Virus record (IMG/VR): IMGVR_UViG_3300042480_000533
Reading direction: 5' to 3' (one strand)
DNA: 64,000 nt
Source of the DNA: an uncultured virus (IMG/VR IMGVR_UViG_3300042480_000533)
Taxonomy: Duplodnaviria; Heunggongvirae; Uroviricota; Caudoviricetes
The position numbers and the translations under genes were made by a program. The notes under the pieces are model-generated. The model was not told the DNA's origin. It saw nothing but the letters and a program-made list of their open reading frames with translations, and searched no databases. Positions 1-64,000 of the stretch are shown in pieces. Position 1 is the stretch's first letter. Each line of letters starts with the position of its first letter.

Positions 1-398
1 TCGCGCTGTTCGACTTGAGTTCGGATAGTGGCGTCAGATGGAGCCGCGAATACATGGCAGAGGTCGCAGCGGCGCTGCGGGCGCTGCTTGACGAGGTCGC
101 CGCGCTCAAGGCTCAGCCCGACCCGCTCGCGGAGATGTGGGCGGCGCTTGCTGACTATCAGCCGCAAGCAGACCGAGACGGGCATGGAGAGTCGTGGCGA
201 AGGATGTGCCACGAGCGGACAAACGCTAGCGCGTGGAACGCAGCAAACGCGGCGGCAGAAGCGTTCGCCGCTAGTGCCGCTGGGCATGCGGCTTTCGCAG
301 TTTCGCGATCTCAGTCGAACGCGACAAAGAATTCGGTGGATGAGGCGGCGCAGTTGGCCATCGCCGCGATCCGCCGCGCGAAGGAGGTGCAGCGATGA
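1..398 (+). CDS. Hypothetical early protein, paralog 1 of a tandem family (5' end outside the window)
   Basis: Frame is open from base 3. Shares EVAALKAQPDPLAEMW..YQ.QAD..GHGESWR.MC.ERT and the ...AKEVQR C-terminus with the next two ORFs. Confidence 0.75.
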   Translation, partial: ALFDLSSDSGVRWSREYMAEVAAALRALLDEVAALKAQPDPLAEMWAALADYQPQADRDGHGESWRRMCHERTNASAWNAANAAAEAFAASAAGHAAFAVSRSQSNATKNSVDEAAQLAIAAIRRAKEVQR

Positions 399-565
399 CC
401 GACGAACAACGGCAGATTCTCGATCTCGCGCTGTTCGACTTGAGTTCGGATAGTGGCGTCAGATGGAGCGGCGAATTCATGGCAGAGGTCGCAGCGGCGC
501 TGCGGGCGCTGCTTGACGAGGTCGCCGCGCTCAAGGCTCAGCCCGACCCGCTCGCGGAGATGTGG
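1..565 (+). repeat. 140-bp direct repeat (1-140 and 426-565, 2 mismatches)
   Basis: Direct comparison; differences only at gagccgcgaatac versus gagcggcgaattc. Confidence 0.95.
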
Positions 566-817
566 CGAGAGTTGAGCGAGTACCAAAAGCAAGCCGACCG
601 CGACGGCCACGGGGAGTCGTGGCGAAGGATGTGCGAGGAGCGGACGGACGGGGCTGCGCACGCGGCGGCGTGGGCGCGTGGGGCGTCTTCGACGGCGTCG
701 GAGTGGTCGTGGGCGTCGAGGGCGGCGGATCGGGCGGCGACGGCGTGGATGGAAGCGGCGATATGCGCACAACGCGCCATCGACGCGATCTGTAAGGCGA
801 AGGAGGGGCAGCGATGA
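395..817 (+). CDS. Hypothetical early protein, paralog 2
   Basis: ATGA overlap with the previous stop, AAGGAGG SD, same family motifs. Confidence 0.8.
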   Translation: MTDEQRQILDLALFDLSSDSGVRWSGEFMAEVAAALRALLDEVAALKAQPDPLAEMWRELSEYQKQADRDGHGESWRRMCEERTDGAAHAAAWARGASSTASEWSWASRAADRAATAWMEAAICAQRAIDAICKAKEGQR

Positions 818-1287
818 GCGACACCGACGAGATCGCGCGCTTGCGCGCGCTGTGGTGTGAGGAGAAGTCGAAGAGCATGACCTTCTACGCGGAGGTCGAG
901 AGGCTCCGCGCCGAACTCGCGCAGCGCCTCGTCGTGCGGGACGCTCTCGCAGCCGAGAACTCCGCGCTCAAGGCAGAGGTCGCCGCGCTCAAGGCGAAGG
1001 CCGACCCGCTCGCGGAGATGTGGCGCGAGTTGGAGGAGTACCAGCCGATGGCAGACGCAAACGGACACGGCGACACATGGCGAGCCATGTGCCATAAGCG
1101 AACGGAAGAAGCGGCGTCGGCGGCGTATCTGGCGCGGCAATGGTCAAGCCATGTCGCGGCTGCGGCGTATGGCGCATGGTGGGCAGCGCAGCGGGATGCG
1201 GCGGTTCGACGGATTTCGAATGATGCAGTCAAGTGGGCGGCGGACGCGGTGGCCGCTATCCGCCGTGCGAAGGAGGTGCAGCGATGA
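814..1287 (+). CDS. Hypothetical early protein, paralog 3 (coiled-coil N-terminus plus the family domain)
   Basis: ATGA overlap, SD, DPLAEMW...GHGDTWRAMC...AKEVQR. Confidence 0.8.
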   Translation: MSDTDEIARLRALWCEEKSKSMTFYAEVERLRAELAQRLVVRDALAAENSALKAEVAALKAKADPLAEMWRELEEYQPMADANGHGDTWRAMCHKRTEEAASAAYLARQWSSHVAAAAYGAWWAAQRDAAVRRISNDAVKWAADAVAAIRRAKEVQR

Positions 1288-1745
1288 GCGACACACCGAA
1301 CATTGACAACTCCGAAGAACTTACCAAGAATTCGTTTCCGCCTCTTGATCCCGATCCGATTGGAGATCATGGGCGGGAATGGGAACTCGGGATTCTTCGA
1401 CTTCGGAATCTGATCGGTCAACAGGAAATGCTGGTCGAGGGCGCGAAACGCGAGATGAGTCTGGGAGCATGGACTTACAACTGGACTCAGCCTCACGCCG
1501 AACTGCAAGGAATGATCGACGATCTGATCACCGAACTAAGGAGAGCGAAGGGCGAGAACGCCGCGCTCAAGCCCCAAAGCAACGCTGACGAGTTTGCTTC
1601 GATCCCACTCAGGTCGTGGGTGAGCGAAGTCTTCCATCATCTCTGCGACAGTCCGCACACGCCCGATTCGTGGAAGCGCGACTTGAATAACAAGACACAA
1701 ATGCTCCTCAACGCCATCGACCAGGGGAAGAAGGGGCAGCGATGA
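1284..1745 (+). CDS. Hypothetical early protein (153 aa)
   Basis: ATG at 1284 after AAGGAGG with ATGA overlap; contains the ENAALK segment shared with neighbours. Confidence 0.7.
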   Translation: MSDTPNIDNSEELTKNSFPPLDPDPIGDHGREWELGILRLRNLIGQQEMLVEGAKREMSLGAWTYNWTQPHAELQGMIDDLITELRRAKGENAALKPQSNADEFASIPLRSWVSEVFHHLCDSPHTPDSWKRDLNNKTQMLLNAIDQGKKGQR

Positions 1746-1999
1746 GCGACACACCGAGGACGGATTCGATTCAGAGTCATCGTCTGTTGTCGCTCATGTT
1801 CCCGCTTTTCGCCCGCACACTTGAGCGCGACCTCGCGCAGCGCACCGCCGAGCGCGACGAGGCGCGGCGGGAGGTGTGTGTCTCGGTTGCGGAACTTCTT
1901 TACCATGACCAGCCTGACGAGATGACCAGCGCGTTCCGCGCAAGAAAAATCGCCGCCGAGCGCGGCTGGGACTGCTTCAAGGAAAAGGAACAGCTGTAA
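1742..1999 (+). CDS. Hypothetical early protein (RDEARREVC...ERGWDCFKE)
   Basis: ATGA overlap; segments shared with 10520-10864. Confidence 0.7.
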   Translation: MSDTPRTDSIQSHRLLSLMFPLFARTLERDLAQRTAERDEARREVCVSVAELLYHDQPDEMTSAFRARKIAAERGWDCFKEKEQL

Positions 2000-2217
2000 T
2001 GAGTGTTAAAACTTTTAGTAGAAATGCCGTAATTGACGCACATATTCTTCCTCTTCAAGCATCGCTTGTTTACGAACTTTCAATGAAAGCAGCTCAAGAA
2101 GGAGATCGTGAAGAATATAACTACCTTCAGGGTGTGGCAGCTATGCTGTATCATCTCATGAGTGGACATTATAGAATTGTAGTTGAGGAAGAGTTCGACA
2201 ACACAAGGAAATATTAA
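1999..2217 (+). CDS. Hypothetical protein
   Basis: 72-aa ORF with TAATG coupling to the upstream gene. Confidence 0.6.
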   Translation: MSVKTFSRNAVIDAHILPLQASLVYELSMKAAQEGDREEYNYLQGVAAMLYHLMSGHYRIVVEEEFDNTRKY

Positions 2218-2568
2218 ATGAAAATGAACAAAGAAATCAAGAAGCAATGGGTTGCTGCCCTCTGTAGTGGTGACTACGCACAGGGTACGGAAAGTCTTTG
2301 CCGTCAGGATTACAATTCAGAAGAGTATCATTTCTGTTGTTTGGGTGTCCTTTGTGACATTTCTAATCCAAGTAAGTGGGAACACTTTGAAGAATCAGGT
2401 CAATCAGTGTACCATTTTGAAGATGGAGATACAGGAGACGAGATGCCAACCAAAAATTTTCTTGAATCCCTTGGTATTTCGTGGGAAACAGCAGCAGCTC
2501 TTGCTGGCATGAACGACAGTGGACAATCTTTTTCTGACATTGCAAACTATATTGAGGAAAACCTGTGA
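2218..2568 (+). CDS. Hypothetical phage protein
   Basis: WVAALCSG.Y.QG...FCCLGVLCD...MND.G.SF..IA pattern, recognisable as a common small phage protein. Confidence 0.7.
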   Translation: MKMNKEIKKQWVAALCSGDYAQGTESLCRQDYNSEEYHFCCLGVLCDISNPSKWEHFEESGQSVYHFEDGDTGDEMPTKNFLESLGISWETAAALAGMNDSGQSFSDIANYIEENL

Positions 2569-2802
2569 ATGAAGATGAATGGATTGATTTCAACGAGGAA
2601 AGGTGGTGCTGTGAACCCAATGAATTTGAAACTGATTCGCAATACGGATCCTTTGATCGCTATGAGAATTAATCTTTTGTATGAAAATGGAAGCATCCAA
2701 GATTACTCTGAAGATGGTTGGGTGTTGGTCGGTAAAGAATGGTATCCTTTTGAAACCTATGAAGAAAGAGTAAAGAATGTTAAAGATTCACTCAAATATT
2801 GA
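2569..2802 (+). CDS. Hypothetical protein
   Basis: Fills the gap between neighbours; the start may be the GTG at 2611 after GAAAGG. Confidence 0.5.
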   Translation: MKMNGLISTRKGGAVNPMNLKLIRNTDPLIAMRINLLYENGSIQDYSEDGWVLVGKEWYPFETYEERVKNVKDSLKY

Positions 2803-3712
2803 TGTAAACAATGTGCTCGGTAGCTCTGGTCTTGATTGGCGTGTTGCCAAAAAGCCTGTGCTTGTCGAGTCAAACAATAGTGCTTGTGATTATGTAGCAA
2901 GCAAGGATTTCATGGCGGTTGTCCGAAGCGATACCCAGGATATCCTTGGTATTGTGTCAAACAAATACCAACCTATCCAGAATGAAGAGCTGCTGTGGTG
3001 CGCTGAGCACGTGTCCAATGGTGTTCTGAACCTGGTGTCGGCTGGCTATACTGGAAATGGAGAACGAGTATACGCCCAGCTTAACGGCAACCCGTGGGGC
3101 ATTGGTCCAAGTAAGGACGAAGTTTACCCTACTTTTGTACTTAGCAATGGTCACGACGGTAATCATCCAATCAGTGGATGGCCTACTACTGTTCGTGTAG
3201 TTTGCGAAAATTCGCTCAATATGTCTAGCAACCTTGCCAAGAAGCGTGGCCACATGATGATCTCTCTTCGACACCGAGGAAATGTTATGGGTCTTCTTGA
3301 GGAAATCCTTAACAGCATTGAAGAGTACCACGATAGGGCTGAGCGGTTTAAGGTAAAGGCAAATGCTCTTGCCTGTAGCTCGCTTAGTGTGGAACAGGTT
3401 CAGCAGTTCTGGACCAATGTGTATACTCAGATGTTTGGTAACATCCATACCAATGTTGAAACAGAGGCCCAGGAAAAGGCCAACAAGAAGGCCGCAAGCG
3501 TTATGATTAAGTGGGCAGATACCTTTGATTCAGAGGTTAAGCACAGTGGTGCAAATCTTTGGACTGCTATGAATGCAGTTACCAACTGGCTTGACCATAG
3601 CCAGGTTTACCGTGGCGAAGGGAAGGACGATAATCGTTTCAATGATACGGTTTTCGGTAAGGGAGCAACTGAAAAGGTTGCTGTTATGGATATGGCTTTG
3701 GCCAACATCTAA
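2777..3712 (+). CDS. DUF932 / TIGR03299-like phage-plasmid protein
   Basis: SGLDWRV, VVRSDT..ILGIVS..YQPIQN, LSNGHDG, TVRVVC.N, RH.G and LW.A.NAVT..DH motifs. Confidence 0.8.
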   Translation: MLKIHSNIDVNNVLGSSGLDWRVAKKPVLVESNNSACDYVASKDFMAVVRSDTQDILGIVSNKYQPIQNEELLWCAEHVSNGVLNLVSAGYTGNGERVYAQLNGNPWGIGPSKDEVYPTFVLSNGHDGNHPISGWPTTVRVVCENSLNMSSNLAKKRGHMMISLRHRGNVMGLLEEILNSIEEYHDRAERFKVKANALACSSLSVEQVQQFWTNVYTQMFGNIHTNVETEAQEKANKKAASVMIKWADTFDSEVKHSGANLWTAMNAVTNWLDHSQVYRGEGKDDNRFNDTVFGKGATEKVAVMDMALANI

Positions 3713-3718
3713 TTCACT

Positions 3719-3759
3719 GGGAGAAAGCAATGGGTTGCCATTGCTTTCTCCCTTTTATT
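3719..3759 (+). terminator. Intrinsic terminator
   Basis: 15-bp perfect stem GGGAGAAAGCAATGG-GTTG-CCATTGCTTTCTCCC followed by TTTTATT. Confidence 0.85.
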
Positions 3760-3777
3760 AACAAGAGTGCCACTCGT

Positions 3778-4221
3778 ATGGAACTAAGAGTCGTGTTTCA
3801 CAAACCGTCAAACCTAGCGTTTGTTGGTGTCAATCAAATTATAAGTACATTTCTAAAACGTGGCCACTGTAGTCTGTTACTTGTGGGAAACCATGTAACC
3901 AAGTCTGTTCATTTCTTTGATGACGGAACTTTTATATGTGACTACGGAAAAGACCCACTTAGGATGTATGAAATAGACCATGCAATAATCGGGAAGACGC
4001 CCTTTACAATGGATTATGTTCTTTCTTATTGCCGTAGCTTGCAAAACCCAGGCCGTAGTGTTGCTGTTTTAGAGCGGTTGTTGTGGTTGTTAAGCTTTGG
4101 TAAGTACAAACCAAAGCACAACTGCGTATATAATTCAAGTGTAGTGGTCAATCATTTGTTTGGTTATCCTGTGTGTCATGGTACTCCTACTCAACTAAAA
4201 AAGATCTATGATGCCCTATGA
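3778..4221 (+). CDS. Hypothetical protein, possible permuted papain-like fold
   Basis: GHCSLLL upstream of HNC. Start set at ATG 3778 because the 3730 start lies inside the terminator. Confidence 0.45.
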   Translation: MELRVVFHKPSNLAFVGVNQIISTFLKRGHCSLLLVGNHVTKSVHFFDDGTFICDYGKDPLRMYEIDHAIIGKTPFTMDYVLSYCRSLQNPGRSVAVLERLLWLLSFGKYKPKHNCVYNSSVVVNHLFGYPVCHGTPTQLKKIYDAL

Positions 4222-4269
4222 CCTTGTATGTAGCTATGCTACAACCACCAACATTTGATGGAGATAAAC

Positions 4270-6705
4270 ATGCTAGAGATGTGGAAACAACTAACTAAAG
4301 AACAACAAAACACTAGGTTTTCTGTTCAAAAAGCAAACGAAGAAGAGTTGTTGACTAACAGTATTGACAAGTATTGGAGAGAGTATAACAGAGCACCTGA
4401 CGAGGGTAAGCCAGAACAACTACTGCTAGAAAGTGCGGTAGATCACCTTACTCCTTTTTATCAGGAATGGATTGACAAAGTATGTGCTGGCCGTAAGTCA
4501 CCCGATTGGTTGGCTCCCCTATTGCTTATTGGCCCCAGTAAGATGGCAGACATTACAATCAGAAATGTCCTCAAGGCTTTTCTTTCTAGAACAACCTTGC
4601 AGAATTTTGATGACTCTGTTGGTATTCCCCAGAATGCACCTGTTGGACAACAAGTTGCCAAAGCTATTGCAGAAGACGTAATCAATATTATTGCATACCA
4701 AAGTGCAAAGAAATCTTTTAAGGATGACTGGAAGCGTCAGTCTAAGTTTATTAAATCATGGACTCCCAAGCGTTGTCTTGGGTTTACCAAGAAGATGACT
4801 GGAATTCCTAAATACAAATCTAAGGACAAGGAAGACTTTGGTCACAACATGCTTAGGATTGCCCTTGCCAGTGACATCCTCATAAAGAGAATTCACTGGA
4901 ATGGTAGAAACAAGAAGACCATGTTGGTTTCCTTTGCTCCTTGGATTCTAAAGGAACTTTCCCATAGGCATGAAATGCTGGAAGCAGCTTGCATGGTCTA
5001 CCGACCTATGATTTGTCCTCCTGTGGAAAATACAAAAAACGAAAATGGTGGTTTTCTGTCTCCTTGGATTAGGAAGAAAATGATTAAACGGTATCACCCA
5101 GTAGGAGCAAACCCAAAGGAGTGGGACTCCAAGCCATCCGAACTTGTTCTTCGTGGTCTCAATGCACTTGGCAACACCGAGTGGTCTGTGAATGAAAAGG
5201 TCTACTCTGTAATGAAGACCATGTTTGAAAATGATTACAGAATTGCCAATGTGCCAGCAAGTTCCTTCAGGGATTTTTCTTTTAACATTCCCTACCCAGA
5301 ACACGGGACAAAAGAACAAAAGGCAATTTGGATGAGAGAGTCTAATGAAGCATGGGGAGAGTGGTACAAGGAAGAGCAATCCCGTAGTCGCATGATCGTC
5401 CGTCTTGAGTTGTGCAAGAAGATGATCAGCTGGGGATTCTTCTACATGCCATACACCCTTGACTTTAGGGGACGGGCTTATTCTGTTTGTGAGTTGCTGT
5501 CTCCCCAAGGTGTTGACTTTGATCGTGGTCTTGTTCAGTTTGCACTACCAAGAAAGCAAACAACCTCTGGCTTGTGGTGGATGCTGGTTCACCTTGCAAA
5601 CCTGTTTGATCAGGACAAGAAACCCTATACTGAACGGGTCAAGTGGGTAGATGACAACTGGAAAATGATTACTAGGATTGCCGAAGATCCACTGTCTAAC
5701 CGAGAGTGGGTAGATTTGTCTAAGAAAAAGAACAAGTCTTTCCAAAGACTTGCTGCTATTTTTGACATTACCCGTACTGACGGTATGACTCAGGTTCCTG
5801 TTCAGATGGATGGAGCTAACAATGGCGGACAGCATTGGGCTGCTATTCTCAGAAACAGAAAACTAGCTGAGCTTACAAACCTGTTAAGCGCAGAAGAACC
5901 TAAGGATTTGTATAAGTATGTAGCCGATGCTTCTACAGAACATATGAAAAACCATACTGAGAATGAATGGTTTTCTACTTTCTTGACGCACTGGCCTGAT
6001 GGCTTACCTCGTTCGGTAACCAAGCGGCCTACCATGTGCGATGCATATGGCTTGACATTCTACGGAATGCAGAAGTATGTGAATCAAGAAGGACATGTGG
6101 ATTGGGTTCCTAAAGACCAGCGCAGTGGTGCGGTTGTGCAGCTAAGCCGTGCTATTCAGGCTGGTCTTGGTGAAACAATGGCTTCACCAAACACAGGAAA
6201 GGAATGGCTAAGAACAGTAGCAAGTATTGTCAATGACATGAACAAACCATTGGTATGGACAACACCAAGTGGGTTTGAAGTTCACCATGTATACAACCAA
6301 GTAGTAGAGCGAGTAAGTTATGCTGAGTTGTTCAACAAACAACAATTGGTTTTCTCCACTATTACCGAGGATCTAGATGGGACGGCGCAGTACCTTGCGA
6401 TCTCTCCTAACTTTATTCATGCCTTGGATGCTGCTCACATGTTCATGACAATTGGCAAGATGCTAAACAAAGGGATGACTGGCTATTCCTTTGTACATGA
6501 CTCTTATGGAACATATGCACCAGATATTGACATGATGCATTTAATCCTAAGAGAAGAGTTCGTTGAAATTCACAAAGAGAATCAACTTGAAAAGTTCAAA
6601 CAAGAGATCGAAAAAAAATACAGCATCTTCCTCCCAGACTGTCCCCTCAGGGAAGATGGGTTTGAAATCGAAGAAGTCCTCAACAGTAGATTCTTCTTCG
6701 CTTAA
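4270..6705 (+). CDS. T7-type single-subunit DNA-dependent RNA polymerase (RNAP-1, full length)
   Basis: LDFRGRAY, LSPQG, motif A DGANNGGQH, motif B RSVTKRPTMCDAYG, PNFIHALDAAH, motif C VHDSY, C-terminal FFFA. ATG 4270 follows GGAG; the ORF is open from 4255. Confidence 0.97.
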   Translation: MLEMWKQLTKEQQNTRFSVQKANEEELLTNSIDKYWREYNRAPDEGKPEQLLLESAVDHLTPFYQEWIDKVCAGRKSPDWLAPLLLIGPSKMADITIRNVLKAFLSRTTLQNFDDSVGIPQNAPVGQQVAKAIAEDVINIIAYQSAKKSFKDDWKRQSKFIKSWTPKRCLGFTKKMTGIPKYKSKDKEDFGHNMLRIALASDILIKRIHWNGRNKKTMLVSFAPWILKELSHRHEMLEAACMVYRPMICPPVENTKNENGGFLSPWIRKKMIKRYHPVGANPKEWDSKPSELVLRGLNALGNTEWSVNEKVYSVMKTMFENDYRIANVPASSFRDFSFNIPYPEHGTKEQKAIWMRESNEAWGEWYKEEQSRSRMIVRLELCKKMISWGFFYMPYTLDFRGRAYSVCELLSPQGVDFDRGLVQFALPRKQTTSGLWWMLVHLANLFDQDKKPYTERVKWVDDNWKMITRIAEDPLSNREWVDLSKKKNKSFQRLAAIFDITRTDGMTQVPVQMDGANNGGQHWAAILRNRKLAELTNLLSAEEPKDLYKYVADASTEHMKNHTENEWFSTFLTHWPDGLPRSVTKRPTMCDAYGLTFYGMQKYVNQEGHVDWVPKDQRSGAVVQLSRAIQAGLGETMASPNTGKEWLRTVASIVNDMNKPLVWTTPSGFEVHHVYNQVVERVSYAELFNKQQLVFSTITEDLDGTAQYLAISPNFIHALDAAHMFMTIGKMLNKGMTGYSFVHDSYGTYAPDIDMMHLILREEFVEIHKENQLEKFKQEIEKKYSIFLPDCPLREDGFEIEEVLNSRFFFA

Positions 6706-6976
6706 GAATGTTGTATACCCCGACAAAGTTCCACGGCTTGTTGTAGTGGAATGGGTTGATGCCATGACCATTGGTGGTTCTGGTTGGATGGACAAGGATG
6801 AAGCCAAGACTACAGCCAAGGAACCTTTACCAATCATGCTGACTGTTGGTTATGTATTGCATGAAGACAAAGAGCAGATATCCTTGACTAGTACCATAGG
6901 CCCAGGAGAAACAGCTCAGGTCAATAAGATTCCAAAGAAAATGATTGAAAGAATACGGGAGATAGGGAATGGCTGA
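6656..6976 (+). CDS. Hypothetical phage protein
   Basis: VVVEWVDA...GW...TVGYVL...IP..MI pattern; start uncertain because it overlaps the RNAP end. Confidence 0.65.
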   Translation: MGLKSKKSSTVDSSSLKNVVYPDKVPRLVVVEWVDAMTIGGSGWMDKDEAKTTAKEPLPIMLTVGYVLHEDKEQISLTSTIGPGETAQVNKIPKKMIERIREIGNG

Positions 6977-7097
6977 GCAAAAGAATGTCCGAAGAAAGGA
7001 CCTTAAGGAGTTTAATGTTGAGAAGCACAAAAGAGAACAAGACAAGCGCCGTCGAGAAAGACAGCGTCGAGAAGCCCGTAGATCGTCGCCTCAATAA
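6969..7097 (+). CDS. Small basic protein (42 aa)
   Basis: MAEQKNVRRKDLKEF...; ATG follows GGAG and overlaps the upstream stop. Too short for the ORF track. Confidence 0.5.
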   Translation: MAEQKNVRRKDLKEFNVEKHKREQDKRRRERQRREARRSSPQ

Positions 7098-7107
7098 ATA
7101 CCAGGAG

Positions 7108-7239
7108 ATGCATTTAGATGGCTTAATTGATGTGTATGCACCAATTCCTCAAGAACAGGGAGAACCCCTTCCTTCACTAAGTGTTCAGTGGAAGGAAGAT
7201 GCAAGGAGACGCTATGGCAAGAGTATTGGTAATCGGTGA
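7108..7239 (+). CDS. Small hypothetical protein
   Basis: C-terminal part of track ORF 6985-7239, near AGGAG; start uncertain. Confidence 0.35.
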   Translation: MHLDGLIDVYAPIPQEQGEPLPSLSVQWKEDARRRYGKSIGNR

Positions 7240-7879
7240 TCTTCATTGTCCTGCTGATCATAGCGAGTACTTGTATCATTGTTTAAAGATGCAAAAGAAA
7301 TACAAAACAGATCATACTGTTTTTATCGGAGACATTGCAGACAATGAAGCAATTAGCAACTATGAAAAGAACCCAGAACTCCCATCAGCTCTGGAGCAGT
7401 ATAACCTCACAACCAAAGCCATTAGTAAATGGCATAAGGTTTTTAAAGGAGCTTCAGTTGTTATTGGAAACCACGACAAACGAGTACACAACAAAGCAAT
7501 CAAAAATGGAATACCTTCGCTTTATTTACAATCCTATAAAGATTTGTACAATACTAATAGTTGGGATTGGGATCATTCTTTCTGCATCGACAATGTTTTG
7601 TATGTCCATGGTGACGGCTGGTCTTCTGAGTATCCTGCATTCAATGCGGCAAAAGCCCACATGCAATCAGTAGTCAGCGGACATACCCATTCTAAGTTTA
7701 GTATCAACTGGTCACAAGGCCCTAACAAGAATTCAATCTTTGGAATGAATGTTGGTAGCGGAGTAGACCTAGAAAACCCCGTATTCAAATACTCACAGCC
7801 ACACCTCAAGAAAGCCATCCTTGGATGTGGTATTGTAATTGATGGCAAGTTTCCTTATTTGGAGAAAATGTATGTCTGA
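7214..7879 (+). CDS. Calcineurin-like metallophosphoesterase
   Basis: GDLH, GDIAD, GNHD, HGD and GHTH motifs; AAGGAG SD before ATG 7214. Confidence 0.9.
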   Translation: MARVLVIGDLHCPADHSEYLYHCLKMQKKYKTDHTVFIGDIADNEAISNYEKNPELPSALEQYNLTTKAISKWHKVFKGASVVIGNHDKRVHNKAIKNGIPSLYLQSYKDLYNTNSWDWDHSFCIDNVLYVHGDGWSSEYPAFNAAKAHMQSVVSGHTHSKFSINWSQGPNKNSIFGMNVGSGVDLENPVFKYSQPHLKKAILGCGIVIDGKFPYLEKMYV

Positions 7880-8042
7880 GCAACCTCAGGTTCCCGCAGT
7901 TCCAGTAGAGGCCGTAGTACTCTACCTGACGGACATGGCTAAGATGCTTGAATCTATCCATGCAAATCTAATCAACAACATCAACACGCTTCGGCCTAAG
8001 GTCGAGGGAGAGATTGTAAATGCCAGCAGCACTGAAGAGTAA
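7872..8042 (+). CDS. Hypothetical protein
   Basis: GGAG SD; overlaps both neighbours. Confidence 0.55.
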   Translation: MSEQPQVPAVPVEAVVLYLTDMAKMLESIHANLINNINTLRPKVEGEIVNASSTEE

Positions 8043-8490
8043 TTATGGTAAGTCCTTTGTGACGGGAAATGTCACGGTCAAATGGTCTCATCTTATGACA
8101 CCAGATGACAAGTTCGGTAACCCAAATCATTCGGTTACCGTAGAGGTTACCCCAGAACTTGATAAGCTTATCAAGGCTGCCGTCAAGCAGCTTGGTGGCA
8201 AGAAGATCAATGGCTTCAAGGAACAGGATGGACTTAAGACCATCAAGTTTAAGAACACATTGATTGCCAAGAGTGGTGAAAAGACATTCCCCGTTACTGG
8301 TCCTGATGCCAAGCCAACCACAACCGTTCCTTTTGGTACTGATGTGGTTCGCGTCAAGGTAACCCCAGGTCTAATTACCCGTGATAACTCAGTGTCCTTT
8401 TATCTTGAAGGCATTCAGCTTATCGAACGGAACTATGTAGGCAGTGACTCAGACTTCAAGCCAGTTGAAGACTCTGAGTCACCGTTCTAA
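8020..8490 (+). CDS. Single-stranded DNA-binding protein (T7 gp2.5-like)
   Basis: W.HL..PD.KF, KFK, SFYLEGIQLIE, acidic tail ending in Phe; located in the replication module. Confidence 0.8.
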   Translation: MPAALKSNYGKSFVTGNVTVKWSHLMTPDDKFGNPNHSVTVEVTPELDKLIKAAVKQLGGKKINGFKEQDGLKTIKFKNTLIAKSGEKTFPVTGPDAKPTTTVPFGTDVVRVKVTPGLITRDNSVSFYLEGIQLIERNYVGSDSDFKPVEDSESPF

Positions 8491-8501
8491 GTAGGTAGCG
8501 G

Positions 8502-8882
8502 ATGATGGAGTACAGGTTTCCAATAAATCCCATAGCTGCATCACGACCAAGAGTCAGCAGATATGGTGCGTATTTTACTGGACCCTATAAGAAGTTCCGT
8601 TCCGAGGCATCCCTGATAATCAACAGGGTACTCGGACGGAACTTCACTCCATTGTCTGACAAGCTTGCGGTAGACATCGAGTGTTATGTAACAAGACCTA
8701 AGACAACAAAGCTAGAATATCCACGGGCTGATGTAGACAACTACAGCAAGTCTATTCTAGATTGTCTTAATGGAAAATTGTGGGATGATGATTCACAGAT
8801 CGTCGCTTTGTTCATTTCAAAGAAGTGGGCAAAGGAAGGTGAAAGTGGATACTTCACCGTATCTGTAGAAAAGATCAAATAA
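8502..8882 (+). CDS. rusA: RusA-family Holliday junction resolvase
   Basis: RPR, DVDNYSKSILDCLNG..WDDDSQIV. Confidence 0.9.
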   Translation: MMEYRFPINPIAASRPRVSRYGAYFTGPYKKFRSEASLIINRVLGRNFTPLSDKLAVDIECYVTRPKTTKLEYPRADVDNYSKSILDCLNGKLWDDDSQIVALFISKKWAKEGESGYFTVSVEKIK

Positions 8883-9253
8883 TGAACATCGAAAAGTACA
8901 GCAAACTAGCCTGGAATGAGCTTACTATGGTTGGTCTAACTAGGAATTACAATCATGTTTCTATTATTCTCAGGAACAACGATCTTGTTTCCTTGGGTAT
9001 CAATAGACGAAAGACGCACCCCTTGGCTATGAGGTATGGTTATAGAAACCAAGAACTCCATAGTGAATTGGATGCGTTAATTAAGATTCCAAAAATACAC
9101 AGAAACAACCTCGTCTTGCTTAACTTCAGGTTTGATACACAGGGAGAGCTAAAGATGTCAAAACCATGCAGTCTGTGCATGCCTTGGTGCGTTGCAACAT
9201 TTGATGAAATCTATTACTCTGTCCCTGATGGACTTGTCCAGATGGTGCTATAG
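8882..9253 (+). CDS. Zinc-dependent cytidine/dCMP deaminase-like protein
   Basis: HSE (HxE) and KPCSLC (PCxxC) motifs. Confidence 0.8.
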   Translation: MNIEKYSKLAWNELTMVGLTRNYNHVSIILRNNDLVSLGINRRKTHPLAMRYGYRNQELHSELDALIKIPKIHRNNLVLLNFRFDTQGELKMSKPCSLCMPWCVATFDEIYYSVPDGLVQMVL

Positions 9254-9262
9254 GGTTAGTGT

Positions 9263-9334
9263 GGAGGGTTGCCTGAGCGGTCAAGGAGTCGGCATATAAC
9301 CGACCACAGACAGGTTCGACTCCTGTACCCTCTA
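9263..9334 (+). tRNA. tRNA-Ile(UAU)-like, atypical A33
   Basis: Acceptor GGAGGGT/ACCCTCT, anticodon arm GTCGG-CATATAA-CCGAC, T arm ACAGG-TTCGACT-CCTGT. Confidence 0.7.
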
Positions 9335-9339
9335 TTGTT

Positions 9340-9423
9340 GGATCTGTGGCTGGAATTGGCAGACGCAGCGGACTCAAAATCTGCTTCCTATACGGAGTGT
9401 GGGTTCGACTCCCACCAGATCCA
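9340..9423 (+). tRNA. tRNA-Leu(CAA)
   Basis: Acceptor GGATCTG/CAGATCC, anticodon arm GCGGA-CTCAAAA-TCTGC, long variable arm, T arm GTGGG-TTCGACT-CCCAC. Confidence 0.92.
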
Positions 9424-9540
9424 TTCTCTAGTATGCTGAGCCTAAATGCATAAAGAACTCTAGAGTCCAATCCCGAGGGACAACGACTTAGAGTTCACAG
9501 GAGGGGTTGCGTTTAATCCTTAGAAGAACGCACATGGTTA

Positions 9541-9609
9541 ACGATCTTAGTCTAAAATGGCAAGGCGGCATCGACGGATGCATTGTAGGTTCGACTCCTA
9601 CAGATCGTG
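9541..9609 (+). ncRNA. tRNA-like RNA with a 4-nt anticodon loop (no anticodon)
   Basis: Acceptor ACGATCT/AGATCGT, D arm GTCT..AGGC, GCATC-GACG-GATGC, T arm GTAGG-TTCGACT-CCTAC. Confidence 0.75.
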
Positions 9610-9614
9610 TTGTT

Positions 9615-9688
9615 ATTCCTGTAGCTCAACTGGATAGAGCAACAGCCTTCTAAGCTGTGGGTTACAGGTTCAAGTCCTGTCAGGAATG
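9615..9688 (+). tRNA. tRNA-Arg(UCU)
   Basis: Acceptor ATTCCTG/CAGGAAT, D arm GCTC..GAGC, ACAGC-CTTCTAA-GCTGT, T arm ACAGG-TTCAAGT-CCTGT. Confidence 0.93.
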
Positions 9689-9703
9689 TTAAGAGGAGTG
9701 TAT

Positions 9704-9937
9704 ATGACGACAACTGAGGAAATGCTAAATGCAATAGACAATGCCCGTATTTTTATGTACAGTTTGCTTGATCCCAAGCAGACACCAAGGGTTCCAAAAT
9801 CTGTAAGAAAATATGCAAGAGATAGGCTCAAACATTTTCCAACCGAGTACAACACCAACCGTCTTAGGTTTGTTGTTGAGTTTAACAAGCGACTTTCGGA
9901 TATCATAAAGGATTCTGTACATGTCTGTCCCTACTAA
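9704..9937 (+). CDS. Hypothetical protein (BPSL0761-like)
   Basis: LLDPK.TPRVPK.VR..A...LKHFP motif; GAGGAG SD. Confidence 0.7.
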   Translation: MTTTEEMLNAIDNARIFMYSLLDPKQTPRVPKSVRKYARDRLKHFPTEYNTNRLRFVVEFNKRLSDIIKDSVHVCPY

Positions 9938-10121
9938 ATTGTATATCGACCCACCATCTGGTTGGCGGTATGGCTTTCCTAAGCTAGCACCAGACAACCT
10001 TAGAGAAATGAACCAAGCTCAACTTAACAAGTGGTTCATTAAGAATGGATACCCAGAAACCAAACTCAACAGTTTTAAGTATGGAATGCCCTTCAGGGTA
10101 ATCGAAGGAGACTATGAATGA
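9921..10121 (+). CDS. Hypothetical phage protein
   Basis: IDPPSGWRYGFPK...W...GYP pattern. Confidence 0.65.
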   Translation: MSVPTKLYIDPPSGWRYGFPKLAPDNLREMNQAQLNKWFIKNGYPETKLNSFKYGMPFRVIEGDYE

Positions 10122-10351
10122 AGATGTTTGTTGTTCACTATAGAAAAGAATGGGAAGATAATTTCTTCCTTAACGAGTACGACATCCTTTTTGCAAATGA
10201 TGCCGACCAAGCAATGCAAATATACAAAGAGTCTTACAATAAAGACGAGTTTCTTGTAGCAATCTATGAGGCTAAACTGGTATGGAAACATTCACTTGAA
10301 ACCCTAACAGAACTAGACGAAGGGACTGATGGTTATGATGATGACTGTTGA
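10118..10351 (+). CDS. Hypothetical protein
   Basis: AAGGAG SD, ATGA coupling. Confidence 0.6.
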   Translation: MKMFVVHYRKEWEDNFFLNEYDILFANDADQAMQIYKESYNKDEFLVAIYEAKLVWKHSLETLTELDEGTDGYDDDC

Positions 10352-10520
10352 ACAATTAATTAAAGAACTTAACAATTATAAGAATAAAAAACAAGAGGTT
10401 CTTGTATTTTACATTGACATCGAAGAAGATTGTTATGAAGACGAACTTTATTCGTGTAACTGGGATGCTGTTTGGAATACTTTGACAACATCAGTAGACT
10501 CTTTTAGAAAGGAATCTTAA
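10329..10520 (+). CDS. Hypothetical protein
   Basis: MTVEQLIKEL-type N-terminus; exact start among several Mets is uncertain. Confidence 0.55.
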   Translation: MVMMMTVEQLIKELNNYKNKKQEVLVFYIDIEEDCYEDELYSCNWDAVWNTLTTSVDSFRKES

Positions 10521-10864
10521 TGAGCAACATCATCGAAGATCGCGGACGCGGATTCCTCATTGAGATTGGGGAAGAACTCTCTCGCCTCCACGCCGAGAAC
10601 TCCGCGCTCAAGGCAGAGGTCGCCGCGATGCAGAAGCAGCGCGACGATGCGGATGCAGAGTGCCGCGAGGCAAACGCTTCATGGTGTCGCGAGATCGAAG
10701 AATCCATCGACCTCAACCGAGAACTCGCATCCATGCGCGAGCAGCGCGACGAGGCGCGGCGGGAGATTTGTGAGTTGAGGGCTGATCTTCGCGTCAACCC
10801 TACCTGCAAGAGGCAGGTCGCCGACGAGCGCGGCTGGGACTGCTTTAAGGAGAAAGACAAGTGA
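10520..10864 (+). CDS. GC-rich coiled-coil protein related to the 814-1999 cassettes
   Basis: Shares three near-identical DNA blocks with 952-987, 1851-1873 and 1950-1983. Confidence 0.75.
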   Translation: MSNIIEDRGRGFLIEIGEELSRLHAENSALKAEVAAMQKQRDDADAECREANASWCREIEESIDLNRELASMREQRDEARREICELRADLRVNPTCKRQVADERGWDCFKEKDK

Positions 10865-11073
10865 GCAACGAAGTTTGGTATCTGTTGTTTGATGGCACAA
10901 GTGTTGACGGTACAGGACCTGGAAAATACATAGGACGCACAACCGACTATGAAGAAGCACGCAAGCATTATAAAAAGTGTGAGCACAACCCATACAGTGT
11001 GGGAAAAGTAGTCATTGTAACAGACACAAGACACGACCGTGCTTGGAGTGGAGATTGGGAGGTAAAGTCGTGA
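10861..11073 (+). CDS. Hypothetical protein
   Basis: GTGA overlap, AAGGAG SD. Confidence 0.6.
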   Translation: MSNEVWYLLFDGTSVDGTGPGKYIGRTTDYEEARKHYKKCEHNPYSVGKVVIVTDTRHDRAWSGDWEVKS

Positions 11074-11309
11074 GCGAAGGTAAACCCCACCGTGCGATTG
11101 TAGAAAAGTTTGGCAAGCAAAAACTTTGCAGAGTTACTGCGTATGGTGAACCACAGTCAAAGTACACGCTAGAACAAATCTTGTGGGTTGAGCGTGGAGA
11201 GTCCTTATATGCTATGCCTCATTACAAACCACCGTTCTGTGTTCTGTACCGAGAAGACTGGCTTTGGGGCAAAGATGTTGACAAAGAAAAATCAAATTCA
11301 TGGTTTTAG
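11070..11309 (+). CDS. Hypothetical protein
   Basis: GTG start after GGAGG, GTGA overlap. Confidence 0.55.
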   Translation: MSEGKPHRAIVEKFGKQKLCRVTAYGEPQSKYTLEQILWVERGESLYAMPHYKPPFCVLYREDWLWGKDVDKEKSNSWF

Positions 11310-11326
11310 GAAAGAAGATTTAATTC

Positions 11327-11605
11327 ATGGTAACAATTGAATACAATTTTGATGTTGACTTTGAGGGAGAGTTTTACTCTGGTGTTTTGGTTATTGATGC
11401 TTCTGTCGAAAAAGACCAGATGCTGTATGAAAATAACACAAGGCATATTTCTACTGTAAAGATTTTTGGTACTGAACTAGTGGAAATAAACCCAACACCA
11501 AGTGGGCCAAAAACACTAAACAATTTGATTGAAACAATCCTTAGTGTTGATGAAGAGAAAATAGAATCTAGAATTCTACAGGAGTGGAACAATGACAATT
11601 GTTGA
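11327..11605 (+). CDS. Hypothetical protein
   Basis: 92-aa ORF in a tightly packed operon. Confidence 0.6.
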   Translation: MVTIEYNFDVDFEGEFYSGVLVIDASVEKDQMLYENNTRHISTVKIFGTELVEINPTPSGPKTLNNLIETILSVDEEKIESRILQEWNNDNC

Positions 11606-12227
11606 GTATATTGATCATATGGGCACAGACGAAGATGTGTGCGATGCTGCACGGGTATCCATGAATAAGTCGGCTGACATGTTCGGTGTAAACCAAAACT
11701 GTAGGTTGATTGAATATCTGGCCAAGCACAATCACTGGAGTCCATTTGCACATGTCACCGTAAAGATGCGGTTCACTGCTCCGATCTTCATTGCTAGGCA
11801 GTTGGCCAAGCATCAAGTTGGGTTTGCGTGGAACGAAGTAAGCAGACGGTATGTCAAGAATGAGCCTAAGTTTTGGTGGACAAACCAGTTTAGAAACTCT
11901 GCTGACAACATCAAGCAGGGTTCGTCTTCTGAGATCAACAAGTTTGCCGATGACTTTGCCTCTAGCCTTGAGTTCATCAACAACTACACAAAGACGCTGT
12001 ATGAGAATGCAGTGACTAACGGCATCTGTCCAGAACAGGCAAGAGCCATCCTCCCACAGTCAATGATGACCGAGTGGATCTGGACTGGTTCATTGTATGG
12101 TTGGTCAAGAATGTACGCTTTACGGGCTGATCCGCATACCCAGAAAGAGACACAGGAATATGCACACCGAGTCGGGGAGATCTGTTCTAAGTATTTCCCA
12201 ATCAGTTGGAGAGCCTTGACATCATGA
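11592..12227 (+). CDS. thyX: FAD-dependent thymidylate synthase ThyX
   Basis: AARVS, H.SPF.H, PIFIARQL.KH...WNEVSRRY, EQAR.ILP. Confidence 0.95.
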   Translation: MTIVEYIDHMGTDEDVCDAARVSMNKSADMFGVNQNCRLIEYLAKHNHWSPFAHVTVKMRFTAPIFIARQLAKHQVGFAWNEVSRRYVKNEPKFWWTNQFRNSADNIKQGSSSEINKFADDFASSLEFINNYTKTLYENAVTNGICPEQARAILPQSMMTEWIWTGSLYGWSRMYALRADPHTQKETQEYAHRVGEICSKYFPISWRALTS

Positions 12228-12403
12228 AATACACCCCAGAAGAAGTAATGGTTTTGTTGGAAAATGCCATTGAGTTTAACCCGCATGAAAAACACCATGC
12301 TGGATATACAGCCAAGGAATTGCATATCATGGCCTACAGGGCTATCAAAGATATGCTAAAAGAAAGGAACAGCCAAAATGACAAGTCGCGTTACAGCTTC
12401 TAA
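12224..12403 (+). CDS. Hypothetical protein
   Basis: ATGA overlap with thyX. Confidence 0.5.
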   Translation: MKYTPEEVMVLLENAIEFNPHEKHHAGYTAKELHIMAYRAIKDMLKERNSQNDKSRYSF

Positions 12404-14087
12404 GAGGTGCCCAAAGTGTGCAGCCAGTGGTGGCGACACTTCTGGTGACAACCTAAAGGTGTATGACGATGGTCATGCTTATTGCTTTGCTTGTAATTTC
12501 TATGTGAAAGGAAACCAACCAACTATGGTTGAAGAGACTAGTTCGGTATTTGCGACAGAGTCGTTTAGGCAGGGTACCATCAAGGAGTTGCCGCATAGGC
12601 GGATCACAGAAGACACGGCCAAGCATTACGGCTATGCCACTGGGATCAATAACTCCGAGATTGAAAACTTCTATGGACCAGATGGAAAGATCCAAGCCCA
12701 GCATATTCGTTATGATGGCAAGAAGTTCGCGTGGATCGGTAACACGGACAACCTTCCGTTGTTTGGTCAGCATCTATTCAGTGCTGGTGGCAAGCGTCTC
12801 CTTATTACAGAAGGAGCTATTGACTGCTTGACTATGTCTCAGGTGTTTGGAAACAAGTACCCAGTTGTGTCGATCCCCAATGGAGTAAGCTCTGCTGTTC
12901 GTGCAATCAAGGACAACTACGAGTTTGTCTCTTCCTTTGAGACAATTGTTCTTTGCTTTGACATGGACGATCCTGGCCAAAAGGCTGTGCGAGATGTGGC
13001 CGAGATCCTTCCTGCTGGCAAGGTAAAGATCATTTCCCTGCCACGCAAGGATCCAAATGAAATGCTTGTACACGCAGAGCAGACCGCCCTTGTTCAGGCG
13101 TATTGGAATGCCAAAGGCTACAGTCCAGATTCTATTCTTCATGTAAGTGAGATCGTTGGCTCGGAGAACACGGAAAAGAATCTTGATGTCTTTGAGTATC
13201 CTTGGGATAGCCTGACTACATTCATGATCGGACAGGATAAGCGGCGGCTTAATCTTTGGACAAGCGCCACGGGTCATGGTAAGTCCACTATCATCAGAGA
13301 GCTTGTGGCCGATCACCTCAATGCTGGTCGTGCCGTAGGTGGTGTCTTCCTTGAAGAGTCCCCCGAACAGACCGTAGACGATCTAATCTCCCTTAAGATC
13401 GGCAAACCAGTGTCAAAAATCAAAGCCCAGCGAATCCTCAATGAACTCAGGTCAAAGAAAGGCAAGAGTCTAATTGACGAAGTAAATGACACGCTGACCG
13501 AAGAAGAGTACAATGCTGCCAGAGTAGAGATTAGTTCCAAACCACTGTATCTATATGACCACATCGGTAATGCAAATATCAACAACATCATCAACAGACT
13601 TGAGTACATGGCTATGGGTCTTGATTGTCAGGTCATTTTCCTTGATCACATCACCTTGCTCGGCAATATGCTGTTGTCCAGTGGATCTGATTTTGGTAAT
13701 GATGAGCGTCTGGTTCTTGACTCTGTCATGAAGAAATTAAGAGAGATCATTGAAAGAACCGACGTGACAATCCATGTAATTGCACATATCAAGAAGACCG
13801 ATAAGAATGTAGACGAGGGTGATAAAATCTCCCTAAGTGATCTTCGTGGTTCTGGTTCTCTTGGTCAGATCTCGGACAATGTGTTTGCCCTTGAGCGCAA
13901 TGCCCAGCACCCAGACCCCTTGATCAGGAACACAACCAACCTAAGGTGTCTTAAAAATCGTCGTGGTGGCCGTAGAGGCATCGCTTCTGCCTTGTGGTAC
14001 AATGAACAAACCAGCAAGCTGATCGAAGTACCGTTTACCATTACCCCTGAAAACGAGGTATTGTATAGACACGAACTTGTAATGTAA
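12378..14087 (+). CDS. DNA primase-helicase (T7 gp4-like)
   Basis: Zn finger CPKC...YCFAC, TOPRIM ITEGAID and FDMDDPG, Walker A TGHGKST, LDHI, LRGSG. Confidence 0.96.
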   Translation: MTSRVTASKRCPKCAASGGDTSGDNLKVYDDGHAYCFACNFYVKGNQPTMVEETSSVFATESFRQGTIKELPHRRITEDTAKHYGYATGINNSEIENFYGPDGKIQAQHIRYDGKKFAWIGNTDNLPLFGQHLFSAGGKRLLITEGAIDCLTMSQVFGNKYPVVSIPNGVSSAVRAIKDNYEFVSSFETIVLCFDMDDPGQKAVRDVAEILPAGKVKIISLPRKDPNEMLVHAEQTALVQAYWNAKGYSPDSILHVSEIVGSENTEKNLDVFEYPWDSLTTFMIGQDKRRLNLWTSATGHGKSTIIRELVADHLNAGRAVGGVFLEESPEQTVDDLISLKIGKPVSKIKAQRILNELRSKKGKSLIDEVNDTLTEEEYNAARVEISSKPLYLYDHIGNANINNIINRLEYMAMGLDCQVIFLDHITLLGNMLLSSGSDFGNDERLVLDSVMKKLREIIERTDVTIHVIAHIKKTDKNVDEGDKISLSDLRGSGSLGQISDNVFALERNAQHPDPLIRNTTNLRCLKNRRGGRRGIASALWYNEQTSKLIEVPFTITPENEVLYRHELVM

Positions 14088-14096
14088 GGAGATTAG

Positions 14097-15812
14097 ATGA
14101 AAGTTTATGCCTTTGACATCGAAGCAAATGGCCTCCATGAGATCATCAAGGAAAAGAAAGGCTATAAAAAAGAGTTTGACACCGTATGGTGTCTTTCTGT
14201 TGTTGATATAAACACAGGGGAATCCTTGTTGTTTGAGCGTGACAACATCTCCTATGGCGTTCAAATCCTAGAGGAAGCCAATGTAATTGTCGGTCACAAT
14301 ATCTATGGGTTTGACATACCCGCTTTAGTCAGGAAGTTTGGTTTTAAAATCAAAGATCCGTTCACCAATGTAGTAGACACGCTTATCCTTAGTCGTTTAA
14401 TCTACGGAGATGAGCCACCTACTGCTGACAACAGCCACTCTCTTGAGGCATGGGGCGAGTTTCTTGGTAACAAGAAAGACAATTACAAAGGCGGTTGGGA
14501 CGAATACTGTAGAGAAATGGGTGAGTATTGTGTTCAAGACTCTAGGGTTACCAAGGATCTTTATCATTTCCTGATGAAGGAAGCAAAGAAAAAGAATCTA
14601 ACAGACGAAGCCATGCGCCTTGAACATGTTGTTGCCAACATTGTTATGGGTCAGGTAGAGAATGGGTTTGCTTTTGATGTTGACGCAGCTGAAAAACTAG
14701 TAATGGAGCTACAATATGAGATTTGCCAAATCAACGACCAAATGCAAACGACATTCCAACCAATCGTCACTCCTAGATATCATAAGACGACTGGAAAACC
14801 CCTCAAGGACAAGGTCGAAGTTTTCAACCCAGGGAGCAGACAACAAATCGCAAAGAGGTTGTTTGAAAAGTATGAATGGGAAGCACCCGAAACAGAAAAA
14901 GGAAATCCAAAAGTCGATTATGAAGTTCTATCTAAGCTAGAGTACCCAGAGGCAAAGATTCTTTGTGAGTATTTCGACAAAGAAAAGCTCAAGTCTCAGG
15001 TAGAGGACTGGATTAACAGAGCTAACCTTTCTAGAGATGGTCGTATACACGGCCTTGTAAACACTCTTGGAGCTGTTACTGGTCGTATGTCTGCTAGGGA
15101 ACCAAACCTACAGAATGTCCATTCCGACCCAAGAGCAAGAGCTTGTTTTATTGCAAGCAAGGGTAAGAAAATAGTAGGTGCTGATCTCAAGGGTCTTGAA
15201 CTTAGAATGCTTGCTCATTACCTGTGGCCATACGATCAGGGTACTTATGTAAAGGAAGTAACCCAGGGCGATGTCCATGTCTTAAATCAAAAAGCCATGG
15301 GCGTAGAAGCCAGAGATACAGCAAAAACTGGTATTTACTGCTACCTGTATGGTGGTGGCGATGCCAAGTTTGCAAAGACCATTAAGACAACCGAGCACAA
15401 AGCAAGAAAAGTTAAAGAAAACTTGACAAACAATATCGTTGGATTAAAAAAAGTGGTTGAAAACTGCAAGTTTGATGCCATTGCCAACGGTTTTGTAAAG
15501 CCGTTTAACTGGAGACCTGTGTATGTAAGAAAGCAACACGCTGCCCTTAACACACTATTGCAATCATCTGGTGCTCATATTGCAAAAGCATGGTTGTGTA
15601 TTGCTGACAAGAACCTTAGGAATTCTAAACTTCCTTATAAATGGTTAGCAAATGTTCATGACGAGGTTCAGGTAGAAACCAATCCTGAACATGCTGAAGA
15701 AGTCGGTAAAATTATCTGCAAGGCCGCTACAATTGCTGGTGAATACTTCAGGTGTAGTTGCCCTATCGAAGCAGAATACAAAGTAGGAAACAACTGGTCG
15801 GAGACACACTAA
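14097..15812 (+). CDS. Family A DNA polymerase (T7 gp5-like)
   Basis: Exo motifs FDIEA, GHN...FD and Y..QD; TGRM...PNLQN; motif A DLKGLELR; motif B RDTAKTGIYCYLYG; motif C VHDE. Confidence 0.97.
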   Translation: MKVYAFDIEANGLHEIIKEKKGYKKEFDTVWCLSVVDINTGESLLFERDNISYGVQILEEANVIVGHNIYGFDIPALVRKFGFKIKDPFTNVVDTLILSRLIYGDEPPTADNSHSLEAWGEFLGNKKDNYKGGWDEYCREMGEYCVQDSRVTKDLYHFLMKEAKKKNLTDEAMRLEHVVANIVMGQVENGFAFDVDAAEKLVMELQYEICQINDQMQTTFQPIVTPRYHKTTGKPLKDKVEVFNPGSRQQIAKRLFEKYEWEAPETEKGNPKVDYEVLSKLEYPEAKILCEYFDKEKLKSQVEDWINRANLSRDGRIHGLVNTLGAVTGRMSAREPNLQNVHSDPRARACFIASKGKKIVGADLKGLELRMLAHYLWPYDQGTYVKEVTQGDVHVLNQKAMGVEARDTAKTGIYCYLYGGGDAKFAKTIKTTEHKARKVKENLTNNIVGLKKVVENCKFDAIANGFVKPFNWRPVYVRKQHAALNTLLQSSGAHIAKAWLCIADKNLRNSKLPYKWLANVHDEVQVETNPEHAEEVGKIICKAATIAGEYFRCSCPIEAEYKVGNNWSETH

Positions 15813-16033
15813 TGTCAAGAGATTATAAAGATGAGTACAAGAAGTTCCAATCCTCGGAAAAATCAAAAAAAGACCGAGCGCACCGTAACAAAGTTCGCCG
15901 CGAAGCCCTAAGAAAAGGTCGTGTTAAGAAAGGGGATGGCAAAGACATTGACCACAAAGATGGAAACCCTAGAAACAATAGTAGATCCAATCTTCGTGTG
16001 GTTTCCAGATCAACTAACAGGGCAAAAAGATGA
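15812..16033 (+). CDS. Small HNH endonuclease-like protein
   Basis: RDYK.EY...DIDHKDGNPRNN..SNLRV; TAATG coupling. Confidence 0.8.
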   Translation: MSRDYKDEYKKFQSSEKSKKDRAHRNKVRREALRKGRVKKGDGKDIDHKDGNPRNNSRSNLRVVSRSTNRAKR

Positions 16034-16242
16034 ACTCTGTTTTGTTTATGAAACAGGTAACCGACTTTATAGCAAAGCATTCGGACCATCCAATGATTGT
16101 TGAGTACAATAGAGGTAACATTGGGCTTGGGTATATCATTAGAAACTGGGACAAACTACAAAATGAGACTAATTCAAATCTCTGGAGTTGGGCGAGTTGG
16201 GAAGACAACCCTAGCTCATATGGTGTGCAAAGAAGCCTTTGA
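16030..16242 (+). CDS. Hypothetical protein
   Basis: ATGA overlap; its 3' end overlaps the kinase. Confidence 0.4.
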   Translation: MNSVLFMKQVTDFIAKHSDHPMIVEYNRGNIGLGYIIRNWDKLQNETNSNLWSWASWEDNPSSYGVQRSL

Positions 16243-16804
16243 ACTTGGATACAGACCAGTTATTATTCCTTTTGCAGATGCAATCAAAAAAGCCGCTGCC
16301 AAAAAAGGATTAACTAAAGAATCCAATAGTGAAGAGTACAGAAAGTTTTGCCAAAAGACTGGAGCTAGCAAGAGAAAGAAAAACCCAGATCATTGGGTGG
16401 ATGAAACAGAAAAGGCAATCCTTGAGTACATGGAAAAGGAAGTAAACAATAAACGTGAACTGCTCACTAACTGGGAATATGTTATTGTGCAAGATGATGT
16501 TCGGTACATGAACGAACTTGCCTTTGGTCGCAAGCTAGCTGCCATTCAGTTGTTTGTTTATGCGGGAGACCGTCAAATTCCCGAGCACAATGCAGAATGG
16601 AGAACACATGAATCGGAAACCCTGGCTAACCAAGTGTCGGCTTTTATGGGCATGGCTAACTCTGAGTACGACGATCTTTATGATGCCGTTCTATACAACT
16701 CAGGAACTTTAGAAGATCTAAAAGAAATGGTAAAAACCAATATCCAAGATTGGCTTAGTTCTTCTTGGATTGAATTAGAGGAAGACAATGGAAGCAATCC
16801 TTGA
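16163..16804 (+). CDS. Deoxynucleoside monophosphate kinase-like P-loop protein
   Basis: ISGVGRVGKTT, FADAIK, DDVRY.NE, HESE. Confidence 0.85.
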   Translation: MRLIQISGVGRVGKTTLAHMVCKEAFELGYRPVIIPFADAIKKAAAKKGLTKESNSEEYRKFCQKTGASKRKKNPDHWVDETEKAILEYMEKEVNNKRELLTNWEYVIVQDDVRYMNELAFGRKLAAIQLFVYAGDRQIPEHNAEWRTHESETLANQVSAFMGMANSEYDDLYDAVLYNSGTLEDLKEMVKTNIQDWLSSSWIELEEDNGSNP

Positions 16805-17564
16805 TGGAGATATCATAGCCTATAGGGCTGCGTTCTGGGCTGATGTAGAAGGCGTTGATGAACTACCTTACAGAATTAAAAAAGACATTGAATTGTGGAC
16901 ACCCAAAGGTTCTACAAATGTCATTGTTGCCATGTCTTGTCCTCGTTCCGATAATTTTAGACGAGACTTTTGGCCTAGGTACAAGCAACACAGAGATGAT
17001 TTCAAATCCCCAGATTCCATGAAGGTTGCTCTTGAGTGCATCTACAATACCTGTACAACACGCTGTGTTGCCAGACTAGAGGCAGATGACCTTATTGGCA
17101 TGCTTGTTAGTTCTGGTAGGGCAATTGGCGTAACGGTTGACAAAGACCTTAGACAGATTCCTGGGGTTCACTGGAACCCAGATAAGGAACCAGAACCCGT
17201 TACGGTATCCCAAGATGATGCTGATTTCTATTTTTATCAACAGTGGATGACTGGAGATACTACCGATAACATTTGGGGTTTATGGAAGATTGGTCCAGCC
17301 AAAGCCAAGAAACTTCTTATGCTAAAGCCAAGAGAAGCCTGGGATTCAATCATTATGTCAATGTACCAAGACGAAGACTGGGCTAAGCGGCCAGAAGAAA
17401 AGCGTCCTGTAGAAATGTACAGAGAAGAGTTTGCCTTGTCCCAGGCACGGTGCGTAAGAATCCTAAGGGACGGGGATTACAACAAAGAAACGGGGGAAAT
17501 TAAGTTATGGACCCCTAATAACAATGCAATTAGAGACATTTTGGAGAACAAGGATGAGCAATAA
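16788..17564 (+). CDS. 5'-3' exonuclease (T7 gp6-like)
   Basis: DGDIIAY, LEADD, DKDL.QIPG, GDTTDNI.G...IGP.KA. Confidence 0.92.
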   Translation: MEAILDGDIIAYRAAFWADVEGVDELPYRIKKDIELWTPKGSTNVIVAMSCPRSDNFRRDFWPRYKQHRDDFKSPDSMKVALECIYNTCTTRCVARLEADDLIGMLVSSGRAIGVTVDKDLRQIPGVHWNPDKEPEPVTVSQDDADFYFYQQWMTGDTTDNIWGLWKIGPAKAKKLLMLKPREAWDSIIMSMYQDEDWAKRPEEKRPVEMYREEFALSQARCVRILRDGDYNKETGEIKLWTPNNNAIRDILENKDEQ

Positions 17565-19467
17565 ACTACTAAACGAAGTCGTGGCGGTTGATAAGTATTG
17601 TAGATGGCGTGATGACCTAGGTCGGAGAGAGACCTGGCATGAAGCTGTTGACCGCTATTTTGGTTATTTAATCAATAGGTTTAACCTTGGGGAACTACCT
17701 GTTGAAGCTCAAAAGGCGCTGCATGATGCTAGAACGCTTATGTACAACAAAGAAATCTTTGGTTCTATGCGCGCTCTTTGGTCAGCTGGTCCTGCTCTCG
17801 ACCGAGATGATGTCTGTGCATATAATTGTGCTTACATGCCAACCAAGTCGTTTCAAGACTTTCAGTGCGCCATGTATATCCTTTCTTGTGGCACTGGTAA
17901 TGGTTTTTCGGTAGAAGGTAAGTATGTTTACCAGTTACCAGACCTACCTAAGCATCTGGATTACTCTGGTGTTATTGTAGTAGAGGATTCCAAGGAAGGA
18001 TGGGCTAATGCTCTTCGTCAGTTCTTGGATAGCGTATTTAGCGGTGTTGTGCCTGTTGTGGATGCTTCCAAGGTTCGTCCAAAGGGAGCAAGACTAAAGA
18101 CATTTGGTGGTAGAGCCAGTGGTCCTGAGCCATTTATCAGACTTATTGATTTTATTACCAAAACCGTAGAAAGAGAGATGTGGGAAGGACATACCAAGCT
18201 TACCCGAGTAAGCGCCCATAAGATTCACTGCATGATTGCAGATGTCATCGTGTGTGGTGGTGTCCGTAGATCCGCTGAAATCTCCCTCAGTGATCTTGAA
18301 GATGATCAAACGGCTACGGTAAAGTCTGGTAACTGGTATGACAAGGAGTTGTTCCTGTCTAACAGCAACAACTCGGCTGTTTACGAGCAAAAGCCCAGCA
18401 TGTCTACCTTCCTCAAGGAATGGTCTTCGTTGTATAATTCATTCAGCGGAGAGCGTGGTATTTGCAACCGTCAAGCCATGAAGACAATCGCCAGGGCAGC
18501 TGGTCGTGATGACTCGTATGATTTTGGTACAAACCCGTGCAGTGAAATCATTCTGCGTCCTTATCAGTTCTGCAATCTTTCTACAATCGTAGTTAGAGAA
18601 AACGATACCCCTGTTACTTTGATTAAAAAGATTACAGCAGCCACCATCCTCGGTACTCTCCAGAGTGCCATGACAAACTTCACATACTTTGAAAAGATTG
18701 GTGCTACTGAGTGGAAAAAAAACTGTGAAGAAGAGCGGTTGCTTGGTGTTTCCATGACTGGTATCTTTTCAAACAATTTAATGAATGGTGGTCATGGTCC
18801 CGAAGAATTGCAAAAAATCCTTTCAGCTCTCAAGTCTGTTGCAAAAACCGTAAATGCTGAATGGGCTGAATACGTTGATATTAACCCATCCAAGTCAATT
18901 ACTTGCATCAAACCAGAAGGAACTACATCCAGCGTTGCTGGTTGCTCTTCTGGTATCCATCCTGAATACGCCCCTTACTTTATTCGTCGTGTTCAGTTTA
19001 GTAAGAACGAACCAATCACTCAGTTCTTGATGGATCAAAAAGTACCATGGGAAACTATTCACGGCAAGCCAGATATGGTTGTCTTTGAGTTCCCCTGCAA
19101 GGGTCAGGGTGTTACAGCAGATCAGGTTGATGCTATTGGTCAACTTAATCTGTGGTTAGCTTACCAACTTTGGTACTGTGACCACAAACCAAGTATCACT
19201 GTTTACTATAGAGACAACGAGTTTATGCGAGTTGGTGACTGGGTCTGGAATCACTGGGATTTGGTTTCTGGTGTTGCGTTCCTACCAAGGGATGACAATG
19301 TCTATACCCAAACCCCGTTTGAAAAGATTTCAGTAGAAAAGTATGACGAACTGATGGCGAAAATGCCAAAAGAAATCAATTGGAGTCTTTTGCCTTTTTA
19401 TGAGGTAGAAGACAATACCACTGGGTCTCAAGAATTCGCCTGTGTTGGGGATTCCTGTAAAATCTAG
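17554..19467 (+). CDS. nrdJ: Class II (B12-dependent) ribonucleotide reductase
   Basis: RRETW.E.V.RY, YNC, GGVRRSA, TNPCSEI, KPEGT, C-terminal ACVGDSC; no small subunit nearby. Confidence 0.9.
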   Translation: MSNKLLNEVVAVDKYCRWRDDLGRRETWHEAVDRYFGYLINRFNLGELPVEAQKALHDARTLMYNKEIFGSMRALWSAGPALDRDDVCAYNCAYMPTKSFQDFQCAMYILSCGTGNGFSVEGKYVYQLPDLPKHLDYSGVIVVEDSKEGWANALRQFLDSVFSGVVPVVDASKVRPKGARLKTFGGRASGPEPFIRLIDFITKTVEREMWEGHTKLTRVSAHKIHCMIADVIVCGGVRRSAEISLSDLEDDQTATVKSGNWYDKELFLSNSNNSAVYEQKPSMSTFLKEWSSLYNSFSGERGICNRQAMKTIARAAGRDDSYDFGTNPCSEIILRPYQFCNLSTIVVRENDTPVTLIKKITAATILGTLQSAMTNFTYFEKIGATEWKKNCEEERLLGVSMTGIFSNNLMNGGHGPEELQKILSALKSVAKTVNAEWAEYVDINPSKSITCIKPEGTTSSVAGCSSGIHPEYAPYFIRRVQFSKNEPITQFLMDQKVPWETIHGKPDMVVFEFPCKGQGVTADQVDAIGQLNLWLAYQLWYCDHKPSITVYYRDNEFMRVGDWVWNHWDLVSGVAFLPRDDNVYTQTPFEKISVEKYDELMAKMPKEINWSLLPFYEVEDNTTGSQEFACVGDSCKI

Positions 19468-19475
19468 GAGTCGCC

Positions 19476-19688
19476 ATGTCTCAGTATTTTATCGAAACAG
19501 AGTATGATATGGATCTTGTTATGGCTGAAACCATTAAGCTAATTAAGCTTAACTATACAGCAGTAAACATCGGGTTCCATAATAAAAAGATGGTAAAAAT
19601 TTTTCTAGACAATCTTAATGCTTCTCTTGAAGAGCAACAGATTGAAAAAGACAAAAAAGTAGAAATCAATATTACGGTGATGGCATGA
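19476..19688 (+). CDS. Hypothetical protein
   Basis: AGGAG SD. Confidence 0.6.
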   Translation: MSQYFIETEYDMDLVMAETIKLIKLNYTAVNIGFHNKKMVKIFLDNLNASLEEQQIEKDKKVEINITVMA

Positions 19689-19942
19689 ATAGACTGGAAA
19701 TTCTTCTTGCTAGATTAAAAAACAATCAAATTGTAGACCCAGATCTTAAGTTTGCCCTTAGTATTATTTTGAAGGATAGGTTACATGTCATTGAGAATAA
19801 CGAAAGAATTGATGGACTATCTAACAAGACTAATAACTCTGAGTCCATCAGACCTAAAACTAAAGGATTACGACAGGGGCTTCAAAGCGGGTCAGCTAGA
19901 AGTAGTGGAGAAACTGAGAGTTCTTTACGAGAAGGAGAGTAA
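19685..19942 (+). CDS. Hypothetical protein
   Basis: ATGA overlap; 3' half overlaps the 19785 ORF. Confidence 0.35.
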   Translation: MNRLEILLARLKNNQIVDPDLKFALSIILKDRLHVIENNERIDGLSNKTNNSESIRPKTKGLRQGLQSGSARSSGETESSLREGE

Positions 19943-19955
19943 ACATGGGAGGTAG
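19785..19955 (+). CDS. Small protein of the kind found upstream of T7-like portal genes (56 aa)
   Basis: MSLRITKELMDYL...FKAGQLEVVEKLR; AAGGA upstream. Too short for the ORF track. Confidence 0.6.
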   Translation: MSLRITKELMDYLTRLITLSPSDLKLKDYDRGFKAGQLEVVEKLRVLYEKESKHGR

Positions 19956-20301
19956 AGCACCTAAAGGCCAAACTCAAGAAGAAATGGACGCTCAAATGAG
20001 AAGAAACGAAGAGTTTCAGATGCGTCAATTTAACATGCAAAGACAGTATCAACTTGAGGCAGAAGAGCGTATGCGTGACGAACGTGAGCGTCTTCGTATT
20101 GCTGAAGAACTTAAACGAGAAAGAGCAGCCCAGGAAAAAGCCAATAGACTTGCTAGCGAAGAGCGTAGAGAAACCGCTGTTTTCCAGGAAATGACTGCTC
20201 AATCATCTAAAACAACTTCAGATGAATTTGGTGGTGGTTCTAATTTGGCTATGCCAACAATTGAAAGACCAATTTACGAATCACAAACAAGACCCAGCTA
20301 A
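19945..20301 (+). CDS. Putative virion/tail assembly protein
   Basis: MGG..P N-terminus, charged helix, directly upstream of the portal; AAGGAG SD. Confidence 0.6.
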   Translation: MGGRAPKGQTQEEMDAQMRRNEEFQMRQFNMQRQYQLEAEERMRDERERLRIAEELKRERAAQEKANRLASEERRETAVFQEMTAQSSKTTSDEFGGGSNLAMPTIERPIYESQTRPS

Positions 20302-20310
20302 GGAGAGTAC

Positions 20311-21918
20311 ATGAAGTCTGAAAAAACTATTAAAGAAAGATGGGAAAAACTAGACGCCAAGCGAACAACTCGTCTTGACAAAGCAAGAGCATGTTCAGCT
20401 ATAACCGTTCCCACTTTGTTGCCTTATCACTCAATGAGTGGAGAGGATAACTTAATTCAGACTTATTCTTCGGTACAAAGCCGAGGAGTTACTTCTTTAG
20501 CAAGTAAAATCCTTAGTGTTTTGATTCCACTTAATGACACACCGTTCTTTTCTTTTGGGTTAAAAAACGGTCGAGAACCAACTAACGAGATCAAAGAATA
20601 CTTGGAAAATTTATCGTTCCAAGTGTATAGAAAATTGATGTCAAACAACCTTAGAGAAATTGCTTATTTAGCAATGCAACACGCTATTGTAATTGGCGAT
20701 GTTCTTATTATCATGGAAAATGATTTCTCTTTTAGGTTGATTAGACTTGATCAATTTGTAGTCCGTCGAGATGTAAACGGCAGCATCAAGGAGTTTATCT
20801 ACCTTGAATTTATCTCTCCCAGTAATGAGGAAGATGCAATTGCTTATGACTTTATGTCTGGTGAAACAAACCAACATGGGTACAGAACAGTTTACATTAG
20901 AGTTTACCAAACTAGCGATGGGCAGTGGGCTGTAGAAAAAGAGATTGACGACAACATAGTTGAAGTTGGTTACTATGATGTCCTACCATATGTTGTAATC
21001 AGATGGTCTAGTGTATCTGGTGAAGACTATGGTAGATCCCATGTAGAAGATATCTATGCTGATATTAGAACCTTAGAAGCATATACCAGATCGGCAATTC
21101 AAGGTATGGCAGCTGGTTCTACATTCTTCATGGGAGTCAATCCAAGCGGAGTAACAGAAATTGATGACCTTGCTGGTGCTCAGAATGGGCAATGGGTTGC
21201 TGCCAGAAAAGAAGATGTCTTTACCATTTCCCCCTCGGATACCATCAATCCCCAGGTCCAGATCTCAACCACAGCCGTCACAGAAATGCGTAAGGAAGTC
21301 GGTCAGGGTTTCTTACTACAGACCGCAGCAATGCCTACAGGTGATCGCGTAACCGCCACGGCTATCAGAGCTGTTGGCAATGAACTTGAGACCGTATTAG
21401 GTGGTACTTTCTCCGCGATTGCCAGAGACTTTATGGTTCCCATCATTAAAAGAACCGTCTACCTAATGCTTCAAAATGGCGAGATTGACCAAAAGCTTAG
21501 CCAGCAGTTTGATGAAAAAGATGGTATCCTTAACATTGAAATCCTTACTGGTCTTCAATCACTCAGTAGAGAGTCTGATATCACCAAGCTTCTTCAAATG
21601 GGTGAAATGGTTAGAAACCTCCCTCCAGAAGCAGCCGCTTCCTTTAAGTGGGAAGAGTACGCCAGATCTTTGATTACGTCCCTTGGCTTTGATCCACAAA
21701 ACTGGGTCCGTAGTCGGGAAGAAATTGCAGCAGAGCAACAAGCCCAAGCCGCCATGCAACAAAAAATGGAAATGCAAAAAATCTTTGCTCAGAATGCAGC
21801 TGGTGCTATGGGAGCTGCTGCACAGCAAGACATCATGGCTACGGGTGGTCAAAACATCCCACCTGAAATGGCTGAACAAGCAATGCAGATGCTGCAAGGA
21901 GGGATGGGTGGCCAGTAA
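20311..21918 (+). CDS. Portal (head-tail connector, gp8-like)
   Basis: RGV..LASK, P...FF, RW....GEDYGR..VE, RVTA..IR...ELE..LGG, Q-rich tail. Confidence 0.95.
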   Translation: MKSEKTIKERWEKLDAKRTTRLDKARACSAITVPTLLPYHSMSGEDNLIQTYSSVQSRGVTSLASKILSVLIPLNDTPFFSFGLKNGREPTNEIKEYLENLSFQVYRKLMSNNLREIAYLAMQHAIVIGDVLIIMENDFSFRLIRLDQFVVRRDVNGSIKEFIYLEFISPSNEEDAIAYDFMSGETNQHGYRTVYIRVYQTSDGQWAVEKEIDDNIVEVGYYDVLPYVVIRWSSVSGEDYGRSHVEDIYADIRTLEAYTRSAIQGMAAGSTFFMGVNPSGVTEIDDLAGAQNGQWVAARKEDVFTISPSDTINPQVQISTTAVTEMRKEVGQGFLLQTAAMPTGDRVTATAIRAVGNELETVLGGTFSAIARDFMVPIIKRTVYLMLQNGEIDQKLSQQFDEKDGILNIEILTGLQSLSRESDITKLLQMGEMVRNLPPEAAASFKWEEYARSLITSLGFDPQNWVRSREEIAAEQQAQAAMQQKMEMQKIFAQNAAGAMGAAAQQDIMATGGQNIPPEMAEQAMQMLQGGMGGQ

Positions 21919-22198
21919 AAAAACCATGCCTTGTAACAAACCAAGGCCCTCGACATCTCCAGGTAAAAAGAAAATGGTCAAGGCTTGTGCTAATGGCCAA
22001 GAAAAGATCATCCACTTCGGAGCCAAAGGGTATGGACACAATTACAGCCCAGAGGCCAGAAAGAGCTTTAGAGCTAGACACAACTGCTCTGAAGCAACTA
22101 ACAAGCTTACGGCAAAGTACTGGGCTTGTAAAAATTTATGGGCTGGTCCTGGTGGCTCTAAGCAATCATGTCCCAAAGGTAGGAAGTGCAAGGGATGA
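21908..22198 (+). CDS. Basic hypothetical phage protein
   Basis: KK..V......KIIHFG..GY....ARKSFRARH.C....A.YWAC pattern; GTG 21908 or ATG 21926 start. Confidence 0.7.
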   Translation: MASKKTMPCNKPRPSTSPGKKKMVKACANGQEKIIHFGAKGYGHNYSPEARKSFRARHNCSEATNKLTAKYWACKNLWAGPGGSKQSCPKGRKCKG

Positions 22199-23760
22199 AA
22201 AACACAAAACAATCTGCTGTGAGCAGACGACAAGCCCAAGTAAGTCCGTCTTCTCAACTTTTTTCTTTAACTACAGAAATACAGCAATTAAAAAACTTTG
22301 CTGTTGACTTGCAAAACAAAACAGAAGAAAACACCAAGATACTTAATTCTCTAAACGAACAGGTTTTTTATGCTACTGATTCGTTAAATAACCAAACAAA
22401 CGAAGAAAACACAGGTTCGTTAGCCGCTAGAATTAAGAACCTAGAAGATGATGTTGATTCTGGTGGTGGTGGAGGTATAGACCCTACAGATCCCTCACAA
22501 CCGATATTGATTTATGATAACTTTGTTGTTTCGGGTAATGGAGATCCTACAGGTTCTATAGGTCGTTGGCAAGCTTTTCCTACACCAGGTGATACATTAG
22601 CTGGTTCTTATGTTTTAAATCCAGTTAACATAGAAATTTATGAAAAAGCCTCTGAACCAGGACATACTGGAATTGTAGAATGTCGTGTAGATGTTGAAGA
22701 TGGGTATATGTCTACAGTCAACGACTCTTCATTGAACTCTCTTTCTTGGAACGACATTAATAGATTGTACTACATTTTTAAGCCACTTGTTTCCTCAAGT
22801 GATTATACATTGCAGTTTGGTTTGTTTGATGATATGGATACACCAACCAAGGGTGTTTATCTTACTGGTGTTAATAACAACAACTGGTCTTTTGTTACTA
22901 AAGATACCGGCACAACAACTGTCAATGGACCTACTGTTGTTAATGATTGGTGTACTTTAAAAATAGAAAGACTTTCTTCCACCAGTGTTTTGTTTCAACT
23001 TAATGATGATCCCGAAGTTATAATCAACACAAATATTCCAACTGATTTTTTAATCCCAGGTATTCGTGCCGAAGTAGATGACTTTACTCCTTTTGATTTT
23101 TTAGTAGATTTCTTTTCGCTAAAATTATTTGGTACTGCTGGTGAATTTCCTGACGTTAGTGCAGAAGCCATTATTAAAAAAACCCGTAATACATCAGGAT
23201 CTACTATTACCAAAGGAAAAGTTGTCAAAATCGTTGGTTCTCAAGGTTCTTCTGGTTTGCTATTAATTGAAAAAGCTACTAATGCAAACGTTTCTGCGGA
23301 TGACGTTGTTGGTGTTACTATTGAAGATATAGGCAACAACAAAAATGGTTATATTATTAAAGAAGGATACTTAGGTGGATTGGCTACAAATACTCTGGGT
23401 TCTGACGGTGATCGGTTATACTTAGGTACTTCGGGTAACCTGACCACAACCAGAGCCTCTGCTCCTGCTCACCCAGTAAAAATTGGTTGGATTGTTAATA
23501 GCGGGGCTGGTACAAGCGGTTCTATTTATGTGTCCATCGAACACGGCGAGCATCTAGAAAACTTACATGATGTTAGTCTTACAAGCCTTCAATCTAATGA
23601 TTTCTTTGCCTGGGATAGCGTAAACAACACTTGGGTTAATCTTGATATGCCTAGTGTTGTTGCTTTGTTGCTCAATAATGGAATCCAAAAAACAATTACA
23701 TCGGGAACAGCAACACCAACAGGAGGTTCTGATGGCGACATCTACATTCAATATACATGA
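22195..23760 (+). CDS. Tail fibre-like structural protein
   Basis: N-terminal coiled coil, beta-rich core, LENLHDV, ..SGTATPTGGSDGDIYIQY terminus. Confidence 0.7.
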   Translation: MKNTKQSAVSRRQAQVSPSSQLFSLTTEIQQLKNFAVDLQNKTEENTKILNSLNEQVFYATDSLNNQTNEENTGSLAARIKNLEDDVDSGGGGGIDPTDPSQPILIYDNFVVSGNGDPTGSIGRWQAFPTPGDTLAGSYVLNPVNIEIYEKASEPGHTGIVECRVDVEDGYMSTVNDSSLNSLSWNDINRLYYIFKPLVSSSDYTLQFGLFDDMDTPTKGVYLTGVNNNNWSFVTKDTGTTTVNGPTVVNDWCTLKIERLSSTSVLFQLNDDPEVIINTNIPTDFLIPGIRAEVDDFTPFDFLVDFFSLKLFGTAGEFPDVSAEAIIKKTRNTSGSTITKGKVVKIVGSQGSSGLLLIEKATNANVSADDVVGVTIEDIGNNKNGYIIKEGYLGGLATNTLGSDGDRLYLGTSGNLTTTRASAPAHPVKIGWIVNSGAGTSGSIYVSIEHGEHLENLHDVSLTSLQSNDFFAWDSVNNTWVNLDMPSVVALLLNNGIQKTITSGTATPTGGSDGDIYIQYT

Positions 23761-23896
23761 TCTAGTCAGGGTCACTTACCCATTTGATCACACATTTAAT
23801 GAAGTTTATCAGGTGACTGGGGTATTGGAAAACAATACCTACATCCTTGAAGACATTGGTGCATTTGACATCAAATTCCTAGAAGCAGTCTTATGA
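23732..23896 (+). CDS. Small hypothetical protein
   Basis: AGGAGG SD. Confidence 0.5.
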   Translation: MATSTFNIHDLVRVTYPFDHTFNEVYQVTGVLENNTYILEDIGAFDIKFLEAVL

Positions 23897-24018
23897 TTGG
23901 TAACATCATTTGGATCAAGATATCAGGAGTGTGGAAACAAGTAATCCTGTGGATAAAGGTAACAGGAACTTGGAAAATAGCAAATCCCCTAGTCAATGTA
24001 ACTGGAATTTGGAAATAA
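23893..24018 (+). CDS. Small fibre-associated protein with WxKxxGxWK repeats (41 aa)
   Basis: MIGNIIWIKISGVWKQVILWIKVTGTWK...GIWK; ATGA overlap. Confidence 0.6.
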   Translation: MIGNIIWIKISGVWKQVILWIKVTGTWKIANPLVNVTGIWK

Positions 24019-24035
24019 AACAAGGTAGATAGAAC

Positions 24036-24212
24036 ATGGCAAAAAAGAACTGGATTTCAGGAGCTATTAAACGGCCAGGTGCTTTGACCAAAAAAGCCAA
24101 AGCTGCTGGAAAATCAATTAGTGCTTATTGCTCGTCCAAGAACCTAAGTACTCAATCTAAACGCCAATGCAATTTGGCCAAAACCCTTAAGGGATTCCAA
24201 AAGAGAGGTTAA
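24036..24212 (+). CDS. Small basic phage protein (58 aa)
   Basis: MAKKNWISGAIKRPGAL...KRQCNLAKTL. Confidence 0.65.
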   Translation: MAKKNWISGAIKRPGALTKKAKAAGKSISAYCSSKNLSTQSKRQCNLAKTLKGFQKRG

Positions 24213-24303
24213 TCATGAAAGGTATGTACTCCAAAAAGTCATCAGCTAAACCCAAGAAACCAGCTAAGAAGTCTTGCAGCAAATGCAAGAAGTGAGGTAA
24301 CTA

Positions 24304-25449
24304 ATGTCTAAGGTTGTATCATTTCCACAAGCCTTTGCTTTAGCTAAGGGCGTTAACCATAAATTTAACGCTGTTTTTAGCGGGTTGCCCATAAATACTC
24401 TTACAAACCCAAGTGGTTATGCTTTTACACAGCCGTCTTTTTCTACACCAGCCCCAAACTTGTTTGACCCAGAAACCGCGGTGTTTAGCTTAGCTTCATC
24501 CTCATTTAACAGCGAAGGAAACCTTGTTTTTAAAAACGGTGGGAACTTGGTAAATGGTCCAATGAAATGGACAAATGGTAAATCTCTTGGAAATTGGTAC
24601 AAAATTCTTAATCATGCTGGGTTTAATACAAACGGTTCTGTTGATGTTTTAAACAATAGAATTGAAATTACATGTGGCCCAGGAACAACTCTAGTAAATA
24701 GAGCGTTAATACACGACGTAAAGTTCCAAAGAAATGGTAATGAAATAACCGAAAACAGCTCTACCGTTATTGGTTATCTCCACTTTGATGACGCCAATAA
24801 CAATGTTGGCATGCAAGCAAAAGTACACGTCAAACCATTTAATTTTACTGCTATTTCTAGCTTTAATAAACCATTAGGATGGCATACTCAATTTTGGGTT
24901 GGTTTCCGATATTTACATACTCAATCAATACCAGGAGAAAACTCTGGGTTACCTGTTGTAATTGGACCAAGCAAAGGTTTTGGTTTTATTGGTGTTTTAA
25001 ATGGTGGTGCATTTAACTGGTATGCTGTTGTTGTGGCTGACTTTGTTGACGGACCAGATGAACCCGGTTTTGTTTATACTTTAAATACCAACAAAAGTAT
25101 TTTTAACCCAACGTCACTTGGGGTTACTTTAACTAATGGGGTTATTGCGTGGAATGTAGATGGTGTAACTATTGGAAGCGTTTCAATTGCGTCTCTTGAA
25201 GCTCTTGGTCATTCATTTGATAATGACGCTAACCCAGTATATGCTTCAGTTTCTGTTCTTAAAGGTGGTAATAACGAAAACCAAACAATTCCTGGTTCTT
25301 TTACTATCTGTGTTTCAGAAGCAGCTGCTTGGCGGCAAAAAGAACATGTTGAATTGTGGAATAACTTTGAAAGCACCGATGATTCTTTATCAAGCTCAGA
25401 AATAGATTATCACCTAACAGGACTTAGTTTGCTTAAAAAACTAAAGTAG
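24304..25449 (+). CDS. Putative virion structural protein (beta-rich)
   Basis: GAGG SD, located in the structural module; termini resemble those of the next ORF. Confidence 0.65.
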   Translation: MSKVVSFPQAFALAKGVNHKFNAVFSGLPINTLTNPSGYAFTQPSFSTPAPNLFDPETAVFSLASSSFNSEGNLVFKNGGNLVNGPMKWTNGKSLGNWYKILNHAGFNTNGSVDVLNNRIEITCGPGTTLVNRALIHDVKFQRNGNEITENSSTVIGYLHFDDANNNVGMQAKVHVKPFNFTAISSFNKPLGWHTQFWVGFRYLHTQSIPGENSGLPVVIGPSKGFGFIGVLNGGAFNWYAVVVADFVDGPDEPGFVYTLNTNKSIFNPTSLGVTLTNGVIAWNVDGVTIGSVSIASLEALGHSFDNDANPVYASVSVLKGGNNENQTIPGSFTICVSEAAAWRQKEHVELWNNFESTDDSLSSSEIDYHLTGLSLLKKLK

Positions 25450-25459
25450 GAGAACCAAC

Positions 25460-25870
25460 ATGCCAGCAATAACTATTCAACAAGCTTACGCACTTTCTTT
25501 ACGAGCTTACATATCGCTAGAAGACAAATCACAACCAGTATTTGTTAGTAACCTAGAAACTTCTTTGTTTGCACCTACAATCAATAATCGACTACAAGAA
25601 CTACTTAATAACACACCAAAAGATTTGGGTTTTGTTCAGTATCTTGCCGACCCTGGAACACCAGAAGAAGCTACTATTGTTTTGATCGGTAACCCCCTTA
25701 CACCATCAGGCATAACGTATTCATTAGTGTCAACAAGTAGTGATTTAAACAGTAACGGTATTTTGGATTATCTAGAAGGTGGTGTTGTTGATAATAACAA
25801 TACACTGTCTACAGTAGAAAAGTGGCTTCACATTACTGGGTTAGGAATCATGAAGAAGATTAAAAAATGA
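25460..25870 (+). CDS. Putative virion structural protein
   Basis: AGGAG SD; termini resemble those of 24304-25449. Confidence 0.65.
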   Translation: MPAITIQQAYALSLRAYISLEDKSQPVFVSNLETSLFAPTINNRLQELLNNTPKDLGFVQYLADPGTPEEATIVLIGNPLTPSGITYSLVSTSSDLNSNGILDYLEGGVVDNNNTLSTVEKWLHITGLGIMKKIKK

Positions 25871-25962
25871 AAAAGAAAACACCAGAAGATGTTAAAAAGT
25901 ATGTTCTACAAAAAGTAGGACCTAAACCAGATTCAAAGAAACCAAAAAAGTAGGAGATTTAA

Positions 25963-26883
25963 ATGCCAGAGCCAATCAATGCTGAACAATCCAATATTGT
26001 CGGGACTCAGCAACCAGAGATCGTTAATGTAACTCCGCAAGAAGATCCCCAGACCGCCCATGAGCGCGCTATGTTTATGCGACATGTGCAGGATCAGGGT
26101 CAAAAGATTCCTCCTAACTTTAAGTCCGCAGAGGACTGGTTTAACAGTTTGGTAGAAGCCCGCAAGGGTTTTACCCAGGCTCGGCAGGAGATTGCAGATC
26201 TCAAAAGACAATACAATCAAAACGGCGTGACCAATCCCGATTATGTGGGGGACTCACCCGCTCCTGTTCAGCCACAAAAGACAGAAGATCTTTCTGGTAT
26301 TCCGGAAGAGCTTAGCATCAAGCCTCCAGAACCCAAGCCTCAGGCTAAGGTTACTTCGGAAGATTGGCTACGGTGGGGGTCGGAAATCGACAACACTGGA
26401 GCCGTAAGCGAAGCAACTAGAAAAGAAATTGCCGAAAAGATGGGTGCTGAAGATGTCATCATTGAGCAACTTATTCAGGGTCGTAAGGCTTTGGCCAAGC
26501 AATCCTGGGAAAATGCCGCATCGGTTGTCGGAGGGAATGACAACCTTAAGCGTCTTTTCAAGTGGGCACAAGAGACAAAGACTGTTGAGGAAATTGATGC
26601 AATCAATAAGTCTCTTCGGACAAATGCCTATAAGAATGTTCTTCTTGGTCTTCAAGCTGAATATGGACAGACCACATCAAAACCACCTTCACAAGAACCT
26701 AAGCCTACCCAGAACAGGGTCAATCAGTCTCAGGTTCCAAACTCCGTACAGGTGTTTACATCAATGCAACAGCAGCAAATGGCGATCAGAGACCCCCGTT
26801 ATCGGGTTGATCCCAACTATAGAAAGGCTGTTGAGGCAATGGTAATCAACACCCACAAGTTCGGATTTTCAGGAAATCGTTAA
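25963..26883 (+). CDS. Capsid scaffolding protein (gp9-like)
   Basis: VGG......WA, C-terminal DPRY..DP.YR..VE, directly upstream of the capsid gene. Confidence 0.9.
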   Translation: MPEPINAEQSNIVGTQQPEIVNVTPQEDPQTAHERAMFMRHVQDQGQKIPPNFKSAEDWFNSLVEARKGFTQARQEIADLKRQYNQNGVTNPDYVGDSPAPVQPQKTEDLSGIPEELSIKPPEPKPQAKVTSEDWLRWGSEIDNTGAVSEATRKEIAEKMGAEDVIIEQLIQGRKALAKQSWENAASVVGGNDNLKRLFKWAQETKTVEEIDAINKSLRTNAYKNVLLGLQAEYGQTTSKPPSQEPKPTQNRVNQSQVPNSVQVFTSMQQQQMAIRDPRYRVDPNYRKAVEAMVINTHKFGFSGNR

Positions 26884-26920
26884 CTCCGTCTAATCCCCCA
26901 AGGACACGGAACAATTGATG

Positions 26921-26966
26921 GTTTCTCCTTTTATAAAGTTTAAACAAGTTTCAACACAGGAGAAAC
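26921..26966 (+). promoter_or_regulatory. Hairpin sequestering the capsid Shine-Dalgarno
   Basis: GTTTCTCCT (26921-29) is the exact reverse complement of AGGAGAAAC (26958-66). Confidence 0.55.
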
Positions 26967-26970
26967 AAAC

Positions 26971-28281
26971 ATGAGTAATTTTTCAGGTCTAACTAACGCT
27001 AACCTTTTCCCACTCGGGAACACAGCACCAAACAACCCAACCACAGCTCAGTGGCCATTGGGTGGTCAGGCTGCTAGTGGTACCTCTTCGCCTTCGGTAT
27101 CTGGTGCTAACAACCCAGATTACTGGCTTCCTCTGTGGAGCGGTGAAGTCCTCACCGCTTACTCGGAACTCAACGTATTTGAGCCACTTGTAACCACAGA
27201 AACCATTGAATCGGGTACAACCAAGCGGTTCCCCATCACTGGTACTGTAAAGGGTAAGTCCAAGTGGAATGCTGGTGAAGAGCTTGGTGGTAATGAAGGT
27301 ATTCAGACCCCAGGTTGGTTCGATATTTCATTGGATCAGCGTCCAATGGCAGCATACTTTGATCTTGACCAGATCCACCTTATGCTTACCCAATGGGACT
27401 ATCGGGCAGAACTCAGCCGTCAGGCTGGTCTCTGGCTCGCTAACACCCGCGATAAGCAGATCATCTCCATGATTGCCCAGGCTGCGTTTGCAGAAAACCG
27501 TAACCCATATGGTACTGGTCTTGCGGGTATGAACTTCTCTGGTAAGAATGCCCTTCCTGCCAGCGCAACCTTCAACTTCCTTGGTAACAGACTCGCCACA
27601 CAGACCCAGCGTACAGACGCTGCTCTGTTGCTCCTTGATTACCTAGAGCGTTACATGGTTAACCTCCAGGAAGTCGATGTTCCATCAGGCGAGATCTACT
27701 GTGCCGTCACCCCCCAGGCTTTCCAGGACATCCGTGCTCTTGGTATCGCCCGTGACGCTACAGGTCTCGTTGGTGGTGCTGGTCGTCCATACTTCGGCGG
27801 TGTTGCCGAGGCTGGCGGTCTTGGTGCTTCCTTGTCACAAGGCATGATGAACATCATGGATTCACTTGAGTACATGGGTGTCAAGATCATTAAGACCAAC
27901 CACATTGGCGAGGGTCCCACTGGTCTTTACGGTAACCGTATTCTTGATTCTGGTACCGCAGCTGCAAGAACAATCAGCACTTCTACGGGTATTGTTACTG
28001 CTGTAGGCACCGTAAATGACATCGGTGATCCTAAGTACAACTTTGACTTTGCCCAGAGAACAGCTGGTTCTGGCTCACAAGCGACCAAGCCAATCAAGGC
28101 ATTGCTTTGGCAGCGTAACGGTGTATGTTCGTTGCGTCTCCAGGGCATGCAGACCGAGTCCGTCAAGGACACCAGACGTGGTACTTACTTTACCGTAAGC
28201 TCCATCATGGCGGGTGCTGGCATCCTGCGTCCAGAAGTCTGTGGCGCAATCCAGGGTGATACTACCGCTTCCTTGGCTTAA
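26971..28281 (+). CDS. Major capsid protein (gp10-like)
   Basis: L..WSGEVLTAY, TI.SG...FP.TG, DYRAE.S.Q.G..LA...D, G.GILRPE; followed by a strong terminator. Confidence 0.93.
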   Translation: MSNFSGLTNANLFPLGNTAPNNPTTAQWPLGGQAASGTSSPSVSGANNPDYWLPLWSGEVLTAYSELNVFEPLVTTETIESGTTKRFPITGTVKGKSKWNAGEELGGNEGIQTPGWFDISLDQRPMAAYFDLDQIHLMLTQWDYRAELSRQAGLWLANTRDKQIISMIAQAAFAENRNPYGTGLAGMNFSGKNALPASATFNFLGNRLATQTQRTDAALLLLDYLERYMVNLQEVDVPSGEIYCAVTPQAFQDIRALGIARDATGLVGGAGRPYFGGVAEAGGLGASLSQGMMNIMDSLEYMGVKIIKTNHIGEGPTGLYGNRILDSGTAAARTISTSTGIVTAVGTVNDIGDPKYNFDFAQRTAGSGSQATKPIKALLWQRNGVCSLRLQGMQTESVKDTRRGTYFTVSSIMAGAGILRPEVCGAIQGDTTASLA

Positions 28282-28298
28282 TCAAACATTTTAACTAG

Positions 28299-28335
28299 TA
28301 CCTAGGGGGTCGAAAGGCCCCCTAGGTATTTTTTT
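28299..28335 (+). terminator. Intrinsic terminator after the capsid gene (T-phi position)
   Basis: TACCTAGGGGGTC-GAAA-GGCCCCCTAGGTA followed by T7. Confidence 0.9.
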
Positions 28336-28347
28336 CACGGAGGTTTA

Positions 28348-29007
28348 ATGGGAATCTACAGCTATAAAGACGCAGTTAACCACATGCTATTGTCATCTGG
28401 GGAACATCTAGTTTCAGATCTTAACCAAGACTCTGGAGTAGATACCCAGGTAGCCGAATTTATCCTTAACCAGACAATAAAAAGCACAGTAATGAGAGGC
28501 GTGGCAAACAACAGGTTTGTCAATGAGTATACTCCAGATAATACAGGCAAGATTAACTTGCCGACCGATGCTTGTTATGCTCAGGTTGTTGAACCTCTGT
28601 ACGATCCATCGACGGGGGAGGTGATCCAAACTACACTTAAGTCCAATCCTACAAGGTTGTTCAACATCACCAAGCAGACGGATGTGTTTGACAAGAAGTT
28701 AAAGATAGAGGTTATTGTTCTTCTAGGTAACGAAGCCGCCAATTATGGTTGGGATGACATCGACTCTCCGCTACAGAGAGCAATCATGGAAATGGCTGCT
28801 AGAGAGTACCAAATGACAACCCAAGGTGATCTAGAGATTGACAAGCGTATGGCTATGCGAGAACAATACCATATGTCCAGGGGTCGCGCATCTGATATCT
28901 TTAAAAAGAACAGATCTATTTTCCTTGGTGATAACGGAACAGCCGCAGCCGTAAGTAGAGGTGGCATCCTATCTAGAGACCCATATTACACAAGAACGAG
29001 GTTCTAA
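28348..29007 (+). CDS. Tail tubular protein A (gp11-like)
   Basis: DAVN.ML...GE..V, I...AAR.YQ...GD, and position. Confidence 0.88.
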   Translation: MGIYSYKDAVNHMLLSSGEHLVSDLNQDSGVDTQVAEFILNQTIKSTVMRGVANNRFVNEYTPDNTGKINLPTDACYAQVVEPLYDPSTGEVIQTTLKSNPTRLFNITKQTDVFDKKLKIEVIVLLGNEAANYGWDDIDSPLQRAIMEMAAREYQMTTQGDLEIDKRMAMREQYHMSRGRASDIFKKNRSIFLGDNGTAAAVSRGGILSRDPYYTRTRF

Positions 29008-31661
29008 TGCCAAATACTCGACTGATAATTAATTCTCTTAGTGGTGGTGTGGCTAGGCAAGCACCTACAAAACGACTAGTAACTGAAGCAGAAAACCTTG
29101 ATAATTGCTTAATCACTCTAGAACGATCAGTCGAAAAGAGACCTCCACTTACAAGGGTAACAGCAGATAATGGATCATCATATTTGCAGATAAATAATGT
29201 AGAAGCTCCTGTTGGGTTTAATGACGATAACCTATACTTTCATTTTATCGACGTAGATGGGTTTAATAGGTATTGTGTGGTTATTAACCGTGCTGGTTCA
29301 CCAGTAAACCCATATACCGAAACTAATTTTTTTAATAATCTTTCTGCTTCAAACTTTATTTCAGTTTACAGAATAGAACCAACAGAATGGATAAGAGAAA
29401 CAGTGGATTCTAGTTCGGCTAATTTTAATAGGGGTATGTATGAATACCTTACTTTTGGTTCTCGTGATACAACCCAGTCTTATAGGATAGCTAATGAATC
29501 TAAGACAGTTTCACCTACTCAAATAAAAAACACATTTGGTAGTATTGATTTTGAAGTTGGTTTAATCCTTTGGAATAAACTAATCGATACTGGGTATTTA
29601 CCTGATAACTCACAAGTAGACCTTGTAAGCCCCGCAAACTGGGTGTCTAACGCAAACTCAGTTATTCACTCGGGAGATACTATAAATTACAAAACAAGCA
29701 TCAGCCCTCAGGGAGTTACTTCTAATCTTGAGGATTTGATTAACGATGCTTTGTATTGGACCAATGTGCGGGATAACATTGAGTTTGTCATTAACCCGGG
29801 TACTCAGGAAGAAGAGGAAGAAGGTCAAAGCCTTAATGACTTTAGCGTTATTCCGCAATACCCAGCCAGTGAAGTAAAGGCAGACGTTAGCGATGCAAAC
29901 GGTTTTAAAGCTCAAAGAATGTTAAAAGATTACTATGATTTTCCAAATAAAATCACAACACCAAACAACCCAGATTGGTCTTCTGGTGACTATGGTCAAG
30001 TAACATCTCCCTTTTTACCGCTTGAAAGAGAAATAGACAGCAATACCTATAGGGGTTTTGGGAAAGTTTACTTTACAAGAAATCCGTATCTTTCTTTTCC
30101 TGCTGGGTTTTATAGAGCAACTAGGTATTCAAAAAACCCTTACTTTGAGAGAGTTAGATCAGAAAGCCCAAACTCTGTTGTAGACCACAGACGAATGCCT
30201 TTGATTATTTACAAAGATTTTTCTGATAACGGTGTTTGGAAAATAAGGCATATGCCTATGTTGCCAAGAAGATCTGGAACAGAACTAAGTAATCCAGGTT
30301 TAACAGGGTTTAAAAAGAAAGAGAAAATTCAATCAATGGCAGTTTGGAAAAATAGACTTTGGATTGCTATGGACAACTCATTGGCAGCATCTGTTTCTGG
30401 TAGTTTCTTTGACTTTTGGATTAATGATGTCAATGCGGTAAGTGAAACAGATCCAATTGATGTTCAAGCTTCTGTTGGTAGTTATAACCGACTTAGTCAT
30501 ATTGTGCCATTCCAACAAATCTTATTTGTGTTGTCATCTGGTTCGGTACAATTTGAGGTAAGGGGTGGTTCTGTTGATGTAGGTATTTCTCCGTTTAACG
30601 TAGAGTTTAGACCCACTTCTTTCTTTAGTACAGCAAAGCTAGTCATGCCTCAAAAGATGGCAAACAATGTGTTTTTTATGGACTCAAGAAAAATGTACAT
30701 GTACCTTAGTGGTTCTGGTTTTTCAGACGAGTTCTCAACATCAATGGAAATGACGCACCATTGCAAAGATTATTTGCCTTTAAATTTTGGATCTATAACA
30801 GTTTCTTCTGCAAACAACACTATTGTAATGGTTGACGAATCCACAAAAAACTATTTGTATTTCTTTACCTTTAGAACAAACGGTGAAAAAATATCTCAAA
30901 ATGCTTTTTACAGGTGGATTTTAGATGATCAAGATTCAATCATAGGTGCTAAGTGTTACGAGAAAGACATGTATTTAATTTCTCAAAGAACTAAAGCAGA
31001 TTCTTCTAAGAGTTTAAACGTATATTTCGTGTCTATGGAAACTGTCCCAGTTACGACTCCTATGATTGACTGGTTAACAGAAGTAACTGGCACATACAGT
31101 AACAACCAAACAACGTTTGTATTGCCACACTATGACCCTAAAATTGATACATTGGTAAGAGGCCCTGCTTGGGGTACGCAAGCTTACGAAGCAAAATACC
31201 TCACATCAGCCAACATCTCTACTAATCTTTCTGGTAATACTGTAGTAACAATAGCTGGTAACTTTAGTCAACACTCAGTGTTTGTTGGAAGATCGTATGA
31301 AATGGTCGTAGAACTTTCACAACAAGTTCAAAGATCTCAAGATCAAAGTCAAGTCTACGAAGGTGTTCTTAACCTAAAGACAATGATAACACGACACTAC
31401 AATAGTGGGTCTTATGATATTGAAGTCGTTAGACAAGCTAGAACACCAAGCAAGGTTACTTTTTACCCGTTTTTTGTTAACAGCATGTTGTCAAGAACAG
31501 ATGAACTAAAGCTTGATAGCGGTGGTAAGCATCAATCTAAAGTTCTTGCTTACTCAGAAAACGTGAAGTTGTTACTAAAATCAAAGTACCCAACACCTTG
31601 TAACATTACAAATATCGAAATCCTTGGTAATTTTAAACCAAAGAATACAGCTATTGAATAA
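29007..31661 (+). CDS. Tail tubular protein B (gp12-like)
   Basis: I.SL.GGV..Q...R, KRPP, R..G....NP, KNRL, DPID, Q.AF.RW. Confidence 0.92.
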   Translation: MPNTRLIINSLSGGVARQAPTKRLVTEAENLDNCLITLERSVEKRPPLTRVTADNGSSYLQINNVEAPVGFNDDNLYFHFIDVDGFNRYCVVINRAGSPVNPYTETNFFNNLSASNFISVYRIEPTEWIRETVDSSSANFNRGMYEYLTFGSRDTTQSYRIANESKTVSPTQIKNTFGSIDFEVGLILWNKLIDTGYLPDNSQVDLVSPANWVSNANSVIHSGDTINYKTSISPQGVTSNLEDLINDALYWTNVRDNIEFVINPGTQEEEEEGQSLNDFSVIPQYPASEVKADVSDANGFKAQRMLKDYYDFPNKITTPNNPDWSSGDYGQVTSPFLPLEREIDSNTYRGFGKVYFTRNPYLSFPAGFYRATRYSKNPYFERVRSESPNSVVDHRRMPLIIYKDFSDNGVWKIRHMPMLPRRSGTELSNPGLTGFKKKEKIQSMAVWKNRLWIAMDNSLAASVSGSFFDFWINDVNAVSETDPIDVQASVGSYNRLSHIVPFQQILFVLSSGSVQFEVRGGSVDVGISPFNVEFRPTSFFSTAKLVMPQKMANNVFFMDSRKMYMYLSGSGFSDEFSTSMEMTHHCKDYLPLNFGSITVSSANNTIVMVDESTKNYLYFFTFRTNGEKISQNAFYRWILDDQDSIIGAKCYEKDMYLISQRTKADSSKSLNVYFVSMETVPVTTPMIDWLTEVTGTYSNNQTTFVLPHYDPKIDTLVRGPAWGTQAYEAKYLTSANISTNLSGNTVVTIAGNFSQHSVFVGRSYEMVVELSQQVQRSQDQSQVYEGVLNLKTMITRHYNSGSYDIEVVRQARTPSKVTFYPFFVNSMLSRTDELKLDSGGKHQSKVLAYSENVKLLLKSKYPTPCNITNIEILGNFKPKNTAIE

Positions 31662-31670
31662 GGAGAAACC

Positions 31671-34600
31671 ATGCCAAGCTACAGTTACACAAGTGGGGTA
31701 CCAATTGGTATTTCGGCTTTAAACCCAACTACAGGTCAGTTTATAGAAGTAGTTTTTTCTGCCAATGGTACTACATATTCTTACAGTTGTGTTGCATGGT
31801 TACCAGAAATTCCCATTGAAGATCAAGTGCTTGTGTTTACAAGACCCAGCTCTATTGGACCAGAAACGTCTCTTATTAATGGAACAGACTTTCAGTTTGG
31901 TCCTAATGAATCTATTGCACTAAACACAACTCCTTCTGGTGAAGTTGTCATTAGGCGCAGTACAGACCTGTCAAAAATGGTCTTTAGTTATACCGATGGT
32001 GCCAAATTGTCTGCAAAACAACTCAATGCAACCATGCATCAGTTGTTGTTTATTGCCCAAGAAAAAGCTAACTTTGCGACAAACATCCAAAACTTTTATC
32101 CAGTTTCTATTGTAGCTTCAGCATGGAATAGTGGAACTTCGTACAACGTAAATGACGTGGTTATTTACAATGGGACTATTTACATTGCCCAGAGTGGACC
32201 ACAAAGTAACAACATTCCGTCTTCTTCACCGTCTGTATGGAAAGCACAAAACCAACTGTCTAATGGCTTTTACATTACTGGTTACAACCAGCCAGTAAAC
32301 TTTGATCTGACCTCTATGCAAGAAAACCAAACGCTTGTATGGAGCGAAGCACTTAAGAAATTTGTGTCTGGCTTTGCCATCAACTCTTCAGACAATCTTT
32401 CTGATTTTGAGTTAAATAATCCAACTAACAACCAAGTACTAGGTTACCTAAACTCTAAGTGGCGAAACAGAACAGTAGAATGGACACCTAGCTTGTTTGG
32501 CTCAGATCTTGTGTTTTCAAAACACATTTTTACTAGTGTAATGTCTTCTTTTGCTGATAACGAAATAGTATTACCAGGCTATTTAGCTGACTTCAATAGA
32601 GCACAGAATGAACAAATTATGCCTAACGCATCTACTGTTTATCACTTGCTCAAGAAATCTATCCCAAACGAAGAAGACCCAAAAACCTATTTCCTAAATG
32701 TTAATACCCAATTAAACGCAGCTGTTCAAAATCTAAAAAATCCTGTAAAAGCAAAACTAGAATGGGATTTAGCCTACGGCGCAAAAACTCAACGAACAGA
32801 AACAAACAGTGAATCCTTGCACGGACCTTACTCTGCGTTTTGGGATCACCCAAATGAACTATACAGTCCAGTTGGAAATTCAGATGTTTGGTTCCACAGT
32901 GTAAAAGAAGGTGCTATTAGATACCGAATTTCTCCCTGGTGGTCGTACACGTCTCCAGACGGTTCTCCAACTACAGTTGAAAACCTAGAGCCAAAAATCC
33001 ATGGCTATGGTATTGAGAATTTTTACCTAAGTATTCCTGACTCTTGCACATCAGGTTTTTATATACCAACAGTAAAGCCAGATGGAAACTTTTCTTTAGT
33101 AAGTGACCTAAGTTCTATAGACGAACTAACCAGCAACGTAGCAATTGGAGGTGTTTACAAAGATTTATACCTTAGTGCATTACGAGATCTAGCTTTTGCT
33201 TCTGCACGACCAGAAACCACAGCAATTCCATCTACTGGTGACGATCTAAAGGTACGCGACAGCAAAACAAGAATGTGCAAGGGTTTACTTATCCAAGCAA
33301 ACTACAATAGCTTTTCTAACATTTCATTTAAACGACTAGAGCAAGCTTCTGAAGATGCTTCACAATGTGTGTTTAAAATCCCAGAACAAATAATTTACTA
33401 TAGTACAGCTGCATTAGCTTTAGCTAACAAATCACTTAGTTACAACTACATAACAACAACGGATGTAGCTGGTCTACGAAACACTGTACGCTTTCAGGGC
33501 TTTGGGGGGTTAGCACCAAATACAACCCTTACAGAAAGCAAAGTAAAAACAGAAAGACATTTGTCATCTAAACCAATGGGTTATTACTACAAAGCAAATA
33601 GTTTTTGGTCTGAGTGGTGTCAACGATGGTCTACGGACACAAGTAATAACTATTTCCAAAAATTTAATGAAGCTGATGTTGATTGGGCCGTGTGGGATAT
33701 CAGCAACACATCTATTAGTCATTTTGATACTTTAGGATCTGTTTTGTTCGATTGGAACACAGTTAGTTTAGGGCAAAGTGACGGTCCGCTTAATAATAGA
33801 TTCCCAGCAAGTAGGTTTTATCCGTGGTCTTTTAGACCAAACCAAGTTAACATCCTAGACTCTGGAACCAGACAAGTTGGTACGCATCTTCTTAATATTG
33901 ATGCAAACACCATCTTTTCTTCTTCTTCGAGTTTTGTCCCTGACCCAGTAGATACCTATGTCTTTAGAGTAGTATTACCACCAAACATTACTGCTGCTTA
34001 CTTTACCGAAACAGTACCTGGGTCAAAACCAAAAATTAACTCTGCTGTTTTGTTAGAGTATGGTTTTAGAGAAAACTCTGAATCTGGGTCTGTTGTACCT
34101 ATAGGCAATGATAAAAAGAAACTGTATCCAGCGATGAACGCAGATATTGGAGCATCAAATATCATTAGCTCAAAGATTAAAAGCAGACTTGATAAATCAA
34201 AAGTAGTTTGTCGTGTTTTATCAGAACAACTTGAATCAGATATAAGCAATGTCAATATTTTACGGTATGTTATTAGGATTGCAATTTCAATTCCAAGGCT
34301 TAAATCAATTGGTTACAGCAAAGTATTTAGAAAGTTTGCTACCGGATCGACCAATACAAACTACCCAACAAGAGATAGCGGTACAAGTAATGACATAGAA
34401 ATTGATAGCGGTCCGTGGAATTTTAATCTAGATATGCCATTGGGTAGTTACCAAAACAGCAATTTAGCTACTGACTCTACCCTTTCTGGTCTAAATTGGG
34501 ATATTGACAAAAGCAGTAGCTTAATTTCCACCTATTGCTATTTGAGATATGCAACTGAAGGAGAGTATAATTACGACAATATCCAAAACCTTGTGGCTGG

Positions 34601-34733
34601 GCGTAATGAGTGTGCTGTTAAATTTACAAGGCTAGGAATTCCGTCAGATTTTTGGTTAAGACTTTCCATCCTTAACACCGATGCTTCTGTTAGTTTTGTT
34701 GACCCCGACACACTTGATTTTACAGGAGAGTAA
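31671..34733 (+). CDS. Tail fibre/spike with gp17-like N-terminal anchor
   Basis: IRRST....Y.DGA.L....LN....QLLFIAQE anchor, then a CBM-like AWNSGTSYNVNDVVIYNG segment. Confidence 0.85.
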   Translation: MPSYSYTSGVPIGISALNPTTGQFIEVVFSANGTTYSYSCVAWLPEIPIEDQVLVFTRPSSIGPETSLINGTDFQFGPNESIALNTTPSGEVVIRRSTDLSKMVFSYTDGAKLSAKQLNATMHQLLFIAQEKANFATNIQNFYPVSIVASAWNSGTSYNVNDVVIYNGTIYIAQSGPQSNNIPSSSPSVWKAQNQLSNGFYITGYNQPVNFDLTSMQENQTLVWSEALKKFVSGFAINSSDNLSDFELNNPTNNQVLGYLNSKWRNRTVEWTPSLFGSDLVFSKHIFTSVMSSFADNEIVLPGYLADFNRAQNEQIMPNASTVYHLLKKSIPNEEDPKTYFLNVNTQLNAAVQNLKNPVKAKLEWDLAYGAKTQRTETNSESLHGPYSAFWDHPNELYSPVGNSDVWFHSVKEGAIRYRISPWWSYTSPDGSPTTVENLEPKIHGYGIENFYLSIPDSCTSGFYIPTVKPDGNFSLVSDLSSIDELTSNVAIGGVYKDLYLSALRDLAFASARPETTAIPSTGDDLKVRDSKTRMCKGLLIQANYNSFSNISFKRLEQASEDASQCVFKIPEQIIYYSTAALALANKSLSYNYITTTDVAGLRNTVRFQGFGGLAPNTTLTESKVKTERHLSSKPMGYYYKANSFWSEWCQRWSTDTSNNYFQKFNEADVDWAVWDISNTSISHFDTLGSVLFDWNTVSLGQSDGPLNNRFPASRFYPWSFRPNQVNILDSGTRQVGTHLLNIDANTIFSSSSSFVPDPVDTYVFRVVLPPNITAAYFTETVPGSKPKINSAVLLEYGFRENSESGSVVPIGNDKKKLYPAMNADIGASNIISSKIKSRLDKSKVVCRVLSEQLESDISNVNILRYVIRIAISIPRLKSIGYSKVFRKFATGSTNTNYPTRDSGTSNDIEIDSGPWNFNLDMPLGSYQNSNLATDSTLSGLNWDIDKSSSLISTYCYLRYATEGEYNYDNIQNLVAGRNECAVKFTRLGIPSDFWLRLSILNTDASVSFVDPDTLDFTGE

Positions 34734-34735
34734 TT

Positions 34736-35005
34736 ATGACTAGAAAAAGGACTAGTAATCCACAACCTTACATGGTTCAATGGTTTCAGTTGATTGTATT
34801 GGCCATTGGTGTTGGTGGGTTTTTTGTAGACCTAGGTAAAAGAACTCAAGTCTTAGATAAGACAACTCAAGATCTTGCTGAGCTTAGGTTAATTGTGCAA
34901 GACCTAGTAAAAGCACAAATACAAGTATCATCTAATGATGCAGCCCATAGAACAATGCTTGATGACTTAAAAGCAAGGGTTGTTGAACTGGAGAAAAGAC
35001 GATGA
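34736..35005 (+). CDS. Membrane protein, holin-like
   Basis: One N-terminal hydrophobic helix plus a coiled coil. Confidence 0.55.
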   Translation: MTRKRTSNPQPYMVQWFQLIVLAIGVGGFFVDLGKRTQVLDKTTQDLAELRLIVQDLVKAQIQVSSNDAAHRTMLDDLKARVVELEKRR

Positions 35006-35556
35006 AGAGATTTCTTTTGGTTGTAATAGCTTTCTTCGCAGCTTGCACATCTCCCGTAAAGGAAATTGCCAAGGATGCAACCAAGGTATCAGACCTTGCA
35101 AACTCCTCTCACCAAAGGTTTGAGGATATTGATTTGGCCACTAGGAACGAGTTTATAGATGTCAAATCAATCCAGGAAAATACCAAGGAAGGAATGGAAG
35201 AACAAAAAACCATTATAGAAATCACTAAGAGTACCTTGGTAAACCTTACAAAGGTAGAAGATAAAGTTCCATGGTGGTCTACTATGATTGTTTATGTAAT
35301 GGTTGGCCTGAGCATCCTAGGTAGTTGTTTCTTGTTATGGTATCTGGGTATTGGTCACCTTACCAAGGCGTTGTTTATGCGCCTAGGATGGGTCTCTTCT
35401 AAGAAAATGGACCAGGCTTCCTTGTTAACCGAGGCACTGGATAAGTCAAGCAAGACTACGGTAGAGGAAGCCGTGGCGGTTCTCAGGGCGGAAGACCCAG
35501 AACTAAATCAAGCCTTTAAGAAAATCAAGCGAGGAAAAAATGCCAATTCAAAATGA
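35002..35556 (+). CDS. Lipoprotein with an internal TM helix (spanin-like)
   Basis: Signal and lipobox MKRFLLVVIAFFAAC; TM segment WWSTMIVYVMVGLSILGSCFLLWYLGI. Confidence 0.6.
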   Translation: MKRFLLVVIAFFAACTSPVKEIAKDATKVSDLANSSHQRFEDIDLATRNEFIDVKSIQENTKEGMEEQKTIIEITKSTLVNLTKVEDKVPWWSTMIVYVMVGLSILGSCFLLWYLGIGHLTKALFMRLGWVSSKKMDQASLLTEALDKSSKTTVEEAVAVLRAEDPELNQAFKKIKRGKNANSK

Positions 35557-37975
35557 TCTGACACATCTCGGTAAGGTAGTATCCAAAGACAACCCATTAC
35601 CAACTGTTAGTGGGAACTTTATTTCAAAGTTTCGTGAGTCTTTTGAGGATTATCCAAATCCCTTTGTATGGGAAGAGAAAAGAACAAATGCTACTGACGA
35701 CATCGTGATTGCCGATGGCAACTGTGTCGGTGCGAGTTATCTGGTAATCTCAAAGGATCCATGGTCAGCTGATTCGGAAATCACAATTACCAGTAAGCAA
35801 AAGTTTTCTTTGCCACTTGATCTAACAGTCGGTTTGCACGCATCCCAAAGAGTGTTTGGTCAGGAAATGGTAGTTGAGGTTGTGGATGAAGAGCTTGTAC
35901 CGAATTTCCCTGTTAGTTTGAATATCACATCGTTTGTCCATAGTACTACCGCAATAACCATAACCACGCAAACAGCGCATAATCTTGCTGTTGGTTCGCG
36001 TGTTCAAATCAGCGGCGTACCAGATTCACGTTTCAATTATCCAGCGTTGGTTGTCAGTGCTATATTGACTCCAAATCAAGTTTCACTGGTTGGTGCCTCT
36101 GGTTATACCATACCCTCCATTAACCAGACCTATAACTTTAGTAGCGCCCCATACCCACAGCTAGGTAGTAGATCTGCCTTAGGTGGTTCTCAGAACGGAA
36201 CTAGCATGATCTTGGAAAACGCAACGGCTACCAACGCTGCGTTCTTCATTAGATCTGAAGCTGGTGACGTTCTTCCATCTGGCGTAGTCCTTGGAAACCA
36301 TTCCGTGACTACACTTAGCACGGCATCTGTTCAGGCCGCTGGCAACATTCTTGGTGCTTACTCGTTTGTCCCAACAACTCAGTACAACCTATTGATAATG
36401 GGTGATCGACTTCAGTGGACTAACTCCACGATTGATGCCGTCACCGCTGCGTCTTTGTTGGTAAACAGAACCCAAGTTATTCCTTCGCTGCTGAAGGACT
36501 ACTCTTTGCGTTTTCGGGTAACAAACGCAAAGGACATTACAAGACCAGTTGCAAAAATTACCTCAATTGTAAAGAACGGCAGCACCACGGCTACGGTCAC
36601 ATGCGATAGACCACACGGATTGAATGCTCTTTCTAGGGTTACCATTTACGGTGTTTCGGACCAAGCAGCCGCAAGCTTTCCAAACCTTACTACAGCAACG
36701 GATATCACAGCTGTAACTACTAATACCTTTAACGTTGTAATTGGTACTGCAGCTACAATTAGCTCTTTTGGTGGTATTGTCTCAGTAGTCCATGGTAATA
36801 ATCTTCCTTCTTCGCTTGGTTACAACCCAGCAGATCAGGTAAGTGCTGCCCTGGCAACTAGTAGCGTAGACAGCCGCAAACGGGTTACTTTAATTTCTGC
36901 AGCAAACTGGACTCTTCTTTCAATCGGTGATTACGTAAACCTTGCTGGTTTTAGGTCGTCAACTGCGGATCTTGGCATTGATGGTGTTTATAAGGTTGAG
37001 AATATTAGCACAACCTCTCTGGTCTTGTTGCCCCTTACTAGCGCATTTGAAGCATCATTGCCAGCCGATTTTTTAACAACAAACTGCGGCGGTCAGGTAA
37101 TCAAGAGAACAGATCTTCGTATTTCCTACGCAAGATTCTTTGACTTTGCAAGACAGCGTGTTGAATTTGTACAAAGGACAGGCGCGGATGCAATCAACGC
37201 ACTTCCTGTGGTTCTTGCCGCAAACCCAACCGTAACTCTTACCTCCACAGCTGTAGCTGGTACAGTCGCGGTCGATGCTGCTATCGGTAACCCAGTCACC
37301 GTTGGTCTAAGAGCATCCAATGCTAACATTACAGCAATGAGCGCGACTGGTGACTCAGTTGGTTGGCTTGGTACAATGATTGGCGCTGGTATTGTAAAGA
37401 ACTTTAGTTTACCAGAAACAGATTGGCAAACCCCATCCATTGCTGGCGGTTTGGTTAATACCGCCGTACCTTTGGTGGTTAAAGAAGCCGCTGGTGCTGG
37501 TATTAGAAACTATGTTACTGGTATTGATCTTTACGCGGAAGCTGGAACAGCGACAGATCTACGAATCCGAGAACCAGACCTAACATGCTCTTCACAAACC
37601 ATTAACGCAAACACATTGACAACTTCAGCAACTCACAACCTTTCTGTGGGTGATGCTGTTGTATTTACTGCAAGCACAGTCACAGGTATAACGGCGTCCA
37701 CCGTTACTTATTTTGTTTTGACAACTGGTGCTAATACACTAACTCTTTCAGCTACACGCGGTGGTGGTGTTTTAAGTATCTCGGGAGCAAACGTCACTGC
37801 AACATTCAACAAAATTCTTTGGCAAACCCGTTTACCAACAACAGCAACAGCGCATCGTCATATTGCATTCCCAACACCATTGCGTGGTTCTGTTAACACA
37901 TCGGTACAACTTCAGACAGTAACATCATCGACTGGTGGCGTTTGGGTTAATTTCCAGGGCTATGTTGCCCCATAA
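35540..37975 (+). CDS. Tail-associated structural protein with repeated beta domains
   Basis: Thr/Ala-rich; repeated T..xH.L..G..V.I motif (TAHNLAVGSRVQI, RPHGLNALSRVTI, ATHNLSVGDAVVF). Confidence 0.7.
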   Translation: MPIQNDLTHLGKVVSKDNPLPTVSGNFISKFRESFEDYPNPFVWEEKRTNATDDIVIADGNCVGASYLVISKDPWSADSEITITSKQKFSLPLDLTVGLHASQRVFGQEMVVEVVDEELVPNFPVSLNITSFVHSTTAITITTQTAHNLAVGSRVQISGVPDSRFNYPALVVSAILTPNQVSLVGASGYTIPSINQTYNFSSAPYPQLGSRSALGGSQNGTSMILENATATNAAFFIRSEAGDVLPSGVVLGNHSVTTLSTASVQAAGNILGAYSFVPTTQYNLLIMGDRLQWTNSTIDAVTAASLLVNRTQVIPSLLKDYSLRFRVTNAKDITRPVAKITSIVKNGSTTATVTCDRPHGLNALSRVTIYGVSDQAAASFPNLTTATDITAVTTNTFNVVIGTAATISSFGGIVSVVHGNNLPSSLGYNPADQVSAALATSSVDSRKRVTLISAANWTLLSIGDYVNLAGFRSSTADLGIDGVYKVENISTTSLVLLPLTSAFEASLPADFLTTNCGGQVIKRTDLRISYARFFDFARQRVEFVQRTGADAINALPVVLAANPTVTLTSTAVAGTVAVDAAIGNPVTVGLRASNANITAMSATGDSVGWLGTMIGAGIVKNFSLPETDWQTPSIAGGLVNTAVPLVVKEAAGAGIRNYVTGIDLYAEAGTATDLRIREPDLTCSSQTINANTLTTSATHNLSVGDAVVFTASTVTGITASTVTYFVLTTGANTLTLSATRGGGVLSISGANVTATFNKILWQTRLPTTATAHRHIAFPTPLRGSVNTSVQLQTVTSSTGGVWVNFQGYVAP

Positions 37976-38010
37976 CCAGACCCCATGGGTCGTATTTACA
38001 GGAGTAAACT

Positions 38011-38145
38011 ATGTTTACAACTCTCGCATCGTTTGAGTCGTTTCTTGGTTCTGTTTGGTTTGCTGGCCTTCTTGGGCTAGTCGGCTACATTGTTGGTAAT
38101 GTCTTGCCAATCGGCAAGCTTGCCAAGTTTTTCGGAAAGGAGTAA
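38011..38145 (+). CDS. Small single-TM protein, possible holin (44 aa)
   Basis: AGGAG SD; MFTTLASFESFLGSVWFAGLLGLVGYIVG..; upstream of the small terminase. Confidence 0.55.
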   Translation: MFTTLASFESFLGSVWFAGLLGLVGYIVGNVLPIGKLAKFFGKE

Positions 38146-38148
38146 GTC

Positions 38149-38370
38149 TTGAAAGAAAAGCTAAAGCAACTTCAGGAGCTTTTGATTGATCGTCTTATTG
38201 ACGATCTTCAGAATCCCGAGAAGCAGACCCCAGGTCTGTATACGGTCGTTCGGGGCATCCTGACCGACCACAAGGAAAAGGTTGGAGCCATCCCCAGCGA
38301 GGCCATTGAGGCTGTAGAAGCAGCCATGGCCGAGAAGGTTCCATTCAAGCTTAAGAAAGCAGTGTACTAA
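38149..38370 (+). CDS. Terminase small subunit (gp18-like)
   Basis: L..L...L...L, L.V.R..L.D, C-terminal VPF; directly upstream of the large subunit. Confidence 0.7.
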   Translation: MKEKLKQLQELLIDRLIDDLQNPEKQTPGLYTVVRGILTDHKEKVGAIPSEAIEAVEAAMAEKVPFKLKKAVY

Positions 38371-38379
38371 GGAGGGTAG

Positions 38380-40050
38380 ATGAAGGTTCCCCAGGAAGTC
38401 ATAGATGACTTTAGAAATCATTTGTTCTTTTGTTTCAAGTATCTTGGTCTTGGAGAACCTACCCGAATTCAGTACGAGATCGCAAGAGAGTACCAAGAAG
38501 GTGCCAATGACTCTATCCTAGCGGCAGGAAGAGGCACTGGTAAGTCAACCATTACGGCATGTGCCAGCAGCTGGGAATGGCTTAGGGATCCCAACCTCAC
38601 CTTCTTGGTGCTTTCTAACACGCAGTCCAAAGCTATTGACTTTGTGTCCCAGTCTAGAAAGATCCTTAGTGTTGTACCATATTGCCAATATCTACTGCCA
38701 AGGGATATCGACAAAGACAACGCCCTTGGATTCAATGTTGCAGTTAGGTCAAAGTTTACCCAAGACCTTAGTTGTGCCGCCAGGGGTATCACAGGTCAGA
38801 TTACGGGTCTTCACGCAGATCGTATCATTTTAGATGACATTGAAATTTCTGGTAAGAATGAAACACCATTGGGTAAGGAAGCATTGCTTAAGAAACTAGC
38901 CGAACTGGAGTCAATCAGAAACAAAGGATCACGGGTTATCTTCCTAGGTACTCCTCACTACCAGGATTCCATTTACAACTCCCTAAAGGAGTCGTACCCC
39001 ATGATCAAGTATCCAGCCGAGATGCCTGACTCTTCAATCCCATATGAAGTAGAAGATGTGGCTCCGTGGGTTCTAGACCTTGGTATAGAACCTGGGATGC
39101 CTACGCAGCCAGAGCGATTTGATGCAGACTTACTAGCAAGCAGAAAAGCCAAGATTGGTCCAAGTCACTATGCGCTCCAGTACAAGCTAGTTACAAACCT
39201 AGCCGACATGGACAAGTACCCCCTAAAACTCAGGGATCTTATTGTAATGGATGTCCACCCATCCTTGGCACCTGATAAGTTGATCTGGCAAGGCCAGAAC
39301 CTTATGCAGGGCATACCTATGTTTGGTATCTCAGGTGATGCTGTCCCAGAACCAATGCACATATCCACCAACTTTATGCCATATCAGCATAAGCACATGG
39401 CTATTGACACATCGGGTCGTGGTACCAACGAAACTGGTATCTGCGTAGCTGGTGTTCTTTCGGGTACGACTTTTATTGCAGAGTTGCTGGGTGTTGCGGG
39501 TGGTTATGATGAACCTACTCTAAAGAAGATCTGTGCTCTTATAAATGAATATGAGTTACCATTGGTTAGGATTGAGTCTAACTTTGGTGACGGTATGTTT
39601 TCAAAGATCTTGGCACCAGTGATTGCTGCTAACTGTCCCCACCAAGTGGGTATTGAAGAGTTCAAAGTAACGGGTCAAAAAGAAAGACGGATCATAGACA
39701 TCTTAGAACCAGTGATGTCTTCCCATAGGCTTGTAATTGACCGCAAGGCAATTATGAACCATGAGAACCAAATCCAACTTACCAGACTACATAGGGGTAA
39801 AGGAGCCTTGAAGAACGATGACCGTGTCGATGCCCTTAGTCACGCTGTTGCGTTTTACAAGGATCACATGTCAACAGACAAGCAAAAGGTATCCGAAGAC
39901 CTTAAGAAAAAGGAATGGCTAAAGACCATAAAGAACTGGTCTGAAAACTTTAGGGCTGCTGACTATGCCCCCACTAGTGGAGCAATCAGAGTAATAAGCA
40001 CTACTGCTAAAAAGAAACCAAATAGATCATCCAGACAATGGGGCTGGTAA
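38380..40050 (+). CDS. Terminase large subunit (gp19-like)
   Basis: RG.GKS, G..AD.II.DDIE, LGTP, ID.SGRG..ET, ESNFGDG, DDRVDAL. Confidence 0.96.
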   Translation: MKVPQEVIDDFRNHLFFCFKYLGLGEPTRIQYEIAREYQEGANDSILAAGRGTGKSTITACASSWEWLRDPNLTFLVLSNTQSKAIDFVSQSRKILSVVPYCQYLLPRDIDKDNALGFNVAVRSKFTQDLSCAARGITGQITGLHADRIILDDIEISGKNETPLGKEALLKKLAELESIRNKGSRVIFLGTPHYQDSIYNSLKESYPMIKYPAEMPDSSIPYEVEDVAPWVLDLGIEPGMPTQPERFDADLLASRKAKIGPSHYALQYKLVTNLADMDKYPLKLRDLIVMDVHPSLAPDKLIWQGQNLMQGIPMFGISGDAVPEPMHISTNFMPYQHKHMAIDTSGRGTNETGICVAGVLSGTTFIAELLGVAGGYDEPTLKKICALINEYELPLVRIESNFGDGMFSKILAPVIAANCPHQVGIEEFKVTGQKERRIIDILEPVMSSHRLVIDRKAIMNHENQIQLTRLHRGKGALKNDDRVDALSHAVAFYKDHMSTDKQKVSEDLKKKEWLKTIKNWSENFRAADYAPTSGAIRVISTTAKKKPNRSSRQWGW

Positions 40051-40060
40051 GGAGAGTACA

Positions 40061-40837
40061 ATGGAACCAATGACAATGATCGCTCTAGGGTCAGCGGTGG
40101 CTGGTGGATTAAGTTCCATCTTTGGTGGTCGTTCCCAAAGTGCTGCCATAGCTGCCCAGAATCAACAAGCATTTAGAAACTGGATTGCTCAAAACAATCA
40201 AAAAGCCATTAATAACGCTAAGTCTCAGTTTGAGTCTGCCCAGGCTTTTGCTCAACAGATGAAAAGAAACGAGGCTATTACTAAAGCCGCATGGGAATAT
40301 GAGTGGGATGCTAAGCAAGCCGTAAAGGACTCCGTGACCTTCCAACAGGGAGAGCTTAGCAAGCAGCTACAAGCCCAGCGGGGGGCTTTGGTCAATGACA
40401 TCCTATCCAGAGGGGTCTCCAAGAACAGCGGGCTGTACGCGGCGTTAAACATGTCCCAAAGCATCAATGCACTAAGAGCTGCCAAGTCATTTGAAAAGAA
40501 TGCAATGGTACAACTAAACAACATTACAAAACAAAAGCAATCAATGCTTCAACAAACAACCGAAAATGTGTTTATGCCAAACATTGCTATGTTTGATGAC
40601 CAGCCCATTTACGGTGATGCGGGAGCTGCTAGGACAGCTGGAATGGTGTCTGGTTTGGTTCAAATTGGCGGTGCCTTTGCGGGCGCTGCTATAGGATCTA
40701 TGGGTTCAACATCTTCTTCAAGCCCAAGTCCAGCACAATATAGTGATGGTGGTTTGGGTTCTTCAAGTAATGTAGAAAATTTCAGTAATACTCCACAATC
40801 TGTTGGTAGTGTTTCTGGTAATAATGCAATAGGATAA
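40061..40837 (+). CDS. Internal virion protein (gp14-like)
   Basis: MEP..hydrophobic Gly/Ala N-terminus, Gln-rich helix, Gly-rich C-terminal segment. Confidence 0.75.
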   Translation: MEPMTMIALGSAVAGGLSSIFGGRSQSAAIAAQNQQAFRNWIAQNNQKAINNAKSQFESAQAFAQQMKRNEAITKAAWEYEWDAKQAVKDSVTFQQGELSKQLQAQRGALVNDILSRGVSKNSGLYAALNMSQSINALRAAKSFEKNAMVQLNNITKQKQSMLQQTTENVFMPNIAMFDDQPIYGDAGAARTAGMVSGLVQIGGAFAGAAIGSMGSTSSSSPSPAQYSDGGLGSSSNVENFSNTPQSVGSVSGNNAIG

Positions 40838-40847
40838 AGGAGCAATA

Positions 40848-43800
40848 ATGTCAAGAGTTAATTCACAAGGTTTACTAGGTTTTAACCAAGCAGCCCCATC
40901 TGTTGAAATTGCAGCCCCCGCTCCTCAGTTTATTGAAAGCCGTTCCGTAGGTGGCCAAATGCAGGTGGCTCAGCCTAGGCAACAAGTAGGACCATCGTCA
41001 GAAGAAGCCTCTTATGCAGCCCTTGCTCAAATTGCTGGGGGCGTAGCTAAGGGTCTTGATGTTTTTGCGGACATTGGTTCTAGACTAGAAAAGGAAAAAG
41101 TTCAGAAAGCACAGCTCCTTTTTGATGAAATTGATGCTGATGAAACCATAGATGGCAATACAAAGTTTACAAAACTAGAAGACGGTTTAAAAGGAATCTA
41201 TACCCCACTGTTAGGCGAAAACTGGAAGAAAGACATTAACAACAGGGTAAAAAAACAATGGCTTTCGGGAGATGCCATGGATTCGTTTGAAGAGAGGCGA
41301 TATAAGTCTGAGCTAGGTGACTTTCTTAATAGCAGAAACCTAGACAGAAACTCACAAATTACGCCAGAGCTATTGGATGTGTTCCAACAAGAGTACGAGA
41401 ATAGACATCCCCTTGCTAGACAGGTATCCTGGTATCAAACCACAAAGGCAGATAACAAAGCCAAGGTTGCTATAAATGCAACACACAGTACTAGGGTCAG
41501 AGTAAAAGCAGCTGTAGATAGTCTGATGCAACTACCATCCGAGAGTACTTTTAATGAGTATACCTTAACAAATGACCCAAAAGTTAAACGAGAAATAGAA
41601 CAAAACTTCCCAGTATATTTTGATTTGGCAAACAAAATTCCAAACGATGCCACTGGTGAAGAAGTTTTTGAGTTTGTTGCTTCACATGTAAAAGACACCT
41701 TACAACCCCAGCTGCAAAATGTACCAGACGACATAAAAGAAGAAATACTTAGGGCAGTAGATTCTTCAATAGTTGAAAAAGCCCCTATGTTTAATCTTCT
41801 TAAGCGGGTACAAAAATCAATGGCCGCAGAGTCTGAGGCAGGGTCTAACATCGCAGCCGCTGTGAATGTATTTAACGCAAACAAAAAAACTAATGATTTA
41901 CTTGTGCAAGTAGCGGCTAACATTAATGTATTACCACCAGACCAGCGACAAGGTATTGTAAGTTCTTTGGTTCCTAAAGTATTCCAAGCAAAACTAGATG
42001 AGACACCAGGTGTATCTCCACACGAGATTTGGGAAAAAATTAAAGAAGAACTTGACGATTTTAAAAACTGGGATACTGTATTACCCGCTGGAATAGATTA
42101 TCAAACTTGGATCAAAGTTCAAAGAGAAGCGCTTATTAGTACCCCAGAATGGAAAAACAGAGTTGGTAATGCCTTAAATGAAACCGCGCTTGACTTGGGC
42201 GTGATAAAACCTCTAGCTGAAAAGCTTCCAAAGAATGTTGTTGAAGCTAGACTAGAAGCCGTTTATACAAGCCTTGCTAAAAGCGTAGGCATTCCAGAAG
42301 ACAAACAAAGTGAATTTGTCCAGTATTTATTCTCTGCTGGGCGGGGTGTTGTTGGAGGCGTTGATACAATTTTCCTAGACCATAGTTCTTTCAGGGATTG
42401 GTGGAACCAAATGCCAGGGGATTTAAAGACAATCCTAAAAGACAATGGGTTTGAGAAAGATTCATATGCTGATCTAAAAACAAAAATGTATGGTATGGTG
42501 TTTGATGGCATAAACATTCAAATCCAAAGTGGCTCAAAACAAGAAGAAACTGGTAGTGTCAGTCAGTTAAGGGAATTGCCCACACCAGAAGAAGCATCTA
42601 TTAGCTTACTTACGGCTAGCCCAGCAAAAATTGAAGGGATTAGAAGTGCCATAAAAGACCCAAGTATTCTTGGTCAATTAAACGAAAAAGATAGGGTTAA
42701 AATAATAACAGAAATTGGTCAGCTTAATCATGTAGCAACTACATTACCAGGCTGGCTAGATGAAACTGTTAAAAAGCTTAAGTTAGACAACGCTTCAGAT
42801 TGGAATCTAAGTGAAGGTGTTCAACGAGTAATGGATTTGGATCCTGCTGAAAGCCGCGATAGGATTTTGGGTCTGTCTGGGGTAAGGCCCATGAATTTTT
42901 CAAAAAGAAACATTGCTGACGAAAACGGAAGATTAACACCAGATGGTTTGGGTGACTTACTGATTTATAGACACATGCTTCACCATATGCTTAGAAATGG
43001 TTATGATACTCCAGAACTCAGGGAATATGTAACCGATTTTAAAACAATCTTGACCAACATAAAAGAAAGGGGCATAGATAGGGTTCCGTATAATGAGCTT
43101 TATACAGCAGTTACCATTGCCCAAGCAATACAAGACTCAGGTAAAACAGCCGACATTGTTAGTTCTTTTGGAATTGGAAGCGATTCAATAAGCGCATTTT
43201 CAATGATGGCCGCTATGCCTATGGCTTCTTTTGTAGAAATTAATTCCTTTGATTCTCGCTTTAGAGCAAACGCTGAACAAGTAAAACAACTACTAAGTGT
43301 AGCGGCTCAGTTCCAAGGCGCTGGAGATTTTGGAGATAGAGGAAATCCTGTACACTTTTCATTATCACAATCTAGAACAGGATACAGGAGTATTGGAGAG
43401 GATTTAATTGCCACGGCTAATCTAGGTTCAAATGATTACAGAAAACCAGAAGTTCTGCAATCAACTGTGAGAGCACTTGGTTTTGGAAGTTCAGAATTAT
43501 TTTACAAATTTGTTGGAACTCTTGTTGACCTCCCAGAATGGAACAGTAGTTCTGGTGCTTATGTAAGCATTCAAGATGCAAACGGAAACAAAACAACAAA
43601 GCAACTAAAGGATTTTGGAGATTCTGATAAGGTTTTATTTGCGTTAGAAAGACTGAGTAACGCACAAGGAACAACAGAAAACGCGGAACGATTGTTATCT
43701 ATGTTTCTGTATTTAGCTGACGAAAAAGTACAAGTCTCTGATCTAAACAAAATCCAAATAGGAAAAACCCTACTGTATCCCGAAGATAGGCTAGGACTAA

Positions 43801-44516
43801 CCGCACCCCCAAGAGTTTTTTTTGAAAAAACAACAACCATAAAAAACGAAGGATTTGTAAATACCCAAAGACAGGACCTAAGCTTTGAAGAAATTAATGA
43901 AACTGGACAAAATGCACCATTTTCTATGCGGGAAGTCAAGGGAACTGTTAAAAGAACTTTAGATGGCTTAAGTCAAATAAGCCCTGATGAATCTCGGTAT
44001 TCAATCGAAAATTTTTACCTATCTTCAGAACTAGACCTAGCTGGATACTTGGTTATGGCTGATGAAAACTATTCCGAAGAAGAGTACACACACATCCTAG
44101 ATCAAGTGTATGTGCAAGCTGGTGTTGCAGTACAATCTAGAAAAGCCCCAACAACACCAAGGGCTAGAAACCAAACCTTGTTTGATCGGCTTAACGAAAA
44201 CCCCGTGTTTAAGGAAGTACTAAAAAAAGAACTAGACAAAACAACAACTCAGTTTGCTTTTAGAATCAACACAAAAAGAAACTATGAAACAGGTGAGTTT
44301 TATCCAGTTCTTGAAATAGGTTCAAGAGTCATTCGGTTAGATAAGCCAAATACAGGAACCGTGTTTAAAAGAGAAAGACCAGTTATAAGATCAAAACAAG
44401 CAATAGAAAAAGAAAAAGAAGCGATTACAGCAAACATCCTAAAAATTAGAAACATAACTCAACCAAAACCGACAAACCAAATACAGTTTAAAATGCCGTT
44501 CCCTGGTAAGATGTAA
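40848..44516 (+). CDS. Internal virion protein (gp15-like, 1222 aa)
   Basis: Position, N-terminal Pro/Gln-rich segment then LAQIAGG, mostly helical. Confidence 0.65.
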   Translation: MSRVNSQGLLGFNQAAPSVEIAAPAPQFIESRSVGGQMQVAQPRQQVGPSSEEASYAALAQIAGGVAKGLDVFADIGSRLEKEKVQKAQLLFDEIDADETIDGNTKFTKLEDGLKGIYTPLLGENWKKDINNRVKKQWLSGDAMDSFEERRYKSELGDFLNSRNLDRNSQITPELLDVFQQEYENRHPLARQVSWYQTTKADNKAKVAINATHSTRVRVKAAVDSLMQLPSESTFNEYTLTNDPKVKREIEQNFPVYFDLANKIPNDATGEEVFEFVASHVKDTLQPQLQNVPDDIKEEILRAVDSSIVEKAPMFNLLKRVQKSMAAESEAGSNIAAAVNVFNANKKTNDLLVQVAANINVLPPDQRQGIVSSLVPKVFQAKLDETPGVSPHEIWEKIKEELDDFKNWDTVLPAGIDYQTWIKVQREALISTPEWKNRVGNALNETALDLGVIKPLAEKLPKNVVEARLEAVYTSLAKSVGIPEDKQSEFVQYLFSAGRGVVGGVDTIFLDHSSFRDWWNQMPGDLKTILKDNGFEKDSYADLKTKMYGMVFDGINIQIQSGSKQEETGSVSQLRELPTPEEASISLLTASPAKIEGIRSAIKDPSILGQLNEKDRVKIITEIGQLNHVATTLPGWLDETVKKLKLDNASDWNLSEGVQRVMDLDPAESRDRILGLSGVRPMNFSKRNIADENGRLTPDGLGDLLIYRHMLHHMLRNGYDTPELREYVTDFKTILTNIKERGIDRVPYNELYTAVTIAQAIQDSGKTADIVSSFGIGSDSISAFSMMAAMPMASFVEINSFDSRFRANAEQVKQLLSVAAQFQGAGDFGDRGNPVHFSLSQSRTGYRSIGEDLIATANLGSNDYRKPEVLQSTVRALGFGSSELFYKFVGTLVDLPEWNSSSGAYVSIQDANGNKTTKQLKDFGDSDKVLFALERLSNAQGTTENAERLLSMFLYLADEKVQVSDLNKIQIGKTLLYPEDRLGLTAPPRVFFEKTTTIKNEGFVNTQRQDLSFEEINETGQNAPFSMREVKGTVKRTLDGLSQISPDESRYSIENFYLSSELDLAGYLVMADENYSEEEYTHILDQVYVQAGVAVQSRKAPTTPRARNQTLFDRLNENPVFKEVLKKELDKTTTQFAFRINTKRNYETGEFYPVLEIGSRVIRLDKPNTGTVFKRERPVIRSKQAIEKEKEAITANILKIRNITQPKPTNQIQFKMPFPGKM

Positions 44517-44550
44517 ATACAGTATTTAAAAAATAACTAAGGAAACACAA

Positions 44551-47112
44551 ATGAGTTCTTTTGGCTTACAAACTGCGGTAGATAATTTACTTGCTAATCA
44601 ACCAAAACAAAGATCACTGCAACAAGAGATTACTGACAAGGTTTTGGGACTTACAGTCGATGAAAAAGGACAACCATATTACGCAAACCTAGTATCAGAA
44701 GACCAAGTAAAAGACATAAACGATACTATAATCCGTAGTCTTGGGAGAACTGTAAACCAAAAAGCACTAGAAGACATAGAGCAAGAAATCTCTGAAATTA
44801 AAGCTGGTTCAGATAGATTTTTAGATAAGTTTGCTGCAAGAAACCCAACTCAAATGTTTAATAGAGAAGGCCCAACAAACAGGGACAGTCTGTTTATTGA
44901 CCGCGATGGTGTTGTACAAAAAGATTGGATGAGCTATAATGAACTTACACATGCCGGTAATATCTACGGCAATGTTTTTGAGTTTTTGGGTATGTCGGCT
45001 AATACAGCGTATGAAAAAGCAAACCTTTCGACTAGCGATGCTTTGTTTATGGGTTCAAAAGCCTATGGTAAAATGAAAGCCATGCTGGACGGGAACACAA
45101 CACCAGAACAATATGAGTTTTTACAAGCTAGTAAGTATAGCCCAAGTTATATTAAAAAGTCTTTAAAGTTCTTAAACCCCTATGCATATTTAGACCCAAT
45201 TACTGGTTTGTATGCTTACGAGGGAATGCTTCAAACCCTGCCACTTGCCAGCTCGTTTTACGCAACTGAAAATAATGCTGAATTAGTGTTGTTTCAGAAA
45301 AAAGACCCTGAGTTTGATGGATCTGCTTTGCTTAATCTAATTCAAAAAGAAGATCCAGAGTTTTGGGCATATCTTCAAAATGCAGGACTTACTGAAGATG
45401 ACTTGACAACAGCAAACAATGCATTCGATTTTAGGTATCGAGTAAACTCTGCTGTAAACAATAAAGCAATGGCGCAAGCAGCAGAAGTATACTCAATGAC
45501 CGCTGGACCAATTGAAAAAGCAGCCAGATTTACTTGGGACCAGCTCACAGGTACCATTGATTCACCGGATATGGTTGGTCAGGTAGTCATTGCAGCAGCC
45601 ACTGCTGGTGTTGGTACGGCTATTTCAGGCGCGGCTACATTTACCGCAAGGGCAGGACTAGCCACTGCTCAAACAGGTGCAAGAGCAGCCAAGATTGCCG
45701 AAAGAGCCGCCAAAATTCACAAGGTAGGTCAAGCAATTAAGAAAACCCAAGATTACCTACCAGTAAACATTGCCTCTACCTTGCTTAACAAAACCGTAGG
45801 TCCAACCGTTGGTAATGCAAAGTGGATGAAGTACTTTGTGGGACCAATGGCAACCGAGTTTGTCGAGGAAGGGGCTATTGATGTTGCTAACCAGTTGTTA
45901 AACATCCACAAACTTGATACTCAGGTCTCGTTTGACTATGGTCAAATGACCGAATCAGCTTTTATGGGAGCAGCCATGGGTCCAGTACTTGCTGGTGCTT
46001 TTAAAGTAGCTGGTATTCCTATTTCAATAGCAGGATATGGCCTTAGAATAAGCGGTAACGCGATTTCAGACTTTGCTGTAACAAGAGTACTAGACATTAA
46101 TCCAAGCCGCCTCAGTGAATTTAGGTTGTATATGAACGCCTTTACGGGAACAAACCTAGGTGACCTAAGCGTAGAAGAACAGCATGTTCGTTTAGCAGCA
46201 GAAGCAAGAGCCTTGGTTACAGAATCCTTGCTAAACGAAATGAGCAACAACACCTTCGGTAGATTGGAAGACAAGAAAAACGAAGGTTTTGTAAGTGCCA
46301 TCAGAGCACTAAGTAATATTGAGATGGCCTCGGAAAACACAAACCAAAAGTCAGCATTAGGTGCAGTACTGGCGGTTAACGAGTGGCTAAATAACCTCAA
46401 TACTGGTATTGGTACTTTTGATCCCACTACAGGTGCTTTCCAATCAAACAAGTTGTCACAGTTTATTCAAGAACACCCAGGTTTCCTTGCTGTCAGAGAT
46501 GACGGCAAAGTTACGATGTCTCTTGAAGCATTAGAAACAGTAGTAAGGTTGGTTGCAGCAGGAAACCAAACCACATTTACCGATGCTTCTGAGATCGGTG
46601 CATTGGTTTTGCGGACACAAATAGAAGGTAAGCTAGCCGAAAAGCACAAAGCTGCTGGTATGACAGAAACAGAGGTTGCGGAAGCTGTCAAAAAGGATAT
46701 TCTTGAAAACAGTGAATCCTTTAAAGAAGAAGAAACAAAGATCCTAGCTTTACAAAGCGCGGCTTCAAAGCTCCTTAGTGAAAACCCACCAACCAATACA
46801 TCTAGTACCGAGGCACCAGATCAAGATCTTTTGGTTAACCAAGCAGAGAATGCTGATATAATCGCTAGGAACACAGCAGAAGCGGTAGCTAAGGCTACGC
46901 CTAAGGCTGCGCCTGTGACTGCTCCTACGGCTCCTGAGACTGCTCCTACGGCTCCTGAGACTGCTCCTACGGCTCCTGTGGCTGCACCTACGGCCCCCGA
47001 GGTTGCACCTGAGCCAGAAACAAAACCAACTTCAGCCACAATAACCAATGCTATAGATATCGTCATGTCTAAACCAGAGTTAATTTCTTTGATCAGCAAG
47101 ATTTGTAAGTGA
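44551..47112 (+). CDS. Internal virion protein (853 aa)
   Basis: Gly/Ala-rich hydrophobic segments typical of ejected proteins; Pro/Thr linker near the C-terminus. Confidence 0.65.
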   Translation: MSSFGLQTAVDNLLANQPKQRSLQQEITDKVLGLTVDEKGQPYYANLVSEDQVKDINDTIIRSLGRTVNQKALEDIEQEISEIKAGSDRFLDKFAARNPTQMFNREGPTNRDSLFIDRDGVVQKDWMSYNELTHAGNIYGNVFEFLGMSANTAYEKANLSTSDALFMGSKAYGKMKAMLDGNTTPEQYEFLQASKYSPSYIKKSLKFLNPYAYLDPITGLYAYEGMLQTLPLASSFYATENNAELVLFQKKDPEFDGSALLNLIQKEDPEFWAYLQNAGLTEDDLTTANNAFDFRYRVNSAVNNKAMAQAAEVYSMTAGPIEKAARFTWDQLTGTIDSPDMVGQVVIAAATAGVGTAISGAATFTARAGLATAQTGARAAKIAERAAKIHKVGQAIKKTQDYLPVNIASTLLNKTVGPTVGNAKWMKYFVGPMATEFVEEGAIDVANQLLNIHKLDTQVSFDYGQMTESAFMGAAMGPVLAGAFKVAGIPISIAGYGLRISGNAISDFAVTRVLDINPSRLSEFRLYMNAFTGTNLGDLSVEEQHVRLAAEARALVTESLLNEMSNNTFGRLEDKKNEGFVSAIRALSNIEMASENTNQKSALGAVLAVNEWLNNLNTGIGTFDPTTGAFQSNKLSQFIQEHPGFLAVRDDGKVTMSLEALETVVRLVAAGNQTTFTDASEIGALVLRTQIEGKLAEKHKAAGMTETEVAEAVKKDILENSESFKEEETKILALQSAASKLLSENPPTNTSSTEAPDQDLLVNQAENADIIARNTAEAVAKATPKAAPVTAPTAPETAPTAPETAPTAPVAAPTAPEVAPEPETKPTSATITNAIDIVMSKPELISLISKICK
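46921..47004 (+). repeat. 21-bp coding tandem repeat x4 (APTAPET-like)
   Basis: GCTCCTACGGCTCCTGAGACT twice exactly, plus two degenerate copies. Confidence 0.9.
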
Positions 47113-47118
47113 GGAACC

Positions 47119-50100
47119 ATGGCCTGTACCATCGAACAAAAGAAAGCTATTTATGAACAGTTACTCCGTAATGGCTATGCCAAGGAAGACGCGGATGCTG
47201 TTATTACTTTGATCACGGAAAGAGATTCCGATCCAACATTCAGCAATAAAATTGATGACCTTGTAACAGACTTTCTTACAGACGAAGACAAAGCTTTCCT
47301 GAGAGAAACAGTTGACGAACTAACTAGCAACATCTCCAAGGTAATTGAGGGTGGTTTTGTATACACCTTTAAAGACTTGATTTCACGAATGCTACCAGCA
47401 GAAAAAGCCGACAGACTTGCTACCCTTTTGTCAAAGATCAGAATTGCAGAGGGTGATGTTAACCTGTTTAGCCTGTCTCAGATCGAAAACATCGACCAGT
47501 TGATTACAATGAACAGAAACCTTGGTAGAGAAGAAGTCTTGCCAGGTTTGTATGAAAAAAGAAACAAAATCCAGGAAAAACTGGATAGAGAAAGGGTTTA
47601 TGATGGGGTTAAAGATGGAGAGAAAAAGCAGAAAAGAGACAGTGCCCTCAATAAGCTTAACCAACTTAAGCAAATCCTTACTTACATCGAATATACAATC
47701 AATGTGGCTACACCCAAGGATGTTAGAGCAAAGCTTCGTTCATATGCCATGATCAAAGCAAATATTAAAAACCTTGAAAATACCATTAAAGCAAGCAAGA
47801 AACTGCTAAATAGGTTTAAAGAGGGTGTAAAAGGAACCAAGGAAAGGAAAGCAGAGATCAAAGAACTTGAAAAACAACTAACCGAAGCAAGAGCCTCGGA
47901 AAAAGCGTTACTTCAGGAGTTGATTGATGAAAAGGTTGTAGAGCTGGGTGGTAAAGACTCAATTAAAATCAGGTCTGTTGCCTTGGCTAGAGACCAGGTT
48001 ACAGCAGCAATTGAAAAAGAAGCGGCCAAACTGGAGAGTTTGGACTCTGCTGAAATCTCAGAACTAACCGTTGCATCCGCAACAACCCTTGCTAATCAAC
48101 TAGCACAGGAAAGACTGGCTGCAAAAAACATCAAGAACACCGTTGAGCGCATGAACAACTTGGTTGATTTCTTTGAAGCGGAATCCGTCAAAAACGGTGG
48201 TGCTGAAAACGAAATCGACCACCTTTTGATGCATAATATGGTTGGTAAGCCAATCGTAGAGTATTACCTCCGTCGTCGTGAAAAAAGAGAAGCAGACGAT
48301 AAGGAAGCAAAGCCCATCGATAGAACCTTGTTTACCAAAGAACAAGCCAAGGAAATTATCAAGGAGTGGGAAAGAATCGCTTGGCGTGGTGTCGAAAGCG
48401 GTACCTTTGCTGACAATGTCACAACGGTAATGGACTCAGAGTTAAATCTCCTAGAGGCCATTATTACGCAGAACGGAGTGGCTAACCCTCTTGAAACAGA
48501 CATCAATAACCTTGTTGTCAAGCAGGACAGGACTGGTTCTGAGGCTTTGCTAAACACCAACATTGGTGTAATCCCAGATGAAAACAAAGCGTCTACCGCC
48601 CGTCAGTTGTCCAGCTGGCTAGAGTACACCATTAGAGGTCTATACAGCCTACGAGCAAGCCCCTACTATAATGGAACCATTTCTAGCAAGGCCGTAGATA
48701 TGGTGCTCCACCCTAGGTTGTATGACTTGTCTATCAATTCAGATGACCTTGGTCTTGTCAGCAAGCGAAAGAGAAAGCTAGGAGAAGCTGGTAAAACTTT
48801 GTATGTATCGAAGCTCCAGGATACCCTGAAGGATCTTGGTATTGCAAACCCAGAAACACTACCTGAGTTTCAACCTGACTTTGACAACAGAATGGATGCT
48901 GTTTCCTATGACATTGAAACAGATCTTACAGACAAAACAACAGGAAACCCATCTAAGATTCTGTCTATGCAAGTCAGGGTTCAAGACAAGTCAAACGCTA
49001 AAGAGCCAGTAACCTTTATTTTCTCAAACACCGATGATTCGGGTATTCCAACAAATTCCAAAGATCTCCCAACTGGAACAAGAAAACCACTGAATAAGCA
49101 ACAGATTGAATATGTCTTGAACTTCCTTGAAGGGTATCAGAATAACGGTTTTAAGTTAGTAACCTTTGCTGGTAATCATTTTGACTTAGGTAAATTGGTT
49201 AACTTTGTAGACAACAAAAACCTAGTGTCAAGAGTAGCCCTAAGAAGTTATGACCTTCAAAGAAACCTTGGATTTGACAATACTGAACGGGAAAAGGGCG
49301 GTGCATATTACACCAGCAACCCAAAGAATGCAAACCTAAAGTCACTGGCCCAGAACAACCTACCACCAATAAGGGAGATTTCCCCTGACGGTAGATATGT
49401 AATCACAAATGGGGCTGTTCTCAGAATGTCGGATGACAAGAAAACCGAAACCGAGGTTACAGGGGCAGAAGCCGAAGCAAACTTTAACCTGGCAAACGCA
49501 GATGGCGACTGGGCTTTGTTTGACTTGTATGCTGAAAACGATGTCGTTATCACGCTAGGGTTGTTCAACCATTTCATGGGGTCTCAAAAGACTATTGTCA
49601 CGGTTAAGGACAAAAGGGATTCATCCAAAGACTATACAATTGTAACCAGTAGACCAAGATCAAACATGATGCTGCCAATCAACAGCAGTAACATTCACTC
49701 AACTACCTTGGGTGAGATCATGGCTCCTTTTGGAAACACATCAAGCAATCTAAAGAATTTTGTCCTAAATGTAGAGTACACCGAAGAGCTTGACATCAAC
49801 CTAGACAAGCTTATTTCGTTGGTCGAGGGCTGGTACATGCAAGCCTTGGCTATGGATCCAGAATCAAAAGATAGGGTAAACGAATTACAAAAAGCCCTTA
49901 CCGAAGCTGTGAATGTAGATACCATTGTTCAGCAAACTGGTAGAAACATTGCACGGCGTATGGCTGATGCAGTTAAGAAGTCAGCCAAGGAAAACTTTGA
50001 TACCTTTGGTTATGTATTGTCTTTACGCCTTCGTGGTGATGGCACCATTGCCATGGATGTTGCAGAAACAAAGCCTGGTGTATTTGAAATCAACGAAGCA

Positions 50101-53100
50101 GAAATGTATAACGGTGGCAGCAAAGATGAATACATCGAAACCATTGCCATCAGCTTTGTGGACGCCTTGTCAACCAGCCGTCAACTGGATACGGTATTTA
50201 CCGAGTTTGCCGAAAGTTTTGGTATTCCTCCAGTTGGTGAAACTGAATCACCGCAAAGATATGTCAGAGAAAATCTAGTTCAGGTTCTTAAGAATTACAT
50301 TTCAATTGACAGCCTTTCTGATTTTGGAGACGGAACAATCGACTGGCACCCAGCTACCGATGTAGGCAGAGCACTAGCCCATGTCTTTACAGACCGCAAA
50401 GAAGGTATGTCACTTGTTGATACCCAGTCTTTGATGAATACTGAAAAACTCAGCAAGAGAAACTTTATCTCCAAGGAAGCCACCAATAGAGGTGTACCTA
50501 GGTACTTCTTGCTAGATGGAGCAAACTTTGCGTCTCCATGGGGCATCACAGAAGAAGCCTTGATTTACGACAACTTTAGATTGTTGACCAGAGTCAAGGA
50601 TATTATGGAGCGAGATCTTACTGACAAAGAGATTGACGAGATCATGAAATGGGCGGAGACCGCAGAAGATACAGACCCCAATGTATCTTTGTCTGTATTC
50701 CGAAGAGGGTCAGTACCAGGTGTATTCCCCAAGGTTACATCAAGAGGCCCATACGATTTCTTGCCAGACCTGTCTGAAAGAGAACTACTTGGCCAGGAGT
50801 TTTTGTTTGACATCCCAAGAGCCATGATGTTTATCAACCACGATGCTTTCTATACACCCCTTGCTCAGAAAGGTAGATGGCTAACCAAGGGTTCTGTTTA
50901 CTACGCAGAAGACTTCTTTACAGCTGGTGCACCTACCGCCAAGATGATTTTGTCAGGCGCTGTTGACCATACTGCTTGGCTTGTTTCATTTGACATGCTT
51001 GACCCAAACAACAAGCACCTACGAAAGCTGCTGCAAAAGGCGTTGTCTGACGGATATGACGCAATTGTTGCTGACCCTACCGTACAAGACATGGGTAACA
51101 AAAGTGACTACTCATATCACGGGGTCCATGTCCAGCTAATGTTGGCGTTGGCCTATCAGAAACAAAACCTATCGGTCTTCAATGACTTTATCGCACAGTT
51201 CCTTAATAGCGTAGACACAGCAAACGAACCAAATGTAAGAAGAAACCTACAGGAATTCAAGGAAAAGAACGACCCCAGAGAAAAACTAAATGATTATTTG
51301 ATCACCTTGCTAGAGCAAGCCAAGAAAGATGGCGAAAGTTTTAAGGCAGCTTTTAAGATTTCTGAAGAAGAGCTTGTTACTTTTGTTCAACTAGGAGAAT
51401 TCCTTGGTATTGATAGACCAGAAAGAAAAGAATTCCTAAAGGGAATCATCACCCCTGCTATGTACGATGCTGGTTTTGATGGCATCTTTGAAGGTATCTT
51501 GGATAAAATCGACAAGGAAGGAATGGACCTAGGGTTAAACCACGCCAGTATTGCAGCCAAGATTGTGCTAAGAGAAGCCATGAAACAAAATGCCACTTAC
51601 GTCGAAAAGGCAATTGGTATTATGTCCAAAGCTAAAGATGGACAATTCACCAAAGATATGGTCATAAAAGCCATTATGGACATGTCTTCTGAGTTGGATA
51701 ACGAAAAGATCAAAGAATCTTTTGATAAAAACAAGTTTGGAGAAAAAGACACAAAGACAAGACTTGACGCAGCTGAAAAATACTTAAATGCTTTTGTAAA
51801 CATGCTAGCCCAAAAGGGCACAAGCGTTGCTGGTCTAAATGACAAGCAAAGAGATGATGCGATTAACGCTTCAAAAGAAAAGCTAAGAAAAGTATATCAA
51901 GAAAGAATCAACAAAGCTGCGGCAATCATGGCCAAACATGACATGTCAAACCCAGGTATCCGAAGCGATCCCAAGATTCAAGACGAAATCAACATCGCTT
52001 TAATGGGTGACAAGAAAGCCTATGAGACGCATCTTATGTTGTTTACACTTGCAAAAAGAGCAGCCACTCCATTCAAGATGTTTACGGATGCGGAAACAGT
52101 AGCCATGCACTCTGCGTTGGCGGGGCAGTACATTGACGAATCAGACATCATGCCATTTGTCGGCAAGACATTGTTCCACGCAATGGGTTCTGAACTAGCC
52201 AGCGGACGACACCACATGTTTGGTAGTTATGACTTTGGTCCACAGGGTCCAAAGGAAGCCCAAATCAGGGTATTGCATGGCAAGGAAAAGAACAAGTACG
52301 GTATCTGGGATATCAACGAAGTGTATGAAAGCAAGGAACGCGAACAAGCATATCGCAAGGCATACGCAATGCAGATCATGCTAGACCTTGTTCCTAACTA
52401 TTACCACCCAGGATATGACCCAGACAAAGAAAGCATGGAAAACTACTTTGACGCAATGAAAAAGCGATCAAACCTAGAACGCCTTGCTCAGGTCAATGCA
52501 ATTAGAACCCTTGAACAAGCAAACTCAGTATCCCCCAATGATCCCGAATATGAGAATATCCAAGAAACCGCCAAGAAACTAAGAAAGAGTGGCTTTGAGG
52601 AAAGATTGACTTGGGTTCGTAATAGCTATGGAAGGGATAACAAAAACCCTGTTGTACTTGATCCAACCGTGTCTGGGTTGGCTGCACTACGGCCACGGTA
52701 CGCCAACATGGATTATACCCAGCGTGGCATGTATGCCTTGATTGAGGTAATGAAGAGTCGTGAAATTCGACAGAATGAGATGTTCCAAAAGAAGAAACTA
52801 TTGACGGCAGCTCCCCAGGATGGAGACCCAAACTCAATCATTCCATCTAGGTTCCGTGGATTTGAAAAGACAACCGATAAAAAGAACCTACCTTATATTC
52901 CACATCAAACTGGAAACATGGTCACTAGTCTTGTTATGTCACCTAATCGGGAAACAGAACTAGAGGCAATCAAGCTCAGAAACAGCCTGACATACTTTGC
53001 CACGCAAAACGGTCTTGAGTCGTTGCTGGAAAACAAGGAATGGACTAGGTTGTGGATGATCAGGGAATGGAGGCGGCAAGGCTTGGAGAAGTCGGTCAAT

Positions 53101-56100
53101 GTTATGAAGGACCAGATTAACAACGGCATCTTGGATATGTTCCCATCCCGTATTGCCATGTATGAATCTGTCTTTAAGCTTATGGGTACCAATGCAAGAG
53201 CATACAGCCCAGGACAAACCTACAGCGTGTTGGACCTTATGGCAAAGCCAGAAGAAATCCGATTCACAACCAAAGAGATGGATGAACTAAGGAAAAACTT
53301 CCCTGATGGTCTTCGCTACATGGATTTGCTCAGGCATCTATCAACCAGATTTGACCGTCTAGAAGGACTAAAGCCAGAATTCCCACTAGTGCTGGAACCA
53401 GGACTTATTGTTCGTGGAGAACAAGGGCTAATCAAGGGAACACCCACATACAAAGCCCTAAGCGTATTTAACATCGAAACCAACAACAATACAGTCATGA
53501 TGCTCATGATGAGCGACTTGTTTGAAAAAGAAGCGCAGGAAGTCTATAGGTCCGATCCTGACTTTGACAAGTTCCCAAGAGACTCCGCTGGAAATCTTGT
53601 GCTGTCTATGCTTCCTGCTGACAAACTAAAGTCAGAAGAAATTCTTGACAGAGTCCTGAAGAAAGCTCCGCAACTTGCTGCCGAGCTTGGTACTCAAAAG
53701 GGTGTTTATTTTGTTCTTCACAAAGAACACCTAGACGGTATGGGCAAAATAGCCAAAGAACTTGTCACACCAGGACAAAGCTTGTTGGACATCAAAACTA
53801 AACTAACAAACATGGTTCATGTCTTTAGTCAGGTAAACAACCCAGACACTTTGTGGTACTTTACACCAGACATGGTAATTCAGTTCCTCAATTCACTCAG
53901 GAATAATCCAGTTATTTCTGCGGCTGAGCTAAGCTGGCAAACACACAAGACAGTCGGTTTTGCAAATACAGAAACAGATATCCTTGTCTTGGAACAGCAA
54001 AAACAATTGATGGATAATGTCGGTCGTAGCGTAGACCTTACCCACCAAGCGTTGGTATTGCTTCATACCGTAGACCCATCAAGCAACGAGAATGCTTTGC
54101 TGTATAGAAACAACTACAGAAGAAAAGACGCATTCGGCAAACCATCTGCAACCCTAGATGCAACCATGTACCTAGGAAAGACATTTGACATGGAAGTAAC
54201 CGTGGGTGGTAAATCACGCATGATGAAGAATGTACCTCTTGAAACCGCCGTGTATGCTACGGACATCTTGGCAGCAATGTCAAAAGCAAGAAAACTTGGT
54301 ATGGACAAAGAAGCCGACGAGCTTGGTGAGTTCCTGCTGGCCGAGATGCAAAACTCAAGTGTAAAGATCGAAACAAACAAGGCACTAAGGATCAACAACA
54401 CCCAGCATATTGTCATCAAGGCTGCTGTTCTTAAGTCAAGACTAGAGGGTATAAAAAGCAATAGAGTAGAAGGTGTCAAAGACACAATTATGTCTACCCT
54501 ACAGACGGAGATTACCCAAGAAGCTGCGAACAAGGTATACAAAGCCGCAACCAGAGTATCTCGGCTTTTGCAGAAGATTGCAGATGCCGTACCTGGTGAA
54601 AACCAGCAAATGACATATGTAGCCCACGCTTTGTTGTCAAAGATGGAAAACACAGAAGACGGAATCGAAGACAACACCGAGATTCAAAACAAGATCCTGG
54701 ATGCTGTCGGAGTGGACAAAACAGACAAAGAAAGAAGCAAGGCGGTCAGGGCAATCATTAATGCACGGCAAGACCTTACTACCGTACCAGAAGACAGACC
54801 CTTTACCCACCTACCGTGGGATGCCCGAAAGGATGTTGCAAAGTTTGCTGACCGTGATGAGTTTATCAACGCCTTTGGGGATGCTGGTCGTGGCATCGTA
54901 GCTCAGTTGGATGGCATGGTAGCCATGAAACTAATGTCTCGTCGTGTTGCCGATATGAAGATGATCCTCATTGGTTCCTTGGCATCAATCAACCCAAACA
55001 TCCTGTCAGATCTTGCACTAGAGGCAATGGAGTTTGATGGCCACACCTATGCCAAGATGGCTAAGCTTAAGGGCAAATACACCATTGGTCTAAACATCAA
55101 GGCCATGGAAACAACACCAGAAAACGAAATGTTGCTTAAGTTTGCGGAAGAACTTGTTCACCTTGCCCGAGTCAAGTACATGGCCGAAGGTTCCAACGAA
55201 TACAGAAAGATCCAAGCAATCTTTAGAACACCTAACTCGGAAGAAATGATCCGAGAGATGTTGTTTGCCATGAACAGGGACAAGCCATATGCTGCTATCG
55301 AAGCAGATGTTCGGTATGCCATGGAACACACGGACGAGTTCTTGGCTCACTGGGGAGCTGTCGTGTTGCTGGCCGAAACAGTCTACAGCGAGGAAACGAT
55401 GTCTGCTCTTGAAGCAAAGTATACCCCAGTAGAAATGCTTAATACATGGTACAAGAAAGCGTTCTTTAGGATTAAGAGCATTGCCGTCCGAAGTTTGAAA
55501 ATGGTAAGCCAAATCGCAGTTGATCCGAAATACGCCGCTAATTTCAACGAAATGTACAATGTAATGCAGGGAATAATCGGCCAAGGTATGGCAACCCGAG
55601 TAGACGCTGGAAACCCAGACACGGCATTTAACGCCGTCAAGTCAATTAGACCCAACTCTACAGAAGTAACACCAAGCATGGTGACAGACCTTCAGCGGCT
55701 CAGCATTGAGTTAAGAAATCTTAATAACAATATAGCAAAGAAAATCCCGTTGTCTCCCACTGAAAAAATGCGTCTAATTGAAATTGAAGACATCACCAAT
55801 AACAAGGAAATGAATCCACACGGTATTCTTGATATGACTGAGTTTGATGTCATTCGAGAAATGGAGAATGTAAACAGAGCGGAAGACGGTGCTATTGTCA
55901 GGCTAGAAACCCAGCCGCTGACCGAGCGAGCCGTTTTACAACGGGGTCTTACAAACCACCTTGCAGCCAGAGGATCACGTATTGACCAGAACGAAACCTT
56001 TGGTGGCTTGTTTAGAAACATTGCAAGTTCTTTAGGGTTGGATGACTTTGTAAGTTTGACAATCCAGAACAAACTGCTTGCTTCCATTAACGACAGCCAG

Positions 56101-59100
56101 CTAACCTACAACTCACCCGAAGGCATTTTGGTACTGATTTCCGAAATGATTGACAACACAACCGTAACTACCGAGTCAAGCTACAGACCATCCAGCATTG
56201 GTGGTGGGTTTGAGTTTAACAAGGAAGGTCTCAAGGGATATGTAGGGGATATCTGGAATGTAGCCACAGGTATCGACAGCAAGTACAAGTCAACCGTAAA
56301 AAAGGAAGAAGTATCAAACAATACAGCCCTAATTTTAAACAGCCTACCAACTACAACTACTGATTTAGAGATCAGGCGGGATGCGGAGCGTCTTGCTGAA
56401 AAGATCAAGTTGTTTAACGGTCAGTTGAGGAGTTTGTTGGTAAAGTCGAGAATCAAGGACAGGGGAGACAACTTAGATCCAATTGGCCTTAAGACGAGAA
56501 GATCTACAAAGCTAAACAGGGAAGACAAGGATCGTGGTCGTAAGGCAGTTGTAAACGCTATGCGTACCAAGTACACAAACAACCTAACGACCAACGGTGT
56601 TGATGCCGTTGTAAACCCCTTTATGTTGTTTATGAGCGGTAATATGCTTGACCCAAGCATGGACACCATCGGTGTGTCTTCGTCTGAGTTTGCTACAGAT
56701 CTTCGTAAGTTTACCGATAACCCAAACGATACGGCAGACAACGCAAGAGAAGCCATGGCCAAGCAGATCGTCAATGATGCACTAAGCATCAAGCTCGGTA
56801 GAGAAAAGAACTATAATGCAAGCACGACATTGGATGATGTCAAAAACAGCGCCCGCATAAATCCTGGTTATCTCAATGAAGATGTAATTGAAGCTACTAG
56901 AAGATTCATTATCAGAACAAGAGAAAACACCCAACGATTCAGCACGGCTTTCAAGCACCTAAGTAAGCCTGAGATTGAATTGATTGTCAAATCGGTCATT
57001 GAAACCGTATCCCAGACAAGACCAGATTCTTTGACAGCCGAGAAGATCAGGCAAATCCTGGACAACCGCGAGTCATTCGGGTATTACCAAGGTTTATCTC
57101 CTTACATTCCAGAAAGCCATGTCACGGCTACCCCAATGGACATTCTTACCGACCAGTTCCTAGGTAAACTAGGAGCAACCGCATACTTGTTCTCAGAGGG
57201 TGGTCCAGACCTAACCTATAAGGACATCTTCCTAGATCCCGTAAAGCCAAGTGAAAGCGGCATCCTACAGGTAATGTTTGAAAAAGACCTGTCCAACATT
57301 CAGCAAAGCTTGATGCGTGGTCAAGGGTATGACGCTATTCAGAGAATTGTTGTCCAAAAGACAATGGGAATCGAAGGAGCATACTTCAGTATTTCTCAGT
57401 TGATTGATATGTTTAAACGACAAATCTCAATGGAATCAAGTGCCGAAGCCAAGCGCATGGGTGTCAGAAACTTTGACAACAGAGGAGATGACGAAACAAG
57501 AGCAACCATAATTATGCGTGGCCTAGAAAGACTAGACGCGGCCAACCAAAAAGCCAAGGAAACATTGGGTACACGGCTAGAAGGCAAGCCTCTTATTGAT
57601 TTCTTAAATAAGTATGGACCAATGGCAACAACCCTTACTTACGGGCCAAATGCCGCATTGGCTACATCGTTGGTAGAAGGAACCATGTCCACGGTCAATG
57701 AGCTAATGCGGGGTCACAATCCGTTTACATTCTTGATCGAAGCAATTAGGATGAATGTCGAGACATCTGTTGGAACTGCATCCAGAGTCGTGTCAAGAAG
57801 AGATGGTCGTTTCTCATGGTTTAATGTAGACCCGTATGTTCTCAGTAAGGTAGCCGAGAATGCTTTGTGGATGTTTGAGGAAACCACATCTCCCATGATT
57901 CCAGGCCAGTTGGTCAGCAACGCGCTGTCTACGGCAGAGATTGAAGACATGTCCAGATGGGACAGATTCCTAGCGTTTTCCAGAAGGTCATACTCAGATC
58001 CAATGAGATCCCTAAGGGTTGCGGCTGAGAACCAAGCCAACAGAGGTATCTACCAAAGACTGCATGACGGCAGTCTCCTTAGATTGCGGGACAGCGTTAA
58101 CAAGATCCTAAGAGACAACCCATCCCCAAGCAATCAGGTATACCGAGAGGTAGCCAGAGATGCTGGTGTAAGGATGGATGTCGAGTTGATGGCAATCTAT
58201 GTACGGTCTGGCATCTTTGAGCCAGGTGTCATAGAAACCCTGAACTACGCCAGATCCAGTGCTCCACCAGAAACAGGCAAGATTCTATTCAGCGTCATGG
58301 CAGACCTAGAAGCAGCCCTGCCACCTGGCGGCGTGATCTACGATGGTGTTGTAATCACACCAGAAAGAATGCTGGCGGCAAGAACGACTTTGGCATCCTT
58401 GAGCAGACAGTATGCTGGACTCAGCATTGTCATGGATCACCCATTGGATGGTACGGCGGCAGCTTCGGCTACCAGTGTTGTCATAACATTCTTCAAGTCA
58501 TATCCAGCATTGTTCATGGCTCAGCATGTAATGCGTCAAGGTACGATTACCCCCATGCTTCGGCATGGTGCCAGGTTGTTGCTGCACGGTATGCTAGACA
58601 TGATTTACAACATCCTGCTGGCCTTGTCAAGCGGTTGGTACAAATGGGAAAAGTTGATGGACCATCTTGAAAAAGGAACCATCAGCAAAGCAGAAGCAAC
58701 AAAGCTGTTCCTAAGGCACCCAGTCTTTAGTATGAACATTCTTGGTATTGTTACACAAAGTCTTAGTAAGCTTGCGCTTCCTTCTGGCAGAGACAACAGC
58801 ATGATTAGTTCAGTAGGCGAAGTAGCCTTGGCTCAACAGGTAAGCAATATATTCAAAGCAGCTGAGTCATGGTACTACTATGCGTATGACAAGGTACCAG
58901 CCGAAAGCGCAGCAGCGTCTACCTATTCGGCATTGCGGGGTGCGTTGTCGTTTATTCCAGGCAACACCATGGTTCGCCTTACCCTGCAACAAGCATTTGG
59001 TCAGGCAGGAACCACAGGAACCGCAGGAACAGCCTCGGCAAAGACAATGAGGTATATTGACAGACTGACAGATGAACGGCCAGTTCTTGAGGCAGTACGC

Positions 59101-59295
59101 AGCATGTTCCCAGGGGGTCTTAAGAACCCCAAGAGAACCGTGTCCGAAGAACCACGGCAAATTAAGATGACCGATATCCCCAAGGTAAGGCCACCATCGG
59201 GTGAACCACAGCCAAAGGTAACTACGCCAACAACAAGATCACCGAGTATCCAAGAGCAAGCAACCACGCCACTGAAGGCTCCGTCTGGTCTGTAG
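47119..59295 (+). CDS. Giant internal virion protein (4058 aa): DEDDy exonuclease + putative virion RNA polymerase + degenerate zincin + gp16-like C-terminus
   Basis: YDIETD, FAGNHFD and YAEND exo motifs (aa ~598-808); FYTPLAQKGRW, DYSYHG (D1330), KGIITPAMY (K1441-Y1449) and GIWD (D1731) RNAP-like motifs; EELVH...EFLAH (aa ~2677); FFKSYP near the C-terminus. Confidence 0.7.
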   Translation: MACTIEQKKAIYEQLLRNGYAKEDADAVITLITERDSDPTFSNKIDDLVTDFLTDEDKAFLRETVDELTSNISKVIEGGFVYTFKDLISRMLPAEKADRLATLLSKIRIAEGDVNLFSLSQIENIDQLITMNRNLGREEVLPGLYEKRNKIQEKLDRERVYDGVKDGEKKQKRDSALNKLNQLKQILTYIEYTINVATPKDVRAKLRSYAMIKANIKNLENTIKASKKLLNRFKEGVKGTKERKAEIKELEKQLTEARASEKALLQELIDEKVVELGGKDSIKIRSVALARDQVTAAIEKEAAKLESLDSAEISELTVASATTLANQLAQERLAAKNIKNTVERMNNLVDFFEAESVKNGGAENEIDHLLMHNMVGKPIVEYYLRRREKREADDKEAKPIDRTLFTKEQAKEIIKEWERIAWRGVESGTFADNVTTVMDSELNLLEAIITQNGVANPLETDINNLVVKQDRTGSEALLNTNIGVIPDENKASTARQLSSWLEYTIRGLYSLRASPYYNGTISSKAVDMVLHPRLYDLSINSDDLGLVSKRKRKLGEAGKTLYVSKLQDTLKDLGIANPETLPEFQPDFDNRMDAVSYDIETDLTDKTTGNPSKILSMQVRVQDKSNAKEPVTFIFSNTDDSGIPTNSKDLPTGTRKPLNKQQIEYVLNFLEGYQNNGFKLVTFAGNHFDLGKLVNFVDNKNLVSRVALRSYDLQRNLGFDNTEREKGGAYYTSNPKNANLKSLAQNNLPPIREISPDGRYVITNGAVLRMSDDKKTETEVTGAEAEANFNLANADGDWALFDLYAENDVVITLGLFNHFMGSQKTIVTVKDKRDSSKDYTIVTSRPRSNMMLPINSSNIHSTTLGEIMAPFGNTSSNLKNFVLNVEYTEELDINLDKLISLVEGWYMQALAMDPESKDRVNELQKALTEAVNVDTIVQQTGRNIARRMADAVKKSAKENFDTFGYVLSLRLRGDGTIAMDVAETKPGVFEINEAEMYNGGSKDEYIETIAISFVDALSTSRQLDTVFTEFAESFGIPPVGETESPQRYVRENLVQVLKNYISIDSLSDFGDGTIDWHPATDVGRALAHVFTDRKEGMSLVDTQSLMNTEKLSKRNFISKEATNRGVPRYFLLDGANFASPWGITEEALIYDNFRLLTRVKDIMERDLTDKEIDEIMKWAETAEDTDPNVSLSVFRRGSVPGVFPKVTSRGPYDFLPDLSERELLGQEFLFDIPRAMMFINHDAFYTPLAQKGRWLTKGSVYYAEDFFTAGAPTAKMILSGAVDHTAWLVSFDMLDPNNKHLRKLLQKALSDGYDAIVADPTVQDMGNKSDYSYHGVHVQLMLALAYQKQNLSVFNDFIAQFLNSVDTANEPNVRRNLQEFKEKNDPREKLNDYLITLLEQAKKDGESFKAAFKISEEELVTFVQLGEFLGIDRPERKEFLKGIITPAMYDAGFDGIFEGILDKIDKEGMDLGLNHASIAAKIVLREAMKQNATYVEKAIGIMSKAKDGQFTKDMVIKAIMDMSSELDNEKIKESFDKNKFGEKDTKTRLDAAEKYLNAFVNMLAQKGTSVAGLNDKQRDDAINASKEKLRKVYQERINKAAAIMAKHDMSNPGIRSDPKIQDEINIALMGDKKAYETHLMLFTLAKRAATPFKMFTDAETVAMHSALAGQYIDESDIMPFVGKTLFHAMGSELASGRHHMFGSYDFGPQGPKEAQIRVLHGKEKNKYGIWDINEVYESKEREQAYRKAYAMQIMLDLVPNYYHPGYDPDKESMENYFDAMKKRSNLERLAQVNAIRTLEQANSVSPNDPEYENIQETAKKLRKSGFEERLTWVRNSYGRDNKNPVVLDPTVSGLAALRPRYANMDYTQRGMYALIEVMKSREIRQNEMFQKKKLLTAAPQDGDPNSIIPSRFRGFEKTTDKKNLPYIPHQTGNMVTSLVMSPNRETELEAIKLRNSLTYFATQNGLESLLENKEWTRLWMIREWRRQGLEKSVNVMKDQINNGILDMFPSRIAMYESVFKLMGTNARAYSPGQTYSVLDLMAKPEEIRFTTKEMDELRKNFPDGLRYMDLLRHLSTRFDRLEGLKPEFPLVLEPGLIVRGEQGLIKGTPTYKALSVFNIETNNNTVMMLMMSDLFEKEAQEVYRSDPDFDKFPRDSAGNLVLSMLPADKLKSEEILDRVLKKAPQLAAELGTQKGVYFVLHKEHLDGMGKIAKELVTPGQSLLDIKTKLTNMVHVFSQVNNPDTLWYFTPDMVIQFLNSLRNNPVISAAELSWQTHKTVGFANTETDILVLEQQKQLMDNVGRSVDLTHQALVLLHTVDPSSNENALLYRNNYRRKDAFGKPSATLDATMYLGKTFDMEVTVGGKSRMMKNVPLETAVYATDILAAMSKARKLGMDKEADELGEFLLAEMQNSSVKIETNKALRINNTQHIVIKAAVLKSRLEGIKSNRVEGVKDTIMSTLQTEITQEAANKVYKAATRVSRLLQKIADAVPGENQQMTYVAHALLSKMENTEDGIEDNTEIQNKILDAVGVDKTDKERSKAVRAIINARQDLTTVPEDRPFTHLPWDARKDVAKFADRDEFINAFGDAGRGIVAQLDGMVAMKLMSRRVADMKMILIGSLASINPNILSDLALEAMEFDGHTYAKMAKLKGKYTIGLNIKAMETTPENEMLLKFAEELVHLARVKYMAEGSNEYRKIQAIFRTPNSEEMIREMLFAMNRDKPYAAIEADVRYAMEHTDEFLAHWGAVVLLAETVYSEETMSALEAKYTPVEMLNTWYKKAFFRIKSIAVRSLKMVSQIAVDPKYAANFNEMYNVMQGIIGQGMATRVDAGNPDTAFNAVKSIRPNSTEVTPSMVTDLQRLSIELRNLNNNIAKKIPLSPTEKMRLIEIEDITNNKEMNPHGILDMTEFDVIREMENVNRAEDGAIVRLETQPLTERAVLQRGLTNHLAARGSRIDQNETFGGLFRNIASSLGLDDFVSLTIQNKLLASINDSQLTYNSPEGILVLISEMIDNTTVTTESSYRPSSIGGGFEFNKEGLKGYVGDIWNVATGIDSKYKSTVKKEEVSNNTALILNSLPTTTTDLEIRRDAERLAEKIKLFNGQLRSLLVKSRIKDRGDNLDPIGLKTRRSTKLNREDKDRGRKAVVNAMRTKYTNNLTTNGVDAVVNPFMLFMSGNMLDPSMDTIGVSSSEFATDLRKFTDNPNDTADNAREAMAKQIVNDALSIKLGREKNYNASTTLDDVKNSARINPGYLNEDVIEATRRFIIRTRENTQRFSTAFKHLSKPEIELIVKSVIETVSQTRPDSLTAEKIRQILDNRESFGYYQGLSPYIPESHVTATPMDILTDQFLGKLGATAYLFSEGGPDLTYKDIFLDPVKPSESGILQVMFEKDLSNIQQSLMRGQGYDAIQRIVVQKTMGIEGAYFSISQLIDMFKRQISMESSAEAKRMGVRNFDNRGDDETRATIIMRGLERLDAANQKAKETLGTRLEGKPLIDFLNKYGPMATTLTYGPNAALATSLVEGTMSTVNELMRGHNPFTFLIEAIRMNVETSVGTASRVVSRRDGRFSWFNVDPYVLSKVAENALWMFEETTSPMIPGQLVSNALSTAEIEDMSRWDRFLAFSRRSYSDPMRSLRVAAENQANRGIYQRLHDGSLLRLRDSVNKILRDNPSPSNQVYREVARDAGVRMDVELMAIYVRSGIFEPGVIETLNYARSSAPPETGKILFSVMADLEAALPPGGVIYDGVVITPERMLAARTTLASLSRQYAGLSIVMDHPLDGTAAASATSVVITFFKSYPALFMAQHVMRQGTITPMLRHGARLLLHGMLDMIYNILLALSSGWYKWEKLMDHLEKGTISKAEATKLFLRHPVFSMNILGIVTQSLSKLALPSGRDNSMISSVGEVALAQQVSNIFKAAESWYYYAYDKVPAESAAASTYSALRGALSFIPGNTMVRLTLQQAFGQAGTTGTAGTASAKTMRYIDRLTDERPVLEAVRSMFPGGLKNPKRTVSEEPRQIKMTDIPKVRPPSGEPQPKVTTPTTRSPSIQEQATTPLKAPSGL

Positions 59296-59325
59296 AAAAT
59301 CGGCTTAGGGGTCGAGAATTTTTGT

Positions 59326-59361
59326 GGGGGTAATAGTAGCTTATGGTAAGCTATTTCCCCC
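59326..59361. other. Imperfect inverted repeat at the late/early boundary
   Basis: GGGGG-TAATAG-TAGCTTA-TGG-TAAGCTA-TTT-CCCCC. Confidence 0.6.
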
Positions 59362-59417
59362 CCTCACCCCCAAGGTGTACCTGTGCACCAACGCCCCACA
59401 GGAAGAAAGGACATGGA

Positions 59418-59579
59418 ATGTTCTACTACAAGGTAATGAATGAGTTCGGTATGTTCGTGGATTCGGAGTCTTTCGAGACCGCCGAGGCCAGAGACAAGGC
59501 GTTGGCCTTGAAGAACTTCGACTCGTACTACATTATCTGGGTTGGCCAGGAGGGCCAGCCCGCCAAGCAAATTCAGTAA
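59418..59579 (+). CDS. Small early protein (53 aa)
   Basis: AAAGGA SD, C/G-ending codons. Confidence 0.65.
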   Translation: MFYYKVMNEFGMFVDSESFETAEARDKALALKNFDSYYIIWVGQEGQPAKQIQ

Positions 59580-59591
59580 AGCCCTACTGTC

Positions 59592-59622
59592 GCCCCTCTA
59601 GGAGCAATCCTAGGGGGGCTTT
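59592..59622 (+). terminator. Probable intrinsic terminator
   Basis: GCCCCTCTAGGA-GCAA-TCCTAGGGGGGC followed by TTT. Confidence 0.65.
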
Positions 59623-59686
59623 CAGTTGCGCTTTGCAACAAGGTGTACCTGTGCACCAACGCCACACAGGAAGAAAGAAAGACAAC

Positions 59687-59905
59687 ATGCTTAGAGATTT
59701 CAATAACAAAACCGCACCAACGCCGTCTGGTCTGGACCCGTTCGACTACTACTGGGGCGGGCGCACGGACGCCAACCTGGAGACGGGAGAGTGGAAGGAG
59801 ATCTGGCACAGCTCCTTCCGAAACCCATCGAAGGATCACGACATTGTGATTACCTTCGGTGCAGACGGCAAAATCATTTGTAAAGAAAGGCGCGACGGAT
59901 TCTGA
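59687..59905 (+). CDS. Small early protein (72 aa)
   Basis: ATG follows repeat copy 2 and a purine-rich leader. Confidence 0.6.
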   Translation: MLRDFNNKTAPTPSGLDPFDYYWGGRTDANLETGEWKEIWHSSFRNPSKDHDIVITFGADGKIICKERRDGF

Positions 59906-60035
59906 TCTGACCGACAACAAACCCTCCATGCTCTTTCAAGGGAGAGCATGGGGATGTTTGCTGTTGCAAACAACCCTGGCTTGTGGGGATCACAAGCAAT
60001 CAAGTCTTGGCAATGCCAAGAGAAAGGTAGATTCC

Positions 60036-61835
60036 ATGAATATCATGGATCTCATGGGCGAAAGCCTTAAGGTGGTATTCGGTGGGCGTTCGATGTCCTT
60101 CGCTACTGCGGCGATGAACGCGATGAAGATCGCGTCAGCCGTGGAAACGGAGGCAAACGAGCCACCGAACAAGACCTGGGAGCGCAGCAAGATGCTGCTC
60201 CAGGAACTGATCTCGGCGGGGGTGCTTCACACCACTCAGATCAGTAACCCCACCACGGGGTTGGCACAGACCTACTGTGCCTTCACGGAAGGCTTCGCAC
60301 TTCGGGAGTTCCGCAGAGAGCCGTGCCTCAAGGAAGAGGATCTCCTTACCACCTTTCGGACGGCGGGTGTTCTCAGCTACCTCGGTAGCTGTGGGATCCG
60401 CATCAACCCCGAGGTTGTGGCGTTCATCCGCCGCAACAAGGATCGGTACGAGAAGACCGATTCCATGGGACGGAGGGTCACACCCCCGTCCCTGTTCCTC
60501 AAGGACGCACAGTCCTTGGAGAACGAGGAGGATGACCGCCCGATCTACATGGACTACAAGAGTCCTGACGGTCGGCGCTTCTATGCACTTCACAATCGGT
60601 TTACCCACCAAGGTGCCGAATGGATGCGTGGCTCTGTGGATGCGGCTGAGGAGAAGCCGATCAAGCCCGAGGACATTGACGATGCGTTCAACATCGTCAG
60701 TGAAGAGACTGGCGTGACCCGTACCAACTGGCGCGCCATCCTCAAGGACGAGTCCCTGTGCTTCACGGGCAAGCACTTGGGCCTCAAGACCAGCAAGCCC
60801 GCAGCGGTGTACCGTGCTGCTCTCTTCTTCAAAGAAATCCTGGAGAAGGGACGGTCTGCGTACATCATCCAGCAGGACCAGACTTGCTCAGGGTTCCAGA
60901 TCATCGCCATGCTGCTGGCATGTCGAAACCTGATGACCTTGACGAACCTGAACGGAGGCACGAAGCAGGACTTCTACACTGCTTCGTCGGATCTGGCAAG
61001 GGGCATGTATTCGGGTGAGTTCTTCCCCGAGTGCTTGTTCATCCGCAGCGGTGCCAAGTACTTTGTGCTTCGTATCGGCTACGGTGCGGCCACATCCTCG
61101 CTGGCACGGGGTCTCATCCTTACTAACCCGCAGGAGAGTCCCGTCCAGTACCTGAGCGAGGAGGGCGCATTCATTCCTGGAGTCCTCGACAAGCTCCCGA
61201 TCCAGGACCTCAACGAGGACTACTACGAGATGTGGAAGTCCCTTGGGTGGAAGCGAGCGGTGGAGGTCAGTCAGCAGACCTCCAAGGCATACTACAATGC
61301 CATCATGCAGATCAGCCCCAAGCTGAGGTGGTTCCTGTCCAGTATGAAGCTGGCGAACAAGGTCGCTCTTGACCGTGGCGAGTTCTTGTCGTGGGAGCCA
61401 ATCCTAGGTGAGGTCAAGAAGAATGTCCGCTACACGGCGGACTGGAAGGCCAAGCCCCGCAAGGTGCAGTTCTTCGACAAGAACGGGAAGGAGTTCTATG
61501 TGAACATCCATCCCTTCATGAAGGATGCGGCGGCAAGCGCGGCTCCTCCGTGCTATGTCCACAGCTTTGATGGTGCAACCATCATGCTGGTGGTGGAGAT
61601 GTGCAGGGAAATCGGTATCCCCATATACCCGATCCACGACTCCACCGGTACCACAGTGGACAACTTCAAGAAGGTGAAGCAGATGTGGCTGGATGCCACG
61701 CGGCACATCTTCTGCTACGGTCCCTCTCCGTTCTGGGATGTTGTCAAGCGGTACAACCTCCCAGTTCCTGCATCTCTCTTTCCCAATGGGCAACCAGACC
61801 CCATCGATGTCTGGGGCGAGCACTTTATGGGTTGA
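60036..61835 (+). CDS. Second, compact T7-type single-subunit RNA polymerase (RNAP-2, ~599 aa)
   Basis: DYKSPDGRRFY, FTHQG, motif A DQTCSGFQ, motif B RSGAKYFVLRIGYG, PCYVHSFDG, motif C IHDS. ATG 60036 follows GAAAGG; the track ORF is open from 59859. Confidence 0.92.
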   Translation: MNIMDLMGESLKVVFGGRSMSFATAAMNAMKIASAVETEANEPPNKTWERSKMLLQELISAGVLHTTQISNPTTGLAQTYCAFTEGFALREFRREPCLKEEDLLTTFRTAGVLSYLGSCGIRINPEVVAFIRRNKDRYEKTDSMGRRVTPPSLFLKDAQSLENEEDDRPIYMDYKSPDGRRFYALHNRFTHQGAEWMRGSVDAAEEKPIKPEDIDDAFNIVSEETGVTRTNWRAILKDESLCFTGKHLGLKTSKPAAVYRAALFFKEILEKGRSAYIIQQDQTCSGFQIIAMLLACRNLMTLTNLNGGTKQDFYTASSDLARGMYSGEFFPECLFIRSGAKYFVLRIGYGAATSSLARGLILTNPQESPVQYLSEEGAFIPGVLDKLPIQDLNEDYYEMWKSLGWKRAVEVSQQTSKAYYNAIMQISPKLRWFLSSMKLANKVALDRGEFLSWEPILGEVKKNVRYTADWKAKPRKVQFFDKNGKEFYVNIHPFMKDAAASAAPPCYVHSFDGATIMLVVEMCREIGIPIYPIHDSTGTTVDNFKKVKQMWLDATRHIFCYGPSPFWDVVKRYNLPVPASLFPNGQPDPIDVWGEHFMG

Positions 61836-61861
61836 TTGAATCAACCAGAAGGGACAGAACA

Positions 61862-62350
61862 ATGAAGGTTATCGTTAAGTCTATCGGTAAGGGTGTCAAA
61901 GACCTCAACGCTGAGGTCGGGCACATCCCAGGTACCCAGTCGGGTACCACCCAGGTCTTCGTCCGCGAAGGTGACAAGATCAGGGTTCTCATCGACCTCG
62001 CTAACAAGAGCACCAAGTCTGCCTTCTGGCAGAAGAAGTTGGTGCAGAACGAGAACGGGTTGTTCGTTCTCCTCAGCAACGAGACCCCCGCTCAGGTCTT
62101 TGGCCATGAGCTGGTCATGGAGAAGAAGGACACCCAGTACCGTCTGGGTGTCAAGGTGACCGACAAGGAGGGCACCAAGCTCGGTGTCTTCTACGGTCCC
62201 ATCGCCAACAGCCCCGAAGAGGCCAAGACTCTGTTCTGGTCCACATGGAACATGAAGGAACTCAATCCCTTTGTTCCCGAGGATCGCAAGACGGTGCATC
62301 TCCGCCTCACCGTAATGGGGTACCGCACTCAGGAGGTGGCCTCCTTCTGA
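61862..62350 (+). CDS. Hypothetical beta-rich protein co-transcribed with RNAP-2 (162 aa)
   Basis: GAAGGG SD; same strong C/G-ending codon bias as RNAP-2. Confidence 0.75.
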   Translation: MKVIVKSIGKGVKDLNAEVGHIPGTQSGTTQVFVREGDKIRVLIDLANKSTKSAFWQKKLVQNENGLFVLLSNETPAQVFGHELVMEKKDTQYRLGVKVTDKEGTKLGVFYGPIANSPEEAKTLFWSTWNMKELNPFVPEDRKTVHLRLTVMGYRTQEVASF

Positions 62351-62370
62351 CAGAATAGATAGAGCAGCAT

Positions 62371-62824
62371 AACCCCTTCGGGGTTTCTTGTGCCCCCTTT
62401 GGGGTACATCTGCCCCCTTCGGGGCCTTGGCTATAGGCCCTTCGGGAGTCATTCGACCCTTCGGGACCTTGGCTGACCCTTCGGTGTGTGTGCCTGTGGG
62501 GGTCACTATCATCATTGGGTAGTCCCCTATGGGATATTTGCATTATTGCGTATACGCCCCTAGGGGGCTTTAGGCCCTTCGGGACCCCTACGGGTACCCT
62601 TCGGGCGTTAGAACGCCCTATAGGCGATCCTAGGGGCATTAGAATGGATGTGGTAATCTCTTTGGGGAAGTGTTTCCCTTGGGGGTTACCTGTTTTTCCC
62701 CTTGGGACTGCCATAACATGTCATGTGACTGCCATTTCATGCCATATTGGCACACCCACGCCCCAACGCACGCGAGATCCCAACACCAACGCGCCTTCGG
62801 CGTGCGGGCAACTCTAAGTTGCCC
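62371..62824. repeat. Array of CCC-TNN-GGG mini-hairpins (8 copies of CCTTCGG)
   Basis: CCTTCGG at ~62375, 62416, 62439, 62458, 62478, 62576, 62598 and 62794, plus TTT, TAT, TAG, TAC and TTG loop variants. Confidence 0.9.
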
Positions 62825-62900
62825 TTGGTGAGAAAATGTCAGGGTGATTGTCCACAGCGCGTATACTGTGACAATGACCCCCATTGCAAAAGGACAGAGA

Positions 62901-63161
62901 ATGGCAGATATCAATGAAGCAGCCGCAAAGTTGGCGGCATTCGGAGTGACCGTGACCACCCAGCCCGTGAAGCGGGAGACGCGGGTGGTCGATCCCCTGA
63001 ACAGGGCCATCGGTCTCTTGGCTGCGGCCAAGAACCCCAACCTCTCGGAAGAGAGCCGAGCAGCCGCCATGGCCCGCCTTGGCACTTTGCTCGACAGCCA
63101 GCCTGGGCTGGCATCCAGCGTGTCGGCTGTGGCTGAGAAGCAAGCCAACAACGGTCGATGA
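62901..63161 (+). CDS. Hypothetical early protein (86 aa)
   Basis: AAAGGA SD, GC-rich codons. Confidence 0.7.
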   Translation: MADINEAAAKLAAFGVTVTTQPVKRETRVVDPLNRAIGLLAAAKNPNLSEESRAAAMARLGTLLDSQPGLASSVSAVAEKQANNGR

Positions 63162-63166
63162 AGCAG

Positions 63167-63416
63167 GACCTGAGCATGTCATAAAACTGCTCAACTTTAC
63201 TAGGACGGGTTAAGCCTAGTGCGTTCACATGGTAACATGTGGGGTCCCGATTGCTACAACCGTGGCAACTGTAGACTTGAAACACCTACAGCAAATATTG
63301 CCAGTTTCAACGGTAATGGGCTAACAAACATGGGATACTTAAACCCACATTCCATGTTTGGCAGGGTTATATAGGGTTACATGGGGCCATCTAGTGGAAA
63401 CGCTAGGTGGTCTTTT
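63167..63416 (+). ncRNA. Putative structured non-coding RNA region 1
   Basis: Consecutive hairpins and pseudoknots, no credible ORF, ends in a terminator. Confidence 0.5.
63385..63416 (+). terminator. Intrinsic terminator
   Basis: GGCCATCTAGTG-GAAA-CGCTAGGTGGTC followed by TTTT. Confidence 0.75.
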
Positions 63417-63428
63417 ACAGGAGGTGTC

Positions 63429-63548
63429 ATGAACGACGAAGTCAAAAAGCTGTTGGATCAGCGAGAGATCTTGATCGACCAGATCAACATCCTACAAGCC
63501 GAGCTGTTAAAGCACGGTATCCCACTCCCGCCTGTACCAGAGGTTTAG
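63429..63548 (+). CDS. Small coiled-coil protein (39 aa)
   Basis: AGGAGG SD; MNDEVKKLLDQREILIDQINILQAELLKHG... Confidence 0.6.
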   Translation: MNDEVKKLLDQREILIDQINILQAELLKHGIPLPPVPEV

Positions 63549-63557
63549 TTCTCTGAC

Positions 63558-63971
63558 GGGCATTCTCCCCGCAAGGGGAAAGCCCACATAGGGCACCGCA
63601 AGCAACCTAGCCTATAGGCGGTTTATAAATAGTAGGACACCCTTTTGTTGTGGGTTTGGGAATAATCACCCCAAGCCAACCGAGCCTGAATATGCTCTGG
63701 TTATCAAAACTATTCTGGACTAAACGCAGCCATTGTCTGCAAAGACATAGTTTGGGCTGTATAGAACTTTGTTGTGGATAAGCCCCAACAAATACGCCGT
63801 CAAATTAGCGGTACACTCTAAGCCTGCACTAGAGGGTGATACTTCTCCTAGGTTGCAGCAGGAGCGGATATGGTTGCTGGCAAACCATATCTTGTTGAAA
63901 GGAGGCCACCGTGTTACTCCGAGCGGGCAATTCGGAGTTCCTTATAAGATGTACTCTGGTGTACAGAGTGC
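63558..63971 (+). ncRNA. Putative structured non-coding RNA region 2
   Basis: About ten back-to-back stem-loops, a pseudoknot and a possible kissing-loop pair. Confidence 0.45.
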
Positions 63972-64000
63972 GCCTTTACAGGAGAATAAACAATGAAGCA

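Follow-up and report, generated by a model that had tools for sequence, protein, structure and literature searches.

Two T7-family RNA polymerases and a probable third polymerase module within a giant protein of a freshwater T7-like podovirus

The 64,000-nt window, the whole stretch of DNA analysed here, comes from an uncultured lake-water (freshwater) T7-like podovirus. The genome would be about 71 kb, judging from the longest contig with a 93%-identical RNAP-2, and the window a permuted view of it. A gp2.5-like SSB, primase/helicase, DNA polymerase, exonuclease, portal, tail tube A and B and terminase are annotated, so the T7-type chassis proposed in the first-pass annotation holds. All features located below are on the + strand.

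RNAP-1 (4270..6705) is an 811-aa single-subunit RNA polymerase with its start at ATG 4270, in a reading frame that opens at TTG 4255. Its PF00940 match has E 7e-78 (262.9 bits; cut-off 22); phrog_414 matches over the full length (residues 23-816; E 9.3e-153) and RPOL_N weakly (E 4.5e-6). Its identity to the best cultured relatives is only ~28%. The HMM check thus bears out a full-length T7-type enzyme at this place, confirmed at the sequence level as a genuine T7-family polymerase with intact catalytic motifs.

RNAP-2 (60036..61835) lies in the frame 59859-61835, where a start at ATG 60036 yields 599 aa, in line with relatives of 580-601 aa. PF00940 scores 43.3 bits (E 2.8e-11; cut-off 22) and is present in all 13 of these relatives. 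The motifs PDGRR, QQDQTCSGFQ, R..K..YG and HDS are invariant in 14/14 aligned family members, as are D178, R180, R181, D281, R337, K341, Y349, G350, H534 and D535. The phrog_414 match (E 7.3e-20, 71.8 bits) covers only profile positions 378-760 of 816, and a T7-type promoter-binding N-terminal domain is not detected in it; phrog_2051, the N4 gp16 family, scores lower at 39.4 bits. By BLASTP, RNAP-1 and RNAP-2 share 24% identity over 171 aa (E 1e-4). The profile and the alignment confirm the predicted compact, very divergent T7-family polymerase with all its catalytic motifs, and the strong divergence between the two enzymes also stands.

RNAP-2 stands near the start of the early block, behind two small ORFs and ~13 kb upstream of RNAP-1, and this placement is conserved. 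This block begins at 59.3 kb, runs past the window end through a stretch outside it and re-enters at base 1. In the relative L001, it continues beyond RNAP-2 and ~7.5 kb later reaches the equivalent of window 2005+. A 39-nt element, a candidate early promoter or leader, occurs twice (59371-59409 and 59639-59677; 97% identical, repeat family D14), each copy shortly before a small ORF (59418-59579 and 59687-59905). Its 24-nt core is observed twice against 0 expected and once in L001, while the element folds no better than its shuffles (z -1.35, 0.36, 0.67).

Right after RNAP-2 comes a 162-aa ORF (61862..62350) with a Shine-Dalgarno-like sequence and no Pfam match. It is followed by a non-coding array of about a dozen short G+C-rich stem-loops of the CCC-TTCG-GGG type (62370..62800). 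Eight of the 11 CCTTCGG copies in the window fall at 62375-62794, and the matching place has 9 copies in L001 and 0 in L006-L009. The part of the block at 1..1999 consists of high-GC (55-71%) tandem paralogous small genes (repeat families D1-D8) with GC3 of 0.64-0.80 and overlapping ATGA junctions.

Upstream of the early block, four large unannotated genes adjoin the terminase. The first three (40061..47112; 258, 1222 and 853 aa) match nothing in Pfam or PHROGs and are, by gene position, candidate internal virion or ejection proteins. The last one encodes the giant protein of 4058 aa (47119..59295), whose ORF proved real. A search of 1.84 billion representatives gives 33 relatives at E<=1e-3, ~17 of them full-length (3700-4230 aa). 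The only Cys of its 4058 residues is residue 3, and 17/17 relatives likewise have a Cys at 3-6; the 1222-aa protein has none and the 853-aa protein one, compared with 8 in RNAP-1, 10 in RNAP-2 and 12 in the DNA polymerase. With its place at the end of the block by the terminase and almost no Cys, the giant is probably an internal virion protein that is ejected, or a 'polyvalent' protein, and by position it would correspond to T7 gp16 or N4 gp50.

The giant appears to have several modules. A DEDD-type 3'-5' exonuclease-like one (aa 593-808; 48895..49542) is suggested by D598, E600, D689, Y804 and D808, at least 90% conserved in the 17 relatives, with sub-threshold matches to PF13482 RNase_H_2 (E 0.021) and the phrog_17 DNA polymerase (E 0.03). 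The clusters nearest to its C-terminal 1659 aa, at scores of 0.95-0.97, consist of large viral proteins, of which some have LPD domains.

Between these parts lies an RNAP-like module (~aa 1195-1720; 50701..52278), delineated by invariant columns, motif contexts and hhalign. Residues resembling those of motifs A, B, C and T/DxxGR are all present and invariant, in contexts like those of the N4 vRNAP. The candidate catalytic sites are H1241-D1242 (50839-50844), D1330 (51106), K1441 (51439) and R1697 (52207), which together with G1335 are invariant in 17/17 relatives. Motif B reads [KR]xxxKxxxxPxxYxAGxxGI, compared with RGIAKNPLTITIYGSGARGIAG in N4, and ExxxGR1697..M..G.Y...PQGxK resembles the N4-like TRVGRMQMLGKYNPQSxK. 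From the motif A Asp to the motif B Lys, the spacing is 111 residues in the giant and N4 alike. The combined A-B pattern is found once, at the aligned place, in 16/17 relatives and the N4 vRNAP, and in 79/2000 shuffled giant sequences. At +5 from the motif A Asp stands a Gly as in the T7 and N4 RNAPs, in contrast to the steric-gate Glu of family-A DNA polymerases. When the giant is aligned by hhalign with 13 vRNAPs of the Schitoviridae, motif falls on motif in the two top-scoring local alignments (31.3 and 30.7), whereas the reversed or shuffled controls stay at or below 24.5 in 6/6. The nearest protein-language-model clusters, PF00940 and N4-vRNAP families, score 0.87-0.89 and serve as a lead only.

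A significant sequence link from the giant to any polymerase is absent over the Pfam, PHROG, PDB and profile searches, so the HMM check failed to confirm the third polymerase. Pfam gives three sub-threshold matches, none to a polymerase, PHROGs no family for the whole protein, and phmmer no match to PDB sequences. Residues 1130-1800 match no polymerase family of PHROGs at E<=0.1, the sole match being phrog_653 (function unknown; E 0.024). The 17-sequence profile hits only coiled-coil proteins in the PDB, hhalign probabilities are <=1%, and neither phrog_2206 nor the N4 vRNAP Pfam families match. The motif order looks non-canonical. An invariant HD stands before motif A, in the expected place of T/DxxGR, and the T/DxxGR-like GR comes after motif B, in the expected place of motif C. 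There is also a second motif-A-like stretch (D1265..G1270 and PTAKMILSG), whose Asp is not invariant.

A fingers/O-helix-like piece that holds the motif-B-like sequence (aa 1384-1499; 51268..51615) matches T7 RNAP (3e2e_A) in AlphaFold model 1 with Z 8.1 and rmsd 2.7 over 94 aligned residues (T7 569-689), and human mitochondrial RNAP (9mn4_E) with Z 7.5. The values in model 2 are Z 7.3 and 7.0. These two enzymes take ranks 1-2 of 48,161 chains with both models (rmsd 2.7-3.1, 88-94 residues), and the next, unrelated chains have Z 5.8-5.9; still, Z 7-8 is a range graded common by the fold-comparison tool and the match covers ~94 residues only. From the aligned ranges, K1441 would fall at about T7 K631. 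In the palm, pLDDT is <50 over 1231-1278 and 1323-1350, and Foldseek of the models against the PDB and BFVD returns nothing at E<=0.001. Thus, of the RNAP-like motif set claimed earlier for the giant, the invariant residues and the reproducible fingers match stand, whereas the order is odd and the palm poorly modelled. A third polymerase inside the giant is probable but not proven.

As a survey of relatives, five related IMG/VR records were compared. All of them have both the giant ORF (4048-4177 aa) and RNAP-2, four of the five also RNAP-1, and the three, wherever present, follow the order giant, RNAP-2 and RNAP-1 on one strand. Among relatives sharing this trio, the giant segment is only 30-64% identical to that of the present phage.

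We give about an even chance to the proposal that three modules of the T7/N4 superfamily are used as a relay from a virion RNAP through RNAP-2 to RNAP-1, which agrees with the gene order. The giant, the last product of the ejection block, would travel inside the capsid and be ejected together with the DNA. As a very divergent N4-vRNAP-like RNA polymerase, its central module would transcribe the first-entering DNA, the block from ~59.3 kb. This would yield RNAP-2, compact and lacking the T7-type promoter-binding domain, for transcribing the ~13-kb middle block that ends with RNAP-1. RNAP-1, an ordinary T7-type enzyme, would then transcribe the replication and virion genes. With two polymerases of its own and probably a third, the phage may therefore need no host polymerase. 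We infer the packaging and ejection, the polymerase activity, the assignment of enzymes to blocks and the host independence alike. If true, the relay is an N4-style injected-RNAP scheme on a T7 chassis.

A possible though less probable course begins with host RNAP on the first genes, RNAP-2 among them, and goes on with RNAP-2 on the middle block and RNAP-1 on the rest. The giant then would be an ejection or 'polyvalent' protein whose polymerase-like module is inactive or acts on nucleic acid in another way, perhaps together with the exonuclease-like module. T7-like phages normally have one RNAP and leave their early genes to host RNAP. This course also suits the giant's missing HMM, profile and Foldseek links to RNAPs, its odd motif order with motif C at most a candidate, and its C-terminal part nearest to LPD-bearing proteins rather than polymerases. 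Against it stand the top-ranked fingers match in both models, the residues invariant in N4-like contexts and the pairing of the giant with RNAP-2 in every related record. The + strand of 59200-64000 has no sigma-70-like site either, a weak point because the host is not identified.

RNAP-2 might instead be tied to no stage but be a specialised enzyme, for example for replication priming, for genome pull-in or as a spare against host defences, and the order of use would then differ from the relay. This is rather improbable: its catalytic motifs are all invariant and its conserved early placement is what a relay predicts. Yet the T7-type promoter-binding part finds no match in RNAP-2, and its promoter family was not found in a search that found none for any of the three enzymes. 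The analogue nearest to it in size, N4 RNAPII, depends on cofactors and a single-stranded template according to the available part of PMC4496689.

That the high-GC block at 59.3-64 kb is an assembly chimera foreign to the phage, as might be suspected from a GC content that jumps at 59.3 kb from ~42% to 55-60% and reaches 55-71% within 1-2000, is refuted with hardly any doubt left: the junction is common to all five related records, an independent lake metagenome has a contig of 3852 nt that covers 58667-62518 without a single difference, a second run spans 58573-59641, and L001 shows the GC rise over its RNAP-2 block too. The giant/RNAP-2 junction is genuine, and the 59.3-62.4 kb block escapes the misassembly that the first-pass annotation had named as its refutation.

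In T7 and the Autographiviridae, the single-subunit RNAP ends the host-transcribed early region and the internal core proteins are gp14, gp15 and gp16. The present phage shares RNAP-1, the replication module, portal, tail tube A and B and the one-strand gene order with T7, and its giant occupies the place of the last ejection protein at three times the size of gp16. It differs from T7 in the two extra polymerase modules, in the ~16 kb before RNAP-1, the scanned part of which shows no recognisable sigma-70 site, and in the terminase, which precedes the ejection-protein genes here but follows them in T7.

In coliphage N4 (Schitoviridae), transcription passes from the virion RNAP gp50 to RNAPII (gp15 and gp16) and to host RNAP with N4SSB, as the available part of PMC4496689 describes, and the vRNAP is described as embedded in a T7 gp16 homologue (IVP-D) in that of PMC4819975. 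Like N4, this phage closes its ejection-protein genes with a giant of >3000 aa with a central polymerase module, a candidate here, and has in its early region a T7-family RNAP of ~600-670 aa without a full N-terminal domain. Around motif B and T/DxxGR, the giant's sequence also resembles the N4-like vRNAP consensus. Unlike N4, the chassis is T7-like, the small RNAP is one polypeptide instead of a heterodimer and scores higher with phrog_414 than with phrog_2051, and a T7-type RNAP of the phage, rather than host RNAP, would serve the last stage. The giant itself departs from the N4 vRNAP in lacking its phrog_2206 and Pfam matches, in the added exonuclease-like module and in the seemingly non-canonical motif order.

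The giant resembles also the polyvalent proteins and IVP-D homologues with cargo domains, which are very large, multi-module, Cys-poor and encoded with virion genes (PMC5512222, PMC4819975, in their available parts). Its kinship to the LPD-bearing ones is by cluster nearness, not by HMM. An exonuclease-like and RNAP-like cargo pair in a T7-like phage is not found in the same parts of these two papers. The phiKZ-like jumbo and crAss-like phages start infection without host RNAP by an injected phage polymerase, as partial texts of bioRxiv 10.1101/2020.03.07.982082 and 10.1101/2023.09.14.557509 report. An injected phage-encoded polymerase is likewise proposed here, but theirs have a two-barrel fold of the multisubunit type, whereas the giant's match is to the right-hand T7 type.

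The two divergent T7-family RNAPs that the first-pass annotation had read at 4270–6705 (RNAP-1) and 60036–61835 (RNAP-2), both on the plus strand, are borne out by family matches and invariant motifs, and the two proteins can barely be aligned with each other (BLASTP E 1e-4). RNAP-1 matches the Pfam T7-like RNAP family PF00940 by HMM at E 7e-78 with 262.9 bits (cut-off 22) in the frame 4255/4270–6705, and covers the whole T7-like RNAP profile phrog_414 at E 9.3e-153. Its RPOL_N score is 26.7 bits, under the cut-off of 30.1. By these profile matches RNAP-1 is a full T7-type RNA polymerase. The nearest cultured relatives are about 28% identical, and Agrobacterium phage Alfirin and Rhizobium phages are among the 12 matches listed.

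RNAP-2 lies in the open frame 59859–61835, and the ATG at 60036 is its most plausible start, giving 599 aa. It scores 43.3 bits on PF00940 (gathering score 22), and its 13 relatives of 580–601 aa all carry the same family. On phrog_414 it reaches E 7.3e-20 over profile positions 378–760 of 816 only, and therefore the T7-type N-terminal promoter-binding domain appears missing. Some 164 residues lie N-terminal to the match, and the RPOL_N search of RNAP-2 gave no match. Invariant in 14 of 14 aligned sequences are PDGRR (T/DxxGR), QQDQTCSGFQ (motif A), R337, K341, Y349 and G350 (motif B) and H534 and D535 (motif C), the four motifs standing in the canonical order. As judged from the PF00940 score and the motifs, RNAP-2 is a T7-like single-subunit RNAP without the T7-type N-terminal domain.

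The N4 RNAPII is split in two (gp15 and gp16), whereas RNAP-2 is a single chain from one ORF and nearer to the T7-like profile, so its membership in the N4 family was rejected. It gains 39.4 bits on the gp16 family phrog_2051 versus 71.8 bits on phrog_414, and its search with the gp15 family phrog_2166 gave no match. The BLASTP alignments of RNAP-2 with N4 gp15 and gp16 are colinear but weak, with E of 0.039 and 0.001, respectively.

The third candidate is the 4058-aa giant protein P0001, encoded at 47119–59295 on the plus strand, where an RNAP-like motif set had been proposed. That proposal survives in part, for a module at about residues 1195–1720: a fingers fold match and invariant residues in N4-like contexts speak for it, but HMM, profile and Foldseek searches found no polymerase match and the motif order looks non-canonical. 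An exhaustive HMMER search of 1.84 billion representatives found 33 relatives of the giant at E ≤ 1e-3, about 17 of them full-length (3700–4230 aa).

Two AlphaFold models of the giant, residues 1001–2200 (pLDDT 61.9) and 1130–1800 (pLDDT 65.1), were structurally aligned, without Foldseek, to 48,161 PDB representatives. Rank 1 for both was T7 RNAP (3e2e_A; Z 8.1 then 7.3, rmsd 2.7–2.8, 94 residues, T7 568/569–689) and rank 2 was human mitochondrial RNAP (9mn4_E; Z 7.5 then 7.0), followed by unrelated helical proteins at Z 5.8–5.9. The mini-version of the N4 virion RNAP (vRNAP, gp50) was not among the 50 structural matches listed for either model. By the tool's own note a Z of 7–8 alone is not remarkable, but the match counts because the same two polymerases top both runs and the aligned helix is the motif-B helix.

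The matched piece, P0001 residues 1384–1499 in the fingers at pLDDT 70–90, holds K1437-xxx-K1441-xxxxPxx-Y1449-xAGxxGI; its R/K-x3-K-x7-Y spacing is that of motif B, and the sequence resembles N4 RGIAKNPLTITIYGSGARGIAG. Invariant columns are few in the 17-relative alignment, and H1241, D1242, D1330, G1335, K1441 and R1697 are among them. In D1330-x4-G1335 the Asp-x4-Gly pattern of the T7 and N4 RNAP motif A recurs; where this Gly stands, family-A DNA polymerases have the steric-gate Glu. The 111 residues from D1330 to K1441 equal the spacing in the N4 sequence, by the residue numbers that we take to be those of its corresponding motif-A Asp and motif-B Lys. The combined A–B pattern is found a single time, at the aligned place, in 16 of the 17 relatives and in the N4 vRNAP; among 2000 shuffles of P0001, 79 contain it.

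Another resemblance is between IYFxYGxExASGR1697NHM...GP(E/Q)xSKxAQxR of the giant and the T/DxxGR region IHYAYNMTRVGRMQMLGKYNPQSxKLVR of 13 Schitoviridae vRNAPs. The vRNAP family was aligned from 12 GenBank Schitoviridae records and N4, the database relatives listed for the N4 vRNAP being all more than 70% identical. Against this family, hhalign of giant residues 1130–1960 gave first the T/DxxGR-like pair (score 31.3, E 0.052, probability about 1%) and second a colinear alignment ending on motif B (score 30.7, E 0.061, probability about 1%), and all six reversed or column-shuffled controls scored 13.5–24.5. This pairing may be taken as support, not as proof. As a lead only, the protein-language-model clusters nearest to residues 1040–1800 are PF00940 families and one with N4 vRNAP domains (0.87–0.89).

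The apparent motif order in the giant is HD, A, B and GR, and a canonical motif C downstream of motif B was not found in the 17-relative alignment. The invariant H1241-D1242 lies in a predicted β-hairpin at 1238–1245 with the sequence h-N-H-D-C/A-x-Y, resembling motif C of the Pseudomonas, Vibrio and Pseudoalteromonas vRNAPs (LNVHDA, IGVHDA). It sits 88 residues upstream of D1330, the place expected for T/DxxGR, and the T/DxxGR-like hairpin at 1684–1716 is 256 residues downstream of motif B, the place expected for motif C. Another stretch similar to motif A, VYYAED1265FFTAG1270APTAKMILSG, resembles N4 LYVEADGVTNGPINAMMLMTG, with which BLASTP pairs it at E 1.7; only about 10 of the 17 relatives retain D1265. 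In the models pLDDT falls below 50 exactly at the hairpin and motif-A region, and the palm as a whole, likewise below 50, is outside the structural alignment.

Either the two hairpins would have swapped roles in a rearranged palm, or some of the likenesses would be by chance and the true motif C unrecognised. To our knowledge, a palm rearranged in this way has not been described for the DNA-dependent single-subunit RNAPs. As other motif-C candidates, D1676 and D1731 were rejected as not in a hairpin or not conserved, and TDVGR at 1080 was rejected as T/DxxGR since its Arg is not conserved. A second polymerase module after R1697 (LDxxVxG near 1847, RG at 1913–1914) was also rejected, the invariant Asp and Lys being absent. 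The most specific form of the proposal, an active and exonuclease-fused RNAP with the order HD hairpin, A, B and T/DxxGR in a fully host-RNAP-independent relay of three polymerases, strikes us as doubtful.

By HMM and profile searches the giant would fall outside the N4-like vRNAP family. At E ≤ 1 the Pfam search of the whole giant returned no polymerase family, its three sub-threshold matches being unrelated, and the vRNAP families PF21867, PF21894 and PF21624 did not match. PHROGs gave nothing at E ≤ 0.01 on the whole giant, and residues 1130–1800 reached neither the vRNAP family phrog_2206 nor phrog_414 at E ≤ 0.1. As the positive control, N4 mini-vRNAP scored 1230 bits on phrog_2206 and still reached phrog_414 at E 5e-6.

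Further sequence searches and Foldseek likewise yielded no polymerase. Against PDB sequences, phmmer of the giant found none at E ≤ 10 and the profile of its 17 full-length relatives gave coiled-coil noise only, and Foldseek of both models against PDB and BFVD found none at E ≤ 0.001. Nothing usable came from hhalign of the giant family with the single N4 mini-vRNAP sequence or with the RNAP-2 family. No match was found by tblastn of residues 1130–1800 in 50,697 phage records or by megablast of window 40000–62500, and a homologue search for longer proteins with residues 1130–1800 added just one partial relative.

Upstream of the polymerase-like module, the giant carries a motif set like that of DEDD-type (DnaQ-like) 3′–5′ exonucleases (DIET, NHFD and YAEND; 48895–49542, plus strand). 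The DxE, NxxxFD and YxxxD motifs (Exo I, II and III) within residues 593–808 are at least 90% conserved in the 17 relatives, and the HMM matches that point to an RNase H-fold or DEDD exonuclease are all sub-threshold: PF13482 (E 0.021, 15.2 bits versus 22) and phrog_17 (E 0.03).

The only Cys of the giant is at position 3 (47125–47127). All 17 relatives have a Cys at position 3–6 and are otherwise almost Cys-free, and this conserved N-terminal Cys could be a modification or anchoring site. The neighbours of 1222 and 853 aa have 0 and 1 Cys, and RNAP-1, RNAP-2 and DNA polymerase have 8, 10 and 12, respectively. The C-terminal 1659 residues have their nearest neighbours (0.95–0.97) among large viral proteins, some of which bear the LPD domains of 'polyvalent proteins'. 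Because of the Cys depletion, the LPD-type neighbours and the gene position, the giant would fit an ejected protein of the gp16, IVP-D or N4 gp50 kind. Hardies and colleagues place the N4 vRNAP inside a homologue of IVP-D (PMC4819975), and a paper on another podophage guesses its giant protein to be a vRNAP from size, helices and lack of Cys (PMC10747016).

After the giant's stop at 59295, a 39-nt element occurs on the plus strand in two copies (59371 and 59639), each directly before a small ORF, with a 12-bp hairpin and T's between them (59592–59619) and a 13-bp hairpin before RNAP-2. The related viral contig L001 has one copy, and a contig of metagenome run X5 omits 59636–59969 (332 nt), that is, the second element with its small ORF. 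The number of the repeat-plus-ORF units thus appears to differ between strains. The repeat folds no better than shuffles, and so a role as an N4-type hairpin promoter is not supported. The small early proteins had no family match.

A non-coding array of a dozen or so G+C-rich stem-loops of CCC-TTCG-GGG type fills about 430 nt at 62370–62800 and contains 8 of the window's 11 CCTTCGG copies. It is present in the close relative L001 (about 12400–12800) and absent in that form from four other related contigs (L006–L009). As RNA these stem-loops would be C(UUCG)G tetraloops, and on the template DNA strand they are C-GAA-G. The latter is the loop type of the N4 early-promoter hairpins (PMC4496689). 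The array could serve as terminators, RNA stabilisers or hairpin promoters.

No T7-like promoter consensus was found by exact k-mer and repeat searches, and Rfam over 59200–64000 gave sub-threshold, chance-level rows only. Two RNA libraries have contigs over 59370–59577, 60021–60225, 62872–63157 and 63371–63416, in which DNA may be present and transcript ends are hidden. The same runs have no contig over the giant's 3′ part (57500–59295), which is meaningless by itself.

In the proposed relay the giant would arrive as protein and be followed by RNAP-2 and then RNAP-1. We regard this full three-polymerase relay as evenly poised between true and false. The main alternative, that the host RNAP starts a relay of the two later polymerases and the giant's module is inactive or otherwise employed, is possible and rated lower. 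The profile searches and the motif order of the giant leave room for it, and the fingers match and invariant residues speak for a polymerase there. A sigma-70 consensus scan of 59200–64000 found no plus-strand site, though the consensus may not apply to the host; its one minus-strand site compares with 2.4 expected over both strands.

The gene order is the giant, two small ORFs, RNAP-2, about 13 kb, RNAP-1 and then the replication and virion genes. In all five IMG/VR records with an RNAP-2 relative, a giant ORF (4048–4177 aa) precedes it on the same strand. Four of them also have a full RNAP-1, in open frames of 812–823 aa, about 8–13 kb downstream, and the fifth is a 54%-complete fragment that stops short of the expected place. 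The order is kept in relatives with a giant-protein segment only 30–64% identical, which is what a polymerase relay predicts; that RNAP-2, itself an RNAP with all its motifs, is a specialised enzyme outside any relay seems improbable.

The remaining alternative, an assembly chimera at 59.3 kb marked by the GC step, is refuted by contigs spanning the junction, the same GC rise at the L001 RNAP-2 block and the five of five records. The proviso of the first-pass annotation, a block at 59.3–62.4 kb with no spanning reads and no counterpart in relatives, is hence contradicted. A 3852-nt contig from an independent lake metagenome spans 58667–62518 with 0 differences, and a contig of a second run spans 58573–59641. 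All 24 runs listed with part of the junction stretch are labelled lake-water or freshwater, and 13 of them have at least half of its sampled words. Five or more related viral contigs and some 17 full-length relatives of the giant share the family, and many lake metagenomes contain the junction; this is a lineage and not a one-off.

The proposed three-polymerase relay is like the N4 scheme (PMC4496689), but the N4 family membership tests fail for RNAP-2 and the giant. Moreover, the last stage in N4 uses the host RNAP, whereas here it would use a phage enzyme. A full-text literature search of limited coverage found no description of two or three single-subunit RNAPs in one T7-like phage. If the relay is true, a T7-type phage adopted N4's way of carrying in its own polymerase and exceeded N4, replacing the host RNAP at every stage. 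One genome would then hold three mutually divergent, presumably orthogonal single-subunit RNAPs, one of 599 aa, and such orthogonal enzymes are of use for building synthetic circuits and for in vitro transcription. Polymerases missed by standard annotation could then also lie hidden in giant ejection proteins of podoviruses other than the N4 type.

Every long ORF of the window is on the plus strand, and by its gene content the chassis is T7-like. The PHROG-matched genes are metallo-phosphoesterase, gp2.5-like SSB, thymidylate synthase, primase/helicase, DNA polymerase, exonuclease, ribonucleotide reductase, portal, scaffold, major capsid protein, tail tube A and B, fibre and large terminase. 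The genes of 258, 1222, 853 and 4058 aa after the terminase had no PHROG match. GC is about 42% at 2–58 kb, 50–60% at 59.3–63.1 kb and 55–71% at 1–2000.

The window shows the genome in permuted form. In L001 (49 kb) the giant gene leads to the RNAP-2 block and, about 7.5 kb on, to the equivalent of window 2005 onward; therefore the early region leaves the window end from 59.3 kb, crosses an absent stretch and resumes at base 1. A 93%-identical RNAP-2 sits on a contig of 71,126 bases, which points to a genome size near 71 kb.

At 9262–9689 are three tRNA genes, for Ile (TAT), Leu (CAA) and Arg (TCT). A strong hairpin with a T-run at 28300–28335 is directly 3′ of the major capsid gene, presumably corresponding in position to the T7 T-phi terminator. 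Directly before the giant gene, a 21-nt tandem repeat (46888–47013) encodes a linker rich in Ala, Pro, Thr and Glu at the C-terminal end of the 853-aa protein. The tandem paralogous small genes at 1–1999 (GC 55–71%, GC3 0.64–0.80) have overlapping ATGA junctions and identical Shine-Dalgarno contexts, and a related stretch is at 10571–10857. These high-GC genes look like a recent gain, because GC is ordinary at the corresponding position in the close relative L001.
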